Source: a plasmid. Taken from it: a stretch of 64,000 bases of DNA. The translations under genes were made by a program, and so were the position numbers. The notes beneath the pieces were generated by a model. That model did no database searches. It worked only from the letters and a program-made list of their open reading frames with translations, and was not told the origin of the DNA. Where the stretch lies: sequence record NZ_CP110908.1; one strand, 5' to 3'. Of the stretch, positions 1 to 64,000 are shown one piece after another (positions within the stretch are counted from its first letter, which is position 1; each line of letters starts with the position of its first letter).

Positions 1-220
1 CGCCCTCAACAAAGTTCTGGCCAATACCATCACGCCAGAGCGAATCACTGTCCGACTCGCCAATGGCGCGCAGTACGGCCTGTGTGTCATCAGCGGTCGG
101 GTTAAACTCCGCCCCCACTTCGCGCACATCGTCTTCACACCAGACGATGACGGCTATCTTTTCGTTGTTCTCGTACACTTTCAGTAAGTCGCAGCAGATG
201 GTGCTGACGGTTCCGTACAT
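1..220 (-). CDS. Hypothetical leading-region protein, N-terminal 73 codons (gene continues beyond window start)
   Basis: Minus-strand ORF starts at ATG 218-220 (MYGTVSTICCDLLKVYENNEKIAVIVWCEDD...) with GGGAGA SD; runs off the window edge, so it is absent from the ORF track. Confidence 0.4.
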   Translation of the reverse strand, partial: MYGTVSTICCDLLKVYENNEKIAVIVWCEDDVREVGAEFNPTADDTQAVLRAIGESDSDSLWRDGIGQNFVEG

Positions 221-285
221 AACAGTCTCCCTTAAATAAATGAATGTCGCTTACAGCGGGGCGGCATCGCCGCCCCGTCGGTTAA

Positions 286-714
286 TCAGTCGAGCGCGGC
301 ATAAATGGCGGTGCATTCAGGGTGAAACGTAATGTGATTCCAGAGCTGGGTATCACGCAGCATGTACAGGCGTGTGAGCGCGGCATTGCCGCAGTCGTGA
401 TGTGTCCAGCAACGGCGGTTAATGGCAAGCGAGGTCAGAATAATCCCGGCGGCGTCGGCGCTGACGGTACGATCAAACCAGTTTTCACCGTTGATCATGT
501 GTACCCGATCGCAGTCGGGCATCATGTACCCGCCGCCTTCCGGCAGACGGATGAAATGCCAGGTAACGCCGCTGTATTCGGGCATCCATTTTTTCGCCAG
601 GGCATACACCTGTAATTCAGCCAGCATAAAATCGGTGCCGAACATGTACGGCAGGAAAGACAGGCGGTCGGATTCTTCGACGTTAAGGGTGTGCTGACGT
701 GTAGCTAACTGCAT
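286..714 (-). CDS. klcA: Antirestriction protein, KlcA/ArdB family
   Basis: 142-aa ORF with [12 protein letters not shown]...[16 protein letters not shown]...[11 protein letters not shown] motifs typical of ArdB/KlcA. Confidence 0.8.
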
Positions 715-753
715 GGTAAACCTCCGTAATCACATGGTCTGCGACACCGGGCG

Positions 754-977
754 GTGCCGTGCATCCAGACCAGTCGGGCGATCGGGCGTGGATACAAGGG
801 CGCAAGGGAAGCCGCAGCCTGACGCGCACGGCAGACTGGAGCTGAAGGGTGAGACCGTGAAACCTGAGCGGTCGAACGACCGGAAGATAACGGCTGACGT
901 GAAGGAAGGACCGGGTGACCGCCGCGTGCACTTTACCCTTGTATCCACGACAGCCCGACTACGATGGATGCACGGCA
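754..977. repeat. Long imperfect inverted repeat (arms ~754-800 and ~935-977) upstream of klcA; candidate single-strand promoter/ssi-type hairpin
   Basis: Arms GCCGTGCATCCAGACCAGTCGGGCG...GGATACAAGGG and CCCTTGTATCCACGACAGCCCGACT...GCACGGCAC are reverse complements; no credible CDS in 715-1130. Confidence 0.45.
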
Positions 978-1131
978 CAGCCCGCACACGGCTCCGGACT
1001 GACAGAGCGGAAAACCACCAGGCCACGTCACACCGGGACGGGGCCGCCATAAAAGCGGAGCCGGCGACATCCTTTTCAGCTTCTGAGTCACCGGCGGATA
1101 AAAGAAGGGGTTTCCCCCTTCCCTCCCTGAC

Positions 1132-1899
1132 TTAATCCCCGATGGGGTCTGTGTTGCGGACCTCGTTCAGCACATCCCGCAACACGCGACGGTCAAACCA
1201 GCGGCGGACCGGTTCCCCCGGGAAACGCAGAAGATCGGTCATCACTCCGGCCGCTTCGATTTCCTCCCGGGACTCATTCACCAGGGTGAGCAGGACCGGA
1301 CAAAACCGCGCACCCCGGACCAGTATGCCGTCCAGCACCTGATCCAGCCGTTCCCCGTCCTCACTGTCCAGCCAGTTGTCGTGCTCGTATTCGTCCGCAA
1401 CCAGTCGCCAGTCTCCGAAACGTTTTTCCATCAGCCGCGGCGCGGCAGACGGCACCAGAGCCGCCGCGATGCGCTTCGCGTCCTGACGAACAATGTCACA
1501 GATCCGGTCAATGAAATCTTTCAGGAAGGCCAGCAGGTCCCCGCATTCGGCTTTTGTCAGCCATTCCTGCGCATACGGCAGACTGATACAGGTAAAATCA
1601 GTCAGGGCTTCGGGCCGGGGATAAGACTGAGCCGGATACAGATGCAGCCGGGCGGGCGTACCTGCCAGCCGTTGCGCGCTGGCGGTCAGCAGTTTCGCCC
1701 GTCCGTCATTCAGGGCCTGGCACAACCGGGTTGTCAGCGCCAGGATCTCGTCTGCATCGAGCACGCCACTGGCGAACAGCCAGCCGGGTACGGTTTCGGG
1801 CGCGACGGGCGTCATACCAACTGAGTCGGGCCAGCCGGACCGGCGCAGCAGATTGTCACCGTGGCGCAGAATGAGGGCGTTCAGGGTATCGTTATTCAT
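1132..1899 (-). CDS. Hypothetical protein (255 aa)
   Basis: ORF 1132-2043 trimmed to ATG 1897-1899 (MNNDTLNALILRHG), which avoids overlap with the upstream gene and has a GAGAG SD. Confidence 0.55.
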   Translation of the reverse strand: MNNDTLNALILRHGDNLLRRSGWPDSVGMTPVAPETVPGWLFASGVLDADEILALTTRLCQALNDGRAKLLTASAQRLAGTPARLHLYPAQSYPRPEALTDFTCISLPYAQEWLTKAECGDLLAFLKDFIDRICDIVRQDAKRIAAALVPSAAPRLMEKRFGDWRLVADEYEHDNWLDSEDGERLDQVLDGILVRGARFCPVLLTLVNESREEIEAAGVMTDLLRFPGEPVRRWFDRRVLRDVLNEVRNTDPIGD

Positions 1900-1966
1900 G
1901 GTTATTCTCTCTGTATACTGTACGGGAAGTGTCGCCCCGTCAGAACGGGCGGGGCGGTCGGTCACA

Positions 1967-2371
1967 TCAGGCGGCCAGGAGCTGCCTGAGCCACGTAATA
2001 TCGGCCTGGGCATCAGCCACGGACGGGTAATGCTGGCTAACAAGCGGCCAGGCCCGGGCGTCCTCTGCGTCCAGCGCCAGCCCCGCGACGTCAGTCAGGC
2101 GGGCCAGCAGATCAGCGGGAACGATGACGGTCGGGATGTCGGCCCGTAATCCGGCATACATCTCCTGGACCGTGCGAAATGTAATACCCTCTTCGGTATG
2201 GCCGGTCACGCTGCCGATTTCCTGCAAAATCGCAGCGGCCTCGCTTTCCGTCATGTTTTCCACCTGGGCCATTACGTCCTGCTTCGTCCAGACCAGCAGG
2301 GCAAAGTGATCATTGTTGCCAAACATACGTTTCAGCTTTTTATTCAGTTCCTTACGGGTGCCGTACATCAT
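1967..2371 (-). CDS. Hypothetical protein, paralog A (MYGT...VPADLL family, DUF1380-like)
   Basis: 134-aa ORF; shares N-terminal MYGT and the VPADLL..L motif with the adjacent 2427-2846 ORF. Confidence 0.55.
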   Translation of the reverse strand: MMYGTRKELNKKLKRMFGNNDHFALLVWTKQDVMAQVENMTESEAAAILQEIGSVTGHTEEGITFRTVQEMYAGLRADIPTVIVPADLLARLTDVAGLALDAEDARAWPLVSQHYPSVADAQADITWLRQLLAA

Positions 2372-2426
2372 GATCTTATGTTCCTCTGAGCAGATTCAGT
2401 CCACGCCGCCGGGGCGGCGTGGGTAT

Positions 2427-2846
2427 TCAGTTTTTCAGTAAGGCGCGCACTTTCGCCGTATCAGCCAGGCGGCGGGTCACGCTGTCCGGGACCGGGTGGT
2501 TGCCGTCGCGGGCGGTCCATTCCCTGTGCCATAACGCCTGTTCGGCGGTCGTCAGCAGGGTTTCAAGCAGGTCAGCCGGCACCATCACCGCCGGAACGGC
2601 CTGTTTCACCTGATCAATCAAATCCATGACCGCACTGGCAGACACGCCCGACTCAAGCCGCTGTTCTTCCGGTATGGCGTCCAGACGCGCCAGAACGTCC
2701 TTTATGTCCTGTTCAGACACGGCACATTCCATGCCGTCGGCCAGCGCTTCGATATCCGCCGGGGACCAGACAACCAGGTTCAGCGGGGTTTCTGCGGGAT
2801 ACTGCTCACTCAGCAACCGGCAGAGGGTTTCACAGGTTCCGTACAT
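2427..2846 (-). CDS. Hypothetical protein, paralog B (MYGT...VPADLL family)
   Basis: ORF 2427-2918 trimmed to MYGTCETLCRLL; paralogous to 1967-2371. Confidence 0.55.
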   Translation of the reverse strand: MYGTCETLCRLLSEQYPAETPLNLVVWSPADIEALADGMECAVSEQDIKDVLARLDAIPEEQRLESGVSASAVMDLIDQVKQAVPAVMVPADLLETLLTTAEQALWHREWTARDGNHPVPDSVTRRLADTAKVRALLKN

Positions 2847-2856
2847 GTTTTTCTCC

Positions 2857-3078
2857 TTAGTCCTTAAAGCAGGTATCCAGCTCAAGCATTTCGTTGTACG
2901 CCGCCATAAACAGGGCATTGATGCGGAAGAGCGTCTGACGAGCCAGGCGTTCGGTCAGCACTTCGGAATCAAAGCGATAGCGGTGCTGCATGTCGTTCAG
3001 CGCGTCCCGCAGGTCACTCATGTTGTTGGCCAGTTCCGCCACGTCTGCGCGGAGTTTTTCGTGTCCGGCATAGTTCAT
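2857..3078 (-). CDS. Small hypothetical protein (73 aa)
   Basis: ORF start overlaps the methylase stop (ATGA-type coupling). Confidence 0.45.
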   Translation of the reverse strand: MNYAGHEKLRADVAELANNMSDLRDALNDMQHRYRFDSEVLTERLARQTLFRINALFMAAYNEMLELDTCFKD

Positions 3079-3758
3079 TACGCGGCCTCCGGATAAAAGA
3101 CGTCGTTGGCTGCCGGGCGCTGCATGGCGCGCTGCACGGATGACAGGCGCTCAATTCCGGCTTTGTGGTACTGCTCCATCAGCTCAATCCCGATATAACG
3201 GCGCCCTGCCTGGACGGCGGCCACACAGGTGGAGCCGGAACCGGCAAACGGATCGAGAACAATGGCGTTCGGGTGTGTGAAGCTCTCGATCAACGGTTGC
3301 AGACTGGTCACGGGTTTTTCGGTCGGATGGTGACGGTTGCCGCTGTATTTCCAGCCCAGAACATCCGGTAACGGGTCCGGCGGCAGCGCCGGACGGCCTT
3401 TCGCCAGGATATAGGCGCATTCATGGCGGTAGCCGACATAGGCCGATTTCGACGAGTAGGTTTTGGTGAAAACCAGATGCCCGACCACGCTGAACCCGGC
3501 GCTTTTCCATGCGGCCATGAAGCGATCGACGCGGTTCCAGCCGTAGAAGCTCACCATCAGCGCGTCTTTTTTGAGGACGCGATACATCTCATTGCAGGCT
3601 GGTTGGAGCCATTCATCGGTTTTGTCACCGGCAATACTGCGGCCGGAACGGTCACGGAACCCGACCAGATACGGGGGATCGGTGAGAATGAAATCAACGG
3701 CACGCTCCGGAAAGCCGGACATAATATCGACGCAGTTACCCAGGATAAAACGGGACAT
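3078..3758 (-). CDS. Orphan site-specific DNA methyltransferase (N6-adenine/N4-cytosine, DPPY motif)
   Basis: 226 aa with ILTDPPYLVGF catalytic motif and FAGSGSTCVAA AdoMet motif; no restriction partner gene adjacent. Confidence 0.85.
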   Translation of the reverse strand: MSRFILGNCVDIMSGFPERAVDFILTDPPYLVGFRDRSGRSIAGDKTDEWLQPACNEMYRVLKKDALMVSFYGWNRVDRFMAAWKSAGFSVVGHLVFTKTYSSKSAYVGYRHECAYILAKGRPALPPDPLPDVLGWKYSGNRHHPTEKPVTSLQPLIESFTHPNAIVLDPFAGSGSTCVAAVQAGRRYIGIELMEQYHKAGIERLSSVQRAMQRPAANDVFYPEAA

Positions 3759-3784
3759 AGGGACACCTCGTGGTTACAGGGGGC

Positions 3785-4028
3785 ACCCAGGAGGACGTCG
3801 GTACGACGTCCGTTCCCTGCTGCCCGGAGCCTGTACGCCGCGACCGGTAACGGGTCAAGCTGACCGTGGAATAACGAGCCGACAGTCCCCATCATCGGCG
3901 AGCTTATGCCGCGAAAGCAGCTTGAAGGGCGCTCCTTAAAGTGCGAGTGGATGGCGTAAAATCACAGCGACGCCGGACAGGAGCGGAAACGCCGCCCGTC
4001 CCGTGTCCGTCCGGGCGCGGCACACTGG
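3785..4028. repeat. Leading-region structured element, copy 1 (Frpo/ssi-like candidate), immediately 5' of the methylase gene
   Basis: About 80 percent identical to 5475-5719; internal hairpins such as GCCGACAGTCCCCATCATCGGC; only short ORFs that break up. Confidence 0.5.
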
Positions 4029-4134
4029 CTCCGGGCAGTGGATATCCCCGCGCCCCGCGCGGCATGGATGCGGAGCAGCGCGACATCATTATTCCGGCCT
4101 GAAGTACCGGGCAGTCGGCCTGCCCGGTCTTCCG

Positions 4135-4483
4135 TCAGCGGGTAATATCCCGCCAGTCGTTCCCCCACTCATCGTGCAGTCGCGGCATATCCGTTGAGCC
4201 GGTCACTGTCCACGCATCGAGGAACTTCAGCCCGCGCAGGATACTGTTTTCCACGTCATCGAGCAGAATAATGCTGTTAAACCAGACCACGCCTTCGGGG
4301 AACTCCCAGCGATGCCGGTCATCCTCGCGTCTCAGCGATGGCCACCAGGTGCGCCCCATTTCCAGAATGCCCGCTTCAGCCTGCGCCAGGTCACTCGCGG
4401 AAACCAGGTAATACACCATCATTTCAGTGCCACCGATGTCGACGCTCAGGCCAACAAGCCAGGTATTCAGATTTAATTCCATG
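4135..4483 (-). CDS. Hypothetical protein (116 aa)
   Basis: ORF 4135-4551 trimmed to MELNLNTWL to avoid overlap with the upstream gene; start uncertain. Confidence 0.4.
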
Positions 4484-4514
4484 TTATTCCGGGCGGTTTC
4501 CCGCCCGCCTCCGG

Positions 4515-5450
4515 TCAGCCGCCAAAATGCGCCACGTTGTTGATAATCCACTCCGGGCCGATCACATCAGGGAAGCTGTCCTCATCGTCCGGGTCAGCCT
4601 CGCCCCATTCCAGCTCGTCAGTGATGTACACGTCCGTTTCGCCGCTGACGTACCGGGCATAACCGCAGTAATTGCAGCCCTGCTCCGCAAACCAATGCTC
4701 CACTTCACCGCCATATCGCTGACTGAGTTCAGCCACAACGACCTCGCCAACCGGACTCCAGGGGGTGTCAAAATCCACCGTCAGCGTGTTCTCTCCGGCG
4801 AAACAGATATTTGACTCATAACCGACCGGCCACTTGCAACCGTACCGGGTCAGATAGTGGTCATATGACGACGGGACACCCGTCAGCAGGCCACCGTTGA
4901 AGCCGTTCACTTCAATATCCAGGCGCGTCGGCAGGACATCACGCAAATCCACTGGCTCTGCGGCAAACAAATCATCACCAGCATCGCACAGGCTGTTCCA
5001 CCATTCCTCCACCGGCGCAGGCCGGAAACTGTTTCCCCAGTCAAAAGATTTTTGCTGGTACAGCTGCCGGATGACTACCTGTTCCGGTTCACTGAGGGTA
5101 GCCCAGCGGGCATGCCCGATATGGCTGTCCAGCCAGCACTGATGCAGCGTCTGGCAGGTTTCCACATCCAGCACAGCTCCGGCCATAAACATCGCCAGCC
5201 AGTCGCTGTATGCCTGGGCTGAAGCCCGGTTGTCTGCGGCCATCCCGTGAGCAACCAGTTGCGGGTATGGCGTGTAACACAGTTCTGTCAGGGGGCGCAG
5301 TATCCCCGCACAGCCTGCCAGGAAAAGCTGAATACCGTCTTTTCTGGCGCGGCGATGCAGGGACAGCCCGCCTCCGGCAATCCACGTTTTGAGGGCATCA
5401 CTGTTTTGAATACCACTGAACATCAGTCGGTTGGCACACCAGTTCGGCAT
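4515..5450 (-). CDS. DUF1281-family protein (MPNWC N-terminus)
   Basis: 311 aa beginning MPNWCANRL, the characteristic start of DUF1281 plasmid proteins. Confidence 0.65.
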   Translation of the reverse strand: MPNWCANRLMFSGIQNSDALKTWIAGGGLSLHRRARKDGIQLFLAGCAGILRPLTELCYTPYPQLVAHGMAADNRASAQAYSDWLAMFMAGAVLDVETCQTLHQCWLDSHIGHARWATLSEPEQVVIRQLYQQKSFDWGNSFRPAPVEEWWNSLCDAGDDLFAAEPVDLRDVLPTRLDIEVNGFNGGLLTGVPSSYDHYLTRYGCKWPVGYESNICFAGENTLTVDFDTPWSPVGEVVVAELSQRYGGEVEHWFAEQGCNYCGYARYVSGETDVYITDELEWGEADPDDEDSFPDVIGPEWIINNVAHFGG

Positions 5451-5474
5451 GGGAAGCTCCTTACACAGTCAGGG

Positions 5475-5719
5475 TGGGCAGGAGGCATCACCGCGATACC
5501 GTTCCCTGCCGCACGCTGCCTGTTCGTCGCGTCCGGTAACGGGTCAACGCCGACCGTGGAATAACGAGCCGACAATTCTCATCGTCGGCGAGCTTATGCC
5601 GCGAAAGCGGCTTGAAGGGCGCGCCTTAAACTGGCGAGGGTATGGCGTAAAATCACAACGACGCCGGGCCTGAGCGATAAAGACGCCCGTCCCGTGACAG
5701 GCCGGACGCGGCACACTGG
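5475..5719. repeat. Leading-region structured element, copy 2 (Frpo/ssi-like candidate), immediately 5' of the DUF1281 gene
   Basis: Collinear homology with 3785-4028 (CCGTTCCCTG...CCGGTAACGGGTCAA...GACCGTGGAATAACGAGCCGACA...GGCGAGCTTATGCCGCGAAAGC...GGCGTAAAATCAC...GGCACACTGG). Confidence 0.5.
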
Positions 5720-5955
5720 CAGCGGGTGGCAGTCAGCAACAGGCGGGCAGGAATGGCCGTGGTGATCAGAGGATTTATGGGAAGGGAAAACACCAGAGAG
5801 GGAGCAGATGACATACCAACAGTTCTGCGCCGGTCCTCCACAGGGTTATTAACCGATTCTGTGGATAACCTGACATCTGTTTTTCCAGGCAGAACAGTTA
5901 CCTGACGGGAAACAGCAAAATTTCACTTGCAGGACAGGAAATATCTTAAATAATA

Positions 5956-5971
5956 CTGTATATGCAAACAG
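5956..5971 (+). promoter_or_regulatory. LexA (SOS) box upstream of umuDC
   Basis: CTGTATATGCAAACAG matches CTGT-N8-ACAG, 20 bp upstream of the umuD start. Confidence 0.7.
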
Positions 5972-5990
5972 GTGTTTTAAGAGGTATGCC

Positions 5991-6413
5991 ATGTTACTTT
6001 TTGTCGCCCCCGAACAGGAGCCGGTGCAGTCCACTGCCCCGCTGTTCACCGAACGTTGCCCGGCGGGTTTTCCGTCGCCGGCCGCCGATTACACCGAAGA
6101 AGAGCTGGACCTGAACACTTACTGTATCCGGCGTCCGGCTGCAACGTTCTTCGTCAGGGCTATCGGGGATTCGATGCGGGATATGGGTCTGCATTCCGGC
6201 GATTTAATGGTGGTCGACAAAGCAGAGAAACCCATGCAGGGGGATATCGTTATCGCGGAAACAAACGGCGAATTCACGGTTAAACGCCTGCAGCTGAAGC
6301 CCCGCATTGCCCTGCTGCCGATGAACCCGGCCTACCCCACGCTCTATCCGGAAGAACTGCAGATTTTTGGGGTGGTGACGGCTTTTATACACAAAACCCG
6401 GAGCACAGACTGA
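5991..6413 (+). CDS. umuD: Translesion DNA polymerase V accessory subunit (UmuD/MucA family)
   Basis: 140 aa; S24 peptidase signature GDSM...K; FPSPAADY region aligns to UmuD. Confidence 0.9.
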
Positions 6414-7687
6414 TGTTTGCGCTCGCGGACGTGAATTCGTTCTATGCCAGCTGCGAAAAGGTCTTTCGCCCTGATCTGCGGAATAAACCCGTTGTCGTTC
6501 TCTCAAATAATGATGGCTGCGTCATTGCGAGAAGCCCTGAAGCGAAGCGGCTGGGCATAAAAATGGGGGTACCGTGGTTTCAGCTGAAGTTGGTGAAATT
6601 TCCGGAGCCGGTCATCGCGTTCTCCAGTAATTACGCGTTGTATGCGAGTCTCAGCAACAGAGTGATGATCCATTTAGAGGAAATGGCGCCACGGGTGGAG
6701 CAGTATTCCATTGATGAGATGTTTCTGGACATTCGCGGCATAGACCGCTGCATTAATTTTGAGGACTTCGGCCGGCAGCTGCGTGAGCACGTCCGGAACG
6801 GAACCGGCCTGACTATCGGCGTGGGTATGGGGCCAACTAAAACGCTGGCGAAGTCAGCTCAATGGGCCTCCAAAGAATGGTCGCAGTTTGGTGGCGTTCT
6901 GGCGTTAACGCCGGGAAATCCCCGCCGCACGGAAAAACTGCTCTCACTGCAGCCGGTGGAGGAAATCTGGGGGGTTGGCCGGAGAATTTCGAAAAAGCTG
7001 AACACAATGGGAGTCACCACGGCACTGCAGCTGGCGCGCGCGAACCCTGTATTTATCAGGAAGAATTTCAGCGTTGTGCTGGAGAGAACCGTCCGGGAAC
7101 TCAACGGAGAAAGCTGTATTTCGCTGGAAGAAGCGCCTCCGCCGAAACAGCAGATTGTCTGCAGCCGATCCTTTGGGGAGCGTGTTACGACGTATGAAGC
7201 CATGCGCCAGGCAGTTTGTCAGTACGCTGAGCGTGCAGCTGAAAAGCTGCGCGGCGAGCGTCAGTTCTGCAGGCATATTGCCGTGTTTGTGAAAACATCG
7301 CCATTCGCCGTAAATGAGCCCTACTACGGTAATCTGGCCAGTGAAAAACTGCTCATCCCCACGCAGGATACACGGGACATCATTGCCGCTGCCGTCAGAG
7401 CTCTGGACAGGATCTGGGTGGATGGTCACCGTTACGCAAAGGCAGGCTGTATGCTGAACGATTTCATGCCAACTGGGGTATCGCAGCTGAATTTGTTTGA
7501 TGAAGTACAGCCGTGGGAACGGAGCGAGCAGTTGATGCAAGTTCTGGATAGTATTAACCATTCCGGTCTGGGGAAAGTGTGGTTTGCGGGACGGGGCATT
7601 GCTCCTGAGTGGCAAATGAAACGAGAAATGCTTTCCCCTGCGTACACAACGCGCTGGAATGATCTCCCGGTGGCAATGATAAGATGA
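6413..7687 (+). CDS. umuC: Y-family DNA polymerase V catalytic subunit (UmuC/MucB family)
   Basis: 424 aa starting [41 protein letters not shown]; start overlaps the umuD stop. Confidence 0.9.
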
Positions 7688-7699
7688 TCTGCCACCGAA

Positions 7700-7719
7700 A
7701 GATTTCGCATGCGAAATCT
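7700..7719. promoter_or_regulatory. 20-bp perfect palindrome AGATTTCGCATGCGAAATCT, copy 1
   Basis: Exact palindrome in the umuC/RES-gene intergenic region. Confidence 0.8.
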
Positions 7720-7735
7720 AGGTTGTATCAACCCG

Positions 7736-9118
7736 TCAGAAATCGTCATCTGAATAGCCAGATTTCGCATGCGAAATCTCTGCTTCAGCGGCAGACAAAC
7801 TTATCTCTTTATGGCCTACCGGGGTTACTAACGATGTATACTTAACGCCCCTGATTTCATGGATCTCAATACTGCCCAACTTCAGTTCAAGTACGTCTTG
7901 CTGAGGTTTGTTTCGGGAGAGAACGGTAAACTCTCGTCTGAAATCACGATTGGTCGTTGTCATCTGAGGGTCAAACTCAGCGTAGTCATCGTCTTCTCTA
8001 TACATTGAAACTTGCGCTTCCAGTCGTCTGAGTTTGGCGTTTTTAACTGCCGATGACTTATGAAACAAGATCACATTACACGCGTTTTCCTCCCCTTGGC
8101 CAGAAGGCATTTGAGCAGACGAAAACTTGATTCCATCCAGTGAATATTTGTCCGTGATAGACAGATAATCAGCAATAGCTTGCGTAAGCAGATAGTTCGA
8201 TTCAGCGAGCTCAGGCACAACCGGCATAACTAGTTTGCGTGATAGTGTTGCTATGAAACGGCTACGCTCATATCTGACCAGATATTCAGGATCAAAACGG
8301 CTTACACCGTTTACAGCCACTCTGCCGAGTACCGTCAAATCGAGGAGACGTACAGGACGCAGTACCCGAAATTCAGAAACTACTACGAAACTACCGACCG
8401 GAGGACGGACTTCCGAAACGGCATTAGTTTTGGATGTTGCTCCATAAAATACAGATATTCCTTTCGCGTTCATCCGACCATAAGGTGCTAAATCGGAAGG
8501 AGGGGGGCCAAGCCTTGATTCTGGCATGTGCAACGCAGACTTAATGTCATCCTCGGACTTAAAAATCCGTCCACGATAAAGAGGCGTATCTGGAGTGAAA
8601 TCGGTAAAGGCTGAAGGGTGATTATCAAAGAGATAACCGAACACTTCATCAAACGTTTCAAGGGCATCATGATTGAAAAAACGATTACTTTCACGAAGCT
8701 TCTTTTCCATTAAAGCCCATTTGTTGGAAAGCTTAGAAGAAATTGATATTGCTGAGATGAAGAGTGGATCTTCACCATATTTATGTTCTTCAGTTCCCCG
8801 TTCGAACCAGCAATCCAACAGTATTTTTGAAAGGTCTTTAATCACATCGATGTTGGATGAAACCTCTTGTTCAAGAATCTCGATAAGAGGAGAACCTTCC
8901 TGAACACCATACTCATGGTCTACTTCGCCAGGAGAATAATATTTTTCTATCAGCCAGTCAGTTTTATTTCCCAATGCATGCATAGACATGGTTCGGTCTT
9001 CATTACCACAGTAGTCGCATGGTCTGTAAGAATCCGGGTCATTAATGATCATGTGAAAGAGAACCGGGTCATTCTTCAAACAGTGACTGCAAACTCTCTT
9101 GTAATTCTCGTCAAGCAT
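7736..9118 (-). CDS. Large HEPN/RES-NTD-like plus RES-domain protein (460 aa), possible NAD-targeting toxin-type effector
   Basis: ORF 7736-9157 trimmed to ATG 9116-9118 (MLDENYKRVCSHC, CAGGAG SD); N-terminal CxxC...CxxC; central PYGRMNAKGISVFYGATSKTNAVSEV resembles RES (Arg-Glu-Ser) domains. Confidence 0.55.
   Translation of the reverse strand: MLDENYKRVCSHCLKNDPVLFHMIINDPDSYRPCDYCGNEDRTMSMHALGNKTDWLIEKYYSPGEVDHEYGVQEGSPLIEILEQEVSSNIDVIKDLSKILLDCWFERGTEEHKYGEDPLFISAISISSKLSNKWALMEKKLRESNRFFNHDALETFDEVFGYLFDNHPSAFTDFTPDTPLYRGRIFKSEDDIKSALHMPESRLGPPPSDLAPYGRMNAKGISVFYGATSKTNAVSEVRPPVGSFVVVSEFRVLRPVRLLDLTVLGRVAVNGVSRFDPEYLVRYERSRFIATLSRKLVMPVVPELAESNYLLTQAIADYLSITDKYSLDGIKFSSAQMPSGQGEENACNVILFHKSSAVKNAKLRRLEAQVSMYREDDDYAEFDPQMTTTNRDFRREFTVLSRNKPQQDVLELKLGSIEIHEIRGVKYTSLVTPVGHKEISLSAAEAEISHAKSGYSDDDF
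7760..7779. promoter_or_regulatory. 20-bp palindrome, copy 2 (inside the 3' end of the RES-domain gene)
   Basis: Exact AGATTTCGCATGCGAAATCT; encodes EISHAKS in frame. Confidence 0.8.
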
Positions 9119-9134
9119 CGTGATGCTCCTGTAA

Positions 9135-9154
9135 AAATTTCGCATGCGAAATCT
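9135..9154. promoter_or_regulatory. Palindrome copy 3 (AAATTTCGCATGCGAAATCT, one arm mismatch), 17-36 bp upstream of the RES-gene start
   Basis: Operator-like position. Confidence 0.7.
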
Positions 9155-9160
9155 CAATAT

Positions 9161-9484
9161 CTAATTTCGCCGATAGAGTTCTTTAACGCTTGCAGATAGC
9201 TGGTAGTGCTGTTTTGCCCACCGCCCGTAGTTATTAACGGACTCATACTGACGCTCGGCAGCACCATCACGGTAATACTGTATATGGATAATCCCATGTA
9301 GCTGCAGATAGCTGGCTACCGTTGTTACATTATTGCGAATGAAGCGCGTGTGGCTCTGGAACACATCAAGATCAACTCCGTCCTGTCCTTCATCAAGCGC
9401 ATCAAGAATAAAAGCGATTAATGCAGAAGCGATAGAACGTCTGCCAGAGCCTGCGATACAAGCATCAAGCTCTTGAAAGGTCAT
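9161..9484 (-). CDS. Hypothetical protein (107 aa), last gene of the par operon
   Basis: 4-bp overlap with the upstream ORF. Confidence 0.5.
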   Translation of the reverse strand: MTFQELDACIAGSGRRSIASALIAFILDALDEGQDGVDLDVFQSHTRFIRNNVTTVASYLQLHGIIHIQYYRDGAAERQYESVNNYGRWAKQHYQLSASVKELYRRN

Positions 9485-9921
9485 GTGGATTTCCTGTTGT
9501 AACGGTAGCTGGCATCCTCTTCAATTGCCGCCACGAACCATCCGGTAGCCGTTTGCCTGTCTATGCTATCAGGCAAGGAAGCGACTAACTGCTCAAGTGG
9601 AAGTGTACGATTAGCTCTGAATATCAGCGCCGACATACCACACCAGTCCTGGTTACTTTCTGGCTTCCAGCCGATGCTGAGCATCAATGTTAACGCTGTC
9701 TGAGCTGCCCACAACGGAGTTTCAGCCGGGTTAGAGGACCATGAAAGTAACGCCGCGCCGGGTACGGGCCTGCTTCTTGTAACATATCCCAGATTGATAG
9801 CCGCTTCTGTTAATGCGGCAGCTGCTTCGGATTGAGTTCCGGGATATCGAAGCGCCCAGAGGCGGACAATTTGGCCACGGAATGCCATGGCCATTTCGGT
9901 GAACGGGGTTGATTTCATCAC
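9481..9921 (-). CDS. Hypothetical protein (146 aa), par operon
   Basis: 4-bp overlaps with both neighbours. Confidence 0.5.
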   Translation of the reverse strand: MMKSTPFTEMAMAFRGQIVRLWALRYPGTQSEAAAALTEAAINLGYVTRSRPVPGAALLSWSSNPAETPLWAAQTALTLMLSIGWKPESNQDWCGMSALIFRANRTLPLEQLVASLPDSIDRQTATGWFVAAIEEDASYRYNRKST

Positions 9922-10949
9922 TGAGAGCGCATCCCTTTGACGCGTAGTTCAGAAGCCTCAACTGAAATCTCACCAATTTCCATTTTCACCCACACATACC
10001 CAGCTTTATCTGGCGCACGGTCAGTCATTATTACCCCTTGCTGACCGTCTATCTCGACAACAACCTGCCATGTTTTTACATCTGAATTACAGTCTAAAAG
10101 CTTGGTTGATTTTTTGTTCTGAGACTTAGATTTCGCATGCGAAATCTCACCTTTGCTTTTGTTCTTAACTGCATCAAGAACAGCTTTAACCTGCGAACGT
10201 GAAATACCAGACTCTCGCGCAGCTGCGACAAGCTTCTCGGCCTCTTCGGGAGACTTTTCATTTACCTGTATCAGTGTGTATGCCAGATCGACATCGGATG
10301 TGATTTTATCCCGGAGAAGGGCGGTAACATTTTCTGGTGCATCAATGAGACGAAGGTGTTTACTGACAAATGAGGTAGGCTTACCCATTGTTTTTGCGAT
10401 CTGCTCACCCGTCATATTGAACTCATGCTTGAGCTCATAGAACGATTTTGCAGTCGCTAATGGTTTCAAACCAGACTGCTGCAGATTTTCAATGAGCTGA
10501 CCGATGATGCGTTCTTTTCTTTCCCGTGGTGGTTTACCGACATAAATATCAATGTGGGTATCACCACGCTTGCGGGCAGTGCGAACACGCGTTTCGCCTA
10601 ACCATATCTGGTAGCCACGTCTGTCACGAGGATAACAACGAGGCGGGGTAAGCATCCCTATCGTTTCGAAGGTATCAGCCATACCATCGATAATATCTTC
10701 CTCGAAGTCTTCTTCAGGTCGCACTTGTTCTTCAGCATAAACCAGATTTATATCGACACGGATTATCTGTCCATCAGGTTCGATATCCGGTCGGGCAATA
10801 TCCGCCATAATCTGGTGCGCAGCTATATCATGGTTCTGCTCATCTGGTTGTTTATTTGCAATGACCTGTTCAATATCAGAAACAACAGATGCATTTTTTT
10901 TCATTTCCTGCTGCGCCTGGAGTCGTCTCATAAACGGTTTCTTGGCCAT
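9918..10949 (-). CDS. parB: ParB/KorB-family partition protein
   Basis: 343 aa; ParB N-terminal-like region (RCYPRDRRGYQIWLGETRVRTARKRG) and HTH (MTGEQIAKTMGKPTSFVSKHLRL); contains palindrome copy 4. Confidence 0.75.
   Translation of the reverse strand: MAKKPFMRRLQAQQEMKKNASVVSDIEQVIANKQPDEQNHDIAAHQIMADIARPDIEPDGQIIRVDINLVYAEEQVRPEEDFEEDIIDGMADTFETIGMLTPPRCYPRDRRGYQIWLGETRVRTARKRGDTHIDIYVGKPPRERKERIIGQLIENLQQSGLKPLATAKSFYELKHEFNMTGEQIAKTMGKPTSFVSKHLRLIDAPENVTALLRDKITSDVDLAYTLIQVNEKSPEEAEKLVAAARESGISRSQVKAVLDAVKNKSKGEISHAKSKSQNKKSTKLLDCNSDVKTWQVVVEIDGQQGVIMTDRAPDKAGYVWVKMEIGEISVEASELRVKGMRSQ
10128..10147. promoter_or_regulatory. Palindrome copy 4 (exact), inside the parB coding sequence
   Basis: AGATTTCGCATGCGAAATCT; encodes EISHAKS in the ParB frame. 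Confidence 0.8.
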
Positions 10950-11815
10950 TACTTACCTCCTGCGAGCAGAATAATTTTCTTAGTAAGTTCTTTATACTGA
11001 ATTGCAGGAAGACATTTGGGGTCATATTCATCAAATGAGAGACCAAGTTCGATCGCTTCCTTTGCAGCAGCAGGTACAAATGATATATAGGCGAGAATGT
11101 ATTCTTCAGAGTAGCCTTTTCCCTGAAGGATCTCGATGAGGAGATTCAGGTTCAGTGTATCAATAGGCCCCAGATATCCTTCTTTAAGTGGCTTTTTATA
11201 ATTTTTGACCTGCGTCTGCGTCACATAAGTCCCCATGAACTGCAGCGAAGGATTGTAGTTCCGCTTAATTTTCTGCATATAAGTAAGCTGTTTACCAACT
11301 GCATTACGGGCCTGCTTCTCCAGCAGGGTAGGGATCAGAAGGTAATCAGCTGACATATGCGCTGCGATCATGACATTTGAATAAGATGGCGCTGAATCAG
11401 CAATAATAAAATCAAACTGTTTCTTCAGTTCTTCAATACGGTCCCTGAAGTCGAACATGCAGTCGCTGTTTCGGTAGTTAATTTCATTAAGTTCACTGGT
11501 AGCACCGATAAAAAAGCGCCCGCCAGGAAGCTCAATCGGTCGAATCTCTGTTTCAGAAAAGAAAAGCTGATATGTATTCGCTTCACCGGGTGTAAAACTG
11601 TTACTTAAAGGTTCGCGTTCTATCTCATAAGGTAAGCCGTCAGGGAATGCCCTCTCCGTCAGACCAGTTGTCCAGTCCATATCAATTTCAAGCACACGGA
11701 AACCAGCTTCACGAAGGTCATGTGCGATTTCACTGGATGACTGCGATTTAACGATTCCGCCCTTCTGACTACATACAACGATCAGTTTTCCGATAGGTCC
11801 AATTTTCAGTGTCAT
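10949..11815 (-). CDS. parA: ParA-family partition ATPase
   Basis: ORF 10949-11839 trimmed to MTLKIGPIGKLIVVCSQKGGIVKS (deviant Walker A); the longer ORF began at the ATG in the palindrome centre. Confidence 0.7.
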   Translation of the reverse strand: MTLKIGPIGKLIVVCSQKGGIVKSQSSSEIAHDLREAGFRVLEIDMDWTTGLTERAFPDGLPYEIEREPLSNSFTPGEANTYQLFFSETEIRPIELPGGRFFIGATSELNEINYRNSDCMFDFRDRIEELKKQFDFIIADSAPSYSNVMIAAHMSADYLLIPTLLEKQARNAVGKQLTYMQKIKRNYNPSLQFMGTYVTQTQVKNYKKPLKEGYLGPIDTLNLNLLIEILQGKGYSEEYILAYISFVPAAAKEAIELGLSFDEYDPKCLPAIQYKELTKKIILLAGGK

Positions 11816-11828
11816 GTAACAATCCTTA

Positions 11829-11846
11829 AGATTTCGCATGCGAAAT
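11829..11846. promoter_or_regulatory. Palindrome copy 5 (AGATTTCGCATGCGAAAT, 3' end degenerate), 14 bp upstream of the parA start
   Basis: Operator-like position. Confidence 0.7.
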
Positions 11847-12046
11847 GTTTGAGAAGGGGCGGCACGGCTTGAAAGAGTATTTCAATAATGAAATGAATTC
11901 ATTGCGGGATTTCATACACACTCCTGTGAGTCAGGCGTTTCGCCAGGTGCAGAAGCAGCTATCTGCCACTGCGTTTGTTGTCGCGCTTTCATGACAACAC
12001 AAACAGTATACAGAGAAAATATAAGATATCAATAATGATACGCAAT

Positions 12047-12065
12047 AGATTTCGCATGCGAAATC
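12047..12065. promoter_or_regulatory. Palindrome copy 6 (AGATTTCGCATGCGAAATC)
   Basis: About 230 bp upstream of parA. Confidence 0.75.
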
Positions 12066-12221
12066 ACATTTTATGTCCGTTAGTAAAAGCCGAACCAGCG
12101 GCTTTTTTACGTCACTGGTTTAATACCCTCGCCATCTGGACACTCCGATAATTCTGTCCAGTTCTGCTGGCAGCGCAGGATCTGGCCTGATAGTCTTGGG
12201 TAATAACTACAGGAGGTAGAG

Positions 12222-12440
12222 ATGACATTTTTCCTTATTATTGCGTTTGCTCTGATAGTCGTCGGTAGGCTTCTGCTGCGAAAGAGCCTAAATAAACTCC
12301 ACAATGAGTATTACCGCCGCGCTGACGAGCGGGGATGCGCGGAACGTTATGAATCGTTCGTTCGCCTTTACAATTCCAGAGATCCCCGCATTTTAGAAAT
12401 TGCTTATCTGGAAGCCATTTCCTGCACTAAGGCCGCTTGA
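12222..12440 (+). CDS. Small hydrophobic protein (72 aa)
   Basis: GGAGGTAGAG SD; N-terminal TM-like FFLIIAFALIVVG; followed by a terminator hairpin. Confidence 0.45.
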   Translation: MTFFLIIAFALIVVGRLLLRKSLNKLHNEYYRRADERGCAERYESFVRLYNSRDPRILEIAYLEAISCTKAA

Positions 12441-12453
12441 GCGGCCTTTTTTA
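12431..12453 (+). terminator. Rho-independent terminator
   Basis: GGCCGCTTGAGCGGCC hairpin followed by TTTTTT. Confidence 0.65.
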
Positions 12454-12515
12454 TATCCCTCGTTTAATTCTCCGCTCGGTTAGACATTCAGGTATTTCTG
12501 TCCACGTCAGTTAGC

Positions 12516-12914
12516 TCAGGTCCATAACGAAAGAATCCAGCCAGCTATCACATCGTTTGAAATTGATGCGAAAACTCCACACGCGCCTCCAAGCCACCAT
12601 TTATGCTTTCCCACAAAACGCTTTAGCTTTTCCCCTCTGGTAAGTGATGCCTCATGCAATTCGATAAGCGTTATCCATTCCTGTATCTTCTGTTTATAAT
12701 AATTCCAGCTATTCTTATCTACCTGTTCCTGAGATAGCGGTTTTATTCTTCTGGAGATCCAGCCGCAGAATTCGGGAGGCATAATTTCCGATAACTCTTT
12801 TACACCAAAATCAAACCGGTGCTGGTTAAGAAGAGATATAATTTCTCTCTGTTCAGCGGTGTTAAGCCCAGCGCGGTCGCGGACTTCAATTAGTTGGTCC
12901 AGTGTCATAAGCAA
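12516..12914 (-). CDS. Hypothetical protein (132 aa, C-terminal hydrophobic segment)
   Basis: ORF in an AT-rich segment. Confidence 0.4.
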   Translation of the reverse strand: MLMTLDQLIEVRDRAGLNTAEQREIISLLNQHRFDFGVKELSEIMPPEFCGWISRRIKPLSQEQVDKNSWNYYKQKIQEWITLIELHEASLTRGEKLKRFVGKHKWWLGGACGVFASISNDVIAGWILSLWT

Positions 12915-13044
12915 GCCCTCTTATGGTTGAAGACCCCTATTTTATCACCTCCGGAACATGGCCGTAGAAGTCGCCCTGTTATGTCCATTTATAATAAATT
13001 TGCGTTCGCCTGGACGTTCAGTTGTTTCAGTTCACTTACTTACC

Positions 13045-13548
13045 TTACCTCCGCCAGAACGCCCACCATGCATGTTGTTTGCCCTGAAGTGCAGCTTTAT
13101 CCTGAAGTAATTCAGCACTAACTACCCCCTGAAGCATAGAAACGGAGTCTCTCGCGGCATTACGGTAGGAATCAATAAGATCACTGGGCTTTCTGAGCAA
13201 AATAAATTGCGATACTTTTGCCTGAGTATCAAACGCATAAACTCGTAATTCAGACGAAGAAGTGAGACTCACAATATTATGCAACCGCATATAATCGGTG
13301 TAGTCCTCGCCACCTGGATCACATGATTCATAAAGATATTTCTGCATTAGCAATTGCGATGAAGAAAGGAAATCTATATAGCGGTCAGTTTTTTTATCTA
13401 TATCACGCAGTCGCTGAGCTACTGCTTCTTTCCTAATTTCATGGAGGTGTGTTAATTTCAGTGTAATCCAGCCGCCAACAATGGTGATTAACGCGCCCAG
13501 ACCGATTTTAACGGCACTGTCAGCCACATCCACCCACTCAAGCGCCAT
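13045..13548 (-). CDS. Hypothetical protein (167 aa, N-terminal TM)
   Basis: ORF in an AT-rich segment. Confidence 0.4.
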   Translation of the reverse strand: MALEWVDVADSAVKIGLGALITIVGGWITLKLTHLHEIRKEAVAQRLRDIDKKTDRYIDFLSSSQLLMQKYLYESCDPGGEDYTDYMRLHNIVSLTSSSELRVYAFDTQAKVSQFILLRKPSDLIDSYRNAARDSVSMLQGVVSAELLQDKAALQGKQHAWWAFWRR

Positions 13549-13785
13549 CTGCTATCCCTTCTATTTCTGTGATGATCATGACTGTCAGTATAAATCCCCG
13601 GCGGATTGGACATACAGCGCTTTCTGTCCAGTTCAATCCATGCCTCGCTCTATCACCTTCAATCATGCACCAAGAATGTACAAAAAATGTTTTCTAACTT
13701 GGACATTTCGGCACTATCGGAAAAAGTGTCCAGAAAATATTTCTGGTGATCGTATTTAATTTTGTTGACCCGCTGCGCAAACCGT

Positions 13786-13850
13786 GAGTCTGTTCAGAAC
13801 TTGCTTCTGAACAGGGGAGGGGTTGGACAAGCCCGCCGGGCGCGTCAGCA
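13786..13850 (+). other. Recombination-site-like module A
   Basis: IR TCTGTTCAGAACTTGCTTCTGAACAG followed by GGTTGGACAAGCCCGCCGGGCGCGTCAG; about 80 percent identical to module B at 23877-23945. Confidence 0.5.
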
Positions 13851-13970
13851 AGTCACATTGGGGTATGCTCTATATATACCATCCGAAAAAATACCGGCTA
13901 ATATTATTGTTACCACATAAGTGATACCATCATAAGCAAGACCACTTAAAAGTTACCAGAAGGACAAAAT

Positions 13971-14612
13971 ATGTTCGTTTTTGGTTACCTCCGGGCATCC
14001 ACTTCAGAGCAGGATGCCAGCCGGGCAAAAAATGCACTGAAGGCATTTGCAAACCAACATGGCCACCGTATTGCTGGCTGGTATATCGACAATGTCTCCG
14101 GTGCGACAATGAACCGTCCTGAACTGATCAGGCTTCTTGGTGATGCGGAACCTGGTGATGTGATTCTCATTGAACAGGTCGACAGGCTTACTCGACTGGA
14201 TGATGCAGGCTGGGAGACACTCAGAAAGCAAATCACCGACAAGCAGTTGGCCATCGTCAGTCTTGATTTACCAACCAGCCATCTGGCGCTATCCAGCACA
14301 GTAAGTGATGACTTCACCCGAAGCATGCTGAAGGCCGTAAATGGCATGATGCTGGATATGCTCGCCGCTATTGCCAGAAAAGACTACGAAGACCGTCGAC
14401 GTCGCCAGGCAGAGGGAATCTGTAAAGCGAAAACTGAAGGAAAATACCGGGGCAGGGTGGCCGATGCACAGAAACATGAACTGATACGTACTCTGCGCCT
14501 GGTCAACGGAAAATCGCTGCGAGAAACAGCCCGCCTGGCTGGCGTTTCCAAAATGACTGTCATCAGAGTCTGCAATGCTCAGAATGTAGAGCCAGAGACG
14601 GCTAATACCTAA
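13971..14612 (+). CDS. Serine recombinase (resolvase/invertase family)
   Basis: 213 aa; N-terminal GYLRASTSEQD catalytic-serine motif; C-terminal HTH. Confidence 0.85.
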   Translation: MFVFGYLRASTSEQDASRAKNALKAFANQHGHRIAGWYIDNVSGATMNRPELIRLLGDAEPGDVILIEQVDRLTRLDDAGWETLRKQITDKQLAIVSLDLPTSHLALSSTVSDDFTRSMLKAVNGMMLDMLAAIARKDYEDRRRRQAEGICKAKTEGKYRGRVADAQKHELIRTLRLVNGKSLRETARLAGVSKMTVIRVCNAQNVEPETANT

Positions 14613-14778
14613 GATGAATAACGTAACCCACACTCTGAAAGGACATAGCATGAATGATATACCATTTGTTACGTTCACCTCTGATCCTAGACTGGCCCCC
14701 TGAATCTCCAGACAACCAATATCACTTAAATAAGTGATAGTCTTAATACTAGTTTTTAGACTAGTCATTGGAGAGCAG

Positions 14779-15144
14779 ATGATTGATGTCTTAGGACCGG
14801 AGAAACGCAGACGGCGTACTACACAGGAAAAGATCGCTATTGTTCAGCAGAGTTTTGAACCGGGAATGACGGTCTCCCTTGTTGCCCGGCAACACGGTGT
14901 GGCAGCCAGCCAGTTATTTCTCTGGCGCAAGCAATACCAGGAGGGAAGTCTTACTGCTGTGGCCGCAGGAGAGCAGGTCGTTCCTGCCTCTGAACTTGCT
15001 GCTGCCATGAAGCAGATTAAAGAACTCCAGCGCCTGCTCGGCAAAAAAACGATGGAAAATGAACTCCTTAAAGAAGCCGTTGAATACGGGCGTGCAAAAA
15101 AGTGGATAGCGCACGCGCCCTTATTGCCCGGGGATGGGGAGTAA
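14779..15144 (+). CDS. insC: IS2 transposase OrfA (InsC)
   Basis: [40 protein letters not shown]... Confidence 0.9.
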
Positions 15145-16007
15145 GCTTAGTCAGCCGTTGTCTCCGGGTGTCGCGTGCGCAGTTGCACGTAATTCTCAGA
15201 CGAACCGATGACTGGAAAGATGGTCGCCGCAGCCGTCACTCAGATGATACGGATGTGCTTCTCCGTATACACCATGTTATCGGAGAGCTGCCCACGTATG
15301 GTTATCGTCGGGTATGGGCGCTGCTTCGCAGACAGGCCGAACTTGATGGTATGCCTGCGATCAATGCCAAACGTGTTTACCGGATCATGCGCCAGAATGC
15401 GCTGTTGCTTGAGCGAAAAACCGCTGTACCGCCATCGAAACGGGCACATACTGGCAAAGTGGCCGTGAAAGAAAGCAATCAACGATGGTGCTCTGACGGG
15501 TTCGAGTTCCGCTGTGATAACGGAGAAAAACTGCGAGTCACGTTCGCGCTGGACTGCTGTGACCGTGAGGCACTGCACTGGGCAGTCACTACGGGCGGCT
15601 TCGACAGTGAAACAGTACAGGACGTAATGCTGGGAGCGGTGGAACGCCGCTTCGGCAACGAGCTTCCGGCGTCTCCAGTAGAGTGGCTGACGGATAATGG
15701 TTCATGCTACCGGGCTAATGAAACACGGCAGTTTGCCCGGATGTTGGGGCTTGAACCGAAGAACACGGCGGTGCGGAGTCCGGAGAGTAACGGCATAGCA
15801 GAGAGCTTCGTGAAAACGATAAAGCGTGACTACATCAGTATCATGCCTAAACCAGACGGGTTAACGGCAGCAAAGAACCTTGCAGAGGCGTTCGAGCATT
15901 ATAACGAATGGCATCCGCATAGTGCACTGGGTTATCGCTCGCCACGGGAATATCTGCGGCAGCGGGCCAGTAATGGGTTAAGTGATAACAGGTGTCTGGA
16001 ACTATAG
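15102..16007 (+). CDS. insD: IS2 transposase OrfB (InsD)
   Basis: 301-aa DDE integrase-type ORF overlapping orfA in the -1 frame. Confidence 0.9.
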
Positions 16008-16322
16008 GGGCAAATCCAGATCCTATTGAAGGTGAAGTGAGTCAGGCTCTTTCTCTTTATAAAATTGCATTGATAAAAACCAATTACCGCAATTTTTGGC
16101 ATCGTCTGTTATGTAAATTAAGGGATAAAGAAGCACTTGAAAACGAATGTATTCTTGTCAAACAGGAAATACGATGTAGAGATGTCATCAATCAGTCCGA
16201 TGCACACAGAGAAATGCTAAAAATTCTTATAAGTCAACAACCCTCGGATATCCGTCAACGAGATCAGTTTAGCCGATTACTTGAACCTTCATCAACCAAT
16301 GCACTCTATAGAGAACATAGTG

Positions 16323-16676
16323 ATGACAAATAAATCAGGGGCCAACGGGCATTACGGCTATCTTTTTGAAGAGCCGGTAGATGAAATATCTGGTGATATC
16401 CTTATCGATTTAGAAAATCTACCGCCAGAGATGAAGCAGACTATTCTCTTGCTCGTGAAAAATGCAGCTGACCGTGATGCGGCGCAGAAAGCGCTGTCCG
16501 ACATAATGAAGCAAATTGAGTTTGATGTAACCGCTGCTGATTTGCAGCATATCTTTTTAAACCAGGTAACGCTTAAAGATCAGCATGGGAAAAAGGGGAC
16601 CGAACCACCCCGGAACGATCCCCTGAAGGAATGGCAATTCCGTTCACCGCCAATATTAGCTTTTTCCGGGCTGTGA
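16323..16676 (+). CDS. Hypothetical protein (117 aa), coupled to the disrupted upstream ORF
   Basis: ATG overlaps the upstream stop (ATGACAAATAA). Confidence 0.45.
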   Translation: MTNKSGANGHYGYLFEEPVDEISGDILIDLENLPPEMKQTILLLVKNAADRDAAQKALSDIMKQIEFDVTAADLQHIFLNQVTLKDQHGKKGTEPPRNDPLKEWQFRSPPILAFSGL

Positions 16677-16712
16677 TAACATATCCGGGTGATTTTTCAG
16701 AGCTCAGGACTG

Positions 16713-17651
16713 ATGAAGAAGAAATCCGGTACACCCACACCCCATGACGCGACATTTCGCCAGTTCCTGGCGAATCCCGATGTCGCCCGTGACTTCATGA
16801 TGTTACATCTCCCGGCTGAATTACGCGCGCTGTGCGATTTGACCACGCTGAAGCTGGAGTCCGGTACCTTCGTTGAGGACGACTTACGTCAGTACGCCAG
16901 CGACATTCTCTGGAGCATGAAAACCACCACCGGCGATGACGGGTACATCCATCTGCTTCTGGAACACCAGAGTTCGGCGGATAAAAATATGGCCTTTCGT
17001 CAGCTCAGATATGCTGTCGCCGCCATGCAACGTCATCTTGAAGCGGGTCATAAAAAACTGCCGCTGGTCATCCCGGTTCTGTTTTACCACGGCAGCCGGA
17101 GTCCGTACCCGTTCTCCACGAACTGGCTGGATTGTTTCAGTAACCCGGAACAGGCCGGAAAAGTATACACGACAGGATTCCCGCTGGTTGATGTCACCGT
17201 CATCGATGATGATGAGATAATGAACCACAGACGGATGGCCGCACTGACCCTGCTGATGAAACATATCCGCCAGCGGGACATGATGGAACTGCTGGACAGG
17301 CTACCCCGGGTGATGGTGGAATGGATTTCCCCCGAACAGGTCCGCGTTCTGATAAACTACATGTTAAATGCAGGCGAAGCGCCTGCACCGGAATTTATGC
17401 GGGCGCTGGCAGAGCGTCTGCCGCAACACGAGGATGAACTGATGACCATCGCACAACAGCTTGAACAGATTGGCATCGAGAAGGGCCTGCAGCAGGGCCT
17501 GCAGTTAGGTGAGCAACGCGGTATTGAAAAAGGCCGCAATGAAGGCAAACTCGAAGTTGCCCGCACCATGCTCCAGAACGGTATCGACCGCAGTACCGTC
17601 ATGAAAATGACCGGTCTGACTGAAGACGATCTGGCGCAGATCCGCCACTAA
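16713..17651 (+). CDS. Rpn-family recombination-promoting nuclease / putative transposase (YhgA-like)
   Basis: MKKKSGTPTPHDATFRQFL...DILW...; C-terminal QQGLQLGEQRGIEKG repeats typical of Rpn/YhgA. Confidence 0.7.
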   Translation: MKKKSGTPTPHDATFRQFLANPDVARDFMMLHLPAELRALCDLTTLKLESGTFVEDDLRQYASDILWSMKTTTGDDGYIHLLLEHQSSADKNMAFRQLRYAVAAMQRHLEAGHKKLPLVIPVLFYHGSRSPYPFSTNWLDCFSNPEQAGKVYTTGFPLVDVTVIDDDEIMNHRRMAALTLLMKHIRQRDMMELLDRLPRVMVEWISPEQVRVLINYMLNAGEAPAPEFMRALAERLPQHEDELMTIAQQLEQIGIEKGLQQGLQLGEQRGIEKGRNEGKLEVARTMLQNGIDRSTVMKMTGLTEDDLAQIRH

Positions 17652-17737
17652 TCCCCCTTTCCCGGCACTCCCTGTCCGGCCATCAGCGAATACTGGTGGG
17701 GCAGGGAGGCACCAGACTCAGGCTCTGCCTGCCAGCC

Positions 17738-18532
17738 TCACGCTGTCCGCAGTGATGTCGGGGGATAATGTGTGCTTACCATCAGAAGCGAAGCCTCCTG
17801 CTTTTCAAGTTCGGCTCTGGCGTTTTCCGACAAACCATCATCTGTAATTATTGTATCAAAGGCGTCCAGCGACAATGCCAGCCAGGTCGCCACCTGGCCA
17901 TATTTTGTGGCGTCACAGACCAGTATCCGTTGCCTGCTGGCGTCGGCTATCGCCCGTTTTACCGTCACCTTATCTTCTGCCGGGGTGGAAATGCCCCGGA
18001 CACTCCACGACGAGGCAGAGATAAATGCCTGATCAATCATCAGCCCACGCAACATGGTTGCCGTGGCTTCCCCCACACATGAACGGTTTTCCCGGCAAAC
18101 AGCCCCCCCGGTGTGAATAATTGTGCAACTGCTGTTATCAAGCAGAAAATCTGCGATGACAAAATCATTGGTGACCACGGTAAGAGGTTCTGTTTTAACC
18201 AGATGCTGAGCGATGGCAAGAGTGGTCGTTCCTGCATCCAGATAGATGCAACTGCCGGGCTGAATGAGACTGGCTGCAAGCTTTCCGATCGCTGTTTTTT
18301 GCTTCATTGCCAGTGCTGTTTTCATCTGATGGGAAGGCTCATGCGCCACTCTCCCGGATAACTGAACACCACCAGACACCAGCGTCACGGCCCCCTGCTG
18401 CTCCAGTTTTTGCAAATCCCGGCGAATGGTCATATGCGACACATTTAACCTGTCTATCAGCTCAGCAATACTGACAACGCTTTTTTCAGCAATCATCCCC
18501 AGGATAATTTGTCGACGTTCTGCGGGTATCAA
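17738..18532 (-). CDS. ygbI: DeoR-family transcriptional regulator (YgbI-like)
   Basis: N-terminal HTH (RRQIILGMIAEKSVVSIAELIDRLNVSHMTIRRDL) plus DeoR C-terminal sugar-binding domain. Confidence 0.8.
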   Translation of the reverse strand: MIPAERRQIILGMIAEKSVVSIAELIDRLNVSHMTIRRDLQKLEQQGAVTLVSGGVQLSGRVAHEPSHQMKTALAMKQKTAIGKLAASLIQPGSCIYLDAGTTTLAIAQHLVKTEPLTVVTNDFVIADFLLDNSSCTIIHTGGAVCRENRSCVGEATATMLRGLMIDQAFISASSWSVRGISTPAEDKVTVKRAIADASRQRILVCDATKYGQVATWLALSLDAFDTIITDDGLSENARAELEKQEASLLMVSTHYPPTSLRTA

Positions 18533-18725
18533 CTTCAGCTCCTTCCTTTTGACCTGCGGTCATTCTACGTTATTTGTTCGTTATACGTGTATGACCCGTA
18601 TTCTGGATTCACATAAATTAACAGCATATGTTAATTTATGTGACGCGATTCACTAACCAGCTTTCGTTAACTGTATATATTAACAATATAGAACAAAATA
18701 ACACTTAAATTAACAAGGAAAGAAG

Positions 18726-19634
18726 ATGAAAACGGGCTCAGAGTATCATGTCGGTGTTGTTGGTTTAGGTTCAATGGGGATGGGAGCGGCACTGTCATGC
18801 GTGCGCGCCGGTCTGTCCACCTGGGGGGCTGATCTGAACGTCAGAGCATGCGAAACCCTCAAAAAATCAGGGGCATGCGGCGTTTCTGATAACGCAGCAG
18901 TGTTTGCAGAAAAACTGGATGCGCTGCTGTTACTGGTGGTCAACGCGGCTCAGGTGAAGCAGATACTGTTTGGCGATAACGGTGTTGCCCGGCATCTGAA
19001 ACCCGGAACCGTTGTGATGGTTTCCTCCACAATTGCCAGTGCTGATGCACAGGAAATTGCTACAGCCCTGGCGGCATTCGATCTGGATATGCTGGATGCA
19101 CCTGTTTCCGGTGGCGCGATCAAAGCGGCTGACGGGGAAATGACCGTCATGGCTTCCGGCAGTGATAACGCTTTCGCCCGTCTCGAACCAGTCCTGGATG
19201 CTATTGCAGGCAAAGTTTACCGCATTGGTAAAGAACCGGGCCTGGGTGCCACGGTGAAAATAATTCACCAGCTTTTAGCGGGTGTACATATTGCCGCAGG
19301 GGCAGAAGCAATGGCACTGGCCGCACGCGCGGGCATTCCACTGGATGTGATGTATGACGTGGTCACCCACGCTGCCGGCAACTCCTGGATGTTCGAAAAC
19401 CGGATGCGCCACGTTGTTGATGGTGATTACACAGCTAAATCTGCCGTTGATATATTCGTAAAAGATTTAGGGTTAGTGGCCGATACCGCTAAATCACTCC
19501 ACTTCCCGCTGCCCCTGGCATCAACCGCATTCAATATGTTCACTGCAGCCAGTAACGCCGGTTACGGCAAAGAAGATGACAGTGCGGTCATCAAAATTTT
19601 CTCCGGTATCACTCTTCCTGGGAGAAAATCATGA
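18726..19634 (+). CDS. ltnD: L-threonate dehydrogenase (3-hydroxyisobutyrate dehydrogenase family, YgbJ/LtnD-like)
   Basis: 302 aa; GVVGLGSMGMGAA NAD-binding motif. Confidence 0.8.
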   Translation: MKTGSEYHVGVVGLGSMGMGAALSCVRAGLSTWGADLNVRACETLKKSGACGVSDNAAVFAEKLDALLLLVVNAAQVKQILFGDNGVARHLKPGTVVMVSSTIASADAQEIATALAAFDLDMLDAPVSGGAIKAADGEMTVMASGSDNAFARLEPVLDAIAGKVYRIGKEPGLGATVKIIHQLLAGVHIAAGAEAMALAARAGIPLDVMYDVVTHAAGNSWMFENRMRHVVDGDYTAKSAVDIFVKDLGLVADTAKSLHFPLPLASTAFNMFTAASNAGYGKEDDSAVIKIFSGITLPGRKS

Positions 19635-20893
19635 TCAAGATTGGTGTTATCGCCGATGACTTTACCGGCGCGACAGACATCGCCAGTTTTCTGGTGGAAA
19701 ACGGGTTATCTGCCGTGCAAATGAACGGGGTGCCAACGGGTGAACTGCCGGAAGACACCGACACGGTGGTTATCAGCCTGAAAACACGTTCCTGTCCAGT
19801 AACCGAAGCCATACAGCAATCGCTTAAGGCTCTTGAGTGGTTACAGCGGCATGGCTGTCGCCAGATCTACTTTAAATACTGCTCCACCTTTGACAGCACA
19901 GCACAGGGTAATATCGGACCGGTTACCGATGCCCTGATGGACGCACTCGAAACACCGTTTACCGTCTTCTCTCCCTCGCTGCCTGTGAATGGTCGCACAG
20001 TGTATCAGGGCTACCTGTTTGTAATGAGTCAGCTGCTGGCTGAATCCGGAATGCGCCACCACCCGGTAAATCCCATGACCGACAGCTATCTTCCCCGGCT
20101 GGCCGAAGCACAGTCAAAAGGGCGCTGTGGCGTGGTTCCGGTCAGCATTCTTGAACAGGGTGCTGACGCCATTCGTCAGGAACTGGCTCGCTTACAGCAG
20201 GCAGGCTGTCGCTATGCCGTTCTTGATGCCCTGACAGAACACCATCTGGAGATCCAGGGCGAAGCCCTGCGTGACGCCCCGCTGGTGACCGGCGGTTCCG
20301 GTCTGGCGATTGGCCTGGCACGACAATGGGCCATACCTGGTCATTCCTCTGTACACGAAACGGTCCGGCCATTCACCGGGCGCGGTGTTGTGCTCTCCGG
20401 CTCCTGCTCGCAGATGACGAACCTGCAGGTGGCTCATTATTGCCGGATAGCCCCATCCCGTGAAGTGGATATTTCCCGTTGTCTCTCCGCAGAAACACTG
20501 GCGCCATACGTTTGTGAACTGGCTGCATGGGTATTACATCAGGAAAGCGATCTTGCCCCACTGGTGTTTGCCACCGCCAGTACCACCGCTCTGGCTGCCA
20601 TCCAACAACAATATGGAGCCCGGAAAGCCAGCCAGGCGGTGGAAGCCCTGTTTTCTCAGCTGGCTGCCCAACTGGCTGCAGACGGTGTCACACGTTTTAT
20701 TGTCGCCGGTGGGGAAACCTCGGGCGTGGTCACGCAGAGCCTCTCAGTCACAGGTTTTCACATCGGCCCGACAATTTCCGCCGGTGTGCCCTGGGTCAAT
20801 GCCCTTGATAAACCGGTTTCACTCGCCCTTAAATCCGGGAATTTCGGGGATGAAGCCTTTTTTTCGCGTGCCCAGAGAGAGTTTCAGCCATGA
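19631..20893 (+). CDS. otnK: Four-carbon acid sugar kinase (DUF1537 family, YgbK/OtnK-like)
   Basis: 420 aa; MIKIGVIADDFTGATD N-terminus. Confidence 0.75.
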   Translation: MIKIGVIADDFTGATDIASFLVENGLSAVQMNGVPTGELPEDTDTVVISLKTRSCPVTEAIQQSLKALEWLQRHGCRQIYFKYCSTFDSTAQGNIGPVTDALMDALETPFTVFSPSLPVNGRTVYQGYLFVMSQLLAESGMRHHPVNPMTDSYLPRLAEAQSKGRCGVVPVSILEQGADAIRQELARLQQAGCRYAVLDALTEHHLEIQGEALRDAPLVTGGSGLAIGLARQWAIPGHSSVHETVRPFTGRGVVLSGSCSQMTNLQVAHYCRIAPSREVDISRCLSAETLAPYVCELAAWVLHQESDLAPLVFATASTTALAAIQQQYGARKASQAVEALFSQLAAQLAADGVTRFIVAGGETSGVVTQSLSVTGFHIGPTISAGVPWVNALDKPVSLALKSGNFGDEAFFSRAQREFQP

Positions 20894-21528
20894 ATGATGC
20901 CGCAAAAAAAGAACAATTCCTGCGGGAGGAAATGATTCGGATCGCCGGCTCTTTCTTTCAGCGCGGCTATGCCACAGGTTCGGCCGGCAATCTGTCCCTG
21001 CTTTTACCCGACGGCAACTTACTGGCAACGCCAACAGGGTCGAGTCTGGGTAATCTTGACCCACAACGGCTTTCCAAAGTGACGCCCGGGGGGGAATGGC
21101 TGAGTGGTGACAAACCGTCCAAAGAGGTGCGCTTCCATCTGGCGCTGTATCAAAACAATCCGGGTTGCAAAGCGGTGGTGCATTTGCACAGCACCTGGTC
21201 AACGGCACTTTCCTGCCTACAGGGGCTGAACAGCAGCAATGTCATCCGCCCTTTTACGCCTTATGTCGTCATGCGGATGGGAAATATCCCACTGATACCC
21301 TATTACCGTCCCGGAGATAAACGCATCGCTCAGGATCTGGCTAAACTGGCCGCCGATCATCAGGCTTTTTTACTGGCAAATCATGGACCGGTTGTCTGTG
21401 GGGAAAGTCTGCAGGAGGCCGCTAACAATATGGAAGAACTGGAGGAAACGGCAAAGTTGATCTTCATCCTCAATGACCGTCCGATCCGGTATCTGACCAC
21501 CGATGAAATTGCTGAGTTAAGGAGCTGA
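20890..21528 (+). CDS. otnC: Class II aldolase/adducin family (YgbL/OtnC-like decarboxylase)
   Basis: 212 aa. Confidence 0.75.
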
Positions 21529-21532
21529 TACC

Positions 21533-22309
21533 ATGCCACGTTTTGCCGCTAATTTGTCCATGATGTTCACTGAGATCCCCTTTATTGAACGTTTTGCTGC
21601 CGCGCGAAATGCAGGATTTAATGCTGTGGAGTTTCTGTTTCCTTATGATCACTCCCCGCATGAAATCCGGCAGCAACTGACACAAAACAATCTGACGCTT
21701 GTCCTGTTTAATACTGCAGCAGGAAATATCCATGCAGGAGAATGGGGATTATCCGCCCTGCCAGGGCGGGAGAAGGAGGCCCGTACGGATATCGATCGGG
21801 CACTGGAATATGCGCTGGCTCTCAATTGCGAGCAGGTCCACGTCATGGCAGGGGTCGTCCCCACCGGTGAAGATGCAGGCCTGTGTCGTGAGGTCTTTAT
21901 CGACAACCTTCGCTATGCTGCCGAACGCTTTGCACCACACGGTAAACGCGTCCTGATCGAAGCGCTCAGCCCTGGTGTGAAACCTGACTATCTTTTCTCC
22001 AGCCAGTATCAGGCACTGGCGATTGTTAAAGAGGTCTCGCGTCCGAACGTCTTTATCCAGCTGGATACTTTCCATGCTCAAAAAGTGGATGGCAATCTGA
22101 CCCGGTTAATCCGCGATTACGCCGGAAAATATGCCCACGTTCAAATTGCCGGACTTCCTGACCGGCATGAACCGGACGACGGAGAAATTAACTATTCATG
22201 GCTTTTCCGCCTGTTCGATGAGGTGGAATACCCGGGCTGGATTGGGTGTGAGTACACCCCCCGAACCCATACCGAAGCTGGGCTTGGCTGGTTTAACGCC
22301 TGGCGATAA
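21533..22309 (+). CDS. otnI: Hydroxypyruvate isomerase family (YgbM/OtnI-like)
   Basis: 258 aa xylose-isomerase-like TIM barrel. Confidence 0.75.
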
Positions 22310-22397
22310 CGCTTAATTCATTATCACAACGACTCTACATTCCCCCCATCTCCGGATGGGGCAGGTTAACTATAACTTTCAGACAGGGTTTCTCATG

Positions 22398-23762
22398 TCC
22401 ACTATCACATTGTTATGCATTGCGTTAGCCGGCGTAATCATGCTGTTACTGCTGGTCATTAAGGCAAAAGTTCAGCCTTTCATTGCACTGTTGCTCGTCA
22501 GTCTGGTCGTTGCACTAGCCGCGGGGATCCCGGCGGGTGACGTCAGCAAAGTCATGATCGCCGGAATGGGAGGTGTTCTCGGCTCCGTCACGATTATTAT
22601 CGGCCTTGGCGCAATGTTAGGGCGGATGATAGAGCATTCTGGCGGTGCTGAATCTCTGGCCAACTATTTCAGCCAAAAACTGGGAAGTAAACGCACCATT
22701 GCTGCACTCACCCTGGCCGCATTTTTCCTGGGTATTCCCGTGTTCTTTGATGTCGGGTTTATTATTCTGGCACCGATTATTTACGGTTTTGCCAAAGTAG
22801 CCAGGCTGTCCCCACTTAAATTTGGTTTGCCGGTCGCCGGGATTATGCTGACCGTTCACGTGGCGGTACCTCCTCATCCAGGCCCGGTAGCCGCCGCAGG
22901 GTTACTCCATGCAGATATTGGCTGGCTGACCATTCTCGGTATCGCCATTTCCATTCCGGTCGGTATTGTCGGCTACATTGCAGCCAGAATGATCAATAAA
23001 CGTCAGTACGCGCTGTCCGTTGACGTGCTGGAACAGATGCAACTGACTCCCGCGGCCAGTTCCGGGGAAACCACGAAAATCAGTGACAAAATGAGCCCCC
23101 CAGGTGTGGCGCTGGTTACCGCTCTGATTGTCATTCCAATTGCCATTATTATGGCCGGAACCGTGTCTGCCACGTTAATGCCGGCATCGCATCCGCTGTT
23201 AGGCACGCTACAACTGCTTGGCTCCCCGATGGTGGCGCTGATGATTGCGCTGATACTGGCATTCTGGTTGCTGGCTTTACGTCGGGGCTGGGGTTTACAA
23301 CATACCAGCGACATTATGGGGTCGGCGCTACCCACTGCAGCAGTTGTCATCCTGGTGACGGGGGCGGGGGGCGTATTTGGTAAGGTTCTGGTGGAGTCCG
23401 GCGTGGGTAAGGCCCTTGCCAGTATGCTCCATATGATGGACCTGCCTCTGTTGCCTGCCGCCTTTATCATTTCACTGGCTCTCAGGGCATCACAGGGCTC
23501 AGCGACAGTGGCTATTCTTACTACCGGTGGGCTACTTTCTGAAGCTGTTGTGGGGCTAAATCCGATCCAGTGCGTGCTGGTTACACTGGCTGCCTGCTTT
23601 GGCGGACTTGGGGCATCACATATCAACGACTCTGGTTTCTGGATCGTGACCCGATACCTGGGATTAAGTGTGGCAGATGGACTGAAAACCTGGACCGTAT
23701 TAACCACGATCCTCGGCTTCACAGGCTTCCTGATTACCTGGGGCATATGGGCAGTGGTTTAG
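22398..23762 (+). CDS. ygbN: GntP-family permease (YgbN-like)
   Basis: ORF 22356-23762 trimmed to MSTITLLCIALAGV; multi-TM. Confidence 0.75.
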   Translation, partial: STITLLCIALAGVIMLLLLVIKAKVQPFIALLLVSLVVALAAGIPAGDVSKVMIAGMGGVLGSVTIIIGLGAMLGRMIEHSGGAESLANYFSQKLGSKRTIAALTLAAFFLGIPVFFDVGFIILAPIIYGFAKVARLSPLKFGLPVAGIMLTVHVAVPPHPGPVAAAGLLHADIGWLTILGIAISIPVGIVGYIAARMINKRQYALSVDVLEQMQLTPAASSGETTKISDKMSPPGVALVTALIVIPIAIIMAGTVSATLMPASHPLLGTLQLLGSPMVALMIALILAFWLLALRRGWGLQHTSDIMGSALPTAAVVILVTGAGGVFGKVLVESGVGKALASMLHMMDLPLLPAAFIISLALRASQGSATVAILTTGGLLSEAVVGLNPIQCVLVTLAACFGGLGASHINDSGFWIVTRYLGLSVADGLKTWTVLTTILGFTGFLITWGIWAVV

Positions 23763-23876
23763 CGTCAGTAAAAATCAGACACCAGTCAGAATTTTCACGC
23801 CCTGACCAGGAATGGTGAGGGGATGGGCATTCCGGTCACAGTCACCGCTGGTGAGCCACATCGCTTTACCTTTGCA

Positions 23877-23945
23877 ACCTGATGTCTGCTCAAAACTTGT
23901 TTTTGAGCAGACGACGGGTTGGGCAAGCCCGCCGGGCGCGTCAGG
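23877..23945 (+). other. Recombination-site-like module B (candidate rfsF-type site) downstream of resD
   Basis: Perfect IR TCTGCTCAAAACTTGTTTTTGAGCAGA followed by GGTTGGGCAAGCCCGCCGGGCGCGTCAG. Confidence 0.5.
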
Positions 23946-23960
23946 CCGTTATCAAAGGAC

Positions 23961-24752
23961 TCACACTGACCCTTTCAGCATGGCCACCGCATCCGTCTCC
24001 GGCATCTGAAACTGCACCCGGTGCCGCGCCGCCACGTCCAGTGCAAACACCTTCGTGTACACCTCTGTCGAACTGACTGACTTGTGGCCCATCAGGCTCT
24101 GCAGCACCTTCAGCGGGATACCGGCGTACAGCATATGCATGGCGTAGCTGTGACGGAACGTATGCGGTGTCACCGGCACGGAGAACATCACGCCGTCGAC
24201 CGCAGCGATTTCAACCGCTTCATTCAGCCAGGTCCGGACCGTCCGGTCGGTGATCTCCCAGATGCGGGCCTTCTCCGTTCTGCCGGTGCGTTTATTCTTC
24301 CGCTCAAGCGGGATCTTCAGCGTGGCAACCATCATCTCCAGCTGGCTGACATACTGCTGATCAGAAAGCGGTACCAGGCGATGCGCCTGACTGCCTGCAG
24401 GGGCACGGCCTGCCGTTCTGGCTGCTTTCTCCGTGCGCTGTTTCAGGGTGGCCAGTTGCACAAACGGATAAGGCGGCGCGAGCGAAAAATCCCCCCTTGT
24501 CAGGGCCAGGGCTTCGTTGATGCGTGCCCCGGTGTTCCACAACGTCGCCAGCAGCATTTTACGGTGCAGGTCCGGCACATAGTGGAGCAGGGCACTCACT
24601 TCCGGGGCCAGCAGGTATTTCGGCAGTTCATCCTGCACCAGCGCCATCTGACGCAGGACCAGCGCGGCCGGATAATCAATGGCCACCGGCAGATGAACGG
24701 GCTGAACCGGCGAATGCAATGCCGGTCGCTGTACCGGCAGGTTACTGTTCAT
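23961..24752 (-). CDS. resD: Tyrosine site-specific recombinase, F-plasmid ResD (D protein) type
   Basis: ORF 23961-24944 trimmed to MNSNLPVQRPALHSP; C-terminal HTFRHSYAMHMLYAGIPLKVLQSLMGHKSVSSTEVYTKV catalytic region; sits beside ccdAB as in F. Confidence 0.8.
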   Translation of the reverse strand: MNSNLPVQRPALHSPVQPVHLPVAIDYPAALVLRQMALVQDELPKYLLAPEVSALLHYVPDLHRKMLLATLWNTGARINEALALTRGDFSLAPPYPFVQLATLKQRTEKAARTAGRAPAGSQAHRLVPLSDQQYVSQLEMMVATLKIPLERKNKRTGRTEKARIWEITDRTVRTWLNEAVEIAAVDGVMFSVPVTPHTFRHSYAMHMLYAGIPLKVLQSLMGHKSVSSTEVYTKVFALDVAARHRVQFQMPETDAVAMLKGSV

Positions 24753-25057
24753 CCCGTTCTCCGTTGCCCTGCACCGGGCCATCAGTATCCGGAGCCATCC
24801 GCCAGACGGCCCCGCCGAACTCGGTTCCCCCGACCACCTGCGACCATTCGTCACTGCAGGCCAGGCTTTTCGCCACCACCGCAAAATCCACATGGCTGAG
24901 CGGGGTGTCGCCACGCTCGCCAGGCGTTTCCAGGACCAGACCATCCGGTACCACCGGGCCGGGCGTGCCGGCCAGTCTGGCAGAGCGGCGCCAGAAACTG
25001 CGGATACAGCCCCCCTGTCTCAGGACACTGAGCAGCACCTGTTCGCTGATCCGCATG

Positions 25058-25363
25058 TCAGATCCCCCGGAACATCAGGTTGATGGCGTTCTGGATGTCA
25101 TTCTCCAGGTGGCTGAGATCGGCCACTTCTTCCCCGATGACAGTGGCCGGCACACTGGCCATATCCGTGGTCATCAGACGATAAGGGTCACCTCCGACTG
25201 ACACCACCGGATAAAGCTCACGCGAGACTTTGTCGGACAGCAGGCGGGCGCTGACCAGCGGGATCACCATCCGGCGTCCCGGGGTGTCAATAATGTCACT
25301 CTGCACGTCGACGAACAGACGGTAGCGGCTTTCTCTTTTATAGGCGTAAACCTTAAACTGCAT
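25058..25363 (-). CDS. ccdB: CcdB toxin (gyrase poison)
   Basis: [35 protein letters not shown]...[10 protein letters not shown], 101 aa. Confidence 0.9.
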
Positions 25364-25364
25364 A

Positions 25365-25583
25365 TCACCAGTCCCTGTTTTCGTCAGCAAACGATCCGTT
25401 AGCCTCGATAAAGCTGGCCACCTCAGCCATACCTTCCCGGTTTTCTTCCTGCCAGCGTTCGGCGCGCAGACGGCGGGCTTCGTTCTGCATGGTCGTACTG
25501 ACCAGACCGGAGATATTTACGTCGTATGCCTTGAGCAACTGATAGCTGTCGCTGTCCACTGTCACTGTAATACGCTGCTTCAC
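25365..25583 (-). CDS. ccdA: CcdA antitoxin (GTG start)
   Basis: [44 protein letters not shown]...; GTG at 25581-25583; 72 codons. Confidence 0.85.
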
Positions 25584-26299
25584 AATGCACCTCTTTTTTA
25601 CATACTTCAGGTATGCCATAAAGTATACATTCTGCTGAAGCAAAAATCTGCTCCGCTCTGTGAATACTGTAAACCGGCTTACAGTGACTGAGTTAACTGT
25701 ACACTGCTGTTATAGACATACCTCGCATATGCATTTTGATGCGCATCTTATTGATGCCGGATTTCGCCTCTTAAAACGCATACTGTTAGCCAGCCACTAG
25801 TAACCTAATCATATTTTACACATAGCAACTTTCACCAGATGCAATTACAACTCAACTTATAAAAACACCCCTGAATTACCGGATGGCAGTTTTCTGGTGA
25901 TCCGATTTCTGGAGTATTTAAGACTTTCCGGAAGTGTACCACGGGCAGGGAATAAGCAAAGCGGTCTTTTCCGGCCCTGTGCGACAGGTCAGGAAAAGAG
26001 AGAGTAACACAACATATAGTAGATAATCCGTCTTACGGAGTAGTGCATTTTGTGTTTCCGGGCCGAAGATCGCCGGAGTGGTACAGGAAGATCCGGGACT
26101 GCCTTTTTTCGGATCTGAGCGGGAAAAGTGAGAAACCAACATAGGTGTAACATATCCATATGCCGGGCATCTGCATAGGCAAAGCATACGCATATACCTA
26201 CCATCTGCATATGTAACACCTATACAAGCCGGGCTTGCAGGCATATACTTCACCTATGCGGGAATACTCCCTGGCACACTCAGCATATGAGGAAAAACC

Positions 26300-26530
26300 A
26301 TGCGCACAGTTTCGATATTTAAAAACGGCAATAACCGCGCCATCCGTCTGCCCCGGGACCTGGATTTTGATGGCGTCAGCGAGCTGGAGATCGTCCGGGA
26401 AGGGGACAGCATCATTCTGCGTCCCGTCCGGCCGACCTGGGGCTCGTTCGCGCAGCTGGACAGGGCCGATCCGGACTTTATGGCGGAGCGGGAAACTGTC
26501 TTCAGTGACCAGGGCCGGGGTGAGCAGTGA
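26300..26530 (+). CDS. vapB: VapB antitoxin (AbrB/SpoVT fold)
   Basis: 76 aa, MRTVSIFKNGNNRAIRLPRDL. Confidence 0.8.
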   Translation: MRTVSIFKNGNNRAIRLPRDLDFDGVSELEIVREGDSIILRPVRPTWGSFAQLDRADPDFMAERETVFSDQGRGEQ

Positions 26531-26937
26531 ACAGGACATATATGCTCGACACCCGTCTCTGCGCGTACATCATGCGCGAGCAGCCGGAAGCGGTACTGAC
26601 ACGCCTGGAGCAGGCGGTGCTGCGCGGCGACCGTATCGTGGTCTCTGCCGTCACCTGGGCCGAACTGTCACAGGCGGCACGGGCGTCCGGTCCCGCCACG
26701 CAGGCACTGGCCGACGCGTTCTGCGCCAGTCTCGATGCCGTGCTGGCCTGGGATCGCGCCGCGGTGGATGCCACCACCGTCATTAAGGCAGCACTGGCCG
26801 CAGACGGCACGCCGATCGGCCCGAATGACACGGCGATCGCTGGGCATGCCATCGCCGCCGGCGCCGTGCTGGTGACGAACAATGTGAGAGAGTTTGCGCG
26901 GGTCCCGGGCCTGGTGCTGGAAGACTGGGTTAAATAG
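26527..26937 (+). CDS. vapC: VapC PIN-domain toxin
   Basis: GTG overlaps the vapB stop (GTGA); ATG at 26542 is an alternative start; PIN residues (LDTRL..., TNNVREF). Confidence 0.8.
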   Translation: MNRTYMLDTRLCAYIMREQPEAVLTRLEQAVLRGDRIVVSAVTWAELSQAARASGPATQALADAFCASLDAVLAWDRAAVDATTVIKAALAADGTPIGPNDTAIAGHAIAAGAVLVTNNVREFARVPGLVLEDWVK

Positions 26938-27154
26938 TACGGCAGAAACACCGTATTAATGGAGGTCCGCTTTGTGCCAAAAGCAGACTTTAAGTTGTCC
27001 AAGAACAGCTCTCATATCTTGGCCTCTTTATGTCGACCACCACTTCAGTGCCTGCAGGATTTAAGGGGACAACGAGCCTGCATGTGGACACAGGTATATC
27101 GGTGAGTTAATGTCTTTAAGGGGTATCATTTGACTGTATCTTGAGGGACTTAGA

Positions 27155-28811
27155 GTGCGGGTTAAATCGATTAAGCTTACCAATTTCAAGAAATTCAAAG
27201 ATGAACATTTTGAATTCAACGATGACGTAAATATCTTTGTAGGTGATAACAACGCCGGTAAAAGTACTATTCTGGAAGCCCTGGAAATCGTACTGAATTA
27301 CAGCTATCGAGGCCGCCCCTTCAACAGCGAGTTTACGCCAGACATTTTTAATAAGGATGCAGTGCAGCTTTTTTTGGCTTCTGATAAATCGGCCTCTATT
27401 GCCTGTCTTGGCAATAGAGGCATTCATTGAGGGGGTGCCTGAATACCGGGGTACAAATAATTTCCTTAAAGCCGATGCTCAAGGGATCACGGTGCTGGTG
27501 CGCTTTGATGACACGCTCAAGGACGTTTACGCCGACCACTTACTGACAAACCCACACATTACGAGTATCCCGATCGAATTCTACAAGCTGGAATGGCTGG
27601 ATTTCGGATGGAATCCTGTTAAAGCCGTAGCGAAGAAATTCAGGGCGTTATACATCGACCCAACTCGTATCCACCCCACTCTGGGTAAGAATCAGTACAT
27701 CTCTACCATACTTAATACCGCTTTAAAGAAAGAGGAACTGGTTAAGCTGACCCTCAATTATCGTGAGAATCAGCAGGTTTTTAACAACTCAGGTGAGGTC
27801 AGGACAGTCAACACCGGTCTGGATACGGACCACTTGATCACAGAAAAAAAGCTGTCCATTGCCGCAAGCACTTTACCAGCGGGATCTATTCATACCAGCC
27901 TTCAACTTGAAGTAGATGATGTCCCTTTCCAGTTCATTGGCAAGGGTGAGCAGAGTAATGTGCAGATCAAGCTCGCGATTCAGAACAAGTCGAAGGATAT
28001 CGATTTGGTGATGATGGAGGAGCCCGAAAATCACCTTTCTCACACTAACCTCAATAAGCTGGTTCACTACATTGAAAATCAGCGGGGCGACAAACAACTC
28101 TTCCTTACCACTCACAGCTCGTATGTGCTCAACAAGCTGAGCATTGATAAAATCTGCCTGGTTCAGTCGGGATACAAACGTCTGCATAAGCTTGCCCCTG
28201 CAGTGGTCAAAACCTTAAAGCGCTTACCGGGCTATGACACATTGCGCGTGGCACTGTCGCACAAAGTCATCCTTGTCGAGGGACCGTCAGACGAGTTAGT
28301 ACTCAAGAAGATTTACCACCGCAAGCACAACCGCCTGCCCGAGCAGGATGGTATTGATATCATCGTCGTGCGCGGAGTCGGGTTTGATACGTTCATCTCT
28401 GTAGGTATGGAAATTGGTACCCGGATAAACGTCCTCAGAGATAACGATGGCGACTATGAAGAAAACGTCGTGAAAGCGCGTGCCGATTATGCGGCCTATC
28501 CCAATATCAAACTTATCTCCTCTGCCAAAAATGAGGAGTTTTCGCTTGAACTCGCGATGATATATGCCAATGCAACCGACTTGGTTACGCTGGACGCTTT
28601 CGCCAAAGTGGTGTTATCGACACAAACGTTTAACCTCTACGATAAAGTAGTCGACTTAGATAAGCGACGCGACTTTCTGATCGACTGGTTTCGAAGCGTC
28701 CAGGGAAACGGTAAGGGCGCTCGCAAGGTCGATTCAGCTATCAAGCTGTTTGATGGCACTCTGAATTTCAGGTATCCACCTTTCCTCGATGAGGTGTTCG
28801 ACTTTGCCTAA
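27155..28811 (+). pseudogene. gajA: OLD-family ATP-dependent endonuclease (GajA-like), frameshifted
   Basis: GTG start with GAGGGA SD; Walker A GDNNAGKST; ...EEPENHLS...LTTHSSYVL ATPase motifs; TOPRIM VILVEGPSDELV; reading frame changes within 27357-27430, where a T7 run sits at 27368-27374. Confidence 0.7.
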
Positions 28812-28964
28812 TGAATTCTGGATTGCCGGTGCAGGATCAGGAAAAACCCAAAAAGTCATTGAGGATGCCATTGAAGTCATAAAGGCGGGCGGACGCGTAT
28901 TGGTCGTCACCTACACCATGAACAACCAGGCAGAGCTCCGTTCTCGCTTTGTGGAATTGTACGG
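28789..28964 (+). pseudogene. gajB: UvrD-like helicase (GajB-like), N-terminal ~59 codons only, truncated by an IS903-like element
   Basis: FWIAGAGSGKTQKVIEDAI...RVLVVTYT Walker A region; the IS end begins at 28965. Confidence 0.65.
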
Positions 28965-30019
28965 GGCTTTGTTGAATAAATCGAACTTTTGCTGAGTTGA
29001 AGGATCAGATCACGCATCCTCCCGACAACACAGACCATTCCGTGGCAAAGCAAAAGTTCATAATCACCAACTGGTCCACCTACAACAAAGCTCTCATCAA
29101 CCGTGGCTCCCTCACTTTCTGGCTGGATGATGAGGCGATTCAGGCCTGGTATGAGTCGGCAACGCCTTCATCACGAGGAAGGCCCCAGCGCTATTCTGAT
29201 CTCGCCATCACCACCGTTCTGGTGATTAAACGCGTATTCCGGCTGACCCAGCGGGCTGCGCAGGGTTTTATTGATCCCATTTTTGCCCTGATGAACGTTC
29301 CGTTGCGCTGCCCGGATTACACCAGTGTCAGTAAGCGGGCAAAGTCGGTTAATGTCAGTTTCAAAACGTCCACCCGGGGTGAAATCGCACACCTGGTGAT
29401 TGATTCCACCGGGCTGAAGGTCTTTGGTGAAGGCGAATGGAAAGTCAGAAAGCACGGCAAAGAGCGCCGTCGTATCTGGCGAAAGTTGCATCTTGCTGTT
29501 GACAGCAACACACATGAAGTTGTCTGTGCAGACCTGTCGCTGAATAACGTCACGGACTCAGAAGCCTTCCCGGGCCTTATCCGGCAGACTCACAGAAAAA
29601 TCAGGGCAGCCGCGGCAGACGGGGCTTACGATACCCGGCTCTGTCACGATGAACTGCGCCGCAAAAAATCAGCGCGCTGATTCCTCCCCGAAAAGGAGCA
29701 GGTTACTGGCCCGGTGAGTACGCAGACCGCAACCGTGCCGTTGCTAATCAGCGGCTGAGCGGAAGCAATGCACGGTGGAAATGGACAACGGAATATAACC
29801 GTCGCTCGATAGCGGAAACGGCAATGTACAGAATGAAGCAGTTGTTGGGAGATTCACTGACGCTGCGTGACTACGATGGTCAGGTAGCGGAAGCTATGGC
29901 CATGGTGCGTGCGTTGAACAGGATGACAAAGGCTGGGATGCCAGAAAGCGTGCGTATTGCCTGAAAATCCAGCCAGCTACAGGGTCGTTCGCACGAAATC
30001 TTATTTATTCAACAAAGCC
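28965..30019 (+). mobile_element. IS903-like element (IS5 family), ~1055 bp, transposase frameshifted
   Basis: Ends GGCTTTGTTGAATAAATCG and its inverted copy; tnp ORF 28997-29680 continues in another frame to ~29964 (A6 run near 29662); no flanking 9-bp TSD. Confidence 0.8.
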
Positions 30020-30247
30020 CATCGGCACCCATCTGGTTTACCTGGTGGCGATCAAAAATATCATCCTGAGCCAAGAGGGACACGGCCTGATTTACTTTAA
30101 GCGCAGATTTCATCCGGTGTTAATTGAACAAGAAATAACCGTTTAATACCCCTTCGCCAGTCGAATTTCGGCTGGCGCTTATTTGTTTTCCACTCTCTGA
30201 AATTGAAACAATCACTATCAGAAACTAATGTCCAATATACGCTTTTG

Positions 30248-30256
30248 CCCCCCCCC
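30248..30256. repeat. Homopolymeric C9 tract upstream of kps region 1
   Basis: TTTTGCCCCCCCCCACCAGAG. Confidence 0.9.
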
Positions 30257-30466
30257 ACCAGAGTTAATAGTCTTTCGGACTTTTCCCCTTTTTCAGAGCT
30301 GATTTCTGAAATTTGAAATGACACAATCTGCAAATTAATGTAATCTTCGCCACACAAAAACACTTTCATGAATAATAAAAAACGATTTAGTTGTTTACTG
30401 AATAGTTTTTTATGGCAGCATCCTAAAGCAAATTGAACACTTTCTAACCGGAATCGTCATTTTCCG

Positions 30467-30478
30467 TGCGGTAGCCTA
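30467..30478 (+). promoter_or_regulatory. ops-like element (TGCGGTAGCCTA; ops consensus GGCGGTAGCGTG) upstream of kps region 1
   Basis: 9 of 12 match including the GCGGTAG core, about 150 bp upstream of the lipoprotein/kpsD operon. Confidence 0.4.
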
Positions 30479-30630
30479 CCTTTTTTTTGCCCTTTATTGC
30501 TTCATTTCCTCAGCTATGCGCCTCTGCTCCCTGGCCTTCGGGTCAACTTTTTGGGCAATATAAACAGTCGGGTACCTACGAATTTTTATATTCACACGCC
30601 AGGTTCCGAATACATGGAAAATATTTACAA

Positions 30631-31005
30631 ATGAAGAACGCAACTCGCCTTCTGGTGATTTCGCTCGCCCTCATCCTGAGTGGCTGTGCATATTCCCCGA
30701 AGCAGGTTGAAGCCTCAAGACCGCTTGTAAATCAAGCCGCTTCGACCGATCTCCACGCTATGGCAGCTAACCTGCAACAACCTCTGAACACCCTGCCGCA
30801 GGGCGCTACTCTTAGCGCCAATGGCACCACCTTTACCCTGGGTCAGCGCTATGTCTCTGCCCTGGGGCTGGAATGCATTGAACTGCTGCGTAACCGTAAC
30901 TACAACCAGTCGCAGTGCGGCGTGACCTGCAAGAACGGTGATACCTGGTATCTGATACCGCAACTGGAACAGGCATCTGCCAGCAACTTGCTTGCCGTTC
31001 AATAA
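30631..31005 (+). CDS. Lipoprotein (124 aa), first gene of kps region 1
   Basis: MKNATRLLVISLALILSGC lipobox signal peptide; ORF 30487-31005 trimmed to this ATG. Confidence 0.6.
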   Translation: MKNATRLLVISLALILSGCAYSPKQVEASRPLVNQAASTDLHAMAANLQQPLNTLPQGATLSANGTTFTLGQRYVSALGLECIELLRNRNYNQSQCGVTCKNGDTWYLIPQLEQASASNLLAVQ

Positions 31006-31007
31006 TT

Positions 31008-32786
31008 TTGAAGAGAAATGTTGTGAAGATAACGAAATTTCGGCAATTGAGTGCCATTCTGCTGCTGGCCTGCGCCTCTTGCGCTGCCATTGCCGCCCCT
31101 TCTAAGGAAGATGCTCAGGCCTTTGGAATGAACACTCCGGCAGATACCGGCGACGGCCGACTGCAACTCGGCGGTGATCAGGCGATGAGCGGTCAGGCGA
31201 ACACCTCCTCTACCACCGGGACTTTTACGCAGCAAAACCGCCAGGGCATGTTACTGCCGGGCGAGTCCGACGTGCGTAAATTACTCCCGCAGTCCGAGTC
31301 CGGTCTGCCCCCTCCTTACGGTGCCAACCTGTTTGCCGGTGGCTATGAAACCGAGCGCAGCGACGGTCTGACTGATAATTACCTGATCGCTCCCGGCGAT
31401 AAGCTGAATATCTGGATCTGGGGCGCAGTCAATTTCTCCAACGTCGTCACCGTTGATAATCAGGGTAATATTTTCATCCCTGATGTCGGGCCGATTAATG
31501 TAAAAAACGTAGCAGCAAGTAAAGTCAATAACTTAGTCACCAGCCACATCAGTGAAGTATTTACCAATAACGTTAATGTTTACGTAAATTTACTTACGGC
31601 AACGCCGGTCAGCGTATTTGTGACCGGCCCGGTGATCCGTCCGGGGCAATATGCCGGCCAGTCTTCCGACAGCGTGCTCTATTTCCTGAAACGCGCAGGC
31701 GGTATCGACTCCGATCGCGGCAGCTACCGTCATATTAAGGTGTTGCGTCAGAACCGGGTCATTCAACAGATCGACCTGTACGAGTTTATGCAGCAGGGCA
31801 AAATGCCGAAGCTGGCGCTGAAGGATCAGGACGTGATCCTGGTTGAACCGCAGGGGCCGATGATCAACGTGGCCGGTAAAGTGCGTAACCCGTTCCGCTT
31901 CGAGTTAAAGAACAGCAGCGCGCTGGGCTCCGAGCTTATCGATTACGCTCTGCCGCTCGCGAAGGTGAGCCACGTGGGCGTGATTGGCGATCGCGCCAGC
32001 GGCCCGTTCTCGGTCTATATGCCATATAAAGATTTTGATCGCATTCAGCTGAGCGACGGCGACAAAGTGCTGTTCAACGACGATATGCATGCCCAGGTTT
32101 ACGACGTTCAGGTGATGGGCAGCTACCGTGGGCCATCTTACTTCACCGTGCGTAAAGAGACCCGACTGCACGATCTGCTTAACCATATTCCGATTGACCC
32201 GAACATGGCAGATTACGGCTCGATCTACATCATGCGTAAGAGCGTGGCCGCGCGGCAGAAAGAGATGCTGGAAGACTCCCTGAACCGCCTGGAGCGCAGC
32301 GTGTTTACCGCGCCAGCAAATTCCGACGGTGAGGCTTCCATTCGTACCAAAGAAGCCGAGCTGGTAATGCGCTTCGTGGAAAAAGCCCGCAAGATCCAGC
32401 CGCTGGGGAAAGTGGTGGTGTCGGATAAGGGCGTGATTGCCAACATCCTGCTGGAACAGGGCGACCAGATTGTGATCCCGAACAAGACCGACCTGATTCA
32501 GGTGGGTGGCGAAGTGATGATGCCGCAGGCGGTGGTCTACAACAAAAGCGCCACCCTGGAAGACTATGTGGCCTGGGCGGGCGGCTTTACCGATCGTGCA
32601 AACGATAAGCGTATTGCCGTGGTACATGCCAACGGGCTGATGGAGTTTAAAGACGGCGGTGATGTGATGGCAGGCGATCAGATTCTGGTCATGCCGAAAG
32701 TGGACAGCAAAATGATGCAGTCCATCAAAGATATTACCCAGGTCATCTATCAGGTTGCCGTGGCGGCCAACGTGGTCCTGAATTAA
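31008..32786 (+). CDS. kpsD: Capsule polysaccharide export protein KpsD
   Basis: 592 aa, collinear similarity to E. coli KpsD (DKLNIWIWGA...NQGNIFIPDVGPINV...RAGGID). Confidence 0.85.
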   Translation: MKRNVVKITKFRQLSAILLLACASCAAIAAPSKEDAQAFGMNTPADTGDGRLQLGGDQAMSGQANTSSTTGTFTQQNRQGMLLPGESDVRKLLPQSESGLPPPYGANLFAGGYETERSDGLTDNYLIAPGDKLNIWIWGAVNFSNVVTVDNQGNIFIPDVGPINVKNVAASKVNNLVTSHISEVFTNNVNVYVNLLTATPVSVFVTGPVIRPGQYAGQSSDSVLYFLKRAGGIDSDRGSYRHIKVLRQNRVIQQIDLYEFMQQGKMPKLALKDQDVILVEPQGPMINVAGKVRNPFRFELKNSSALGSELIDYALPLAKVSHVGVIGDRASGPFSVYMPYKDFDRIQLSDGDKVLFNDDMHAQVYDVQVMGSYRGPSYFTVRKETRLHDLLNHIPIDPNMADYGSIYIMRKSVAARQKEMLEDSLNRLERSVFTAPANSDGEASIRTKEAELVMRFVEKARKIQPLGKVVVSDKGVIANILLEQGDQIVIPNKTDLIQVGGEVMMPQAVVYNKSATLEDYVAWAGGFTDRANDKRIAVVHANGLMEFKDGGDVMAGDQILVMPKVDSKMMQSIKDITQVIYQVAVAANVVLN

Positions 32787-32840
32787 CCCTTATAGCGGGC
32801 TCGCCTCATCGCGGGCCCGTTCTGTTATATCGGCCTTCTC

Positions 32841-33641
32841 ATGCTTAAACCTGTTCTCAATCAAACGCCCCGCAGCTCGTTCCAGGTGCTGCGCGATGTA
32901 ACGTTTGGCCTGCTTATACGTGAACTGAAAACACGATTTGGGAGTTACCGACTGGGGTATGCCTGGGCGCTGTTGGATCCGTTGTTGATGATTGGTCTGT
33001 TTAGTGCGATTTTCGGGATGCGTGGACACAGTGGTTTTGGTGGCGCGCCTGCACCGCTCTTTATTACTGCGGGCTATCTGCCATTTATCTTTTTTAAGAA
33101 TGTGGTAAGCAAGCTGCAATCGGCAGTCAATGCTAACAAAGGGTTGTTTTGCTATCGGCAAGTGACACCTTTCTCCACTTTTATCGCCCGGTTTATCCTT
33201 GAAACCATTGTTGGCATGATCGTCGGCGGCATTCTTATCCTGGGATTATTATGGTTTGGGTTTGATGCCGTACCAGCTGACCCGCTGAAAATCATTCTTA
33301 TCTATATGCTGTTTATGGTTTTTTCGTTCTCATTGGGCGTCGTCTTTTGCATTACGGGCAACTTAGTTAACGAGGCCGAAAAATTCCTCGGTTTGTTAAT
33401 GATGCCGTTAATGTTTATCTCCTGCGTTATGTATCCCCTGGCAAGTATCCCGTCACTGTATCAACACTGGTTTTTATGGAATCCCCTGGTACACGCCCTT
33501 GAGCTAATACGCTCTGGCTGGATTGCCGGCTACGCCAGCCCGAACGCCAGTTGGACTTATCTGTTTGGGGTGACACTGGTACTGCTAACGTTTGCTATGA
33601 GTAGCTATCGCCTGAGCCATCGCCGACTGATTGCCAGCTAA
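32841..33641 (+). CDS. kpsM: Capsule ABC transporter permease KpsM (ABC-2)
   Basis: 266 aa, multi-TM. Confidence 0.85.
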   Translation: MLKPVLNQTPRSSFQVLRDVTFGLLIRELKTRFGSYRLGYAWALLDPLLMIGLFSAIFGMRGHSGFGGAPAPLFITAGYLPFIFFKNVVSKLQSAVNANKGLFCYRQVTPFSTFIARFILETIVGMIVGGILILGLLWFGFDAVPADPLKIILIYMLFMVFSFSLGVVFCITGNLVNEAEKFLGLLMMPLMFISCVMYPLASIPSLYQHWFLWNPLVHALELIRSGWIAGYASPNASWTYLFGVTLVLLTFAMSSYRLSHRRLIAS

Positions 33642-33651
33642 GGGGGATAGC

Positions 33652-34302
33652 ATGATTGTTCTGGAAAACGTCTCTAAATATTACCCCACCAAATTTGGCC
33701 GCAATTATGTTTTGCGTGATGTAAACATTACTCTCCCTCGCGATCGCAACATCGGTATTTTGGGTGTTAACGGGGCAGGAAAATCTACCCTTCTTCGCCT
33801 TCTAGGCGGCATGGATATGCCTAATAAAGGCAAGGTCACCCGCCACTGCCGTGTCTCGTGGCCCCTTGCCTTGAATGGAGGTTTCCAAGGAAGCATGACC
33901 GGACGAGAAAACACCCGCTTTGTTTGCCGTATTCATGGAGTAAGGGATACGCAAGCTATTGAGGAGTGGGTAAAAGAGTTCTCGGAAATCGGCCAGCACT
34001 ATGAGTTGCCGATTAAAGGCTACTCTAGCGGGATGAGATCGAAATTTTCTTTTGCTGTAAGTATGGCCTTTGATTTTGATATCTATCTTACTGACGAAAT
34101 CATGTCTGTTGGCGATGCCCGATTTAAGCAGAAATGTATAGATACTTTTAACCAAAAACGCGAGACAGCCAGCCTGATCATGGTTTCACATGATATGAAG
34201 AACCTGCGCCAACAATGCGATATGGGGATTTTGCTGCGCAACAGTGCTCTTGAGGTGTTCGATAATATCGACGACGCCATCCGCATTTATCAAAGTTTGT
34301 AA
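33652..34302 (+). CDS. kpsT: Capsule ABC transporter ATPase KpsT
   Basis: MIVLENVSKYY...GVNGAGKSTLLRLLGG...YSSGMRSKFSF; GGGGGA SD. Confidence 0.85.
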   Translation: MIVLENVSKYYPTKFGRNYVLRDVNITLPRDRNIGILGVNGAGKSTLLRLLGGMDMPNKGKVTRHCRVSWPLALNGGFQGSMTGRENTRFVCRIHGVRDTQAIEEWVKEFSEIGQHYELPIKGYSSGMRSKFSFAVSMAFDFDIYLTDEIMSVGDARFKQKCIDTFNQKRETASLIMVSHDMKNLRQQCDMGILLRNSALEVFDNIDDAIRIYQSL

Positions 34303-34317
34303 TCAACCGATAAAATC

Positions 34318-35520
34318 ATGACCCAACCAATTCGTTCTAACAAAGCATCAGGAATGATGCGTAAGCTGCGCAAGTTAAAAACTAAACCAAAACATTTTAT
34401 TGTCGACTCCAGTGGATTCCGTCTTGCTCAGCAATCATGGAAACAGAGCCTTAAACTCGGCAGTTTCATGTGGGTAGTAGCCTTTTTTTCCATTGCCGTA
34501 GTCTATTTTGGTTTCATCGCTTCGGATCGTTATGTAAGCCGGGCGCAGCTAGTCATTAAACAAGCTGACCAAATAAAAATGTTGCCTGACGCACTGTCAA
34601 TGCTGGGCATTGGTGGAAGTAATCACGAAGATGTATTGCTGGTTCAAGACTATCTGAACTCTCCAGATATGCTTGCAAAACTGGATAAAGAGTTGGGTCT
34701 GAAAGCACATTATCAAAGTCATGATATAGATTATTTCTCTCGGTTATCAGGTGATGTAAGCCAGGAGGATTTCCTCAAATATTATCGGGATCATTTGTCA
34801 TTGCGTCTCGATGACCTCTCAGGTGTGCTTACAGTGGAACTGCAAGCATTTGATCCTGCTTATGGTCAACGCGTGGTGAACCTGATGCTTAAAGAGTCAG
34901 AGGGTTTCATCAATAAACTCGGACATCAGGTAGCACTGGAACAACTGGCCTTCGTCGAAAAAGAGGTCGATCGTGCTTATCAGCGTGTACAGGATGAAAA
35001 AGCGAAGGTTCTTGATTTTCAGAACCAACATAATCTGATTAGCCCCGAATCGACCAGTACTGCCCGTCTGGGTGTGGTCAGCCAGATCGAAAGCGAACTG
35101 GCAAGCCAGCAGGCGCAGCTGAAACAGCTGCAGAGTTATATGAAGGACACGGCGCCTGCTGTCATTTCTATTAAGGCCAGAGTGGAGGCTTTAACTGAGC
35201 AACTGGCCCAGGAAAAAGCCAGACTTACTGGCACGGATCAAAATGCAATGAATGAAGTGACCGCTCGCTATATGGATATTCAGACTCAGGCTACTCTGGC
35301 CGTCGATCTTTATAAAAGCGGTCTTATCAGCCTGGAACAAGCTCGGGTTGAGGCGTACCGCAAGCTTAAACACTTGCTTGTTGTGAGCCAGCCAACGATT
35401 GCACAAGATGCAGAGTACCCACGACGCCTCTATAACCTTGCAACAATCGGTGTACTTCTTTGTCTACTGTATGGATTAATCGTGATGGGACTCGCGACAC
35501 TTCGTGAACATCAGGATTAA
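34318..35520 (+). CDS. kpsE: Capsule export inner-membrane protein KpsE
   Basis: 400 aa, similar to KpsE (YLNSPDMLAKLDKELGL..., C-terminal TM). Confidence 0.85.
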   Translation: MTQPIRSNKASGMMRKLRKLKTKPKHFIVDSSGFRLAQQSWKQSLKLGSFMWVVAFFSIAVVYFGFIASDRYVSRAQLVIKQADQIKMLPDALSMLGIGGSNHEDVLLVQDYLNSPDMLAKLDKELGLKAHYQSHDIDYFSRLSGDVSQEDFLKYYRDHLSLRLDDLSGVLTVELQAFDPAYGQRVVNLMLKESEGFINKLGHQVALEQLAFVEKEVDRAYQRVQDEKAKVLDFQNQHNLISPESTSTARLGVVSQIESELASQQAQLKQLQSYMKDTAPAVISIKARVEALTEQLAQEKARLTGTDQNAMNEVTARYMDIQTQATLAVDLYKSGLISLEQARVEAYRKLKHLLVVSQPTIAQDAEYPRRLYNLATIGVLLCLLYGLIVMGLATLREHQD

Positions 35521-35579
35521 AAAAATATCTAAAATAATTGTTTCTTTATTTTTTGCATAACAATTGTGTTACAAAGTTA

Positions 35580-36346
35580 GGTAATGACTCCAACTTATTG
35601 ATAGTGTTTTATGTTCAGATAATGCCCGATGACTTTGTCATGCAGCTCCACCGATTTTGAGAACGACAGCGACTTCCGTCCCAGCCGTGCCAGGTGCTGC
35701 CTCAGATTCAGGTTATGCCGCTCAATTCGCTGCGTATATCGCTTGCTGATTACGTGCAGCTTTCCCTTCAGGCGGGATTCATACAGCGGCCAGCCATCCG
35801 TCATCCATATCACCACGTCAAAGGGTGACAGCAGGCTCATAAGACGCCCCAGCGTCGCCATAGTGCGTTCACCGAATACGTGCGCAACAACCGTCTTCCG
35901 GAGACTGTCATACGCGTAAAACAGCCAGCGCTGGCGCGATTTAGCCCCGACATAGCCCCACTGTTCGTCCATTTCCGCGCAGACGATGACGTCACTGCCC
36001 GGCTGTATGCGCGAGGTTACCGACTGCGGCCTGAGTTTTTTAAGTGACGTAAAATCGTGTTGAGGCCAACGCCCATAATGCGGGCAGTTGCCCGGCATCC
36101 AACGCATTCATGGCCATATCAATGATTTTCTGGTGCGTACCGGGTTGAGAAGCGGTGTAAGTGAACTGCAGTTGCCATGTTTTACGGCAGTGAGAGCAGA
36201 GATAGCGCTGATGTCCGGCGGTGCTTTTGCCGTTACGCACCACCCCGTCAGTAGCTGAACAGGAGGGACAGCTGATAGAAACAGAAGCCACTGGAGCACC
36301 TCAAAAACACCATCATACACTAAATCAGTAAGTTGGCAGCATCACC
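35580..36346 (-). mobile_element. IS1 with 8-9-bp TSD (CAAAGTTAG)
   Basis: Ends GGTAATGACTCCAACTTATTGATAGTG and ATCAGTAAGTTGGCAGCATCACC; InsA/InsB ORFs present. Confidence 0.9.
35595..36291 (-). CDS. insAB: IS1 transposase InsA/InsB (programmed -1 frameshift gives InsAB')
   Basis: [32 protein letters not shown] (InsA) and InsB-like ORF 35595-36107. Confidence 0.85.
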
Positions 36347-36456
36347 CAAAGTTAGCTTGGTATATTTTCTAATACCAGCAAAAAGACTTCACATTACAAT
36401 TCGTGGGAGAGTCTTTTTCCCACAATCTCTTCCATCATCCTTAAAATTTTACAGCT

Positions 36457-37563
36457 ATGCGAAAACTAAAAAAATTTTTTAGGCATCCTGGAATTTTTGT
36501 TCGGGATCATTTGAATAAGAAATATCCAGTCATTCGTAATGAGATCGCATGCTCTGCGGATGAAGAACATATTTTAATTCGTCATGACCTCGAAATGGAG
36601 GCTCAGATCAAAATTGACTTCCCTATTGATGTTGTTTTTACTTGGGTAGATGATTCGGATCCAAAATGGCAAAAACGTTATAATTACTTTAAGCATTCAA
36701 CAAATAAAGATAGCTTAGGTGAATATGCAACAGATCCGGCCAGATTTAGTAATCATGATGAGTTAAGGTATTCTCTTCAAAGCGTCTTAAAATTTTTACC
36801 TTGGGTTCGGCGAATCTATATTGTTACTGATAATCAATGTCCGGAATGGCTCAAAGCAAGTGAAAAAATTAAGATAATTGATCACAATGAAATAATTCAA
36901 GAGCAATATTTACCAACATTTAATTCTCATGTAATTGAAGCCCATTTACATAAAATTCCTGATTTAGCTGAACACTTTATCTATTTTAACGACGATGTAT
37001 TCGTTGCAAGACCACTTCCCCCAGGCCATTTTTTTAGGAGCAATGGTATTGCATCTTTGTTTATGTCGAAGAAAAGCCTTGCTGTTATGCAAGAAAAAGG
37101 CAAAAACACTCCTACACTTTCAGCCTCACTAAGATCAGCATCTATTTTAAATAATAAATTTAGTTTAATCATCGATAATCCTTTAGTACATACATATGTA
37201 CCACTTCGAAGAACTATGTTTGAAGAAGCATGGAAGGTTTACGAATCTGAGCTTTCAACGTTTCTATCTAATAAATTCAGGACGAATGATGACATCAATA
37301 TGGCAACGTTTTTTGTACCTTGGTTATGTTATATACGCGGTACGGCTGTACCATCCAGGGATATTTGCTATTACTTCAATGTCAGATCCCCGGCGGCGGC
37401 AACATATTTTAAAGCCCTAGAAGTCGCTAAAAAGAAAGGAACTCTTCCACATTCTTTTTGTGCCAATGATTTTAATACAAAAATAACAGCCAACTCTGAT
37501 TATAAAGGGTTGCTAGAATCCGCACTTAAGCAATATTTCGAACACGGTAATAAAAATGATTAA
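36457..37563 (+). CDS. Stealth-family capsule hexose-1-phosphotransferase (kps region 2)
   Basis: 368 aa with Stealth conserved regions ([34 protein letters not shown]); ~30 percent GC. Confidence 0.75.
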
Positions 37564-40500
37564 AAGAAAAGTTAAGAAACTTGTTAAAAACCCAAAATTA
37601 TTCTTTTCTGATATGGTTATTAAGCATAGTGATAAAGTAAGCTATCTTAAGCCAAAGAAAATGGAAGGCAATTATCAATTTACAGTTATATCTGCGATAT
37701 ATAATGTAGATCGGTATTTGAACGAGTTTATTGAAAGCATAATTAAACAACGCCTCGATTTCAAAAAACACATTCAACTAATACTTGTTGATGACGGATC
37801 TATTGATAATTCTGCAGAGATTATTCAACGCTGGCAAAAAAAATACCCCCTTAATATATCTTATATTTACAAGGAAAATGGGGGGCAAGCATCTGCAAGA
37901 AACATTGGCCTTAAACATGTTAAAACTGAATGGGTTACATTTATTGATCCAGATGATTTTGTCAGTAATGATTACTTCCTTGAAATAGATAGATTTATTT
38001 TTAAAAACAGTAATTTAAGTATGGTTGCATGTAATTTAATTTTTTATTACGAAGATAAAAAACAATTTAGTAACACACATCCATTAAGATTTAGATTTGA
38101 AAACGATGCTGTTTATCCAGTTAACGATTTAAAAAAATCTTTTCAACTATCCGCTAGTTCAGCTTTTTTCTTATCAAAACTAATAAAAGACAACAACGTA
38201 ATTTTTGATGAGAGAATTAAACCAAATTTTGAAGATGCCCATTTTATCGCCTCATACCTTTCGCACCCAATTAAATCATTTGTTGGATTTGCTAAAAAAC
38301 CAATTTATTACTATAGAAAAAGAAGTGATGGTTCTTCGACTCTTGATACATCATGGGAGAAGCCTGGCCGTTATAGTGATGTACTCGAATATGGTTACTT
38401 AAATATCCTCGAAAAATATAAATCTAAATTTAATACAGTCCCTTTACATATACAGCGTAGTGTTTTATATGATATGCTTTGGCATTTTAAACGAATTGTT
38501 AACAATCCTGAAAAGGTAAATTTCCTAACAGCCGAACAAAAAAATAATTACCTAATTTTGATTGATAAAGTTTTTAAATTTATTGACAAAAAGACCATTC
38601 TCGATTTTGAACTAGCAGGTTCTTGGTTTTACCATAAAGTTGGTATTATGGCCTGTTTTAAAAATTTGTCTATCGATAATCAAATAGCATATATAGAAGA
38701 TATTGATCGCGCAAAGAACTTAATCCAAATTCGTTACTTTACGCATGACATTACACTTGAACAATTCTTTGTTAACAGCGATGAAATATATCCATCATTC
38801 GCGAAAACGATTAAACATGATTTTTTAGAAAGAACTTTTGTGCTTGAGAGAAGAGTTTGGGTTAATTTTAAAAATATTAATGATATTTTAACCTTAAAAA
38901 TAAGTGGCAAATTTGCCAGATTGTCAATTGCGGGTAAACAATATAAAACAGGTGTTCCTTTTACTATTATTAAAGATTTCTTTGATAGCCAGATTCCTTC
39001 CTATGTTCAAGATGAAAAATATCAGAATGCATGGCTACTAATGGATCGCGATACACAGGCGGATGATAACGCCGAGCATCTTTATCGATATATATCCAGA
39101 CAACATCCAGACCAACCTATATTTTTTGTTTTAAGTAAAAATTCACACGACTGGATACGATTAGAAAAAGAAGGATTTAATTTAATTGAGTTTGATAGTC
39201 AGCAACACAAAGCAGCGGTTATGAGTTGCAGCAAAATAATTAGCTCTCATGCTGATAAATATGTGACAAATTTACTAGGACCAAAAATGCTTTCAGGAAG
39301 ACATTTTGTTTTCCTTCAACACGGTATAACCAAAGATGACCTTTCAAATTGGCTTAATCAGAAAGAAGCTATAGATTGTTTTGTAACGTCTACAGAAAGT
39401 GAATTCAAATCCATTTGTGACGATTATAGTAGATATAAGTATTCTCAAAAAGAAGTAAAATTAACAGGCTTTCCAAGACATGATCATTTGATTAACTGTA
39501 AAGGTAATACAGAGAAATTAATTGTAATTATGCCTACATGGCGAAGAAGTATCGTTGGCAATGTAATCGGTGATGGAAATAGCAGAATGTTAAATCCTGA
39601 CTTTATGAAAACAACATTTGCTAGTCATTGGTATGATTTATTGCATTCTAAAGAGCTTAAAATACTTTCTGAAAAATCAGGCTATAAGATTGCATTTTAT
39701 CCTCACGCTAATATCCAACCTTATCTAAAGCAATTTGAGACCCCCGAATATATTGATGTGATTAATCATAGCTCAGGGTCAATTCAGGATATTTTCAGCA
39801 GAGCAGCTTTAATGATAACTGATTATTCATCGGTTGCATTTGAAATGGCTATTCAAGACAAACAGAGTATTTACTATCAATTTGATGAACATGAATTATT
39901 CTCTGGCGGGCATGTGTATTCGAAGGGTTATTTTGACTATCGAACGAATGGCTTTGGGCCAGTAGTAACTACACTAAACTCATTAATAGATGAATTAAAG
40001 AAAATAATACATAATAATTGCGTACCTACAGCTGTGATCAAAGAAAGAATCGATCATACTTTTCCTAATAGAGACGGTCGCTCTTGCCAAAAAACATTTG
40101 AAGCAATTACAGAATTGGATAAACCCCTTCCCAATAACTTTATAGATATTGATATTGTAGAATCATATGCAGAACATGCCACAAGACAGCAACACTGGAC
40201 CTTATCTCATGCAAGATGGAAATATCTACTTAGTGTATCAGCAAAAAACAATAATATTATAAAGTTAAAAATTGCGGAAAGTTTGCGTGAACAAGGTAAA
40301 TTTACAGATGCTGATAAAATTTTAACAAATATAAATACTACTAAAAAAGACAATAATGCTTTAGCTGTAGAAAAAGCATTATTAGCTATGCGTAGACAGC
40401 AATGGGAACTTGCAATCTACTATTTCAAATCTAGTGAAATTCGCAACGAAAAAGAAGCTATTAGTTACCTTCGCTGTTTAGCTGAATTAGAAATGGATAA

Positions 40501-41740
40501 TGAGTTCAACATAGTTGATACATCCATATACAATACTTTTAAAAGAAAATATGAAGATTATAAAAACTATTGGAAATTAATCTGCGAAGGAAAAAAAGAG
40601 AAAGCGGCTTTAATTTTAGAAAAAAGGATAGTAACATGTACGCATGATGAGCTTGTAACTATGCAACCGCAACTGTTACTTGCAAATACATATTGCCAGT
40701 TAAAACGTTTAACTGATGCAAATCAGCAATTATCCAATTTCGAAAAACATACTAACAACTCTCCATTCTGTCGAGAAATAATAGCACAGTTAGCTTATCT
40801 TAGAAAAAACTGGAATAAAGTTATAGTTCAAGTCAGAACCGCTTATCCAACAATAAATGATACTCCTGAGCCAGTCGTTGTATTAACAATCAAAGCATTA
40901 CAAAATCAGAAGAAAGAATTATCTGCTGCGTTAAATAAAGTAACGAAGCCAGAGACAATAATAAGCAAGTCAATATATCTTCGCGATAAAGGTTTGCTTA
41001 ACCAAGCGCGGTCGCTATTAACTGATAACCGTAATATATTGATTGAGAATAACAACATTAATAATTATAATATCGAGATAGCTAAAATAGAAATTTTACT
41101 TCACAACTGGCAGAAAGCTCTTTCACATTTAGAGCAGTTAACTAAGCTTGATTATGAAACAGGCATGATGAAATTAAAGTGTCTCGCCGAATTACGTAGA
41201 CCTAAAGCAATTCGCCGCGCCTTAAGTGATAGTGAATGGTTCCAAAGCTTGCCACCTTATCAGTATAATTTTGCGGAGTCGCTATTTGAATATTCCAAGG
41301 GTAACATCCAAAGGGCTACAACATTATTAAGCAAAGCATTAATTGAATACCGCCCCGATCTGTTGATCATGCATAAACCTTATTTATGGCTTGCTCGTTG
41401 TTTACGTGAATTGGGGCAACTCGATGCTGCGCATAATGCTCTTCTGGAGCATGAAAAATTATTAAATAATGATCCTCAATGCAGAGAACAAATTGCTCGC
41501 TTAGCAATTAACAATAATAAGTTGAAAAAAGCCATATTTCAACTTGAAAAGGCATATCCAGATTACTCAAGTTTGCCTTTAGATTTAGCAACTATTTTAA
41601 TATTTGCATTAAGAAGTGAAAATAATCACACTCAAGCTGAAAAAGTTATTAAGTCTCTGCCGATTGATTTTGCTTCGAAAATCCCTATTGATACGGAATA
41701 TTCTTTTGAAAATATGTTAAAAGAACCGGCACATTCCTAA
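37556..41740 (+). CDS. Giant multidomain capsule biosynthesis protein: GT2 glycosyltransferase, then CDP-glycerol glycerophosphotransferase (TagB/TagF-like), then TPR repeats
   Basis: 1394 aa. N-terminal [14 protein letters not shown]...[12 protein letters not shown] (GT2). Central ~520-800 [13 protein letters not shown] and FPRHDHL (TagF-like). C-terminal ~550 aa of repeated TPR-like helices. Confidence 0.7.
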
Positions 41741-41802
41741 ATTATTAAAGTGATGCTAAAAACTTCAACTATTTCAACTCATTACTTAACGGAAATATTT
41801 TA

Positions 41803-43542
41803 ATGTCATCTCTTGACTCTCTTGGCATTGAGTACAATTTAAAACAATCCTCATTAAAAGATGATTACTTATCCTTTTACGAGCGCGAAATATCATACAG
41901 ACTTCCTAATAGTTTTACCCTGCTAATCATAACGAATGAAAAAATAGAAGATGTTGCTTCGGTTTATTCAAAGAAATATCCACTATCAAAAATCATTGTC
42001 GCGTCATATGGATATGAAAGCTATACAACTTCGTTTTTAGATAATGTGGTTTTCCACGCTTTCATAAATCTAGATGCGCTTATCAATCAGATTTCTTTAA
42101 TTTATTTTGATGCGGTTATTGAACATAGCTCTAATCGAAAATCACATAAACTAAAACTGTTTAAGAAACTTTTCTTCAGATTACCAAAAGGAGGGGTTTA
42201 TTTCATCCAAGAATTACATGCTAAGTTTATTTCTGGATTAATCGATTGCGACGGCCCTGACATTCTTGACCTTATAAACGAAGTTTCCCAATTAAAAATA
42301 TCAAATAATGACAGAAGAAAAAACGCTGACCCTTATGCCGTAGCACTTGCTGAATGTTGCGAAAGTATATTTATAAAAAGTAAGTTAGGTGTCTTGGTCA
42401 AAGGTAAAGCTTCTTTCAAAAGTTTAAGAAGCAACGAAGCTAAAAACATGATCAACTCTGGTTCATTGAAAGGGAGTATAATTGTATCAAATGATAATGA
42501 ATTTGAATTTGTACATTCAATAACATCTGTTATAACTCCAACTGGTGAGCCATGGCGAAATCCAGCCAAATTTAAAATACCAGAATCGTTTTTAGCTAAA
42601 TACCAAAGTGTACATTGTGATGTTGGACAGATCGCATATATGGATGGATATTTGTTGCCCGATTCCTTTAGAATGCAGCATCACAAAAAACTTACAAATC
42701 GTAATATAATCTCTTTAGTAGCTGATATTTGTTTATTAAAAGATGAAAAACCAGATCCGATTCATCTTGCAGGTGAATACTTTTATCTTGATTCGGAATA
42801 TCCGGGTCATTTCGGGCATTTTACTTCTGAGGTAGTTTCAAGACTATGGGCATGGGAAGAGATTAAAACAAGATCTCCTAATGCAAAAGTATTAATTGGG
42901 CTTGAAAAAGGAAAATCATTGCCAAGTTTTATTGAAACTATATTATCATGTTATCACATTAGTAGAAATGAAATACAAACCTTCGATAGTAGTATCACTG
43001 TTGATGTTCTTTATGCTGCCACTCCTTACTATGCTATCGGCAATCACATAAATCCAAAAATAAAAGATGTTTGGGAGAGAATTGGTGAGAGTACTAATGA
43101 TGGTATTTCCGGGATTATTGGCAATCGATTATTTATTTCTAGACCTGAAGGCGGGGAAAGAAAATGTCTAAATGCTGAAAAACTAGAACGTATATTCTTT
43201 GAAAGAGGTTTTGAGTTTTACAACCCTGAAAAATATTCCTGGAAAGATCAGGTTAAAACATTTTCCAGTGCTGACGTTATTGCTGGCTATGCGGGAAGCG
43301 GCACTTTCAACACCATGTTTGCTAAAGGTTCTAAAAAAATATTTATCATTGGTTCAGACTCATATACTGCAACAAACGAGCATTATATCTGCGCCATTAA
43401 AGGTTATGATTTAAATTATTACCTTGGTGATTCATTAGTAAAACATGGCAATGTATTTTCACTAAAAGCATTTAAATCTGATTATAACTTTAATTATGAA
43501 CGAGATGAAGAATCACTCATTGATGCATTAAGTAAAATATAA
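41803..43542 (+). CDS. DUF563/GT61-like capsular glycosyltransferase (kps region 2)
   Basis: 579 aa; EYFYLDSEYPGHFGHFTSEVVSRLWAW matches the DUF563 core. Confidence 0.6.
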   Translation: MSSLDSLGIEYNLKQSSLKDDYLSFYEREISYRLPNSFTLLIITNEKIEDVASVYSKKYPLSKIIVASYGYESYTTSFLDNVVFHAFINLDALINQISLIYFDAVIEHSSNRKSHKLKLFKKLFFRLPKGGVYFIQELHAKFISGLIDCDGPDILDLINEVSQLKISNNDRRKNADPYAVALAECCESIFIKSKLGVLVKGKASFKSLRSNEAKNMINSGSLKGSIIVSNDNEFEFVHSITSVITPTGEPWRNPAKFKIPESFLAKYQSVHCDVGQIAYMDGYLLPDSFRMQHHKKLTNRNIISLVADICLLKDEKPDPIHLAGEYFYLDSEYPGHFGHFTSEVVSRLWAWEEIKTRSPNAKVLIGLEKGKSLPSFIETILSCYHISRNEIQTFDSSITVDVLYAATPYYAIGNHINPKIKDVWERIGESTNDGISGIIGNRLFISRPEGGERKCLNAEKLERIFFERGFEFYNPEKYSWKDQVKTFSSADVIAGYAGSGTFNTMFAKGSKKIFIIGSDSYTATNEHYICAIKGYDLNYYLGDSLVKHGNVFSLKAFKSDYNFNYERDEESLIDALSKI

Positions 43543-43650
43543 CCTATATTGGGTTGTTTTTTAAGTGCTATAATCTTCTCAAAGTCTGATGTAGCCCCCT
43601 GAAACACCGGACAGTAGCTGTATCTCCAGATAAGAGACAGGCTTGAATAT

Positions 43651-44046
43651 ATGTCTAACACTAACGCCAATTTTGAGATGACCGGGATCCTGTTAGGGCA
43701 AGAAGTCCGTAAACGTAAAACTCCTCAGGAGAAGATCGCCATTATCCAGCAGACGATGGAGCCGGGTATGAATGTCTCCCATGTCGCCCGCCTGCATGGT
43801 ATCCAGCCCAGCCTGCTGTTTAAGTGGAAGAAGCAATATCAGGAAGGCAGCCTCACCGCCGTTGCGGCTGGAGAGGAAGTCGTTCCTGCTTCTGAGCTTA
43901 CTGCTGCTCTGAAGCAGGTCCGGGAGCTTCAGCGCCTTCTGGGCAAGAAGACGATGGAAGTTGAGATCCTGAAAGAAGCCGTGGAGTACGGTCAGTCGCG
44001 AAAATGGATAGCGCACGCGCCCTTGTTGCCAAAGGACGGGGAATAG
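43651..44046 (+). CDS. IS3-family transposase OrfA
   Basis: Similar to IS2 InsC ([25 protein letters not shown]). Confidence 0.85.
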
Positions 44047-44885
44047 CCATGGTCTGCCGGACCATGGGCGTGTCGCGTGCGCAACTGTCACTGCGGATTA
44101 ACCGTTCTGCCGACTGGCAGGACAGGCGCTGTAACCGGCGTAATGAAGAAGCAGACGCAGAAATACTGTCGGCTATCCTCAACATTATCAGCGATATGCC
44201 GAGTTATGGTTATCGACGCGTGTGGGGCATCCTGCGCAAGCAACGTCGCACAGAGGGACAGCTACCTGTGAATGCCAAACGGCTTTACAGGATAATGCGT
44301 GAGCATAACCTGTTGTTGTTGCATCACAAACCAGAGCGACCGAAGCGTGAACATAAGGGCAAGATAGCGGTGGCAGAAAGCGATATGCGCTGGTGTTCAG
44401 ATGGCTTCGAGTTCGGCTGCGACAACGGCGAAAAACTGCGGGTAACGTTCGCGCTGGACTGCTGCGACCGTGAGGCCATAGACTGGGCAGCAAGCACGGG
44501 AGGCTATGACAGTTCGACCGTGCAGGATGTGATGCTGAGGTCGGTGGAAAAGCGCTTCGGCGACAGGTTGCCCGACACAGCGGTGCAGTGGCTGACGGAT
44601 AACGGTTCAGCGTATACCGCGTATGAAACGCGGAGGTTCGCGAGAGAGCTGAATCTGGAGCCCTGCACAACAGCGGTGAGCAGCCCGCAGAGTAATGGCA
44701 TGGCCGAACGGTTCGTGAAAACGATGAAAGAAGACTATATCGCGTTCATGCCAAAACCGGATGTGAGAACAGCACTGCGAAACCTTGCAGTAGCGTTCAC
44801 GCATTACAATGAAAACCACCCGCACAGCGCGCTGGGATATCACTCCCCGAGGGAATACCGGCGGCAGCGGACATCGTTAACTTAA
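44004..44885 (+). CDS. IS3-family transposase OrfB
   Basis: 293 aa, similar to IS2 InsD. Confidence 0.85.
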
Positions 44886-44949
44886 GATACAAAAGCTGTT
44901 CGGAGATGGAGGGTCAAGATCAAATCTTCTCAAAGTCACTCATTGAAAA

Positions 44950-45272
44950 AAACAATTAGAGCATAGTTCGACGTGGCGGTGGATATCCGTAAAAGCTCCC
45001 CGACCTTTGGTCAGTGGGTGGGCGTGCATCTGTCTGGCGAGAACAAGCGTCAGCTGTGGATCCCGGAAGGTTTCGCCCACGGCTTTATGACCCTGAGCGA
45101 CACCGCAGAGTTCCTGTACAAAACCACCAACTACTATGCGCCGGAGAGCGACCGTGGCATCCGCTGGAACGATGAGACCATTGCGATTACATGGCCGGAA
45201 ATCGACAGCGAGATCCTCACCTCCGCCAAAGACAGCGTTGCCAAATCCTTCCCTGACGCAGAGTACTTCTGA
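44950..45272 (+). pseudogene. rmlC: dTDP-4-dehydrorhamnose 3,5-epimerase (RmlC) 3' fragment
   Basis: ...WIPEGFAHGFMTLSDTAEFLYKTTNYYAPESDRGIRWNDETI... C-terminal RmlC sequence with no N-terminus; followed by hairpin CACGCCCCGCAGTGACGCGGGGCGTTTT. Confidence 0.75.
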
Positions 45273-45307
45273 GTCACACGCCCCGCAGTGACGCGGGGCG
45301 TTTTCTG

Positions 45308-47326
45308 ATGCACAGAGCGCACATGAAATTCTATACAGGTTCAGCCGGGATCCTGGCCCGAAAGGCACAGCTCGAGCCGATGCTGGGTCACCCGTTACAC
45401 GCCTTCAAATCCAGCATGCAGCTGGCGCAGGACGATGTACTGGTCGGCTGGGGCCAAAAAGCTAATACCCGCCAAATAAAACAAAAAGCCCAGGACCTCG
45501 GCCTGCCGTACTGGCAGCTGGAAGATGGCTTTATCGGTTATATTGGCCACCCCGCCAGAGGGGGCAAGGCCGTCTCCCTGATCGCAGATCCTGTGGGCAT
45601 TTACTACGACGCTCGCCAGCCCAGCCGCCTTGAGCAGCTGATCGCCACCCCGTGCGATACCATGCTGCTGGCGCGGGCTGAAGCGCTGACCAGCGAACTG
45701 CTGCGTCTTGGCATCACCAAGTACAATTGCTATGCCGCGGGCAGCGCTCTACCCGACGCGCTGGCCGCCCGCCTGCACAGCGACGCCCGTCCTAAGGTGC
45801 TACTGATCGACCAGGTTGCGGGGGATCTCTCCATTCCCGGCGCGCTCGCCAGCGAGGCGGATTTTGTTGAAATGGTTGCCGCTGCGCGGCGTAACCACCC
45901 CGGCGCCCGCCTGCTGCTGCGTACCCATCCGGATACCCGGCTGGGCAAGAAGCGCGGCGTGCTGGCGCAGATGCAGCTGGATGACGTGGAAAGGGTCACC
46001 GATCACTGCCATCCTCATGCCCTGCTGAATGAGGTGGAAGCAGTCTATACCGTCTCCTCGCAGATGGGGTTTGAAGCCCTGCTGCTGGGCAAAGCGGTCT
46101 GGTGCTTCGGCATGCCGTTTTACGCCGGCTGGGGATTGACCCATGACAGCAAATCCTGCCCGCGTCGCCAGGCGCAGATTAGCCTGCCGCAGCTGGTGGC
46201 AGCGGCGCTGATCCTCTATCCCCGCTATCTGGATCCGGTGCTGGGCCAGCGCTGCGAAGTGGAGCAGGTGCTTGAGGTCATTGCGGATCAGCTGAATCCG
46301 GCCCCGCGCTATCGCCGTCTGTATATGGTGGGCTTCTCGCTGTGGAAACGCGCCTTTATGCGCGCCTTCTGTCAGCCGCTGGCTGAGGAGCTGCGCTTTG
46401 TGCGCACCCCGCCCAAACGGCTGGCCGCTGACGAGCAGGTGCTGGTGTGGGGCAGTCGTTATCCCGAACTGGCAAACGCAATTCGGGTGGAGGATGGTTT
46501 TATCCGCTCCCGGGGACTGGGCTCGAACCTGTGCCGCCCTTCCTCGCTCTCCATCGACCCGGTGGGGATCTACTTCGACAGCCGCCATCCGAGCGGGCTG
46601 GAGCAGTTGCTCAACCAGCAGCAGCTCAGCGAACAGGCGCTGGAACGCGGCGCCGCGCTGGTGGACATGCTCCGCCAGCATGGGGTCAGCAAGTATAACG
46701 TCGGCACCGTGCAGCCGTTCACCGCGCCGGCCGACGGGCGAGCGCTGGTGCTGGTGGTGGGCCAGGTCGATGGCGATGCCTCGATCCTCACCGGCAGCCC
46801 GGTCATTCGCAGCAATGAACAGCTGCTGTGGGCCGTGCGTGCCGCCCGGCCAGAAGCGCATATCCTGTTTAAACCGCATCCGGACGTGGTGGCGGGAAAC
46901 CGGGCCGGTGCCATCTCGGCCGAATGCCTGGCGCGCTGCGTTGACAGCCAGGTGCTGGATCTCGGTCTCACCAGTCTCTATCCCCATGTGGATGAGCTGC
47001 ATACCATGACCTCCCTCAGCGGGTTCGAAGCGCTGGTGCAGGGAGTGAAGGTCGCTACATGGGGCCAGCCGTTCTACAGCGGCTGGGGGCTGACCGAAGA
47101 TATCCACCCGGCGGAGCGCCGTCAGCGCACCCTGCCCCTGGCGGCACTGGTTTACCTGACGCTGGTCGCCTATCCGCGCTATATCGACTGGCAGAGTGGC
47201 CTGTGGATGAGCCCGGAACAACTGATCCGCCAGCTGGCAGCGCAGGGAAACTCCTCATCGCAGAAGGCCAGCCGCTGGCAGCGCTGGCAGATCAAGCTGA
47301 GCTATCTGGCACAAACATTTCGTTAG
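45308..47326 (+). CDS. kpsC: Capsule polysaccharide export protein KpsC (beta-Kdo transferase)
   Basis: 672 aa, duplicated KpsC domains; ~60 percent GC. Confidence 0.85.
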   Translation: MHRAHMKFYTGSAGILARKAQLEPMLGHPLHAFKSSMQLAQDDVLVGWGQKANTRQIKQKAQDLGLPYWQLEDGFIGYIGHPARGGKAVSLIADPVGIYYDARQPSRLEQLIATPCDTMLLARAEALTSELLRLGITKYNCYAAGSALPDALAARLHSDARPKVLLIDQVAGDLSIPGALASEADFVEMVAAARRNHPGARLLLRTHPDTRLGKKRGVLAQMQLDDVERVTDHCHPHALLNEVEAVYTVSSQMGFEALLLGKAVWCFGMPFYAGWGLTHDSKSCPRRQAQISLPQLVAAALILYPRYLDPVLGQRCEVEQVLEVIADQLNPAPRYRRLYMVGFSLWKRAFMRAFCQPLAEELRFVRTPPKRLAADEQVLVWGSRYPELANAIRVEDGFIRSRGLGSNLCRPSSLSIDPVGIYFDSRHPSGLEQLLNQQQLSEQALERGAALVDMLRQHGVSKYNVGTVQPFTAPADGRALVLVVGQVDGDASILTGSPVIRSNEQLLWAVRAARPEAHILFKPHPDVVAGNRAGAISAECLARCVDSQVLDLGLTSLYPHVDELHTMTSLSGFEALVQGVKVATWGQPFYSGWGLTEDIHPAERRQRTLPLAALVYLTLVAYPRYIDWQSGLWMSPEQLIRQLAAQGNSSSQKASRWQRWQIKLSYLAQTFR

Positions 47327-47415
47327 CACACTATTTATCCCGATTTATTAAAGAAAAACGGTCATCAAGCCGTTAACTCACCTGTCTCATCAACGGAACC
47401 GATCTGGGAAAAAAA

Positions 47416-48660
47416 ATGGAAGAGCAAGCTATCCGCCATCTGCTGAATGGCCGCCGATATCTTTTATTACAAGGACCGATGGGCCCCTGCTTTTCACGTC
47501 TGGCAAGCTGGTTGCAGAGCAGCAAGCGTGAAGTGAAGCAGGTCTGCTTTAATGCCGGGGACTCATGGTATGCCGCGAAAGAGACCGCGCTGCACTACAC
47601 CGGCTCAGTAAAAAATTTTGCCTTCTGGCTGCGCGAGTTACATAAAACCTACCCCTTCGACACCATCGTCTGTTTTGGTGACTGTCGCCCGATGCATATC
47701 GAAGCGAAGAAGTGGGCGCGCAGCAAATCCATCGACTTCCTGGCATTTGAAGAGGGCTATTTCCGTCCCTTCTACATCACCCTGGAAAAAGGGGGCGTGA
47801 ATGCCTTCTCCTCGATGCCCATTGATGCGAAGTATTATCGCGAGCAGCCGCTGCCGGAGCTGAAAACCCCAACGCCGTGGAAACCGAGTTCCTTTAACCG
47901 TGCCGCCCATGCCATGCTCTACTATGCGGCGGGCTGGTTTGGCCGCCATCGCTACCGGGGCTACCGCCACCACAAGTCGTTCTCCCCGTGGTATGAGATG
48001 CGCTGCTGGTTCCGCGCCGGTCGCCGTAAGCTGTGGTATCGCTGGCAGCAGCGCCACATGCTGAGCCATATCACTGAAAAACTGGATAACCAGTACTACC
48101 TGGCAATTTTGCAGGTCTACAACGACAGCCAGATTATTCATCACAGCCCGTATAAAGACGTGCGTGACTATATTGAAACCGTGATCCGCTCCTTTGCCCG
48201 CCATGCGTCGAAAGAGCGCTATCTGGTGTTCAAGCATCACCCGATGGATCGTGGTCACCGTTTTTACGGCATCCTGATTAACAAGCTGACCGAAAAGTAT
48301 GACGTCAGCGGCCGGGTGCTCTATGTCCACGATCTCTCCCTGCCCGCCCTACTGACCCACACCCGGGGCGTGATCACCGTGAACAGCACCGCCGGCCTGT
48401 CGGCGCTGATCCATAACAAGCCGCTCAAGGTGATGGGCAAAGCGCTGTACGACATCGAAGGGTTAACCTGGCAGGGGCCGCTGAACCAGTTCTGGCAGGC
48501 GGATTTTGCTCCAGATGCAAAACTGTTCCAGCGTTTTCGTACCCACCTGCTCTATCAAACGCAGATCAACGCCGTCTTTTACGGCAAGTCCGACTGGCTG
48601 AACATCCCGACAGAAATTCCCCTGACGACACCGCTTGCCGATTCCGAGCTCGAACGCTAA
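47416..48660 (+). CDS. kpsS: Capsule polysaccharide export protein KpsS
   Basis: 414 aa (RYLLLQGPMGPCFSRLASWLQ..., CFGDCRPMH). Confidence 0.85.
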   Translation: MEEQAIRHLLNGRRYLLLQGPMGPCFSRLASWLQSSKREVKQVCFNAGDSWYAAKETALHYTGSVKNFAFWLRELHKTYPFDTIVCFGDCRPMHIEAKKWARSKSIDFLAFEEGYFRPFYITLEKGGVNAFSSMPIDAKYYREQPLPELKTPTPWKPSSFNRAAHAMLYYAAGWFGRHRYRGYRHHKSFSPWYEMRCWFRAGRRKLWYRWQQRHMLSHITEKLDNQYYLAILQVYNDSQIIHHSPYKDVRDYIETVIRSFARHASKERYLVFKHHPMDRGHRFYGILINKLTEKYDVSGRVLYVHDLSLPALLTHTRGVITVNSTAGLSALIHNKPLKVMGKALYDIEGLTWQGPLNQFWQADFAPDAKLFQRFRTHLLYQTQINAVFYGKSDWLNIPTEIPLTTPLADSELER

Positions 48661-48772
48661 TTCATCTCCACGCCGGGGAAATTGCCCCGGCGGATCCGAT
48701 CTCTACCGCGCTTTTATCCCGCCGCTGTAAAAATCCCTAATGTTTATCCCAATTCTGGCCGTTATAACCTAA

Positions 48773-51063
<2,291 letters not shown>

Positions 51064-51526
51064 TGTGGGAGGAAAATAAAGTGTCATCCTAACTACAGGA
51101 CCCTGCAACGTAGCAATTCCTGCAAAAATCCATTTAAAACAATGACTTATTTCAATTCTGCCATCTGCAAGCGTTTTGTGGGGATGGAGGCCGGAATCAT
51201 TAAAGTATCATCCTAATTTTCGCTCAACCTTGGAAAATGCTGAGAATCGTAAAAATAAAGTTTCATCCTTTCCGCTACTAGTTCAAGGCTTTCTTCCGGC
51301 CGCCGGCAACAACGCTGCTTGGCTGAGGCGATCCACTTGCGCTACCGCTCACTGATCAGATCGAACTTGAACTCGACGAGCAGCCAACCATCAGGCCGAG
51401 CGTGATCGCCAAAAAAAACGGATCATGCGAAATCCTTCGTTGAGTTTGGCGCGGGTTTTAGCAAATCAGCTGGCCCGCGATCCGGTTGAGAGTGATCCGA
51501 AGCGGTCCTTGACGACCGGCACAAAT
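51064..51526. other. Unassigned 460-bp AT-rich fragment with three direct repeats of TAAAGTNTCATCCT
   Basis: AAAATAAAGTGTCATCCT (51073-51090), ATTAAAGTATCATCCT (51198-51213), AAAAATAAAGTTTCATCCT (51251-51269). Confidence 0.4.
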
Positions 51527-53143
51527 CGGCCGATTCTGTTGAAAAAGTAGCTTTAGCGGCAGCCTGCCGATCAGGTGTGCCTGCTGTCGAAGTGGCTGCA
51601 AGCCACTTCAAGTTGCCTTCCGGCGTTTCACTGAGCGTCCTTGCTCAGGTTTAAGGGTTAATTTGAGGGTTTCTGCTCGTAGCAGGCATACCTATCCCGT
51701 CAGCGGTGGCCCTTGAGGCAAAAGCTTGGCCATGCGGCGCAGGTTCTGCACCATCGCAGCCAAGGTGAATTCGTCAGTGGCACCCGTTAGGCCACGCAGT
51801 CGTAAACGGTCGAGTTTCATGATCCGTTTGAGGTGGGCGAAAAGCATCTCCACCTTCTTTCGTTCGCAGCGAGAGACGAGGTACTCCGGTGTCTTGGCGA
51901 TGCGTCGAGCCACGTCGCGGGCAGCCTCATGGATGCTGCGGACGATCTTCCGATTCGGCGTGTTGGGGCAGCATTTCGCTTTCAACGGGCAGGTGGCGCA
52001 GTCGGTTTGGCTGGAGCGGTAAATGACGGTTTTGGCCTTAGTTACCCGCGACCTTTGCTGGGTGAAGGCGCGCCATTCACTGCGTAGCGGTTTGCCGGCT
52101 GGGCAGCGATATTCATTGGCGTCCTGACTCCAGTGAAAGTCGTTACTGGAGAGGCTGTCGTCCTTGCGCTCGGTCTTGTCCCACACCGGCACATGCGGTT
52201 CGATGTCCTTTTCTTCGACCATCCAGGCCAGCATCGGGGCGGTGCCATAAGCGGTATCGCCGATAAGGCGTTCCGGTGTGAGATCGAACTGCGCCTCGAC
52301 ACGCTCGACCATCGTCCTAGTCGAATCGACTTCGGCGGTACGGTGCGCCGGGGTAGCTTCCACGTCCATGATCACACCGTGCTCAGTGTCGATCAGGTAA
52401 TTCGTGGAGTAGGCAAAAAAGGCCGGGCCACCTGGCGCTGCTGTCCAACGGGACTGAGGATCAGTGAGCGAAATTTTCTTGGGAAGAGCCTCAGCCAGCG
52501 CCTCTTCATCAAGGGCTTCGAGGTACTCGCGCACTGCGCGGCTGCTGAGCTTTGGATCGTTCCAATCGACCTCATCTCCCGCCACCCCACGTTGCCGGCT
52601 GGCATCCGCCTTAATGATGCTGGCGTCGACGGCGAAACCTTCACCCTTGACTAGGCCGGCTGCCATGCAGCGCCGCAGCACCTCATTGAATAACCAGCGG
52701 AATAGATCGCTGTCACGAAAACGCCCATGGCGATTCTTCGAGAAGGTCGAGTGATTGGGGACTTCGTCTTCCAGACCCAACCGGCAGAACCAGCGATAGG
52801 CCAGGTTCAGGTGCACCTCTTCGCACAATCGCCGCTCGGAACGAATGCCATAGCAGTAGCCGACGACCAGCATGCGCACCATCAACTCCGGGTCAATCGA
52901 GGGACGCCCGATGGGGCTATAGAAATCTGCCAGGTAGGCACGTAGATCACTGAGATCCAAGCACTGGTCGATGCTGCGCAGGAGATGTTGGGCCGGGACG
53001 TGATCTTCCAGATTGAACGAGTAGAACAGGCGCTGCTGTCCTCCCGGTAACTGTCCCATCATGCTGTTCGCCCCCACGCTCGCTGACAAAGCAATTTTGC
53101 CAACGGCATGGGGAGGCCGCTACTTTTTCAACAGAATCGGCCG
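51527..53143 (-). mobile_element. IS1182-family element (ISCfr1-like), 1617 bp
   Basis: Perfect 25-bp terminal IRs CGGCCGATTCTGTTGAAAAAGTAGC (51527-51551 and 53119-53143); 465-aa DDE transposase. Confidence 0.75.
51692..53089 (-). CDS. IS1182-family transposase
   Basis: 465 aa. Confidence 0.8.
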   Translation of the reverse strand: MSASVGANSMMGQLPGGQQRLFYSFNLEDHVPAQHLLRSIDQCLDLSDLRAYLADFYSPIGRPSIDPELMVRMLVVGYCYGIRSERRLCEEVHLNLAYRWFCRLGLEDEVPNHSTFSKNRHGRFRDSDLFRWLFNEVLRRCMAAGLVKGEGFAVDASIIKADASRQRGVAGDEVDWNDPKLSSRAVREYLEALDEEALAEALPKKISLTDPQSRWTAAPGGPAFFAYSTNYLIDTEHGVIMDVEATPAHRTAEVDSTRTMVERVEAQFDLTPERLIGDTAYGTAPMLAWMVEEKDIEPHVPVWDKTERKDDSLSSNDFHWSQDANEYRCPAGKPLRSEWRAFTQQRSRVTKAKTVIYRSSQTDCATCPLKAKCCPNTPNRKIVRSIHEAARDVARRIAKTPEYLVSRCERKKVEMLFAHLKRIMKLDRLRLRGLTGATDEFTLAAMVQNLRRMAKLLPQGPPLTG

Positions 53144-53176
53144 CACACAGCCATTCGGCTCAACAGAACCCTGCCT

Positions 53177-54333
53177 TTACCCCACCAAACTCCGGAAACT
53201 CGCCCGGTAGTCCGTCGGCTTGAGATGCACATGTTGGCTGAGGTCGCCGGGTAGCGTGAACAGGCGCGGACCGTCCCGAAACTGGAACACGCGATACAGA
53301 TGGAATTGATCGCCCGCCTCCTTGGAGAATTCGAGTTCGTTGTGGCTGACCAAGAAAGACGAGCCTACCCCGCCATTGGTGGTTTTCACCTCGATGAAGC
53401 GCTCATGGGCGTCCTCTTCGAACGACAGGATGTCGAACCCCGCACCGTCTCCCTGGGTGTCGGACACCCAATCCAGCCGCTGAAAAAGCTCTGGGTGGCC
53501 GAGCTCGGTCAGGCGTTGCTGTTCGTAGCCAATCACCCACTGCTCCCCTGCCCGGCCCAGCTTGCGGTTGGCTTCATCGCGAGCGGCATAATCGAACTTT
53601 CGCGGTAGGCGTTGCCGTAGAGATGCCGGGGTACGCACAAGCACTTCACGGGCGGGTGGTTCTACCAAAGCCGCTCGGTAGGTTTTGTCACCCGGAAGTT
53701 TTACCTCCTCCAGGGCATCGACAAGAGCGCCGACCGTCTGCTGATGTTCCAGAACGTAGGCGTGTACGGATTTACGCAGCAGCAGTTGGCTGTTGCCGCG
53801 TGGCTTGTAGCCGTTGATATAGGGCAGGCCCAGGGCATCGAGTACGGCGCTAATGTTCTGGTGCTTGAGCTCGACTGAAGACTTGCTGCGACCGTTCAGC
53901 AGTTGGCGCAGTGCCTGGTTGTGCTCGGACTTGTGGTACGGCTCCCCAGCCGCCTCGGCACGCAGCATGTCGAAATAGTCTTCGACCGTGGCCAGGACCT
54001 CTTCTTCGGACCAGTCTTCGCCGATGCGAATGATGCGAAACCCGAGCCGCGTCAGCGCCGGAACGACGGTCGTCTCGCCACCGGAGAAGCTGTCAGCAGT
54101 GAGCGGGCCCTGCTCGGGAAATTGCTTGCCGAAGGCCACACCGGCGATGGCCTTGGAATCGCAATCGGTGCCGGTCTTCGGATCACGTACCAGGAAGTCG
54201 CGGGACTTGCCGTAGCCGTGGCGCGCCAGGAATTTCGTGCGGCCCAGTTGCACGAACTCATCGATGGCAGCCTGCACGGCGGCGGGGCTTCGAAGCTGGG
54301 AGAGTTGAGACACAGGGTCCTTCCTTACTGTCA
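53177..54333 (-). CDS. DUF3883-domain protein (C-terminal NO VEIN-like domain), possible defence-related
   Basis: C-terminal WVIGYEQQRLTELGHPELF...GAGFDILSFEEDAHERFIEVKTTNGGV...HLYRVFQF matches DUF3883; start trimmed to MTVRKDPVSQ (uncertain). Confidence 0.55.
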
Positions 54334-54363
54334 TGGTGTGCCGGGAACCGCCGAGCCACGAGA

Positions 54364-54609
54364 TTATGAGTAGCCCCTGAACAGAAACGTCACGATAAAA
54401 GCCGTGAACGCCACCAGGCCCATTAAATCCCTTGCGTATTTGCAGCCCGTGCTGTCCAAACCTGTACCAGGTCCGATCAACACGCTCCAACCATTGAGGT
54501 ACGAAAACACCGCCTGACCGAACAAAAAATGCGTGATAGCCGCCGCAGCCATGACGCCGGAATCGTCAGACAGGCTGTAGCTGTTGACCATTGCCCTGTA
54601 CGCCTGCAT
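54364..54609 (-). CDS. Small hypothetical hydrophobic protein (81 aa)
   Basis: ORF only. Confidence 0.25.
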   Translation of the reverse strand: MQAYRAMVNSYSLSDDSGVMAAAAITHFLFGQAVFSYLNGWSVLIGPGTGLDSTGCKYARDLMGLVAFTAFIVTFLFRGYS

Positions 54610-54895
54610 CTGAAATGGCTATTGCCCTGATGGGAGCCGGCTTTTCAGCCACCGACACCAGCGATGCCGTCAATATTCTTTACCCGATAACCATGACCGT
54701 ACAAGCTAACAAGGCCTGGCAAGCCAGCGGACTTAAAAAGTCTTTTTTTCTACCATCCCACAAAAAAGTTCGTGGTGGAGAAAAGATAAGCTATGCAAGG
54801 CTTTAGGAGACGTGGTTTTTCAGGATGACGAAGAACGATTCGGCGCTAGGTGCAACATAGGTGCATCGCACGAGCGCTAGGAACGGCGAAAAAAG

Positions 54896-55194
54896 GCGGA
54901 CGTGGCGAAATCGGTAGACGCAGCAGACTTTAAAATTGGAGTGCCCGCGGGGAAATCCGCGGAGTAGAACCGCTCAAAGTCGGGGAACGCTAACGGGCAA
55001 TACCCTAAGCCAATCCCGAGCCAAGCCCCTTCGGGGGAAGGTGTAGAGACTGGACGGGCGGCGCCTAAAGCCTTCGGGCAATGGCGAAGGGACAGTCCAG
55101 ACCACGAACGTCATCAGACGGCGGCGAAAGTCGAGGTGGTACGAAAATCTGCTTCTCTGTGAGAGTACGGGTTCGAGTCCCGTCGTCCGCACCA
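54896..55194 (+). tRNA. tRNA-Leu(UAA) interrupted by a group I intron (~213 nt, 54931-55143) in the anticodon loop
   Basis: 5' exon GCGGACGTGGCGAAATCGGTAGACGCAGCAGACTT (acceptor, Leu-type D-arm, anticodon stem GCAGA, C32 U33 U34). 3' exon AAAATCTGC-TTCTCTGTGAGAGT (long variable arm)-ACGGGTTCGAGTCCCGT-CGTCCGC-A-CCA. Intron has P1 (ACUU/GAGU with U.G), core GGTGTAGAGACTGGACGGGC similar to the Azoarcus-type IC3 intron, and ends in G before the 3' exon. Confidence 0.75.
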
Positions 55195-55287
55195 CAAAGC
55201 CAAACATCCCTGCGATGATCGACCTCTGGGCGTTTGGTCGTGAGCCCGCCACCCTCGCGCTACGCTTTGCGCAGGCGTCGAAGGCGA

Positions 55288-55830
55288 TCAGGTGCGCCCA
55301 TCGATTCCGTCGAGCACCATCGCTGCGAGTTCATCGCTGGTGTGTGCACCACTATCGAGAACACGGGTTGTGCATGGAAGCCGTTCCCTTGCGGCCAAGC
55401 ATCGGGCGACATTCGCTAATCGCCACTCTCGAATCTCCGCATTTCGATTCGGGTCAGGATGCATGGTCTGGTTCGCGATCCGGTGACGCAATAGGTCCTC
55501 GTTGAGCGTCAGAAAGATGTGCAGCAGCTGATCGTCGATCCGCCTTACCCCGTCGAGTATCTCAGTCAGATAGTCCGGGTGCACGAGCGTCATTGGGATG
55601 ATGATGTCCTGCGAGTAATTCCTTCGAATCTCCCTGACCGCCGCGATCGTAAGTCCCCTCCACAAGGGGAGATCCTGATAGTCTCCGCTCGCTGGCATGG
55701 GGACCGTTTCTTTCACCACGAACCCGATTTCCTCGGGGTCAAAGATCAGCGATTTGGAACGCCGATCGCGCAGCCGCTTAGCGAGCGTCGTCTTTCCGGC
55801 GCCGAAAGGTCCGTTGATCCAGATTATCAT
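55288..55830 (-). CDS. tmrB: Tunicamycin resistance protein TmrB (ATP-binding)
   Basis: MIIWINGPFGAGKTTLAKRL...; classic partner of aac(3)-II. Confidence 0.9.
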   Translation of the reverse strand: MIIWINGPFGAGKTTLAKRLRDRRSKSLIFDPEEIGFVVKETVPMPASGDYQDLPLWRGLTIAAVREIRRNYSQDIIIPMTLVHPDYLTEILDGVRRIDDQLLHIFLTLNEDLLRHRIANQTMHPDPNRNAEIREWRLANVARCLAARERLPCTTRVLDSGAHTSDELAAMVLDGIDGRT

Positions 55831-55842
55831 TGTCGACGGCCT

Positions 55843-56703
55843 CTAACCTGAAGGCTCGCAAGAGCGCTCGACGGCCTCGTGCGGAGGCACGATCGGAGTG
55901 GTTCCGAAATGCTTCTCAAGATAGGTGACGCCGAACGTCACGATGTCCTGCGCGTCGAACAGGTAGCACTGAGCAAAGCCCACGACACCTTCTCGATGGC
56001 GACCGAGCTTCACGTAAGCATTTGCTATAGTTTCAACCGCATCCGGCTTTCCTTCGATAGCAAAGCAATCGAGAATGCCGTTTGAATCGTAATCCGATGC
56101 CGTTTTCCAGGCGACTTCACCGTCTCTTCCAAGCATCGGCATCTCATACGTCACCCACCGTTTGTTGGGGATATCGGCAACCGCCTCGGCGTAGTGCAAT
56201 GCGGTAACGGAGTTTAGCGGCGCACCCAACAGCAGGGCCTTCCCGCCAAGGCGAACGAACCGCTCGACGGGCGATCCTTCCCCCAAGGCGTGACCGAGTT
56301 CGTGAGGCTCCGTCAGCGTTTCAGCCAGCGGACCAACCGCGACCATCGATGCATCGGGGTGCGCGCTGCGCCGCGCGCCGGGGGCTTGAACCAGAAATTG
56401 ATTCAGCAGGCCGAACCCACGGTAAGTCCCGGCTGTTGCGGGATCGAACGGCAGCCAGGTACGGCGGGCTTCGTCATCCAGCCGAGCGCCATTCAGAGTC
56501 TCCTCGTAGGGTGATCGGTCCCACGACGCGTATCCCATCACAGTGCCAGTCGGCCCAACCGCGGAGCGTAACGCGGCAACGACCGTCTCCGCTCCTCCTT
56601 CGACCGGACCAATCGCTTTAAGTGAGGCATGCACCATCAAGAGGTCACCGGTTTGGACTCCGAGTTTTTGAAGCGCCTCCGTTATTGCCTTCCGCGTATG
56701 CAT
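55843..56703 (-). CDS. aac(3)-II: Aminoglycoside 3-N-acetyltransferase AAC(3)-IIa/IIe (gentamicin/tobramycin resistance)
   Basis: MHTRKAITEALQKLGVQTGDLLMVHASLKAIGPVEGG...; start ATG at 56701-56703; the longer ORF ran into the Tn3 IRR. Confidence 0.95.
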   Translation of the reverse strand: MHTRKAITEALQKLGVQTGDLLMVHASLKAIGPVEGGAETVVAALRSAVGPTGTVMGYASWDRSPYEETLNGARLDDEARRTWLPFDPATAGTYRGFGLLNQFLVQAPGARRSAHPDASMVAVGPLAETLTEPHELGHALGEGSPVERFVRLGGKALLLGAPLNSVTALHYAEAVADIPNKRWVTYEMPMLGRDGEVAWKTASDYDSNGILDCFAIEGKPDAVETIANAYVKLGRHREGVVGFAQCYLFDAQDIVTFGVTYLEKHFGTTPIVPPHEAVERSCEPSG

Positions 56704-56737
56704 CGCGATATCTCCTCTAAACTGCAAAACACTATAC

Positions 56738-56872
56738 GGGGTCTGACGCTCAGTGGAACGAAAACTCACGTTAAGGGATTTTGGTCATGAGATTATCAAA
56801 AAGGATCTTCACCTAGATCCTTTTAAATTAAAAATGAAGTTTTAAATCAATCTAAAGTATATATGAGTAAAC
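56738..56872 (-). mobile_element. Tn2/Tn3 IRR fragment (135 bp) upstream of aac(3)-II, truncated by IS26
   Basis: Identical to 49864-49998 (IRR through ...TATATATGAGTAAAC). Confidence 0.9.
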
Positions 56873-57692
56873 GGCACTGTTGCAAATAGTCGGTGGTGAT
56901 AAACTTATCATCCCCTTTTGCTGATGGAGCTGCACATGAACCCATTCAAAGGCCGGCATTTTCAGCGTGACATCATTCTGTGGGCCGTACGCTGGTACTG
57001 CAAATACGGCATCAGTTACCGTGAGCTGCAGGAGATGCTGGCTGAACGCGGAGTGAATGTCGATCACTCCACGATTTACCGCTGGGTTCAGCGTTATGCG
57101 CCTGAAATGGAAAAACGGCTGCGCTGGTACTGGCGTAACCCTTCCGATCTTTGCCCGTGGCACATGGATGAAACCTACGTGAAGGTCAATGGCCGCTGGG
57201 CGTATCTGTACCGGGCCGTCGACAGCCGGGGCCGCACTGTCGATTTTTATCTCTCCTCCCGTCGTAACAGCAAAGCTGCATACCGGTTTCTGGGTAAAAT
57301 CCTCAACAACGTGAAGAAGTGGCAGATCCCGCGATTCATCAACACGGATAAAGCGCCCGCCTATGGTCGCGCGCTTGCTCTGCTCAAACGCGAAGGCCGG
57401 TGCCCGTCTGACGTTGAACACCGACAGATTAAGTACCGGAACAACGTGATTGAATGCGATCATGGCAAACTGAAACGGATAATCGGCGCCACGCTGGGAT
57501 TTAAATCCATGAAGACGGCTTACGCCACCATCAAAGGTATTGAGGTGATGCGTGCACTACGCAAAGGCCAGGCCTCAGCATTTTATTATGGTGATCCCCT
57601 GGGCGAAATGCGCCTGGTAAGCAGAGTTTTTGAAATGTAAGGCCTTTGAATAAGACAAAAGGCTGCCTCATCGCTAACTTTGCAACAGTGCC
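56873..57692 (+). mobile_element. IS26 (820 bp)
   Basis: 14-bp IRs GGCACTGTTGCAAA at 56873-56886 and 57679-57692. Confidence 0.95.
56936..57640 (+). CDS. tnp26: IS26 transposase Tnp26
   Basis: MNPFKGRHFQRDIILWAVRWYCKYGISYRELQEM..., 234 aa. Confidence 0.95.
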   Translation: MNPFKGRHFQRDIILWAVRWYCKYGISYRELQEMLAERGVNVDHSTIYRWVQRYAPEMEKRLRWYWRNPSDLCPWHMDETYVKVNGRWAYLYRAVDSRGRTVDFYLSSRRNSKAAYRFLGKILNNVKKWQIPRFINTDKAPAYGRALALLKREGRCPSDVEHRQIKYRNNVIECDHGKLKRIIGATLGFKSMKTAYATIKGIEVMRALRKGQASAFYYGDPLGEMRLVSRVFEM

Positions 57693-57761
57693 GGATTGAA
57701 TATAACCGACGTGACTGTTACATTTAGGTGGCTAAACCCGTCAAGCCCTCAGGAGTGAATC

Positions 57762-58667
57762 ATGACCGTAGTCACGACCGCCGATACCTCCCAACTGTAC
57801 GCACTTGCAGCCCGACATGGGCTCAAGCTCCATGGCCCGCTGACTGTCAATGAGCTTGGGCTCGACTATAGGATCGTGATCGCCACCGTCGACGATGGAC
57901 GTCGGTGGGTGCTGCGCATCCCGCGCCGAGCCGAGGTAAGCGCGAAGGTCGAACCAGAGGCGCGGGTGCTGGCAATGCTCAAGAATCGCCTGCCGTTCGC
58001 GGTGCCGGACTGGCGCGTGGCCAACGCCGAGCTCGTTGCCTATCCCATGCTCGAAGACTCGACTGCGATGGTCATCCAGCCTGGTTCGTCCACGCCCGAC
58101 TGGGTCGTGCCGCAGGACTCGGAGGTCTTCGCGGAGAGCTTCGCGACCGCGCTCGCCGCCCTGCATGCCGTCCCCATTTCCGCCGCCGTGGATGCGGGGA
58201 TGCTCATCCGTACACCGACGCAGGCCCGTCAGAAGGTGGCCGACGACGTTGACCGCGTCCGACGCGAGTTCGTGGTGAACGACAAGCGCCTCCACCGGTG
58301 GCAGCGCTGGCTCGACGACGATTCGTCGTGGCCAGATTTCTCCGTGGTGGTGCATGGCGATCTCTACGTGGGCCATGTGCTCATCGACAACACGGAGCGC
58401 GTCAGCGGGATGATCGACTGGAGCGAGGCCCGCGTTGATGACCCTGCCATCGACATGGCCGCGCACCTTATGGTCTTTGGTGAAGAGGGGCTCGCGAAGC
58501 TCCTCCTCACGTATGAAGCGGCCGGTGGCCGGGTGTGGCCGCGGCTCGCCCACCACATCGCGGAGCGCCTTGCGTTCGGGGCGGTCACCTACGCACTCTT
58601 CGCCCTCGACTCGGGTAACGAAGAGTACCTCGCTGCGGCGAAGGCGCAGCTCGCCGCAGCGGAATGA
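57762..58667 (+). CDS. mph(A): Macrolide 2'-phosphotransferase Mph(A)
   Basis: MTVVTTADTSQLYALAARHGLKLHGPLTVNELGLDYRIVIATV..., 301 aa. Confidence 0.95.
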   Translation: MTVVTTADTSQLYALAARHGLKLHGPLTVNELGLDYRIVIATVDDGRRWVLRIPRRAEVSAKVEPEARVLAMLKNRLPFAVPDWRVANAELVAYPMLEDSTAMVIQPGSSTPDWVVPQDSEVFAESFATALAALHAVPISAAVDAGMLIRTPTQARQKVADDVDRVRREFVVNDKRLHRWQRWLDDDSSWPDFSVVVHGDLYVGHVLIDNTERVSGMIDWSEARVDDPAIDMAAHLMVFGEEGLAKLLLTYEAAGGRVWPRLAHHIAERLAFGAVTYALFALDSGNEEYLAAAKAQLAAAE

Positions 58668-59902
58668 GCGAACGTCGATATAGCCCGCTCGCGACGCTGT
58701 TCGCGGCGACCTTTCTCTTCCGGATCGGCAACGCGGTGGCGGCCCTCGCGCTTCCATGGTTCGTCCTGTCTCATACAAAGAGCGCGGCCTGGGCGGGCGC
58801 CACGGCCGCTAGCAGCGTCATCGCGACCATCATCGGCGCGTGGGTTGGTGGTGGCCTCGTCGATCGGTTCGGGCGCGCGCCCGTCGCATTGATCTCGGGT
58901 GTGGTGGGCGGCGTGGCCATGGCGAGCATCCCACTGCTCGATGCCGTTGGCGCCCTCTCGAACACTGGGCTGATCGCTTGCGTGGTGCTCGGTGCCGCGT
59001 TCGACGCACCCGGTATGGCCGCGCAGGACAGTGAGCTGCCCAAACTCGGCCACGTCGCCGGGCTCTCCGTTGAGCGCGTCTCGTCACTGAAAGCGGTGAT
59101 CGGGAACGTCGCGATTCTAGGTGGCCCGGCCCTTGGGGGGGCCGCAATCGGCCTGCTTGGCGCTGCGCCAACGCTCGGGCTGACGGCGTTCTGCTCCGTC
59201 CTTGCAGGTCTGCTCGGCGCGTGGGTGCTTCCCGCGCGTGCCGCTCGGACGATGACCACGACGGCGACTCTCTCCATGCGCGCCGGCGTCGCTTTTCTCT
59301 GGAGCGAACCCCTGCTGCGCCCTCTCTTTGGTATAGTGATGATCTTCGTGGGCATCGTTGGCGCCAACGGCAGCGTCATCATGCCTGCGCTGTTTGTAGA
59401 TGCAGGACGCCAAGTAGCAGAGCTCGGGCTGTTCTCCTCAATGATGGGGGCTGGTGGTCTCCTTGGCATTGCCATTCATGCGTCGGTCGGCGCCCGGATA
59501 TCAGCGCAGAACTGGCTGGCGGTGGCATTTTGTGGCTCTGCGGTGGGCTCGCTTCTGCTTTCACAGTTGCCAGGCGTGCCGGTGCTGATGTTGTTGGGCG
59601 CGCTCGTGGGACTGCTGACCGGCTCAGTCTCTCCCATTCTCAACGCTGCCATCTACAACCGCACGCCGCCAGAACTTCTCGGCCGGGTACTCGGCACGGT
59701 CTCGGCGGTGATGCTGTCAGCCTCGCCCATGGTTATGCTTGCGGCCGGCGCGTTTGTCGACCTTGCTGGTCCGCTCCCTGGCCTCGTTGTATCGGCCGTG
59801 TTTGCGGGGCTCGTGGCTCTACTCTCGCTCCGTCTTCAATTTGCTACAATGGCGGCGGCAGCCACAGCCTCCGCCCCAACCCATACAGAAGGTGAACACT
59901 GA
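58664..59902 (+). CDS. mrx: MFS transporter Mrx(A)
   Basis: 412 aa, multi-TM; overlaps the mphA stop and mphR start. Confidence 0.9.
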   Translation: MSERRYSPLATLFAATFLFRIGNAVAALALPWFVLSHTKSAAWAGATAASSVIATIIGAWVGGGLVDRFGRAPVALISGVVGGVAMASIPLLDAVGALSNTGLIACVVLGAAFDAPGMAAQDSELPKLGHVAGLSVERVSSLKAVIGNVAILGGPALGGAAIGLLGAAPTLGLTAFCSVLAGLLGAWVLPARAARTMTTTATLSMRAGVAFLWSEPLLRPLFGIVMIFVGIVGANGSVIMPALFVDAGRQVAELGLFSSMMGAGGLLGIAIHASVGARISAQNWLAVAFCGSAVGSLLLSQLPGVPVLMLLGALVGLLTGSVSPILNAAIYNRTPPELLGRVLGTVSAVMLSASPMVMLAAGAFVDLAGPLPGLVVSAVFAGLVALLSLRLQFATMAAAATASAPTHTEGEH

Positions 59903-60486
59903 TGCCCCGCCCCAAGCTCAAGTCCGATGACGAGGTACTCGAGGCCGCCACCGTAGTGCTGAAGCGTTGCGGTCCCATAGAGTTCACGCTCAGCGGAGTA
60001 GCAAAGGAGGTGGGGCTCTCCCGCGCAGCGTTAATCCAGCGCTTCACCAACCGCGATACGCTGCTGGTGAGGATGATGGAGCGCGGCGTCGAGCAGGTGC
60101 GGCATTACCTGAATGCGATACCGATAGGCGCAGGGCCGCAAGGGCTCTGGGAATTTTTGCAGGTGCTCGTTCGGAGCATGAACACTCGCAACGACTTCTC
60201 GGTGAACTATCTCATCTCCTGGTACGAGCTCCAGGTGCCGGAGCTACGCACGCTTGCGATCCAGCGGAACCGCGCGGTGGTGGAGGGGATCCGCAAGCGA
60301 CTGCCCCCAGGTGCTCCTGCGGCAGCTGAGTTGCTCCTGCACTCGGTCATCGCTGGCGCGACGATGCAGTGGGCCGTCGATCCGGATGGTGAGCTAGCTG
60401 ATCATGTGCTGGCTCAGATCGCTGCCATCCTGTGTTTAATGTTTCCCGAACACGACGATTTCCAACTCCTCCAGGCACATGCGTAA
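59902..60486 (+). CDS. mphR(A): TetR-family repressor MphR(A)
   Basis: 194 aa, N-terminal HTH (FTLSGVAKEVGLSRAALIQRF). Confidence 0.9.
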   Translation: MPRPKLKSDDEVLEAATVVLKRCGPIEFTLSGVAKEVGLSRAALIQRFTNRDTLLVRMMERGVEQVRHYLNAIPIGAGPQGLWEFLQVLVRSMNTRNDFSVNYLISWYELQVPELRTLAIQRNRAVVEGIRKRLPPGAPAAAELLLHSVIAGATMQWAVDPDGELADHVLAQIAAILCLMFPEHDDFQLLQAHA

Positions 60487-60924
60487 ACGGAGGTGTGCAG
60501 AGTCCCTGCGGCAGGCGACGAACACGACCGTCGTCGATTAGTACCGGTACGGTCGGTGGTATCGAAGTCTTGATCACCACTCAGGTCTACGGCTTACAAA
60601 TGGTGACCATCCCGATACTTGCGTCAGAGCACCGGGCCGATTCTTTGACAGTGAATCACTCCCGTAAGGTTGTGCCGGTGTGGGTGTCCCGGGTCGAGAC
60701 GATACTCCGCCAATGCGCCCAGCAAACAACCTGGCCATCGCAGGTGGTGGGGAGCGGTGTGGCGGATGAGTTGGACAAGTTGGTGTAGCAGCACGAGCAC
60801 GGCGAGATAACATCGCAGGAGTTCGACATGCTCAAGAGACAGCTGATTGCGAATCGCGATGCAGATTCATAACCCGATTGCGGGTTGGCTTCACTCCACC
60901 ATCACCGAGCAGACTAGCACGGCG

Positions 60925-61804
60925 GGCTCTGTTGCAAAGATTGGCGGCAGTCAGAGGTAGGCTGTCGCTCTGCGCCGATCAGGCGGCTGCTGCGAAATGG
61001 TGGTTGAGCATGCCCATGGCCTCCGTCAGCGCCGAGGGCCCAATGCCAAAAGCTCTCTCCACAAGGCGCACCTCGCCCCTGATGCCGGGCTGCAGGCACC
61101 AGGGGCGAGCCTGTCCTTTGCGCAGGGCTCGCATGACTTCGAATCCCTTGATCGTGGCATAGGCCGTGGGGATCGATTTGAAACCGCGCACCGGCTTGAT
61201 CAGTATCTTGAGCTTTCCGTGATCGGCCTCGATCACGTTATTGAGATACTTCACCTGCCGGTGGGCCGTCTCCCGGTCCAGCTTTCCTTCGCGCTTCAAT
61301 TCGGTGATCGCTGCACCATAGCTCGGCGCTTTGTCGGTATTGAGCGTGGCAGGCTTTTCCCAGTGCTTCAGGCCTCGCAGGGCCTTGCCCAGGAACCGCT
61401 TCGCTGCCTTGGCGCTGCGGGTCGGCGACAGGTAGAAATCGATCGTGTCGCCCCGCTTGTCGACTGCCCGGTACAGGTAGGTCCACTTGCCCCGCACCTT
61501 GACGTAGGTTTCATCCAGGCGCCAGCTCGGATCAAAGCCACGCCGCCAGAACCAGCGCAGCCGCTTCTCCATCTCCGGGGCGTAGCACTGGACCCAGCGA
61601 TAGATCGTCGTATGGTCGACCGAAATGCCGCGTTCCGCCAGCATTTCCTCAAGGTCGCGATAGCTGATCGGATAGCGACAATACCAGCGCACCGCCCACA
61701 GGATCACATCACCCTGGAAATGGCGCCACTTGAAATCCGTCATCGTTCCGTCCGTCCAATCTCCGCCAAGCATGCTCAAGCTTCACGATTTTTGCAACAG
61801 AGCC
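60925..61804 (-). mobile_element. IS6100 (IS6 family, 880 bp)
   Basis: IRs GGCTCTGTTGCAAA at 60925-60938 and 61791-61804. Confidence 0.9.
60979..61743 (-). CDS. IS6100 transposase
   Basis: MTDFKWRHFQGDVILWAVRWYCRYPISYRDLEEMLAERGISVDHTTIYRWV..., 254 aa. Confidence 0.9.
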   Translation of the reverse strand: MTDFKWRHFQGDVILWAVRWYCRYPISYRDLEEMLAERGISVDHTTIYRWVQCYAPEMEKRLRWFWRRGFDPSWRLDETYVKVRGKWTYLYRAVDKRGDTIDFYLSPTRSAKAAKRFLGKALRGLKHWEKPATLNTDKAPSYGAAITELKREGKLDRETAHRQVKYLNNVIEADHGKLKILIKPVRGFKSIPTAYATIKGFEVMRALRKGQARPWCLQPGIRGEVRLVERAFGIGPSALTEAMGMLNHHFAAAA

Positions 61805-61969
61805 CACACGAGTATTGAGCATAGTCGAGATTGGTGCAGATCACTTCTGATATTGAACTGTCAGGAGCTGGCTGCACAACAGCCATTACGCCCAATCAAC
61901 TGGTGCAGTCGTCTTCTGAAAATGACAATCCAGTTAGGGTATAGCTCAACCTGACATAGAAGCAAAAAC

Positions 61970-62275
61970 TCAACCACCTTCTACCAACTCTCCGAACAGC
62001 TCCTTGACCTTTGTTTTCGCATCAGCAAGTGCAGTTCTGCCTTGTTCAGTGATGTCATAAACACGCCGTTCACGTCGCCCGGTGCGTTCGTGGCGTGAGG
62101 TCAGATAGCCTTTTTTTTCCAGGCCGTGCAGCATCGGGTACACGGTGCCAGCGCTCATCTCGTAGCCGTGTCGGCGTAGCTCTTCGATGATCCCCAGCCC
62201 AAAGACAGGTTCCTCGGCTGCATGGTGAAGGATGTGCAGGCGGATCAAACCGCCGTAGAGGTCTTTGTCAGTCAT
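61970..62275 (-). CDS. padR: PadR-family transcriptional regulator
   Basis: 101 aa (LHILHHAAEEPVFGLGIIEEL...GTVYPMLHGLEKKGYL). Confidence 0.8.
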   Translation of the reverse strand: MTDKDLYGGLIRLHILHHAAEEPVFGLGIIEELRRHGYEMSAGTVYPMLHGLEKKGYLTSRHERTGRRERRVYDITEQGRTALADAKTKVKELFGELVEGG

Positions 62276-62285
62276 TTTTTGTGCC

Positions 62286-63491
62286 TCACAGAGCGACGCT
62301 CAACAGCCACCCAGCTGCACCGCTACCGAGGACAACCAGCCACGGCGGGAGCTTCCAGAACATAAGTGCGACAAGGGCAACTAATGCCAAGCCGAAGTCT
62401 TGCGGCTGAAAGATGGCGCTAGTCCATACAGGCTGATACAGCGCGGCCAGCAGCAAGCCGACTACAGCGGCATTGATCCCGGCCAGCGCAGCTTGGATGC
62501 CTGTATTGCGGCGCAAACGCTCCCAAAATGGCATTGATCCGACGACCAGCAAGAACGAGGGCGCGAAGATAGCCAGCAGACACACAATGCCGCCGATCCA
62601 GCCCGACGGGGCGGTGTTCATCGAGGCACCAAGAAACGCGGCGAACGTGAACAAAGGGCCGGGCACCGCTTGAGCTGCCCCGTACCCCGCGAGAAAGGAT
62701 TCATTGTTGACCCAGCCGGAGGGCACCACTTCGGCTTGCAGTAATGGCAGCACAACGTGACCACCGCCGAACACCAGTGATCCGACACGATAGAAGGAAT
62801 CCACCATTGCCATGGTTTGACTTGGCATCAGTTCGGCCAACACCGGCAGGCCAATCAGCAAGACAAAGAACAGCGAGAGCCAAAGCACGCCGGCCCGGTG
62901 ACTGACCGTGATAGGTAGGGGGTCATGCTCAACAACTTTCGCTGGCTTGAACAATAACCGGCCTGCGATGCCTGCGATAGCAATCACGCCAACCTGTCCC
63001 CACGCGGACGGCACAAGTAAAACGACGCAGGTAGCAATTGCCATGATGGTGACTCGCAGCCCATCCGTGCATAGGTTACGCGCCATGCCCCATACTGCTT
63101 GAGCGACCACGGCCACAGCCACCACTTTTAAGCCATGCAACGCGCCCTGCGAGACGTAATCGCCATAGCTGGAGATGCCGAGCGCAAAAAGGATCAAGGC
63201 TATGGCAGACGGCAGCGTGAAGCCAGCCCAAGCAGCCAGCGCCCCGCTGTATCCAGCCCGAGACAGTCCTACCGCTATGCCGACCTGGCTGCTTGCAGGC
63301 CCTGGCAAGAACTGACAAAGCGCGACCAAGTCAGCATAGCTCCGTTCGGAGAGCCAGCGCCGCCGTGTGACAAATTCGGCGCGGAAGTAGCCCAAGTGCG
63401 CAATGGGGCCGCCAAAAGATGTCAATCCAAGCCGCAGAAAAATAAGAAAGACCGACCATGGTCTGCTGTCATCGGTAGGGTTATTCGTCAT
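62286..63491 (-). CDS. chrA: Chromate efflux transporter ChrA
   Basis: 401 aa, two CHR domains (FLRLGLTSFGGPIAHLGY..., VGSLVFGGGHVVLPLL). Confidence 0.9.
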   Translation of the reverse strand: MTNNPTDDSRPWSVFLIFLRLGLTSFGGPIAHLGYFRAEFVTRRRWLSERSYADLVALCQFLPGPASSQVGIAVGLSRAGYSGALAAWAGFTLPSAIALILFALGISSYGDYVSQGALHGLKVVAVAVVAQAVWGMARNLCTDGLRVTIMAIATCVVLLVPSAWGQVGVIAIAGIAGRLLFKPAKVVEHDPLPITVSHRAGVLWLSLFFVLLIGLPVLAELMPSQTMAMVDSFYRVGSLVFGGGHVVLPLLQAEVVPSGWVNNESFLAGYGAAQAVPGPLFTFAAFLGASMNTAPSGWIGGIVCLLAIFAPSFLLVVGSMPFWERLRRNTGIQAALAGINAAVVGLLLAALYQPVWTSAIFQPQDFGLALVALVALMFWKLPPWLVVLGSGAAGWLLSVAL

Positions 63492-63719
63492 ACTTTCGCC
63501 TTCATGATCTGCAACGAGTTGATCAATAATAAGCGAAATTCGATAACGAAATTCGATATAAATCTAGAAAAAAATACCTCTATGTGTACTACGCAGTTTT
63601 AGCTGTGGCTTTCACAGGAGCACGCTTACTTACGGCTTAGCGTGCTTTATTTAATGAGATGGTCACTCCCTCCTTCCCGGTACTATGCTGAGGACAGGCT
63701 TTCATTCGGAGAACTATCA

Positions 63720-64000
63720 TGGAAAACATTGCGCTCATTGGTATCGATCTGGGTAAAAACTCTTTCCATATTCATTGCCAGGATCGTCGCGGGAAGGCTG
63801 TTTACCGTAAAAAATTTACCCGGCCAAAGTTGATCGAATTTTTGGCGACATGCCCCGCTACAACCATCGCAATGGAAGCCTGTGGCGGTTCTCACTTTAT
63901 GGCACGCAAGTTGGAAGAGTTGGGGCATTCCCCAAAGCTGATATCACCACAATTTGTCCGCCCGTTCGTTAAAAGCAATAAAAACGACTTTGTCGACGCC
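63720..64000 (+). CDS. IS110-family transposase, N-terminal part (continues beyond window end)
   Basis: MENIALIGIDLGKNSFHIHCQD...AMEACGGSHFMARKL resembles the DEDD N-terminal domain of IS110-family transposases. Confidence 0.6.

Follow-up and report, generated by a model that had tools for sequence, protein, structure and literature searches.

A palindromic site array at the par locus of an IncF-type plasmid as the probable loading and operator sites of a KorB-like ParB

Introduction

KorB of the IncP-1 plasmid RK2 has been shown experimentally to load as a CTP-dependent clamp at its operator OB, to slide along DNA and to silence over long range (PMC11790492). Other ParB-family proteins, namely those of the Burkholderiales secondary replicons (Bsr ParB-parS) and BisD of ICEclc (BisD-bisS), likewise use short palindromic sites, some of them intragenic, and BisD, a CTP clamp, controls promoters from a distance (PMC5450999, PMC12409273). 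In this study, we analysed a 64-kb stretch of plasmid DNA (the window) in which a palindrome recurs around a parAB operon. Our search of the literature found neither a description of the palindromic site nor a paper on its par system. The results indicate a system of plasmid inheritance and self-regulation that is of a well-known kind but is itself undescribed.

Results

The window belongs to the backbone of an IncF-type Citrobacter/Enterobacter plasmid. An earlier note made from the sequence had listed six copies of a 20-bp palindrome, and all six were confirmed (Table 1). The sequence AGATTTCGCATGCGAAATCT occurred six times between 7700 and 12066 and was absent from the rest of the window, against a chance expectation of 0.01 (0 of 100 shuffles reached six), and allowing up to 3 mismatches revealed no further copy in the 64 kb. 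The exact 14-bp core TTTCGCATGCGAAA was common to all six; three were perfect 20-mers, and the other three deviated at the outermost position only. Searches of the same window found no other repeat family, no canonical parS (TGTTNCACGTGAAACA) and, with at most one mismatch, no OB operator (TTTAGCSGCTAAA). The sites punctuate a minus-strand operon that runs from an upstream ORF through parA, parB, orf146 and orf107 to a RES-domain gene. For parA and the RES gene we used the start codons given in the annotation of identical public plasmids (ATG at 11815 and ATG at 9118, respectively).

Table 1. Features of the par locus in operon order (window coordinates)
Feature	Position	Strand	Description
Site A palindrome	12047..12066	.	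TGATTTCGCATGCGAAATCT in operon sense; candidate operator, 14 bp upstream of the predicted par promoter -35
Predicted sigma-70 promoter	12005..12032	-	TTGATA-16-TATACT; 10/12 consensus matches; best prediction in the region
Leader block	11928..11966	-	GCAGATAGCTGC...GGCGAAACGCC; conserved, two small hairpins
Upstream ORF	11826..11915	-	MKSRNEFISLLKYSFKPCRPFSNISHAKS-stop; 29 codons, 3' end overlaps site B and lies 10 nt upstream of the parA ATG
Site B palindrome	11829..11848	.	Directly upstream of the parA ribosome-binding site
parA	10949..11815	-	Walker-type partition ATPase, 288 aa, without N-terminal HTH
parB	9918..10949	-	KorB-like ParB, 343 aa; ParB_N, HTH_ParB and KorB domains, linker, KorB_C-like C-terminus
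Site C palindrome	10128..10147	.	Within parB, encodes EISHAKS
orf146	9481..9918	-	Conserved operon member, all-alpha; confident model
orf107	9161..9484	-	Conserved operon member, predicted winged-helix (MarR/ArsR-like) fold
Site D palindrome	9135..9154	.	43-nt spacer between orf107 and RES gene, abuts the RES ribosome-binding site
RES-domain gene	7736..9118	-	460 aa, terminal gene of the transcription unit
Site E palindrome	7760..7779	.	3' end of RES gene; EISHAKS, codons 447-453 of 460
Site F palindrome	7700..7719	.	48-bp gap between the convergent stops of umuC (7687) and the RES gene (7736)

The ParA protein carries the deviant Walker A motif KGGxxK[ST] as SQKGGIVKS. It matched the Pfam profiles AAA_31 (77 bits) and CbiA and a ParA-like PHROG (E 2e-23), and was 30% identical to IncC2 of IncP-1. 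The ParB protein matched Pfam KorB (PF08535) over residues 178-262 with 62.4 bits (cut-off 22.3), HTH_ParB with 40.6 bits (cut-off 22.6) and TIGR00180 parB_part with 75.9 (cut-off 58.45). For the window ParB, ParB_N scored 25.5 bits, slightly under its cut-off of 26.3, and KorB_C (PF06613) scored 19.5 bits, under its cut-off of 25; KorB_C is listed for many homologues. BLASTP against KorB of pKJK5 gave 27% identity (E 2e-13) over the DNA-binding domain, the linker and the C-terminal domain, where RAPDKAGYVWVK aligned with RRPPAEGYAWLK. One OB was confirmed beside pKJK5 korB. Among solved structures, the best sequence matches of ParB were Spo0J, ParB and Noc (E 1e-13 to 1e-15). The P-motif GETRVR was invariant in four aligned ParBs, while the other listed family members had GETRxR or, in a Pantoea branch, GATRxR (GATRIR). 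The arginine equivalent to KorB R117 is kept, and the arginine preceding it is replaced by threonine (KorB data from PMC11790492); this departure from the canonical GERRxR means that CTP binding is not assured. Of the two small operon proteins, the predicted structure of orf146 gave no structural match, and the fold predicted for orf107 suggests that it is possibly a second DNA-binding protein, which might be a partner analogous to KorA.

The copies upstream of parA and of the RES gene had been taken for operators. They do lie upstream of these genes, 13 nt (site B) and 16 nt (site D) from the start codons; however, they abut Shine-Dalgarno sequences within the transcription unit and not -35 or -10 elements, and the promoter-adjacent copy is site A. 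By consensus match, a promoter was predicted near only this one of the six sites, with its -35 inside a second inverted repeat, TATCA-N4-TGATA (12027-12040). The position of site A was kept in relatives, and pK2044 has a symmetric double variant there. The leader block was near-invariant across eight relatives, with a few compensatory changes, which fell in the first stem. The Shine-Dalgarno sequence and ATG of the upstream ORF were invariant in the eight aligned relatives; its frame was traced by hand in the window, L013 and L014, and the remaining indels of the alignment were multiples of 3. This ORF ends by reading site B in frame as NISHAKS-stop. Site B was present in every family member examined, and its core ended 15-23 nt before the parA ATG in all divergent loci measured.

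Sites C and E were confirmed to read EISHAKS in frame, as had been claimed for both. Site C lies in the variable linker of ParB, between the DNA-binding and C-terminal domains, and 10 loci had the parB-internal site in this frame, some of them in two copies. The position and frame of site E were kept in RES homologues 59-66% identical (L005, L012). The embedded copies occupy disordered or tail segments, and their reading is nearly always xSHAK. Sites inside parB had been described as rarely noted on plasmids; within this clade they are the rule.

The density of the palindrome outside the locus also favours the reading in the earlier note. The complete 81-kb relative NZ_CP055091 has exactly six sites, all at the par locus, which is the sole partition locus annotated on it, and none in the remaining 76 kb. 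The system is also present on Klebsiella virulence plasmids; the 224-kb pK2044 has no site outside its par locus and additionally carries sopAB, so the palindrome-bearing par locus is not necessarily the principal partition system on every plasmid. Across 18 loci with ParBs 39-100% identical, we counted 97 exact cores and only two one-mismatch variants, with variable flanks, and the 14-bp site was frozen across ParBs of 25-100% identity. The universal companions of the sites were parA and parB only. The RES gene is variable cargo that many relatives lack or have replaced. In three loci (L015, L016 and L018), sites also lay 100-150 nt upstream of several other operons.

We then used the 14-mer alone to search viral contigs. 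ParB-like ORFs were found at 16 of 120 loci, with the site inside the ORF in 8, whereas a composition-matched control palindrome retrieved them at 0 of 120 (Fisher p=1.8e-5). The recognition-helix motif [FW][VI]SKH[LM]R was kept across the ParB family, and the distant ParBs sharing the site had the related motif KSxxW[VIC]SK. These results bear on whether another DNA-binding protein, either the winged-helix orf107 product or a host factor, recognises the sites while ParB binds elsewhere. It is true that most loci retain orf107, that its winged-helix fold is modelled with confidence and that, wherever present, it is directly followed by a site. However, L015 and L019 lack orf146, orf107 and the RES gene and still keep 11 and 6 exact sites, the distant contigs retrieved by the palindrome have only a ParB-like gene in common, and no other candidate ParB site was found near the operon. 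To our knowledge, the palindrome matches no enterobacterial regulator box. We consider recognition by another protein very unlikely.

The palindromes could also act as RNA hairpins in the par transcript, affecting mRNA stability or processing, attenuation or masking of ribosome-binding sites, for example by linking the translation of parA to that of the upstream ORF. The probable transcript includes five of the six copies, with sites B and D next to Shine-Dalgarno sequences; an 8-bp stem is possible in each copy, E and F could pair together, and the alignment fold allows bases flanking site B to pair with the parA Shine-Dalgarno sequence. The single hairpins are weak, however (-7 to -10 kcal/mol), and for four of five tested segments folding did not exceed that of shuffled sequences (z -0.3 to -1.1). 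Better folding was seen only for the D segment (z -2.4), which used another pairing, and for the trivial pairing of E with F. The 97 copies showed no compensatory variation, indicating that sequence and not pairing is conserved. In addition, site A and many of the relatives' sites are located upstream of promoters or in the gaps between divergent genes, no Rfam family matched, and the link to ParB genes in unrelated contigs would be left unexplained. We consider an RNA role very unlikely.

Least probable of all is that the palindromes are recombination or cassette-boundary sites, that is, resolvase or integrase targets or hotspots for exchanging cargo such as the RES gene. Variable cargo is indeed bordered by sites (the RES gene by D on one side and E/F on the other, and likewise small genes of L010 and L018), and many loci have a gene for a serine or tyrosine recombinase within a few kb. 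However, the recombinase families differ between loci while the site never changes, gene calling in the analysed stretches of L015 and L019 gave no recombinase, and the copies within parB and immediately before parA hold fixed places and are not cargo boundaries. Secondary use of the identical 20-mers for homologous exchange is possible.

Discussion

The analysis establishes an array of sites that is confined to the par locus, invariant in the family, constantly accompanied only by ParA and ParB and, in the blind search, enriched beside or inside ParB genes. Together with the KorB-like domains of ParB, this supports the earlier suggestion of a parS- or KorB-operator-like array for the local ParAB pair. 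We consider it probable (about 80%) that the palindromes are specific binding and loading sites, equivalent to parS or OB, of the KorB-like ParB encoded here, which would make them both centromere and autoregulatory sites.

From these sequence features, we infer ParB binding, CTP clamping, repression and partition activity as follows. ParB dimers would recognise the 14-bp core through the HTH/KorB domain. ParB, which retains the N-terminal domain with the GxxRxR motif, would probably close as a CTP-dependent clamp at the sites and slide or spread over the ~4.4-kb par region. This complex, together with ParA contacted through a conserved N-terminal ParB peptide, would constitute the plasmid centromere. 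Occupancy of the sites would also repress the operon, with site A positioned just upstream of the predicted promoter, and the terminal RES gene would be co-regulated. ParB bound or clamped at sites B, C and D may hinder RNA polymerase within the transcription unit; an operator role of these three sites is conjecture.

For the relatives in which sites also precede other leading-region operons, a KorB-like regulon is the best reading of the sequences. More tentatively, the ParB family may be to the IncF world what KorB is to RK2, a CTP-dependent sliding clamp serving as centromere protein and silencer, which in L015, L016 and L018 controls leading-region operons, with zygotic induction and cross-regulation of co-resident plasmids; we regard this as possible and rather doubtful. 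If true, ParB in loci such as these three would control many leading-region, SOS-inhibition and anti-defence operons (ParB_N-psiB-psiA, RadC, PspA and helicase genes), and such genes would fire transiently in a ParB-free recipient and then shut down. Because the 14-bp site is frozen across divergent ParBs, co-resident plasmids of the family would cross-regulate and compete for partition proteins, as for example would an IncF resistance plasmid and a virulence plasmid of the pLVPK type that share a Klebsiella host.

Compared with chromosomal ParABS, the site here is also palindromic with a TTTC half-site, and one site sequence is common to very divergent ParBs. Bacillus subtilis spo0J carries parS inside the gene, as parB does here. 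The core sequence and half-site spacing differ, however, and the present system is plasmid-borne, with a KorB-type DNA-binding domain, a probable KorB-type C-terminal domain and the additional conserved orf146 and orf107. The Bsr parS sites are 16-bp palindromes with a central CG and the bisS site of ICEclc is GAGCTATCCCCnGGGGATAGCTC; neither matches the core found here.

Several differences also separate the locus from the IncC-KorB-OB system of IncP-1 plasmids (RK2/RP4, pKJK5). OB has 13 bp with a 1-bp centre, whereas the core here spans 14 bp, its half-sites being separated by 2 bp (TTTCGC-AT-GCGAAA). We saw no korA-like gene overlapping parA, and the 5' half of parA contained no alternative-frame ORF of at least 60 aa, only a 53-aa GTG ORF. 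The P-motif is GETRVR and not GARRYR, and ParB shares only 27% identity with KorB. The system resides on an IncF-type replicon, with the locus on the leading-region side. Unlike the plasmid-wide OBs of IncP-1, the sites in the window lineage and in pK2044 all lie at the par locus (within 4.4 kb in the window). In L015, L016 and L018, by contrast, sites precede many operons, as in the RK2 regulon, and the spread of operators over backbone promoters is lineage-dependent. The half-site TTTCGC resembles both TTTCAC of parS and TTTAGC of RK2 OB. As in IncP-1, ParB has a KorB DNA-binding domain followed by a long flexible linker and probably a KorB-type C-terminal domain, and the accompanying ParA, a short Walker ATPase, is similar to IncC2. 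The site is likewise a short perfect palindrome built on a TTTxGC half-site and is present in several copies, one upstream of a -35 and others within or between genes.

Six palindromes cluster at the par locus

We searched the window for AGATTTCGCATGCGAAATCT, allowing up to 3 mismatches. The results showed six matches and no seventh copy within the 64 kb, against a chance expectation of 0.01, and six were reached in 0 of 100 shuffles. The six copies described in the earlier note were thus recovered, and all share the exact 14-bp core TTTCGCATGCGAAA. A repeat search of 7400-12700 returned no other convincing repeat family, and canonical parS and RK2-type OB, both searched for in the window, were absent from it.

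The earlier note had placed two copies, here sites B and D, at operator positions. They do lie upstream of parA and of the RES-domain gene; however, B abuts the parA Shine-Dalgarno sequence and D occupies the short spacer before the RES gene, and both therefore adjoin ribosome-binding sites within the transcription unit rather than a promoter. The promoter-adjacent copy is site A, next to a predicted par promoter (TTGATA-16-TATACT, 10 of 12 consensus matches). Site B doubles as the final codons (NISHAKS-stop) of a 29-codon upstream ORF. Site C falls in the variable linker that joins the DNA-binding domain of ParB to its C-terminal domain, in a segment that aligns with the flexible linker of KorB.

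Palindromes, genes and leader elements of the par region
Feature	Coordinates	Strand	Remark
Site A	12047-12066		ends 14 bp ahead of the -35 in the region's best predicted sigma-70 promoter
Site B	11829-11848		13 nt before the parA ATG
Site C	10128-10147		inside parB, encodes EISHAKS
Site D	9135-9154		between orf107 and the RES gene
Site E	7760-7779		in the RES gene, seven codons before its end, read as EISHAKS
Site F	7700-7719		between the convergent RES gene and umuC stop codons
Upstream ORF	11826-11915	minus	29 codons
parA	10949-11815	minus
parB	9918-10949	minus
orf146	9481-9918	minus
orf107	9161-9484	minus
RES-domain gene	7736-9118	minus
umuDC	5991-7687	plus	convergent with the RES gene
Leader block	11928-11966	minus	between the par promoter and the upstream ORF
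TATCA-N4-TGATA	12027-12040		overlaps the par promoter -35 (TTGATA)

Genes and plasmid setting of the par locus

Several Citrobacter and Enterobacter plasmids carry the 4.6-kb region at 100% identity; their replicon is F-type (repA/tap) and was typed as IncFIC by MOB-suite. The shared backbone is the first ~27 kb of the window. Relative to oriT, the par locus falls on the side of the leading region, where the gene order is psiAB, ardA, methylase, DUF1281, umuDC, RES, parBA. ParA is a 288-aa Walker ATPase without HTH, 30% identical to IncP-1 IncC2. In ParB, the HTH_ParB and KorB domains exceed their Pfam cut-offs, and ParB_N and KorB_C fall just under theirs; the protein aligns with pKJK5 KorB (27% identity, E 2e-13) over the DNA-binding domain, linker and C-terminal domain. 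Its phosphate motif is GETRVR, with the Arg equivalent to KorB R117 kept; the canonical ParB motif is GERRxR and the KorB version GARRYR (PMC11790492).

After parB come orf146 and orf107, as in most family members; neither gave anything significant in Pfam, NCBIfam, PHROGs or PADLOC. The confident all-alpha model predicted for orf146 (pLDDT 93) had no fold match in PDB, and the confident winged-helix model of orf107 had its best PDB matches, with weak E-values, in MarR, ArsR and TFE-like proteins. The RES-domain gene is variable cargo, terminal in the operon. Its product is long (460 aa, RES domain at residues 205-367), with a Cys-rich region (CSHC...CDYC) ahead of the RES domain. No Xre/ParS-type antitoxin gene adjoins it in the window; a classical RES-Xre pair sits elsewhere on pK2044, the Klebsiella pneumoniae plasmid used for comparison.

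The sites are confined to the par locus in two complete plasmids, and their core is invariant among relatives

In the complete 81-kb relative NZ_CP055091 we found exactly six sites, and in pK2044 (224 kb, fetched whole), whose ParB is 95% identical, three exact sites and one symmetric double variant, all of them at the par locus. The palindrome was thus confined in both replicons rather than equally dense across them. Equal density was the refuting result named in the earlier note, and this outcome favours its proposal of a parS/KorB-operator-like array. The variant is the promoter-proximal site A of pK2044 (NZ_CP026012.1, 18884-18903), where both outermost core positions are flipped (AGAATTCGCATGCGAATTCT); this change may relax autoregulation. 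The RES gene of pK2044 is fragmented, and the plasmid also has a sopAB system.

The ParB family comprises 135 clusters at E<=1e-20, and the source names given are all Enterobacterales except for a single Vagococcus and a single compost-metagenome entry. At 90% identity or more, ParB has matches in about 600 plasmid records of PLSDB, and Klebsiella accounts for 818 of the 2,334 PLSDB records with any ParB match.

We then compared 18 loci with ParB proteins 39-100% identical to that of the window; a scan of genome contigs gave 5 close relatives, and the divergent loci came from protein look-ups. Their 377 kb held 97 exact 14-bp cores and 2 one-mismatch copies, against a chance expectation of 0.001 (for the exact 14-mer, ~0.02 per 5 Mb). 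The bases flanking the core vary, and an AGA/TCT extension occurs in close relatives only. Four positions recurred: 15-23 nt before the parA ATG, which was universal; 100-150 nt upstream of an operon's first ORF; the parB linker (10 loci, two copies in some); and directly after orf107. Three relatives (L015, L016 and L018) have extra sites 100-150 nt upstream of ParB_N-psiB-psiA, RadC, PspA and helicase operons, and several of these operons have a strong predicted promoter close behind the site. The layout is that of a KorB-like regulon and does not occur in the window lineage. Helical phasing was rejected, the site-to-(-35) distances (16-17, 25, 35 and 48-51 bp) being out of phase.

The palindrome travels with ParB genes

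The genes common to all loci are parA and parB only. Another DNA-binding protein as the reader of the sites is improbable. The candidate at hand was orf107, with its predicted winged helix, but L015 and L019 have 11 and 6 sites although none of orf146, orf107 and the RES gene is present there, which rules orf107 out as the general binder.

In a blind test, we searched IMG/VR viral contigs for the exact 14-mer and called ParB-like ORFs with the family HMM at E<=1e-3. The 120 loci obtained (1.02 Mb) had a ParB-like ORF in 16 cases and at least two sites in 23, whereas the composition-matched control palindrome TTTGCCATGGCAAA gave 0 and 3 in 120 loci (1.00 Mb; Fisher p = 1.8e-5 and 3.6e-5, respectively). 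In 8 of the 16 loci the ParB-like ORF itself contained the site. Identity of these proteins to the window ParB is only ~23-31%; they carry ParB_N, sometimes with a KorB domain, and share in the recognition helix the motif KSxxW[VIC]SK, which is related to [FW][VI]SKH[LM]R of the family. Most of the loci lie in 50-63% GC DNA and so are not enterobacterial. The enrichment therefore indicates that the palindrome travels with ParB genes far outside this plasmid family.

A wider, mostly high-GC ParB_N clade with the exact 14-mer was seen in the viral contigs L090, L112, L117, L126, L132, L145 and others, the site often lying within the ParB gene and read [V/L]SHAK. Tblastn with the window ParA found ParA in two IMG/VR loci only (L035 and L072), and the clade's proteins may serve prophages, ICEs or plasmids as ParB-like regulators.

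Copies inside genes keep one reading frame

Where the core lies in real genes it is read almost always as xT-TCG-CAT-GCG-AAA, giving [I/V/L]SHAK; the other two translations are FRMR(N) and (x)FACE. The xSHAK contexts are the parB linker, the RES tail (window and relatives L012 and L005), a umuC loop in L013, a hypothetical gene in L010 and the upstream ORF. This frame was used in 5 of 6 contexts at plasmid loci (binomial p about 0.02, the contexts possibly not being fully independent) and by 6 of 8 embedded copies in distant ParBs. Embedded copies occupy low-complexity or terminal segments, in which the adjoining residues vary and the core is constant. Read most simply, selection acts on the DNA site, and xSHAK is the translation, among the three available, that a protein tolerates best. 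In L013, the site at 8844-8857 puts VISHAKS in place of the LALTPGN loop of the window UmuC; evidently, even the gene of a conserved enzyme can take up a ParB-type site, and xSHAK is once more the frame used.

Selection for RNA hairpins formed by the palindromes is very unlikely: they lie partly in probably transcribed DNA, some copies are outside transcripts, 4 of 5 tested site segments folded no better than shuffles, and 0 of 97 copies showed compensatory variation. An Rfam search of 7000-13000 at E<=1 gave no match. Least probable of all are recombination or cassette sites, since neighbouring recombinases change family between loci and none was among the genes called in the fetched L015 and L019 stretches, although occasional homologous exchange at identical 20-mers is possible.

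Leader, upstream ORF and a second inverted repeat

The Shine-Dalgarno sequence and ATG of the upstream ORF are invariant in 8 relatives; the open frame was followed manually in the window, L013 and L014. The peptide is poorly conserved up to its conserved end, ...RPFSxISHAK(S), and its stop lies 10 nt before the parA ATG, a placement that suggests translational coupling to parA. The Yersinia-type relatives L016 and L018 have a 112-aa gene in this position, which was rejected as a KorA analogue, having only a weak SSB match.

The leader holds a near-invariant block, GCAGATAGCTGC...GGCGAAACGCC, with two small hairpins; its first stem shows a few compensatory changes across 8 relatives. Two more copies of the leader 10-mer CAGATAGCTG lie within orf107, in the opposite orientation (9193-9202 and 9305-9314).

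The inverted repeat TATCA-N4-TGATA recurs at several relatives' promoters, 22-41 bp from a ParB-type site (L012 8910; L016 14289 and 18623; L018 4821, 8024 and 15658). L018 has two further matches, 77 bp and 3.5 kb from a site; otherwise the repeat is near-absent, with one unrelated N3-spaced match in the window (42485) and one in the relative L009. A second repressor, similar to KorA, could use the repeat as its operator; the repeat is missing from several loci that have orf107.

Proposed mechanism, significance and known systems

We infer that ParB dimers would load at the six palindromes and, by analogy with KorB and ParB (PMC11790492), close as CTP clamps over the ~4.4-kb par region. Clamped ParB together with ParA would form the partition complex. 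Occupancy of site A would auto-repress the operon, including the RES gene, and roadblocks at B, C and D possibly contribute.

Several features set the system above the routine: the 14-bp site does not change at all between highly divergent ParBs, it is habitually overprinted on parB, Klebsiella virulence plasmids carry it, and in relatives it may serve a KorB-like control of leading-region genes. Held in one frame (xSHAK) within disordered parts of parB, the site is a clean example of a DNA signal overprinted on coding sequence. With a site so frozen, cross-talk in partition and regulation is predicted for plasmids that share a cell. Its carriers include the hypervirulence plasmid pK2044, which is of the pLVPK type, and in NZ_CP055091 and similar IncF plasmids the par locus is the sole annotated partition locus. 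An exact cis site opens experiments on plasmid stability, incompatibility and curing, and the compact ParB/parS pair could serve for DNA locus labelling.

In some relatives the sites take operator-like positions before leading-region genes, which suggests that establishment genes of F-like plasmids are under a KorB-style switch, a control of which we found no description in the open-access literature. The 12-mer TTCGCATGCGAA returned a single unrelated eukaryotic paper, and open-access literature on KorB/parS/IncF/Klebsiella, on pLVPK partition and on the leading region with KorB did not describe the site or the ParB family; novelty here means absence of evidence among open-access papers. Bsr parS and ICEclc bisS were rejected as identities of the palindrome because their sequences differ.

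The putative ParB/site system is likened to IncP-1 IncC/KorB/OB and to chromosomal ParABS. Compared with IncP-1 sensu stricto, its operator differs in sequence from OB, no korA overlaps parA and the sites are local in the window lineage; it is therefore a relative in design rather than a strict member of IncP-1.

Follow-up and report, generated by a model that had tools for sequence, protein, structure and literature searches.

Two direct repeats on plasmid NZ_CP110908.1 are genuine copies of a hairpin-forming element, widespread among plasmids but as yet undescribed, that lies beside recombinase genes. The window analyzed is a stretch of 64,000 nucleotides from this plasmid, in which module A (13780-13848) and module B (23876-23944) are spaced 10,096 bp apart and are 84-85% identical. 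We hold, with slightly better than even confidence, that these are old, diverged copies of a non-coding element, that exchange at or next to an adjacent dyad made mosaics of the flanking DNA, and that neither ResD nor the resolvase looks able to excise the interval between the copies today. On this view, the module itself is neither a crossover site nor rfsF.

Structure and conservation of the modules

The initial annotation described two modules in direct orientation with about 80% identity. Both were found where it placed them, and the measured identity is somewhat higher (59/70, or 84%, in a global alignment from AACC to GTCAG). A repeat finder ranked 13788-13848 and 23884-23944 first among the direct repeats of the region (61 nt, 85% identity). 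With a covariance model made from 59 distinct family members, A and B are the only full copies in the 64-kb window (E = 7e-48 and 2e-37), and the third-best match reaches only 15 bits. A chance likeness between A and B is excluded.

Each module is composed of a long hairpin and a tail. In module A, the hairpin (13780-13824, + strand) has an AACC...GGTT base and the loop CTTGC at 13800-13804. The tail (13825-13848, +) contains GGACAA, a mini-hairpin GCCC-GCC-GGGC (13831-13841), and an invariant GCGTCAG. The hairpin of module B (23876-23920, +) has the loop CTTGT and folds as DNA at -22.4 kcal/mol (z = -4.5). Its tail (23921-23944, +), with the mini-hairpin at 23927-23937 and GCGTCAG at 23938-23944, is 96% identical to that of A. 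The GC-rich tail GGTTGG(A/G)CAAGCCCGCCGGGCGCGTCAG matches the earlier description in both modules. The hairpin reported there is also present in both but is longer than noted, with a stem of ~20 bp from the AACC...GGTT base.

Module A is preceded by a left arm (13700-13779, +; TGGACATTTCGGCACTATCGGAAAAAGTGTCCAGAAAATATTTCTGGTGATCGTATTTAATTTTGTTGACC...) that is conserved in many family members and whose palindromes carry no compensatory changes. Small IncX-like E. coli plasmids carry part of this arm (13711-13767) ~120 bp ahead of a gene for a recombinase that resembles ResD (46% identity), and an 18-nt piece is found again at 25891-25908, within the oriV1/rfsF region. In alignments, copy B retains a degenerate left-arm remnant (23847-23875, +; TGGTGAGCCACATCGC plus a 10-bp insertion). 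Homology between copy A and other plasmids covers ~80-130 bp of the left arm and extends on the right through a res-like region to a resolvase start codon.

The family consensus combines an imperfect 20-bp hairpin, whose CTTG loop is conserved, with the mini-hairpin GCCC-N3-GGGC and GCGTCAG. The tail columns are invariant in the family alignment, and the triloop of the mini-hairpin is free to vary. Across the 59 copies, 83-85.9% of cells are paired, versus 28-50% when the partner columns are slid. Double (compensatory) changes occur at seven hairpin pairs, and none of 500 shuffles attains the observed covariation score. Module B follows the same rule, with compensatory differences from A and from other resD-adjacent copies. 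Among the resD-adjacent copies, four diverged ones (window B, L009, L024, and L040) preserve the hairpin through compensatory changes and have tails 96-100% identical to A, while the spacer beside them cannot be aligned.

Module A matches 1,811 plasmid records and module B matches 1,022. The family spans ~1,800 enterobacterial plasmids, including the Salmonella virulence plasmid pSLT, Yersinia pestis pMT1, and Klebsiella resistance and virulence plasmids. The tail pattern is found in 17 species-representative genomes, and a looser version in 66 metagenome contigs, ~20 of them by chance. In nearly all loci the right-hand neighbor has a link to recombination, be it a Sin-like serine resolvase and its res-like region, the 3' end of resD, or rpn. 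Most loci have the resolvase at +150 from the module, and the order module, res-like region, resolvase is kept in more than 30. In ~15 loci, resD (-) lies at +48 or +131-146; further loci have rpn or a 27%-identical resolvase to the right. Since most family loci carry a single module, a general two-module mechanism is not indicated.

The ResD resolution system

The published rfsF pattern is AGATCCGNAA-N8-TTNCGGATCT, a 28-bp sequence of 10-8-10 organization (PMC8299605). In F, a pattern match places rfsF 391 bp upstream of ccdA (PMC4398462). The window has the same system. The tyrosine recombinase gene resD (23961-24752, -) encodes a protein 86% identical to F ResD, and is joined by a hypothetical gene, ccdB, and ccdA (24742-25583, -) in the F operon order plus one extra ORF. 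An rfsF homolog, AGATCCGGGACTGCCTTTTTTCGGATCT, is located at 26089-26116, ~500 bp upstream of ccdA, with one mismatch to the published pattern (0.05 matches expected by chance). It is the sole match in the window with up to three mismatches allowed. It is syntenic with F rfsF at the ccdAB-resD operon's far end, and the flanking oriV1-like sequence aligns with F. Homology to pNDM_20ES stops at 26119, which fits use of this homolog as a recombination breakpoint. By pattern and synteny, 26089-26116 is the predicted ResD target in this plasmid family.

The initial annotation had put module B at the rfsF position and treated both modules as rfsF-type ResD sites, through which ResD could excise or capture the interval. 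Several features speak for such a role: module B adjoins resD in several lineages, the hairpin is shaped like a tyrosine-recombinase core with inverted arms around a 5-7-bp spacer, and ResD/rfsF systems have been proposed to acquire foreign segments (PMC9412624). However, module B lies 3' of resD, whereas F rfsF is upstream of ccdA. Between the oriV1 region and the resD stop codon, the window is colinear with F; homology ends there, and F has no module B-like sequence after resD. Neither module fits the 10-8-10 pattern, even with three mismatches. Most modules lie beside a serine recombinase with resD not nearby. Moreover, the arms vary with compensation around a conserved loop, the opposite of a protein-read palindrome, and they are matched within each copy. 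These findings largely refute the modules as rfsF-type sites, and we regard this model as highly improbable. With a single rfsF in the window, ResD is without paired cognate sites to remove the interval and does not seem able to excise the 10 kb that separates the copies.

The serine resolvase and its res-like region

Region 13850-13970 fills the space between module A and a gene for a small serine recombinase of the resolvase family (13971-14612, +; 213 aa; Pfam Resolvase, E = 4.6e-24). The best PDB match of the protein is Sin (2r0q, E = 3e-12), the closest solved relative but a distant one. A conserved linker, GTCACATT, and the dyad GGTAT-N9-ATACC (13862-13880) make up the first part of the region (13850-13884, +). 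Every locus with an orthologous resolvase keeps the dyad at its fixed 9-bp spacing. The symmetry and position of the dyad, together with the breakpoints described below, make it the candidate crossover site (site I) of the resolvase. Repeated (A/T)TACC and GACC motifs continue up to the resolvase ATG (13885-13970, +) and form, by analogy, a putative accessory region.

The region resembles the res sites of Sin and Tn3/γδ-type resolvases in its place immediately before the resolvase gene, its distal dyad, and its proximal half-site-like motifs, which are partly direct repeats, as in Sin site II. The subsites are putative assignments from the sequence. We know of no characterized res with a conserved 20-bp hairpin and a GC-rich box at its outer edge, and of no precedent in characterized resolvase systems for a conserved hairpin just outside a res site.

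Only a decayed res-like remnant (23945-23960, +) separates module B from the resD stop codon, and in these 16 bp both the GGTAT-N9-ATACC dyad and the accessory repeats are absent. Because only one res exists in this arrangement, the resolvase could not excise the 10 kb. Next to resD, the res-like region forms a deletion series of ~130 bp (L072, L057, and others), 46 bp (pBM527-1), and ~16-40 bp (window B, L009, L024). The full res-like region is present in the resD-adjacent loci L072, L089, and L057.

Breakpoints and related plasmids

Breakpoints of homology between plasmids cluster beside the modules, at the GGTAT-N9-ATACC dyad and not within the hairpin. The right flanks of loci diverge directly after GGGTATAC. 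Three loci (L058, L072, L048) have hairpins 100% identical to A with unrelated right flanks, and three others (L004, L019, L055) are 96-100% identical from res through the resolvase start with hairpins only 86-88% identical. No crossovers were seen inside the hairpin, since the left and right arms remain matched within each copy. The modules lie in a true recombination hub, which bears out part of the original proposal, but the breakpoints point to the serine-resolvase dyad rather than to the hairpin or ResD.

The initial annotation had staked its case on a relationship of module B to rfsF and on detectable junctions. Module B does not match rfsF, yet a junction-like "empty" arrangement does exist in eight Citrobacter plasmids (~85% identity), which have the order M14-module-resD with one module and no intervening DNA. 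As these plasmids are only ~85% identical, they reveal neither a recent excision nor the direction of the event. Taken together, the dyad-side breakpoints and the "empty" arrangement indicate that the repeats are probably traces of old recombination here.

One alternative is capture by the serine resolvase, in which a circle (module, res, resolvase, rpn, with or without ygb) integrated res x res into an M14-module-res-resD arrangement and left one module on each side, and later decay of res beside B fixed the insertion. An empty-site-like arrangement is known, direct-repeat modules surround resolvase-rpn in both the window and the Salmonella plasmid L024, right-hand partners switch exactly at the dyad, and resD-adjacent loci with a full res-like region exist. 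Resolvases of this type, however, normally prefer intramolecular deletion. Most resolvase-rpn loci have one module only, and no reciprocal or circle-type junctions were found in the plasmid collection. Any such event would be ancient, with A and B only 84% identical, and ygb sits between rpn and B as an insertion of its own. We consider capture unlikely.

Contents of the interval

The genes first listed for the interval are all present: the serine recombinase, an IS3-family element, rpn, ygbI, and ltnD-otnK-...-gntP. The IS3-family transposase gene is annotated at 14779-16007 (+). The IS is missing from otherwise 99.8-99.9% identical plasmids (H2-H7), which marks it as an apparent late insertion. 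The rpn gene (16713-17651, +) encodes a YhgA-like recombination-promoting nuclease (Pfam Transposase_31, E = 3e-81; NCBIfam Rpn) and is often found downstream of the resolvase. Between rpn and module B, the annotation has ygbI (-) and ltnD-otnK-aldolase-ygbM-like-gntP (+) at 17738-23762. Positions 17877-23755 are 79% identical to an E. coli chromosome (H25), consistent with a chromosome-type operon inserted at this position. L024 has no ygb genes; its rpn match ends ~60 bp upstream of the base of a B-type hairpin, and its two direct-repeat modules bracket resolvase-rpn as in the window. The "island" is best read as a resolvase-rpn backbone with later IS and ygb-operon insertions.

Under the favored explanation of old copies and dyad-side exchange, the complete form would be that of copy A, with the module flanking a Sin-like resolvase's res-like region on its outer side, in the order module, GGTAT-N9-ATACC dyad, TACC/GACC repeats, and resolvase gene. 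Exchange at or near the dyad would repeatedly have coupled the module to new right-hand partners, namely other resolvases, rpn, or the 3' end of resD. Copy B would be one such junction, with its res-like part later deleted to ~16 bp. Module-res-resolvase-rpn-module-resD would be an old mosaic backbone, into which the IS3-family element and the ygb operon were inserted later. We infer both the order of these events and resolvase-mediated exchange as the source of the mosaics. Today, loss of the 10 kb would be expected only through rare homologous recombination or slippage over ~21-28 identical bases. The link between module and res may be mere adjacency.

A possible single-strand role of the module

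Since the module is intact where the adjoining res has decayed, our working view is that it may be an autonomous, structure-dependent cis element acting as a single strand. A broader reading, tentative and rather doubtful, is that it represents a new family of single-strand cis elements, working in transferred or lagging-template DNA or in RNA beside plasmid multimer-resolution and recombinase genes, whose copies are functional rather than relics. Once a plasmid has entered by conjugation, such a module might load or time recombination or priming.

A stricter version denies any recombination role: the module would signal priming or loading on the transferred or lagging-template strand, or would be a structured RNA, for example, and the two copies would reflect two plasmid maintenance modules brought together. 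The compensatory changes, conserved loop, variable arms, and intactness beside a decayed res all agree with this. The + strand is the predicted transferred strand of the F-like backbone here and in pSLT, which share the same synteny and are not independent. It also tolerates G.T pairs (124 cells versus 9 for A.C); this asymmetry concerns three or four pair positions, is largely inherited, and is weak evidence. Against a purely single-strand role, Rfam 15 covariance models gave no match (E <= 1 over 13000-26500; E <= 10 over 13690-13900), and no sigma-70-like promoter was found flanking the module. No intrinsic terminator was reported at either module on either strand, and the stems are not followed by a T run. 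Frpo-style promoter mimicry would need a longer stem, the CTG primase start is not conserved (consensus CCTG is CAAG in copy A), and mere co-location leaves the near-constant recombination-related right neighbor unexplained. An element with no part in recombination is, in our judgment, improbable.

Comparison with other recombination sites

Like integron attC and the CTX phage attP, the module forms an imperfect hairpin, which in its commonest subtype has an internal loop. Its AAC...GTT base is invariant, and the right side fits GTTRRRY (GTTGGAC, GTTGGGC, or GTTGGAT). An attC-like folded site was rejected: R' fits, but the bases preceding AAC do not pair with those following GTT, so the module is without an R box. 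In contrast to attC, the sequence 3' of GTT is invariant with no cassette boundary, and breakpoints are not at G/TT. No integron integrase (intI) is annotated near the modules.

RecHS of IncA/C plasmids is a conserved backbone inverted repeat implicated in plasmid cointegrate formation, with no assigned recombinase (PMC5587640). The module is likewise a conserved backbone inverted repeat implicated in recombination, but its sequence and backbone are different, and the evidence here puts exchange beside the hairpin, whereas the RecHS repeat itself is the proposed crossover. The ColE1 resolution locus, cer, also contains a structured nucleic-acid element, Rcd, which has its own function. The module has no detected promoter and no sequence similarity to cer/Rcd, and the likeness is an analogy only.

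Implications

The ygb catabolic operon should not be annotated, or treated in evolutionary terms, as a ResD-excisable island. What is new is a short, highly conserved, structure-constrained element in ~1,800 sequenced plasmids, with no Rfam match and no annotated feature in the sources searched. Nearly always it stands at a mosaic junction, beside a recombinase or rpn gene. If the hairpin has a single-strand function of its own, it would be a new plasmid cis element. If the dyad is the resolvase crossover site, the locus would be a recurrent point of segment exchange in IncF-type backbones, and exchange at the dyad would bear on the reshuffling of virulence, resistance, and metabolic modules.

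Genomic context

Window positions 12500-25500 are 100% identical to pCF1807-2 (NZ_CP110892.1), a 211-kb IncC/IncFIC conjugative plasmid of Citrobacter freundii, and the window is the reverse complement of that record. The annotated order on the window + strand starts with umuC, a RES-domain gene with two small ORFs, parB/parA-like genes (- strand), and three small genes that include "peptidase M14" (13045-13548, - strand). These are followed by a serine recombinase gene (13971-14612, + strand), an IS3-family transposase gene, two small ORFs without an annotated family (15992-16333 and 16323-16676), rpn (16713-17651), ygbI (- strand), and ltnD-otnK-aldolase-ygbM-like-gntP (18726-23762, + strand). 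Beyond gntP lie resD (23961-24752, - strand), one small ORF, ccdB and ccdA (all - strand), and finally vapBC. The 167-aa product of the M14 gene has a membrane-like N-terminus and no match in Pfam or NCBIfam; its product name seems unsupported.

In NZ_CP110892.1, the plasmid is a cointegrate. Tn5403 interrupts its F-like leading region, which has an antirestriction gene at record positions 183450-183878, and IncC backbone with mobI comes next. The right half of the window carries a capsule-type polysaccharide cluster, a uxu/uxa operon, blaTEM-1, and aac(3)-IId.

A family of structured modules

Modules A (13780-13848) and B (23876-23944), 84% identical, are old paralogs: copies of an element under structural constraint that lies just outside a candidate resolvase res site. 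Inspection of the sequence confirmed both modules of the initial annotation. The reported hairpin also exists but had been described as too short, as its stem is ~20 bp and it occupies 13780-13824 in A and 23876-23920 in B. The pair is the strongest direct repeat within 12500-26500 (61 nt, 85% identity, 10,096 bp apart), and 59 of 70 aligned positions are identical from AACC to GTCAG. A family covariance model finds A and B as the only full copies in the 64-kb window (E = 7e-48 and 2e-37). A weak match at 1803-1871 (+ strand), inside a leading-region ORF (15 bits, E about 1e-3), is probably spurious.

The family is large. Plasmid records with a match number 1,811 for module A and 1,022 for module B, mostly from Klebsiella, Salmonella, Escherichia, Enterobacter, Citrobacter, and Yersinia. 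The tail, which lies 3' of the long hairpin, matches 17 Enterobacterales species-representative genomes as a pattern; a looser pattern matches 66 metagenome contigs, of which ~20 are chance hits in GC-rich DNA. A metagenome contig (OEPS010000011.1) contains two full modules in direct orientation, at 2976-3081 and 5350-5455, 2.4 kb apart, and a resolvase follows only one of them. The tail may also occur on its own: in Dryocola sp. BD626 it is found at 1657-1685 of the locus (GGTTGGACAAGCCCTGCGGGCGCGTCAG) and the long hairpin is absent. The phage collection searched gave no match.

In an alignment of 59 distinct copies, the long helix has 20 pairs, a base of AACC...GGTT, and a nearly invariant CTTG loop. 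The tail is composed of GGACAA, a 4-bp helix (GCCC/GGGC) with a freely varying triloop, and an invariant GCGTCAG. This structure pairs 85.9% of cells, compared with 28-50% when partner columns are slid. Both sides have changed at seven pairs (e.g., 44 copies with G-C versus 14 with A-T), and the observed covariation score was reached by none of 500 shuffles. As an internal control, the palindromes of the left arm (13700-13779), conserved DNA just left of the copy A hairpin, show uncompensated changes. Compensated variation in the arms, next to a conserved loop, points to a structure; a palindrome read by a dimeric protein would give the opposite pattern.

Non-Watson-Crick cells on the window + strand comprise 124 G.T versus 9 A.C, an excess that would favor the + strand acting as a single strand; since it arises at three or four largely inherited positions, the asymmetry is a hint only. 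Predicted DNA folding is about as stable for one strand as for the other in A and in B, and so does not discriminate between them.

Known elements were also considered. Rfam searches at gathering-free E-value thresholds, with the region and with the element alone, returned no family. A sigma-70 scan around both modules found no promoter. The intrinsic-terminator scan found none at the modules, and terminator-like hairpins lie only outside (13730-13746 and 23782-23809, - strand). LexA, CRP, ArgR, and DnaA boxes do not fit in spacing or sequence, and the GG-GC spacing of the tail is wrong for a sigma-54 promoter. A Frpo-like single-strand promoter is rejected because the 20-bp stem is too short and no -10 is present, and a G4-type primase site because there is no conserved CTG. 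For the phiX-type primosome site, the F ssiA-like sequence downstream of resD shows no similarity to the module. A Tn3-family inverted repeat shares a 7-mer and nothing more. With CTTG in its loop, the hairpin is suggestive of an IS91 or rolling-circle nick site; this reading was rejected because there is no HUH gene. Full-text literature searches for the tail sequence returned unrelated primer matches only, and searches on the resolvase/res of IncF plasmids returned nothing relevant.

The res-like region and its breakpoints

Window proteins were compared with all family loci by tblastn. The right-hand neighbor of the module is nearly always recombination-related. At most loci, including pMT1 and Klebsiella plasmids, an orthologous serine recombinase starts 150 bp after the tail start and is usually followed by rpn. 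In pSLT-type loci, rpn alone is found to the right, and some loci have a different resolvase (27% identical). Convergent resD is the neighbor in the remaining arrangements, with its stop codon 48 bp after the tail start (module B, L009, L023, L024, and L040) or 131-146 bp after it (L021, L030, L045, L057, L072, L074, and L089). On the left, the module is bordered by P1-type parA at a distance of ~200 bp, by the M14 gene, or by unrelated DNA.

In nearly all copies other than the B type, the tail is followed by GTCACATTnGGGTATAC. At every locus with the orthologous resolvase, that continuation makes up a GGTAT-N9-ATACC dyad, and TACC/GACC repeats run from the dyad to the resolvase start codon. 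The closest solved relative of this resolvase is Sin. From these features we infer that the region right of module A is a Sin-like res, with a predicted crossover site at the dyad (13862-13880).

From one locus to another, homology is interrupted at the dyad. Hairpins of three loci (L058, L072, and L048) are 100% identical to copy A, and their right flanks are unrelated (42-66% identity). At L004, L019, and L055, identity to the window is 96-100% from the res to the start of the resolvase gene and only 86-88% in the hairpins. A second breakpoint cluster lies at the left base of the hairpin. The two arms are matched within every copy, so no exchange inside the hairpin is seen. Exchange at the dyad beside the module would explain how one module came to be joined to many right-hand partners, including resD.

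The resD-adjacent copies form a deletion series of the res-like region. A complete region of ~130 bp abuts the resD stop codon in L072, L089, L057, and L074, and a 46-bp remnant is left in pBM527-1. In module B, L009, L024, and L040, the spacer to resD is ~16-40 bp and unalignable, but their tails share 96-100% identity with copy A, and compensatory changes have preserved their hairpins. This retention indicates that the module is under its own selection, independent of an intact res.

rfsF and ResD

The rfsF site is a 28-bp sequence, AGATCCGNAANNNNNNNNTTNCGGATCT, made up of two 10-bp inverted repeats with an 8-bp spacer between them (PMC8299605). The order in F-type RepFIA regions is rfsF, oriV-1, ccdAB, and resD (PMC4398462). 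In F, the rfsF pattern has one match, 391 bp upstream of ccdA. Its single match in the window is at 26089-26116, about 500 bp upstream of ccdA, with one mismatch (0.05 matches expected by chance). The window is colinear with F over the oriV1-like sequence, ccdAB, and resD, and the two ResD proteins are 86% identical. Homology to F does not continue past the resD stop codon, and F therefore lacks a counterpart of module B. Module B had been placed where F has rfsF; the rfsF homolog is instead the site upstream of ccdA. Nor is a ResD island between the modules supported; a single rfsF leaves ResD without a pair of sites around the interval.

Homology of pNDM_20ES to the window (98.4% over 22425-26119) ends at 26119, the edge of the rfsF match. 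The match thus behaves as a real exchange point, which suggests ResD-mediated exchange at 26089-26116 in this plasmid lineage.

An 18-nt direct repeat, TTTCTGGTGATC(G/C)..ATTT, ties the copy A left arm (13740-13757) to the oriV1-like region (25891-25908, between rfsF and ccdA) and includes a GATCCG-like rfsF half-site. Part of the left arm (13711-13767) recurs in 30-40-kb IncX-like E. coli plasmids (e.g., L095, 2490-2545), ~120 bp upstream of a ResD-like tyrosine recombinase gene (46% identity); the hairpin module is absent beside it. ResD-family proteins may use this stretch as an operator or binding site.

The interval between the modules

The 10-kb interval is not one unit; the ygb operon and the IS are separate insertions. 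The locus in Salmonella plasmid pAUSMDU00010532_01 (L024) is composed of an A-type module, rpn split by an IS110 element, a B-type module, and resD, and possesses neither resolvase nor ygb operon. Its rpn match stops ~60 bp upstream of the B-type hairpin base. The window has the ygbI-gntP operon, with 79% identity to the E. coli chromosome, between the stop codon of rpn and module B. As L024 has rpn beside a B-type module and no ygb genes, the operon represents an insertion at this position. Neither an IS nor a repeat can be seen at its edges (17652-17737 and 23763-23846). The IS3-family element (~14700-16700) is absent from six homologous plasmids (H2-H7), whose identity elsewhere is 99.8-99.9%. 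With H8-H11, the window shows a break in homology at about 16410, and pNDM_20ES retains module B, resD, and ccdAB beside a truncated gntP.

Possible island-lacking relatives were also compared. One candidate, pRHBSTW-00370_3 (H8), was rejected, since its left part alone is missing, deleted through ISKpn26. An artificial junction was made of the left flank of A and the right flank of B; eight Citrobacter plasmids match its full length at ~85% identity and carry M14, a single module, a short res remnant, and resD. The junction-like arrangement thus exists, and these relatives are too diverged to reveal whether an event was recent or in which direction it went. No record searched spans the reciprocal circle junction (gntP-module-res-resolvase). 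The resolvase-rpn segment is present at the locus in some plasmids and absent from others, as would be expected if recombination of two res-bearing copies had inserted or deleted it.

Copy B of this plasmid lacks both the dyad and the accessory repeats, and the window has one rfsF; on these grounds, neither ResD nor the resolvase is predicted to be able to excise the interval. The remaining deletion route would be rare homologous recombination or slippage over 21-28 identical tail bases.

Possible role and significance

The strand that is transferred is known to serve as template for the leading-region and tra genes. Leading-region genes and resD lie on the strand opposite to the window + strand, and pSLT has the same gene order with oriT and tra genes present. 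The window + strand is thus predicted to be the transferred strand of the F-like backbone, a prediction that rests on one conserved synteny. It is compatible with a role of the hairpin as single-stranded DNA, for which none of the known types of signal fits.

The ResD/rfsF system, small serine resolvases, and mosaic IncF backbones are known, and the locus belongs to a known kind, the plasmid resolution/recombination region. The hairpin element appears undescribed, and so does its constant association with recombinase genes across about 1,800 plasmids.

Follow-up and report, generated by a model that had tools for sequence, protein, structure and literature searches.

A probable Gabija relic on a Citrobacter freundii plasmid, with gajB truncated at an IS903-group element and gajA frameshifted at an inverted repeat

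The DNA beside vapBC on a clinical Citrobacter plasmid very probably holds the non-functional relic of a Gabija system, a Class 2 OLD nuclease gene and a UvrD-like helicase gene that decayed stepwise, with a nearby T7 homopolymer uninvolved. The first-pass annotation had called the locus the wreck of an anti-phage system, and that description stands: gajA carries a -2 frameshift, gajB retains 54 of its 384 codons, and the 993 bp (330 codons) missing from the 3' end of gajB were sought across the plasmid and are absent. Since defence by Gabija needs the two genes together (PMC12407980, PMC10568477), the locus would be unable to protect against phage. This is a known system undergoing ordinary gene decay, and nothing here alters what is known of Gabija itself.

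Results

A Gabija cassette adjoining vapBC

The window, by which we mean the whole 64,000-nucleotide stretch analysed (NZ_CP110908.1), is 100% identical to plasmid pCF1807-2 of Citrobacter freundii CF1807 (NZ_CP110892.1), a mosaic IncC/IncFIC plasmid. In the literature, strain CF1807 is cited for its sil genes. The DNA held in common with intact gajAB copies elsewhere starts 32 nt past the vapC stop codon; by blastn it is 96.5% identical to a Pantoea plasmid (L001) over 26969-28964, and it is 98.1% identical to a Proteus columbae locus (L016) over 26974-28964. The cassette features, in window positions, are as follows.

26969..28964, + strand: gajAB cassette DNA common to intact copies elsewhere (blastn)
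27155..28811, + strand: gajA pseudogene, OLD-family ABC ATPase and TOPRIM nuclease, 552 codons when intact (PADLOC, Pfam, homologues)
27242..27268, + strand: GajA Walker A motif GDNNAGKST, kept only in the 91-aa N-terminal fragment (translation)
28257..28448, + strand: GajA TOPRIM core, acidic motifs VEGPSDE ... RDND (Pfam PF20469 and translation)
28804..28965, + strand: gajB remnant, codons 1-54 of a 384-codon UvrD-like helicase gene (PADLOC, Pfam, tblastn)

Three lines of evidence assign the locus to Gabija: PADLOC profiles, domain architecture and the context of the genes. When PADLOC was run on the region, GajA and GajB were the best matches for every ORF, in agreement with the initial reading of an OLD-family gene followed by a UvrD-like helicase gene as the GajA/GajB arrangement. 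The gajA pseudogene is split between an ORF of 91 aa (27155-27430) and one of 484 aa (27357-28811), which jointly span the 552-aa GajA at 96-97% identity (tblastn); intact 552-aa homologues (P0001-P0003) show 99% identity. The GajA profile PDLC00102 is matched at E 5.7e-31 by the N-terminal ORF and at E 1.1e-167 by the C-terminal ORF, the latter covering profile positions 85-531 of 532. Pfam AAA_15 (67 bits) identifies an ABC-type ATPase on the N-terminal ORF, and OLD-like_TOPRIM PF20469 (47.7 bits, cut-off 23.2, residues 301-364), together with the acidic motifs VEGPSDE and RDNDGD, identifies an OLD-type TOPRIM nuclease on the second.

Directly downstream, and overlapping the end of gajA by 8 nt, lies the remnant of a gene for a UvrD/PcrA/Rep-like SF1 helicase. 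It matches the PADLOC GajB profile PDLC00148 (E 4.3e-17) and Pfam UvrD-helicase PF00580 (30.6 bits), is 98% identical to residues 1-54 of Pantoea GajB (tblastn), and carries at 28825-28848 the Walker A motif AGAGSGKT that had been recognised at the outset; the length of about 59 codons given for it holds from an ATG at 28789 and becomes 54 from the TTG used in homologues. Full-length homologues of the truncated gene match PDLC00148 at E 1e-122 and Pfam UvrD-helicase, with UvrD_C just under the cut-off. Intact pairs of 552 and 384 aa, with the same 8-nt overlap, occur on Pantoea, Rahnella and Serratia plasmids and in Logan contigs.

Besides GajA, the N-terminal 91 aa match AriA, PtuA, AbiLi and Old profiles. 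In the PDB, searches with a single GajA sequence and with a profile (phmmer/hmmsearch) did not reach B. cereus GajA at E<=1, and the matches, to Rad50, RecF, PtuA and the retron Ec83 ATPase, were confined to the P-loop region. One might therefore suppose that another OLD/ABC-ATPase system, such as PARIS AriA, Septu PtuA, a retron-associated OLD or a stand-alone Class 1 OLD, lies here beside a helicase fragment by chance. However, given that the rival profiles match only a P-loop region of about 50 residues whereas full-length coverage comes from GajA profiles only, that in every intact relative the overlapping downstream gene is matched end to end by GajB profiles, that the B. cereus GajB structures 8sm3_B and 8j4t_G are matched, if weakly (E 0.002), and that Class 2 OLD/GajA is defined by exactly such pairing with a UvrD-like helicase gene (PMC10568477), we regard a chance neighbourhood as highly improbable. 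An AlphaFold2 model of the intact homologue P0003, from a 23-sequence alignment (80-99% identity), had a mean pLDDT of 42 and a pTM of 0.35, too poor for fold comparison.

gajB ends at an IS903-group element without a target-site duplication

Three features describe the truncation of gajB and what lies beyond it.

28965..30019, + strand: IS903-group (IS5 family) insertion sequence, 1055 bp, no target-site duplication (inverted repeats, identity, Pfam)
28997..29964, + strand: IS903 transposase gene, frameshifted (differences from the canonical copy, tblastn)
30020..30146, + strand: 3' remnant of hpaC (4-hydroxyphenylacetate 3-monooxygenase reductase subunit), last 127 bp, about 42 codons (alignment, translation)

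The gajB frame continues into the insertion sequence and stops at 28993-28995. The 18-bp inverted repeats of the element, at 28965-28982 (exact) and 30002-30019 (1 mismatch), fit the IS903-group repeat GGCTTTGTTGAATAAATC, its length agrees with that of the group (IS903 reference, 1057 bp; PMC12670165), and it is 99.5% identical to widespread 1056-bp copies annotated as IS5 family transposase. It is the sole copy on the plasmid. Pfam DDE_Tnp_1_5 and DDE_Tnp_1 are present, in a transposase gene divided between two frames rather than in a single intact DDE ORF: 1 bp is lost from an A7 run (now A6, 29657-29662; change at 29663), so that the frame is left at about residue 222 of 322 and the ORF ends at 29680, past residue 227; in tblastn, residues 1-233 and 223-322 align as two separate matches. 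This homopolymer indel may reflect a sequencing error. A metagenome contig with the same junction, L017, has an intact transposase.

IS903 normally generates 9-bp duplications (PMC12670165), and a missing duplication is usually caused by adjacent deletions or by recombination between insertion sequences (PMC11708052). The flanks here are ATTGTACGG on the left (gajB) and CATCGGCAC on the right (hpaC), and a search of them for the 9-bp direct repeat of a simple insertion found none, as had been claimed when gajB was first described as cut by an IS903-like element. On its right, the element abuts a gene from a different plasmid module: the hpaC remnant is the left edge of a capsule-locus module, hpaC is intact in p1C73 (L007, 6615-7127) and pCE1537-B (L008), and the window from 30016 on aligns to the p1C73 sequence from 6997. 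The insertion sequence joins gajB' to this truncated hpaC ahead of the plasmid capsule locus. The IS-mediated deletion proposed at first is plausible, but the data do not separate an IS903 adjacent deletion from recombination between two IS903 copies. Related capsule-locus plasmids carry an IS903 copy 1.5 kb further to the left, inverted relative to this one and likewise without a target duplication, which makes more than one rearrangement likely. A simple adjacent deletion from a p1C73-like ancestor was considered and set aside, since the element there is in the opposite orientation.

The gajA frameshift lies at a quasipalindrome and not in the T7 run

gajA changes frame, as first noted, inside an ORF overlap that holds a T7 run; the overlap measures 74 bp. 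Five features bear on where and how.

27369..27375, + strand: T7 homopolymer of wild-type length within the ORF overlap, not the frameshift site (comparison of copies)
27395..27399, + strand: true frameshift lesion, ancestral ACGCAC to TCTA, net -2 bp, codons 81-82 (comparison with intact copies)
27392..27421, + strand: perfect 12-bp inverted repeat made by the lesion, GCCTCTATTGCC, 6-nt loop, GGCAATAGAGGC (repeat search, folding)
27893, + strand: window-specific G>T giving GajA Q247H, at a position invariant in 23 homologues (pairwise differences, alignment)
28552, + strand: window-specific C>T giving GajA P467L, at an invariant position (pairwise differences, alignment)

The frame change had been tentatively linked to the T7 run. 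Comparison with intact homologues moves it 20 nt downstream, where ancestral GCC-ACGCAC-TTGCC has become GCC-TCTA-TTGCC; GCCACGCACTTGCC at 27392-27405 would correspond to an intact gajA. The lesion was located by pairwise differences from pLAU-OXA3 and L017, by a six-sequence alignment and by the tblastn frame switch at 27397/27399, GajA residues 1-81 aligning at 27155-27397 and residues 83-552 at 27399-28808. In gajA, the lesion and one SNP are all that differs from pLAU-OXA3. Past the lesion, the N-terminal frame reads SIACLGNRGIH and then meets a stop at 27428-27430. All ten related copies keep the ancestral ACGCAC, one of them as ATGCAC.

Slipped-strand switching, or a homopolymer miscall, at the T7 run had been offered as a possible cause of the frameshift. 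Since T7 is also the in-frame length in all ten independent close copies (L001, L003, L006, L012, L013, L014 and L016-L019), six of which carry a complete 552-codon gajA, the T7 run is not the lesion, and on this comparison both contingency switching and a miscall there are refuted as its cause. We also find it hardly credible that T7 is a contingency tract at all, at which slipped-strand mispairing turns gajA ON and OFF. The run does sit inside the ORF overlap and, with the -2 lesion present, a slip from T7 to T6 would by chance give a 551-codon frame in which nine residues become eight without a stop. However, the length of a contingency tract varies and sets the frame, whereas this tract keeps one length across the ten copies and is in frame wherever gajA is intact or unshifted; homologues further away lack a homopolymer at the position (CAGCAATTCTTGG); the OFF state is due to another mutation, that at 27395-27399; and reversion through T6 would cost GajA its invariant residues S76, D77 and S79 and would leave GajB still missing.

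The change itself points to the preferred reading, a mutation templated within gajA. The ancestral arms, GCC-ACGCAC-TTGCC and GGCAA-TAGA-GGC, form an imperfect inverted repeat, a quasipalindrome of 44 bp, and the new TCTA is the exact complement of TAGA in the opposite arm. A repeat search of two relatives, L003 and L001, returned no pair at the site with the 100% complementarity seen in the window, where only three perfect repeats of this kind occur in 64 kb. The predicted DNA hairpin is -13.5 kcal/mol (z -5.9) with the lesion against -4.1 kcal/mol (z 0.18) for the ancestral sequence. The conversion of an imperfect inverted repeat into a perfect one is what defines quasipalindrome template switching (PMC7202029), and the gajA lesion would, by this signature, be a quasipalindrome template-switch mutation. 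The passage from an imperfect to a perfect 12-bp inverted repeat favours a real mutation over sequencing error or phase variation.

The gajA frameshift could still be an artefact of sequencing or assembly, the gene being really intact beside a gajB that is truncated in any case. The frameshift is present in a single public assembly, a search of genome and metagenome collections for the derived allele yielded ancestral alleles only, and the neighbouring insertion sequence shows a 1-bp homopolymer loss of the type made by long-read assemblies. Given, however, that the change lies outside any homopolymer and replaces six nucleotides with four whose bases complement the opposite arm in a perfect 12-bp palindrome, a result that random miscalls would not give, that gajA has two more substitutions, at invariant residues, which fit real relaxed selection, and that over 64 kb the CDS list of the record lacks few other locus tags, so that the assembly is not full of frameshifts, we consider an artefact very unlikely.

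A second strike at the same quasipalindrome was suspected in a Providencia homologue (P0004, 472 aa) that starts, with MHLPV, exactly at the lesion site. It was dropped as evidence of a hotspot: the ORF sits right at the beginning of a contig of 1.6 kb and has the ACG to ATG variant seen in Proteus columbae. In the ten related copies the lesion does not recur, and hotspot status is thus without support. Rates of quasipalindrome mutation are known to be higher in exoI/exoVII mutants.

gajB was lost before gajA

The metagenome contig L017 shares the identical gajB'::IS903 junction and is ancestral at the gajA lesion site. Its gajA is broken instead by a 3.66-kb Tn3-family transposon at window positions 28123-28127, with a 5-bp duplication, TATGT, an insertion also found in IncR plasmids. 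The shared junction and the differing gajA breaks indicate that gajB was lost first and that gajA was disrupted afterwards, in each of two lineages by its own event.

These two histories might also suggest that selection, and not neutral change, drove the inactivation of gajA, an orphan GajA nuclease being costly after the loss of GajB, so that knock-outs swept each lineage. A quasipalindrome frameshift in one lineage and a Tn3-family insertion in the other, beyond a common junction, are what selection could produce, and a search of sequence collections for a copy with the gajB'::IS903 junction and an intact gajA found none. The lineages number only two, however, pseudogenes are expected to gain disruptions neutrally, and the adjoining transposase has decayed too; we regard selection as unlikely. 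In its specific form, that orphan GajA became a liability once IS903 had removed GajB and was knocked out independently in pCF1807-2 and in the L017/IncR lineage, we find the proposal quite unlikely. If true, it would make GajB a restraint on GajA as well as its partner, and the decay of plasmid defence systems would follow a selected order.

Discussion

Based on these comparisons, we propose that the cassette decayed in three steps. The first, read directly at the junction, is the loss of gajB: an IS903-group element arrived next to codon 54, the 330 codons beyond it disappeared, and gajB' was joined to hpaC. In the second, confined to the present lineage, a template switch during replication probably copied one arm of the imperfect inverted repeat in gajA from the other, which would have turned ACGCAC into TCTA, made the repeat perfect and moved the frame by -2 at codon 81/82; the altered sequence is observed, and the switch is the mechanism we infer from it. 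GajA would then consist of a 91-aa peptide with the Walker A motif and a remainder that is either untranslated or N-terminally headless. The third step, visible as further differences from the relatives, would be later decay, with Q247H and P467L in GajA and a -1 frameshift in the transposase of the insertion sequence.

For annotation, defence finders that score presence could call this plasmid Gabija-positive although defence would be impossible. A caution also follows for the reading of split genes: a homopolymer in an ORF overlap need not be the site of the frameshift, and here intact copies moved the lesion by 20 nt and changed the mechanism. In addition, the relatives provide a dated decay series for one plasmid defence cassette, in which the helicase gene went first and the nuclease gene next, independently in two lineages, and the gajA lesion would be a clear-cut case, from nature, of a frameshift templated by a quasipalindrome.

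Gabija has been characterised in Bacillus cereus VD045, whose GajA and GajB form a 4:4 assembly, and in Pseudomonas aeruginosa PA14. Like those systems, the cassette pairs an ABC ATPase that has a Walker A motif and an OLD-type TOPRIM with a following SF1 helicase gene that has its own Walker A motif. Unlike them, both genes here are dead; moreover, the GajB of this subtype is short, at 384 aa against 494 aa in characterised Gabija, and its GajA is divergent enough that sequence searches do not reach the B. cereus GajA structures. The truncation of gajB resembles IS903-mediated deletion or recombination, with one IS903-group copy, lacking a 9-bp duplication, between two truncated and unrelated genes; IS903 is known to give rise to adjacent deletions and to cointegrates (PMC11708052, PMC12670165). 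The gajA lesion, in turn, resembles the quasipalindrome mutations of the E. coli thyA hotspot, the lacZ QP reporters and the Ripley model in that several bases change at once on the template of the opposite arm, with a frameshift as the result (PMC7202029). In contrast to the thyA and lacZ cases, the event in gajA is a natural and single one, in a plasmid defence gene.

Identity and setting of the locus

The window is identical to the reverse complement of positions 120164-184163 of Citrobacter freundii CF1807 pCF1807-2 (NZ_CP110892.1), a 211-kb plasmid with IncC/IncFIC replicon types. The locus within it is the decayed remnant of Gabija, a known anti-phage defence system, carried on a mosaic resistance plasmid.

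Features around the gajAB locus, in order (window positions)
ccdAB: first in order, before vapB
26300-26530: vapB
26527-26937: vapC
27155-27430: gajA ORF 1
27357-28811: gajA ORF 2
28789/28804-28995: short helicase ORF (gajB remnant)
28965-30019: IS903-group insertion sequence
30020-30146: hpaC fragment
right of the hpaC fragment: capsule export and biosynthesis locus

The first-pass annotation had recognised Gabija from the sequence alone, and the ORFs, Walker A motif and IS903-type element without matching flanks on which it relied are all present. Its classification is borne out by profile matches, Pfam domains and intact gene pairs elsewhere. The 91-aa ORF carries the Walker A motif GDNNAGKST and an AAA_15 domain and matches the PADLOC GajA profile PDLC00102 (5.7e-31), while the 484-aa ORF, with an OLD-like_TOPRIM domain, matches positions 85-531 of the 532 in that profile (1.1e-167). 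The third ORF contains AGAGSGKT, matches GajB PDLC00148 (4.3e-17) and scores over the cut-off for Pfam UvrD-helicase; full-length GajB homologues match PDLC00148 at 1e-122, with UvrD-helicase over its cut-off and UvrD_C just below. An intact version of the cassette, 96.5% identical in nucleotide sequence, lies on a Pantoea agglomerans plasmid (L001), where a 552-codon gajA and a 384-codon gajB share an 8-nt overlap. The pair is also found in Rahnella and Serratia plasmids, in E. coli chromosomes and in two Logan contigs, L012 and L013, where the proteins are 99% identical. Four consecutive locus tags (RS02470-RS02485) have no CDS in the PLSDB gene table, the pattern that pseudogenes would give since that table leaves them out.

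To the left, the first 170 bp of vapB (26298-26469) carry 26 substitutions relative to E. coli IncR copies, with near-identity from 26470 onward, a pattern that points to a recombination breakpoint inside vapB.

The frame break in gajA

The T7 run at 27369-27375, proposed in the first-pass annotation as a slippage switch or miscall site, is not where gajA broke. The run is the same in all intact copies aligned, and ten independent records keep it together with ACGCAC (ATGCAC in Proteus columbae): the Pantoea plasmid L001, E. coli IncR plasmids L003, L006 and L014, Logan contigs L012 and L013, the Proteus columbae locus L016 and metagenome contigs L017-L019. Both roles are therefore ruled out. 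Instead, 20 nt downstream of the run, ancestral TCGGCC-ACGCAC-TTGCC has become TCGGCC-TCTA-TTGCC, a net loss of 2 bp, and tblastn places the frame switch between 27397 and 27399. With this lesion in place, a slip from T7 to T6 would give a 551-codon frame in which LASDKSATH becomes WLLINRPL, losing invariant residues S76, D77 and S79, and GajB would still be missing.

The derived TCTA pairs exactly with a TAGA located 15 nt downstream, and the result is a perfect 12-bp inverted repeat with arms GCCTCTATTGCC (27392-27403) and GGCAATAGAGGC (27410-27421) and a 6-nt loop, where the ancestral sequence pairs only 5+3 bases around an internal mismatch. Folded as single-strand DNA, the ancestral hairpin has a predicted energy of -4.1 kcal/mol (z 0.18) and the window hairpin one of -13.5 kcal/mol (z -5.9). 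In all 64 kb of the window there are just three perfect repeats with arms of 12 bp or more and loops of 3-10 nt, the other two lying at 18609-18643 (15-bp arms, 5-nt loop) and 23884-23912 (12-bp arms, 5-nt loop). When replication switches template within a quasipalindrome, the characteristic outcome is a templated multi-base change that makes an imperfect inverted repeat perfect (PMC7202029), and we infer that the lesion arose in this way, as one such event would explain four aligned differences together. A sequencing artefact is unlikely, given that the lesion fits a single templated event completing a perfect inverted repeat; apart from it, a single SNP over about 970 bp separates gajA from the IncR copy.

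A 472-aa Providencia 'TOPRIM domain protein' (P0004) begins exactly at the quasipalindrome site. Its ORF opens at the very start of a 1.6-kb contig (L015, Logan SRR31599288) that has ATG for ACG, as in Proteus columbae, and it may be by chance that the contig breaks off at the hairpin site.

Read from its GTG start, gajA encodes 81 native residues followed by SIACLGNRGIH and a stop codon, and the remainder of GajA downstream of the lesion is without the P-loop. The window gajA also has Q247H (27893) and P467L (28552), found in none of the close relatives; both positions are invariant in 23 homologues. The changes fit relaxed constraint on gajA.

Order of decay

Contig L017 (ULVV01056296.1) is 99.3-99.6% identical to the window over positions 26642-28127 and 28122-30011 and shares exactly the same gajB'::IS903 junction, there with an intact transposase. 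At the quasipalindrome it retains the ancestral sequence, as well as Q247 and P467. A complete 3.66-kb Tn3-family transposon (tnpR and a 965-aa tnpA; reverse-complement coordinates 1492-5154), with inverted repeats and the 5-bp duplication TATGT, interrupts gajA in L017 at 28123-28127. Since the junction is shared and the gajA disruptions differ, gajB was truncated first and gajA was then knocked out independently at least twice, by frameshift in the window and by transposon insertion in L017. Selection against an orphan nuclease may lie behind the repeated inactivation, although two lineages only are weak evidence for this, or the decay may simply have been neutral.

The left part of the L017 structure recurs in E. 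coli IncR plasmids pLAU-OXA3 and MINF_8D plasmid 5 and in contigs L018 and L019; in pLAU-OXA3 it breaks off some 0.8 kb inside the transposon, shortly before an IS26 copy. In IncR plasmid AB66 plasmid 5, gajA ends at nucleotide 324, beside ISEc52. At about 7046-8400 (reverse complement), L017 has an IS110-family-like ORF of 341 aa that starts exactly at a cut in the IS903 right inverted repeat, 8 bp short of its end.

The IS903 element and its junctions

The terminal repeats are of IS903 type (28965-28982 and 30002-30019), and the element is 99.5% identical to 1056-bp copies found in >5000 plasmids. Loss of one A from an A7 run (29657-29663; loss at 29663) leaves its transposase truncated near residue 222 of 322, and the element differs from the common IS903-group copy by four substitutions as well. 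As the first-pass annotation had observed, there is no 9-bp target duplication, the flanking 9-mers ATTGTACGG and CATCGGCAC being different. The 3' 993 bp of gajB have no match in pCF1807-2 and match only Pantoea, Serratia and Rahnella plasmids. To the right lie the last 127 bp of hpaC, a gene that C. freundii p1C73 and E. coli pCE1537-B have in full, ahead of the same capsule locus. With gajB lacking its 3' part on one side and hpaC cut on the other, the element bridges two truncated genes of different modules.

A 9-bp duplication is the normal outcome for IS903 (PMC12670165); its absence usually stems from adjacent deletion, common for IS903, or from inter-IS recombination (PMC11708052). Either route may have produced the gajB'/hpaC junction, and the two cannot be separated; pCF1807-2 has just one IS903 copy. 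In p1C73 and pCE1537-B there is an oppositely oriented IS903 copy 1.5 kb further to the left, also without duplication; evidently the edge of the capsule module was rearranged on more than one occasion.

The kps-like (group 2-type) capsule locus (30020-48700), with the truncated hpaC in front, encodes an export protein, an ABC transporter, a Stealth CR1 protein, a GT61 glycosyltransferase and a 1394-aa CDP-glycerol glycerophosphotransferase. p1C73 carries blaKPC-2.

Comparison with known Gabija systems

Next to the cassette in L012, on its downstream side, are YuaX and a CAP12-PCTIR_TIR gene, an arrangement suggestive of a defence island. The tie between this 552/384-aa subtype and the experimentally studied Gabija of B. 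cereus is indirect, because PDB sequence searches with its GajA, as in L001, L012 and L013, do not reach the B. cereus GajA structures, B. cereus GajB is reached at E 0.002 only, and the AlphaFold model, from a shallow alignment, has a pLDDT of 42. The two also differ in size, B. cereus GajB having 494 aa and the GajB of these intact homologues an unusually short 384 aa.

Follow-up and report, generated by a model that had tools for sequence, protein, structure and literature searches.

Which polymer would be made by a capsule locus that travels on a conjugative resistance plasmid, and does the locus still look able to make it? The locus in question occupies about 30440 to 48770 of the window, the 64,000-nucleotide stretch of plasmid DNA that was analysed, which is 100% identical to pCF1807-2 (NZ_CP110892.1) of Citrobacter freundii CF1807. 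An earlier, sequence-only reading had placed it on a conjugative resistance plasmid, and plasmid typing bears this out, with an IncC/IncFIC replicon and a conjugative type (MOBF, MPF_F); its resistance genes include blaTEM-1, aac(3)-IId and blaNDM-1. The locus itself belongs to subgroup 3B (K11-type) of the kps capsule loci. From 30631 to 48660 the genes run lipoprotein-KpsD-M-T-E, Stealth, a 1394-aa enzyme, a GT61 protein and KpsC-KpsS (Table 1). Both the ORFs and their domains agree with the ABC-transporter capsule set in group 3 order (kpsDMTE...kpsCS) recognized previously, and all nine ORFs are intact, with lengths that match those of sibling loci.

Table 1. Features of the pCF1807-2 capsule locus, numbered by position in the window
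Feature	Position	Strand	Basis or remark
JUMPStart/ops-like block	30442..30489	+	core GTGCGGTAGCCT at 30467-30478; upstream of first gene
Small lipoprotein gene, 124 aa	30631..31005	+	lipobox LSGC, read from sequence; found ahead of kpsD in 3B loci
kpsD, outer-membrane/periplasmic polysaccharide export protein	31008..32786	+	Poly_export and SLBB domains
kpsM, ABC-2 permease	32841..33641	+	ABC2_membrane; top NCBIfam match KpsM
kpsT, ABC ATPase	33652..34302 (alternative start 33631)	+	ABC_tran
kpsE, inner-membrane export adaptor	34318..35520	+	TIGR01010 BexC/CtrB/KpsE, 451.6 bits (cut-off 437.5)
IS1	35581..36346	-	InsA/InsB domains; kpsE-Stealth intergenic region
Stealth-family hexose-1-phosphate transferase, Cps1A-like	36457..37563	+	Stealth CR1-CR3
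1394-aa capsule polymerase, GT-A/TagF-like/TPR (Cps1B) type	37556..41740	+	Pfam domains
579-aa two-domain protein, N-terminal O-methyltransferase-like fold and C-terminal GT61	41803..43542	+	Glyco_transf_61, residues 337-509 only
IS3-family element	43587..44922	+	transposase domains; AT-rich tail after GT61 gene
rmlC 3' remnant, last 307/549 nt	44966..45272	+	dTDP_sugar_isom profile positions 80-166 of 168
kpsC, beta-Kdo transferase, 667 aa	45323..47326 (alternative start 45308)	+	two Capsule_synth domains, PF05159 245 bits
kpsS, initiating beta-Kdo transferase	47416..48660	+	PF05159 300 bits; top NCBIfam match KpsS

The 3B assignment is based on the domain calls, on the nucleotide identity of region 1 (83 to 89% to the 3B-listed plasmids in Table 1 of Hong et al. 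and 84% to the K11 plasmid), on the GC pattern, and on the lack of kpsF and kpsU, neither of which is present within the locus or annotated on the plasmid. GC content is 50.2% in region 1, 32.6% in region 2 (31.9 to 34.8% in its genes) and 59.8% in region 3; the previous estimates were about 52% for region 1, 28 to 30% for region 2, which is too low, and about 60% for kpsCS. Plasmid-borne subgroup 3B clusters, reported in 2023 (PMC10433991) and 2026 (PMC13171606), share the lipoprotein-kpsDMTE...kpsCS order without kpsF or kpsU, a region 1 of about 50% GC and a region 3 of at least 56%, and IS1 copies that flank them or are scattered within; pCF1807-2 differs in its Citrobacter host and in being an IncC/IncFIC NDM-1 plasmid. 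The order kpsDMTE-Stealth-polymerase-GT61 recurs in three siblings, L004 (ERR12362286), L006 (SRR28431539) and L007 (DRR865494), whose region-2 proteins are 89 to 93% identical to those described here, and in two more distant relatives, L008 (GCA_032070685.1), which is probably chromosomal given its 314-kb contig, and L010 (from a human gut metagenome), which has an extra acetyltransferase.

Upstream of the first gene lie a promoter-like site (30347 to 30376) and the JUMPStart/ops-like block, which is nearly invariant among four 3B loci (2 variable columns) in surroundings that are about 74% identical. In the group 3 K96 locus, an ops element precedes kpsD and the capsule depends on RfaH (PMC13410964); we presume that RfaH loads at the block and serves one long operon. 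No Pfam family was found for the 124-aa lipoprotein, but a gene of equal size occupies this position in L005, L008 and the K11 plasmid. The start of kpsD is uncertain, the candidates being a TTG at 31008 and the annotated ATG at 31185. Amino acid identities to the 3B siblings are 82 to 91% for KpsM and 90 to 94% for KpsT, and 85 to 94% for the two Kdo transferases (KpsC, of equal length to its siblings, 85 to 93%; KpsS 89 to 94%). The NCBIfam match of KpsS, at 388 bits, lies below the equivalog cut-off of 600.

The nature of the polymer turns on region 2, whose three products match the Stealth, Glyphos_transf and GT61 models against which they were checked. In the 1394-aa polymerase, Glycos_transf_2 covers residues 43 to 181 and Glyphos_transf residues 487 to 852 (121.7 bits), and TPR-type matches extend from about 890 to 1334 (the C-terminal 546 aa were scanned separately). 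Its motifs DPDD (131 to 134), H589, PRxD (640 to 643), H717 and TDYSS (755 to 759) are kept in at least 97% of 121 homologues, and its dN/dS against siblings is 0.11 to 0.12. A close characterized counterpart is Cps1B, the Gal-1-P/GlcNAc polymerase of Actinobacillus pleuropneumoniae serotype 1, where a Stealth gene is likewise followed by the gene for a GT-A/TagF-like/TPR polymerase that exceeds 1200 aa (Litschko et al. 2018, PMC5974469). The catalytic residues of Cps1B, a DxD motif and two histidines, are retained at colinear positions (D131/D133 versus D133/D135, H589 versus H587, and H717 versus H717), and Cps1B peptides around the DxD and H717 sites, including FAPHPNIEPYLNEF, were matched in the polymerase with high local identity, the comparison being one of peptides taken from published primers. 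The serotype 1 locus differs in being a chromosomal, group-2-type locus of the Pasteurellaceae and in having cps1C/cps1D downstream, where pCF1807-2 has the methyltransferase-like/GT61 gene.

The enzymes CslB, Cps12B, Cps1B and Ccs2, all of GT-A/TagF-like architecture, make oligosaccharide-phosphate polymers, and the TagF-like domain of Cps1B, CslB and Ccs2 uses UDP-sugars and transfers hexose-1-phosphate; glycerol-phosphate capsule polymerases are TagF-like/GT-B proteins, with a predicted glycerol-3-phosphate cytidylyltransferase encoded alongside in region 2 (PMC5974469). The sequence-only reading had instead predicted a teichoic-acid-like capsule, in which the TagF-like domain would use a CDP-polyol to polymerize glycerol- or ribitol-phosphate, in the manner of E. 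coli K2, K18 and K100 and A. pleuropneumoniae serotypes 3 and 7. Such capsules are indeed known in E. coli and the Pasteurellaceae, and all five TagF motifs are conserved here. However, this is hard to square with a polymerase that is GT-A/TagF-like rather than TagF-like/GT-B and whose catalytic-site peptides match a Gal-1-P/GlcNAc polymerase. Nor did we find a cytidylyltransferase: the domain is absent from all three ORFs, which fill region 2; no gene for CDP-glycerol or CDP-ribitol synthesis is annotated on pCF1807-2 (the search covered the plasmid; the CF1807 chromosome may carry a CDP-glycerol source); and domain calls in seven related loci gave no cytidylyltransferase of the CTP_transf_like or IspD type, the sole nucleotidyltransferase-type addition being a PF00483 sugar-1-phosphate nucleotidyltransferase in L008 and L010. 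We therefore consider a polyol-phosphate capsule improbable. The broader expectation of a phosphodiester-linked polymer remains a sensible one, and taken together, the Cps1B architecture and catalytic residues, the Cps1A-like Stealth neighbor and the lack of a CDP-polyol synthesis gene suggest that the capsule is most likely a poly(oligosaccharide-phosphate), with the proviso that the rule equating GT-A/TagF-like enzymes with hexose-phosphate was drawn from a handful of characterized enzymes.

The Stealth protein matches the CpsY structure with E = 7.7e-47, has a CR4-like motif, FCAND, and shows a dN/dS of 0.08 to 0.10 against siblings; the product of cps1A in A. pleuropneumoniae serotype 1 is also a Stealth protein. 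One could suppose that this protein, and not the Cps1B-type enzyme, is the capsule polymerase, given that the characterized bacterial Stealth proteins CsaB and CsxA are capsule polymerases and that deletion of cps1A in A. pleuropneumoniae abolished virulence. Cps1B-type enzymes, however, make the full backbone unaided in vitro, and, when loci of necessarily different serotype are compared, conservation of the Stealth gene far exceeds that of the polymerase: amino acid identities for Stealth and polymerase, respectively, are 76% versus 24% with K11, 83% versus 47% with the CRE-46 plasmid and 85% versus 69% with L005. Assignment of polymerization to the Stealth protein thus seems to us very unlikely. 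This pattern better fits a step shared among serotypes than a serotype-defining one, and our guess is that the protein acts as a priming/transition or side-chain phosphosugar transferase; in one published assay, Cps1A was inactive as a transition transferase. As for the third protein, residues 1 to about 220 have a MycE/SpnK-like sugar O-methyltransferase fold, in which no obvious SAM-binding glycine loop was seen.

The two IS elements and the rmlC remnant beside kpsC lie where they had been described, but the history proposed for them does not hold. IS1 is flanked by a perfect 9-bp target duplication (CAAAGTTAG, 35572 to 35580 and 36347 to 36355), and alignments of the IS-free loci L004, L006 and L007 stop at 35574 to 35580 and pick up at 36357 to 36370. 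The IS3-family element, whose ends were defined from its copies in over 1500 plasmids, is bordered by a 15-bp direct repeat (43572 to 43586 and 44923 to 44937) that occurs as a single copy in L006. Since siblings lacking both elements align across both sites, IS1 and the IS3-family element are simple late insertions into intergenic DNA, rather than separators of modules as was thought. Nucleotide homology to L008, L010 and L015 begins exactly at 44966, and rmlB, rmlD and rmlA occur nowhere on pCF1807-2. At this position, L004 and L006 carry rmlB, and L008 and L010 carry rmlBDAC before kpsC. Because these relatives have rml genes after the same Stealth-polymerase-GT61 cassette, rml evidently coexisted with the cassette and was later deleted; the alignments indicate a loss of about 3.6 kb (rmlB, rmlD, rmlA and the 5' part of rmlC) that left the rmlC scar, not replacement of an earlier rhamnose-containing region 2. 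The three-gene cassette itself appears to be under selection, its proteins being equal in length to those of L004 and L006, with dN/dS of 0.08 to 0.16.

These events raise the possibility that the locus is a decaying, unexpressed remnant, its operon broken by the IS elements and a precursor removed with rmlBDA, so that neither CF1807 nor transconjugants would make a capsule. Two IS elements do lie inside a single transcription unit, the rml genes are gone, and K96 capsule required every rml gene but rmlB (PMC13410964). Moreover, degradation is obvious in sister loci that reside on AMR plasmids. In pKOX_NDM1-type IncFII(Y) plasmids, which are also NDM-1 plasmids of Enterobacteriaceae and whose region 3 (kpsC-kpsS) is 98.9% identical to ours with an adjoining IS1, kpsDMTE and Stealth have been lost, and what remains is kpsCS, IS1, an Asp2-like fragment and the TPR portion of another polymerase (38% amino acid identity). 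On the CRE-46 plasmid, which is missing kpsDMTE, a Stealth gene persists together with a polymerase interrupted by ISEc33. The pCF1807-2 locus, unlike the pKOX_NDM1-type plasmids, keeps all nine genes, at sibling-like lengths. Both of its IS elements sit between genes and have kept their target duplications intact, so that the insertions seem recent; the ops/RfaH block is likewise undamaged, and polarity is suppressed by RfaH. In addition, K11 capsule is made without any rml genes, and the C. freundii chromosome, to which any need for dTDP-rhamnose falls once rmlBDA is lost, may provide that precursor. On balance, we regard decay as a genuine possibility, though not the one we would expect.

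The reading that we favor, and hold to be reasonably probable, is that of a 3B locus for a Cps1B-type oligosaccharide-phosphate polymer, with late IS insertions and an rml deletion. Its working, as judged from characterized families, would begin with a single long RfaH/ops-dependent transcript running from upstream of the lipoprotein gene to kpsS. KpsS and KpsC would build a beta-Kdo glycolipid primer, and the 1394-aa polymerase the backbone, to which its GT-A domain would contribute a beta-linked sugar and its TagF-like domain, drawing on a UDP-sugar, a hexose-1-phosphate. The Cps1A-like Stealth protein would transfer hexose-1-phosphate at a serotype-shared step, most likely Kdo linker priming or a side branch, and the methyltransferase-like/GT61 protein would attach another sugar, perhaps rhamnose or a different 6-deoxyhexose, before export through KpsMT, KpsE and KpsD. 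An IS1 within an operon is classically polar, and given this and the rml loss, the locus may be silent or its product altered.

How unusual, then, is this locus? Its presence on a resistance plasmid had been judged unusual; the plasmid-borne 3B setting is rare yet already described (PMC10433991, PMC13171606), and K11, the 3B reference, has a region 2 that also opens with a Stealth gene, followed by a GT-A/TagF-like enzyme. The K11 enzyme, however, is only 757 aa long, and the TPR-bearing polymerase is about 24 to 39% identical to it in the domain cores; K11 lacks the methyltransferase-like/GT61 gene and has HAD, kinase-like and other genes that are missing from pCF1807-2. A search of 5,426 complete E. 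coli genomes and of the accessible portion of the 2026 K-type catalogue did not turn up this type of region 2. It is in this particular region-2 type that the novelty of the locus lies.

The genes called from the open reading frame (ORF) listing and HMM scans of the window (see table) include the complete kps set and the region 2 families that had been claimed for it, with co-oriented Stealth, TagF-like and GT61 ORFs that match their HMMs. The group 3 order (kpsD-M-T-E, region 2, kpsC-S) is kept on a single strand; neither kpsF nor kpsU was seen among the ORFs and HMM matches within 30021-48773, and neither is annotated across the whole plasmid in the (incomplete) PLSDB gene table. Over its full length, region 1 shares 82.6 to 85.4% identity with plasmids from E. 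coli, Enterobacter and Leclercia (up to 88.9% over slightly shorter stretches), including CP058177, CP058169, CP011590, MN423365 and CP058198, all of which are carriers of subgroup 3B kps in Hong et al. 2023 (PMC10433991). To the K11 reference plasmid of subgroup 3B, CP103510, with which both regions 1 and 3 are homologous, region 1 is 84% identical. Hong et al. described 3B clusters as mostly plasmid borne and often IS1 flanked, with a GC content of about 50% in region 1 and at least 56% in region 3 (PMC10433991), and the values that we measured (50.2% and 59.8%) fit this description; region 2, at 32.6%, is slightly richer in GC than the 28 to 30% first proposed. Just 5′ of kpsC, most group 3 clusters, K11 excepted, carry a conserved rmlBDAC block (with or without a 3-GT block). 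Here, the complete block is absent from before kpsC and only an rmlC remnant remains, which is no bar to group 3 membership, since K11 also lacks the block. Gene order, homology and GC content thus identify the window locus as a subgroup 3B kps locus of group 3. Given that the class and its plasmid setting were described by Hong et al. and the location restated in the 2026 K-type catalogue (PMC13171606), neither is new. Plasmids of this class are rare: a full 3B region 1 occurs in 22 of the 72,556 plasmids in PLSDB, and 4 of 25 matching records are typed as conjugative.

Features of the kps locus (window coordinates)
Feature	Position	Strand	Assignment or remark
Lipoprotein, 124 aa	30631-31005	+	lipobox LSGC
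KpsD	31008-32786	+	Poly_export + SLBB (HMM scan)
KpsM	32841-33641	+	HMM scan
KpsT	33652-34302	+	HMM scan
KpsE	34318-35520	+	TIGR01010, 451.6 bits, above cut-off
IS1	35581-36346		9-bp target duplication
Stealth protein, 368 aa	36457-37563	+	CR1-CR3
Polymerase, 1394 aa	37556-41740	+	Glycos_transf_2 (43-181), Glyphos_transf (487-852), TPR
GT61-domain protein, 579 aa	41803-43542	+	GT61 on residues 337-509
IS3-family element	43587-44922		
rmlC 3′ remnant	44966-45272		307 nt
KpsC	45323-47326	+	HMM scan
KpsS	47416-48660	+	HMM scan

The polymer predicted from region 2 probably has to be revised. The 1394-aa polymerase, encoded within region 2 of an ABC-transporter capsule locus, consists of an N-terminal GT-A (GT2) domain carrying a DxD motif (DPDD 131-134), a TagF-like domain (PF04464, 121.7 bits) and a C-terminal TPR portion (TPR-type matches at about 890-1334 when the C-terminal 546 aa are scanned alone). 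No GT-B domain lies C-terminal to the TagF-like domain; those 546 aa contain TPR only. DDGS (79-82), DPDD, H589, PRxD (640-643), H717 and TDYSS (755-759) are kept in at least 97% of 121 homologues, and both TagF-like catalytic histidines (H589 and H717) are retained. A single-sequence PDB search matched the GT-A domain only, with K4 chondroitin polymerase among the matches. Litschko et al. 2018 (PMC5974469) defined two architectures of TagF-like polymerases. In the GT-A/TagF-like enzymes (CslB, Cps12B, Cps1B, Cps4B and Ccs2), the TagF-like domain moves hexose-1-phosphate and the GT-A domain forms a beta-glycosidic bond, yielding poly(oligosaccharide-phosphate), whereas the TagF-like/GT-B enzymes (Cps3D, Cps7D and others) produce glycosyl-glycerol-phosphate from CDP-glycerol, and their loci encode a predicted glycerol-3-phosphate cytidylyltransferase in region 2 (PMC5974469). 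Cps1B of A. pleuropneumoniae serotype 1 (1246 aa) also ends in TPR, and its catalytic residues (D133/D135, H587 and H717) have equivalents in the window polymerase at D131/D133, H589 and H717. This comparison is one of peptides translated from published mutagenesis primers rather than of full-length sequence; the peptides GLKYVQTEW, TFI(D)P(D)DFL and VIFAP(H)PNIE-PYLNEFNIP match two stretches of the 1394-aa protein.

Synthesis of CDP-glycerol and CDP-ribitol depends on cytidylyltransferases of the TagD or TarI type. Cps7B is an example of such an enzyme encoded in region 2 of a teichoic-acid-like capsule locus, and capsules of this kind include those of E. coli K2/K18/K100, A. pleuropneumoniae serotypes 3 and 7, and Hib. 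The three ORFs that fill 36457-43542 yielded no cytidylyltransferase domain, and relaxing the threshold to E = 10 for those unassigned segments that were scanned brought up none either. Likewise, no CDP-polyol cytidylyltransferase is annotated on the plasmid (again, in an incomplete PLSDB gene table) and none of the CTP_transf_like/IspD type was called in seven related loci; the only extra nucleotidyltransferase, in two more distant relatives (L008, GCA_032070685.1, and L010, from a human gut metagenome), was of the PF00483 sugar-1-phosphate type. The locus therefore differs from teichoic-acid-like capsule loci in that its polymerase has an N-terminal GT-A and no GT-B domain and its region 2 has no cytidylyltransferase. 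Because of this architecture and the lack of CDP-polyol genes, we infer that the polymerase would move hexose-1-phosphate and add a beta-linked sugar from UDP-sugars. Taken together with the likeness to Cps1B, the GT-A/TagF-like/TPR layout and the missing cytidylyltransferase lead us to predict an oligosaccharide-phosphate, not a polyol-phosphate, backbone. The sequence-only reading was right, as the architecture predicts, to expect a phosphodiester-linked polymer, but its description of the capsule as teichoic-acid-like is probably wrong. Homologues of the polymerase occur in many genomes of Aeromonas, Cronobacter, Yersinia and others; a scan of GTDB species-representative genomes returned no relatives.

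Sibling loci were obtained through protein-cluster look-ups, and the plasmid BLAST of the locus used IS-free sub-queries. Close copies of region 2 were found only in three assemblies (L004, ERR12362286; L006, SRR28431539; and L007, DRR865494), in which kpsE-Stealth-polymerase-GT61 is present at 89 to 93% protein identity and with equal lengths. Against L004 and L006, the two siblings analyzed, dN/dS was 0.08 to 0.16, which argues that the Stealth-polymerase-GT61 cassette is a selected, functional unit. The sibling alignments end at 35574-35580 and restart at 36357-36370, with those of L006 and L007 then continuing to 43586. These breaks coincide exactly with the insertion points of the IS1 and the IS3-family element, so that both are late, simple insertions in intergenic DNA and not module boundaries. 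Both elements and the rmlC remnant are present as had been claimed, but the idea that the IS elements separate modules, as recombination junctions between them, is rejected, given that the siblings align across both sites. The IS3-family element (1336 bp and present on >1500 PLSDB plasmids) is bounded by a perfect 15-bp direct repeat, AATCTTCTCAAAGTC (window 43572-44937), which is single copy in an IS-free sibling. A second copy of the element, in pCFR-e790 (L018; NZ_CP026241, 2990-4370), is flanked by a 16-bp repeat of another sequence, CTCTTCAATCAGAGTG; the two target sites resemble each other. The usual target duplication of the IS3 family is 3 to 5 bp, and those seen here are far longer.

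In L004 and L006, the GT61 gene is followed by an AT-rich spacer of ca. 350 bp and then by rmlB, and the full order in L008 and L010 is Stealth-polymerase-GT61-rmlB-rmlD-rmlA-rmlC-kpsC-kpsS. In the window, 43 bp of the AT-rich spacer remain past the IS3-family element, after which the sequence jumps into rmlC, at nucleotide 243 of that gene (44966). Hence, ca. 3.6 kb has been deleted; no rmlB, rmlD or rmlA homologue is present anywhere on the plasmid. The remnant had been taken as the trace of a rhamnose-type region 2 replaced by the present one. This is rejected, as the same cassette coexists with rml in the relatives, and the remnant instead marks the loss of the cassette's own rml block. 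Region 3 shares 98.6 to 98.9% identity with a 3B cluster on an E. coli chromosome and with the pKOX_NDM1-type remnant (90.8% with L008). Against the siblings, region 1 (79 to 85%) is less similar than region 2 (89 to 91%); such a mosaic pattern was described by Hong et al. (PMC10433991).

The Stealth protein has CR1, CR2 and CR3 above Pfam cut-offs, and a CR4-like FCAND that aligns with FCLND of CpsY. Since the cps1A gene of A. pleuropneumoniae serotype 1 likewise encodes a Stealth protein, a Stealth gene followed by a Cps1B-type polymerase gene is a known pairing. It recurs on the K11 plasmid (Stealth, 76% identity; polymerase, 24%), on the Citrobacter sp. CRE-46 plasmid (83% and 47%) and in 71 E. 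coli chromosomes (ca. 67% nucleotide identity). In L005 the two proteins are 85% and 69% identical to those of the window, and in all three compared loci Stealth is far better conserved than the adjoining polymerase. This pattern, which is that expected of a serotype-independent priming enzyme, would fit an enzyme whose substrate does not vary with serotype. Among the candidates named for the "transition transferase" that joins the polymer to its Kdo anchor is Cps1A, which, however, showed no activity in the sole published assay. The role proposed here for Stealth is either to join the polymer to the Kdo anchor or to add a side-chain hexose-phosphate. In the chromosome of E. coli MS14387 (L003, 2208-17836), and in 70 other E. 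coli chromosomes, a kps locus with all genes co-oriented has the order kpsF-E-D-U-C-S-M-T, followed by genes for Stealth, for a 1183-aa TagF-like protein without GT2 and for a hypothetical protein; a cytidylyltransferase gene is lacking from this locus. It may be K108 of the 2026 catalogue (Stealth, 363 aa; TagF-like, 1173 aa).

For the third region 2 protein, Pfam gives a GT61 domain only, in the C-terminal half; no family was found for the N-terminal 257 aa even at E = 10, and a single-sequence PDB search had no match. Its fold was therefore assigned from a family profile and structure prediction. The AlphaFold model, built from 51 homologues (mean pLDDT, 93.3), has two domains, the C-terminal one being a GT61 domain with a GT-B-type fold like that of POMGNT2, and the family profile also matches MycE (E = 4e-8) and SpnK (E = 7e-8). 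The "GT61" gene is accordingly modeled as a methyltransferase-like/glycosyltransferase fusion. Methyltransferase activity of the N-terminal domain is uncertain, because the usual glycine-rich SAM loop cannot be made out in it and the corresponding stretch lacks conservation among homologues. As the gene lies directly 5′ of the rml genes in relatives, a role in handling a deoxyhexose is plausible. A phage search returned one weak match (26% identity). In Atlantibacter hermannii-type contigs (L012 and L013, 10001-11740), a 54%-identical homologue stands alone in a prophage remnant between flagellar operons, adjoining tailspike (Peptidase_S74) and injection-protein genes, with no kps genes nearby. 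Such a prophage position is typical of phage serotype-conversion genes.

An ops-like core, GTGCGGTAGCCT, lies in a block (30442-30489) that is near invariant across four 3B loci (two variable columns), while their upstream regions are otherwise ca. 74% identical. In the K96 group 3 capsule, a promoter far upstream of kpsD is followed by an ops element, and RfaH is required (PMC13410964); by analogy, we infer a similar arrangement of distant promoter and ops/RfaH for the window locus. This matters because two IS elements now lie within the transcription unit. An IS1 inside an operon is classically polar, and it is possible, though on balance doubtful, that this copy of the locus is silent. The visible decay of sister kps loci on resistance plasmids would agree with silence, as would the finding that the K96 capsule needed all rml genes except rmlB (PMC13410964), but K11 makes its capsule without rml genes. 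Moreover, none of the nine ORFs is truncated or disrupted, the ops block is undamaged, and both IS elements keep intact target duplications, so that their insertion seems recent.

Plasmid pCF1807-2 of Citrobacter freundii CF1807, a urine isolate from Ningbo, matches the window at 100% identity. This 211-kb plasmid (IncC + IncFIC; MOBF/MPF_F) is typed as conjugative, has a complete F-type tra operon and carries blaNDM-1, blaTEM-1 and aac(3)-IId. The kps island is bordered on the left by an IS5-family element ending near 30020, and on the right, homology with other kps loci stops at 48773. What looks like a defense-system remnant adjoins the island: a frameshifted gajA (Gabija OLD-family ATPase/TOPRIM; window 27155-28811, + strand) near an IS5-family fragment (28997-29680), in two pieces that cover GajA profile positions 1-81 (ORF 27155-27430) and 85-531 (ORF 27357-28811; 556.7 bits). 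No gajB was seen between gajA and the IS fragment ca. 190 bp downstream. The toxin-antitoxin pairs ccdAB and vapBC lie at about 25000-26900, and sugar-acid catabolism islands flank kps on both sides (window ca. 18700-23800 and 58500-64000; L001 487-5523 and 40283-42421; plasmid record 115629-124636), with an L-threonate/3-oxo-tetronate set (ltnD, otnK, aldolase and GntP transporter) and a glucuronide/glucuronate set (uidABC, uxuA, uxaC and uxuR). Beyond the window or at its margin, blaNDM-1-ble adjoins an IS1 in the IncC part of the plasmid (plasmid record 39948-40760), and two identical Tn5403-family transposase genes, each with a neighboring recombinase gene (184030-186927 and 47050-49947), sit at the apparent IncC/IncF junctions, which suggests a Tn5403-mediated cointegrate.

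Some sister loci on other plasmids are less complete. On the widespread NDM-1 plasmids of the pKOX_NDM1 type, a sister 3B locus survives as a wreck (L014, NC_021501, ca. 1270-7232; at least 40 plasmids of ca. 100 to 119 kb are similar), which comprises the TPR end of a polymerase of the Cps1B type (38% amino acid identity), an Asp2-like fragment, an IS1 and an intact kpsC-kpsS that is 98.9% identical to that of the window at the nucleotide level. The CRE-46 plasmid (L002) retains the Stealth gene and an ISEc33-interrupted polymerase.

In PLSDB, full-length region 2 is found only on pCF1807-2. None of 5,426 complete E. coli genomes contains it, the best matches there reaching ca. 67% nucleotide identity over part of its length. 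The portion of the 2026 catalogue (PMC13171606) available to us shows neither a 1394-aa protein nor a GT61 protein longer than 378 aa. Of the unusual plasmid-borne novelty first proposed, the region 2 type is indeed new to the collections covered, whereas 3B loci on plasmids were already described; the window locus is a new locus type in a known class, built from characterized enzyme families. We consider it unlikely that the fullest reading holds in all its parts, namely, an uncatalogued K-type locus that works, decoration by the GT61 protein using host dTDP-rhamnose, and the widely conserved Stealth as the long-sought transition transferase between hexose-phosphate capsules and the Kdo anchor. 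Were it true, one conjugation event would bring a recipient carbapenem resistance together with a new phosphoglycan capsule, altering its serum resistance and phage susceptibility. If the locus is expressed, a capsule (with immune evasion and a changed phage receptor) and NDM-1 would be joined on one self-transmissible plasmid, with a bearing on surveillance and phage therapy. The known picture of group 3B capsules is unchanged, with one locus type added, and the locus is of use in surveillance and as a lead in capsule enzymology. Cps1B-type polymerases are widespread in the kps loci of Enterobacterales and Aeromonas, yet they are annotated as "CDP-glycerol glycerophosphotransferases"; the present analysis corrects this annotation trap, in that a TagF-like domain alone does not denote a teichoic-acid-like polymer.
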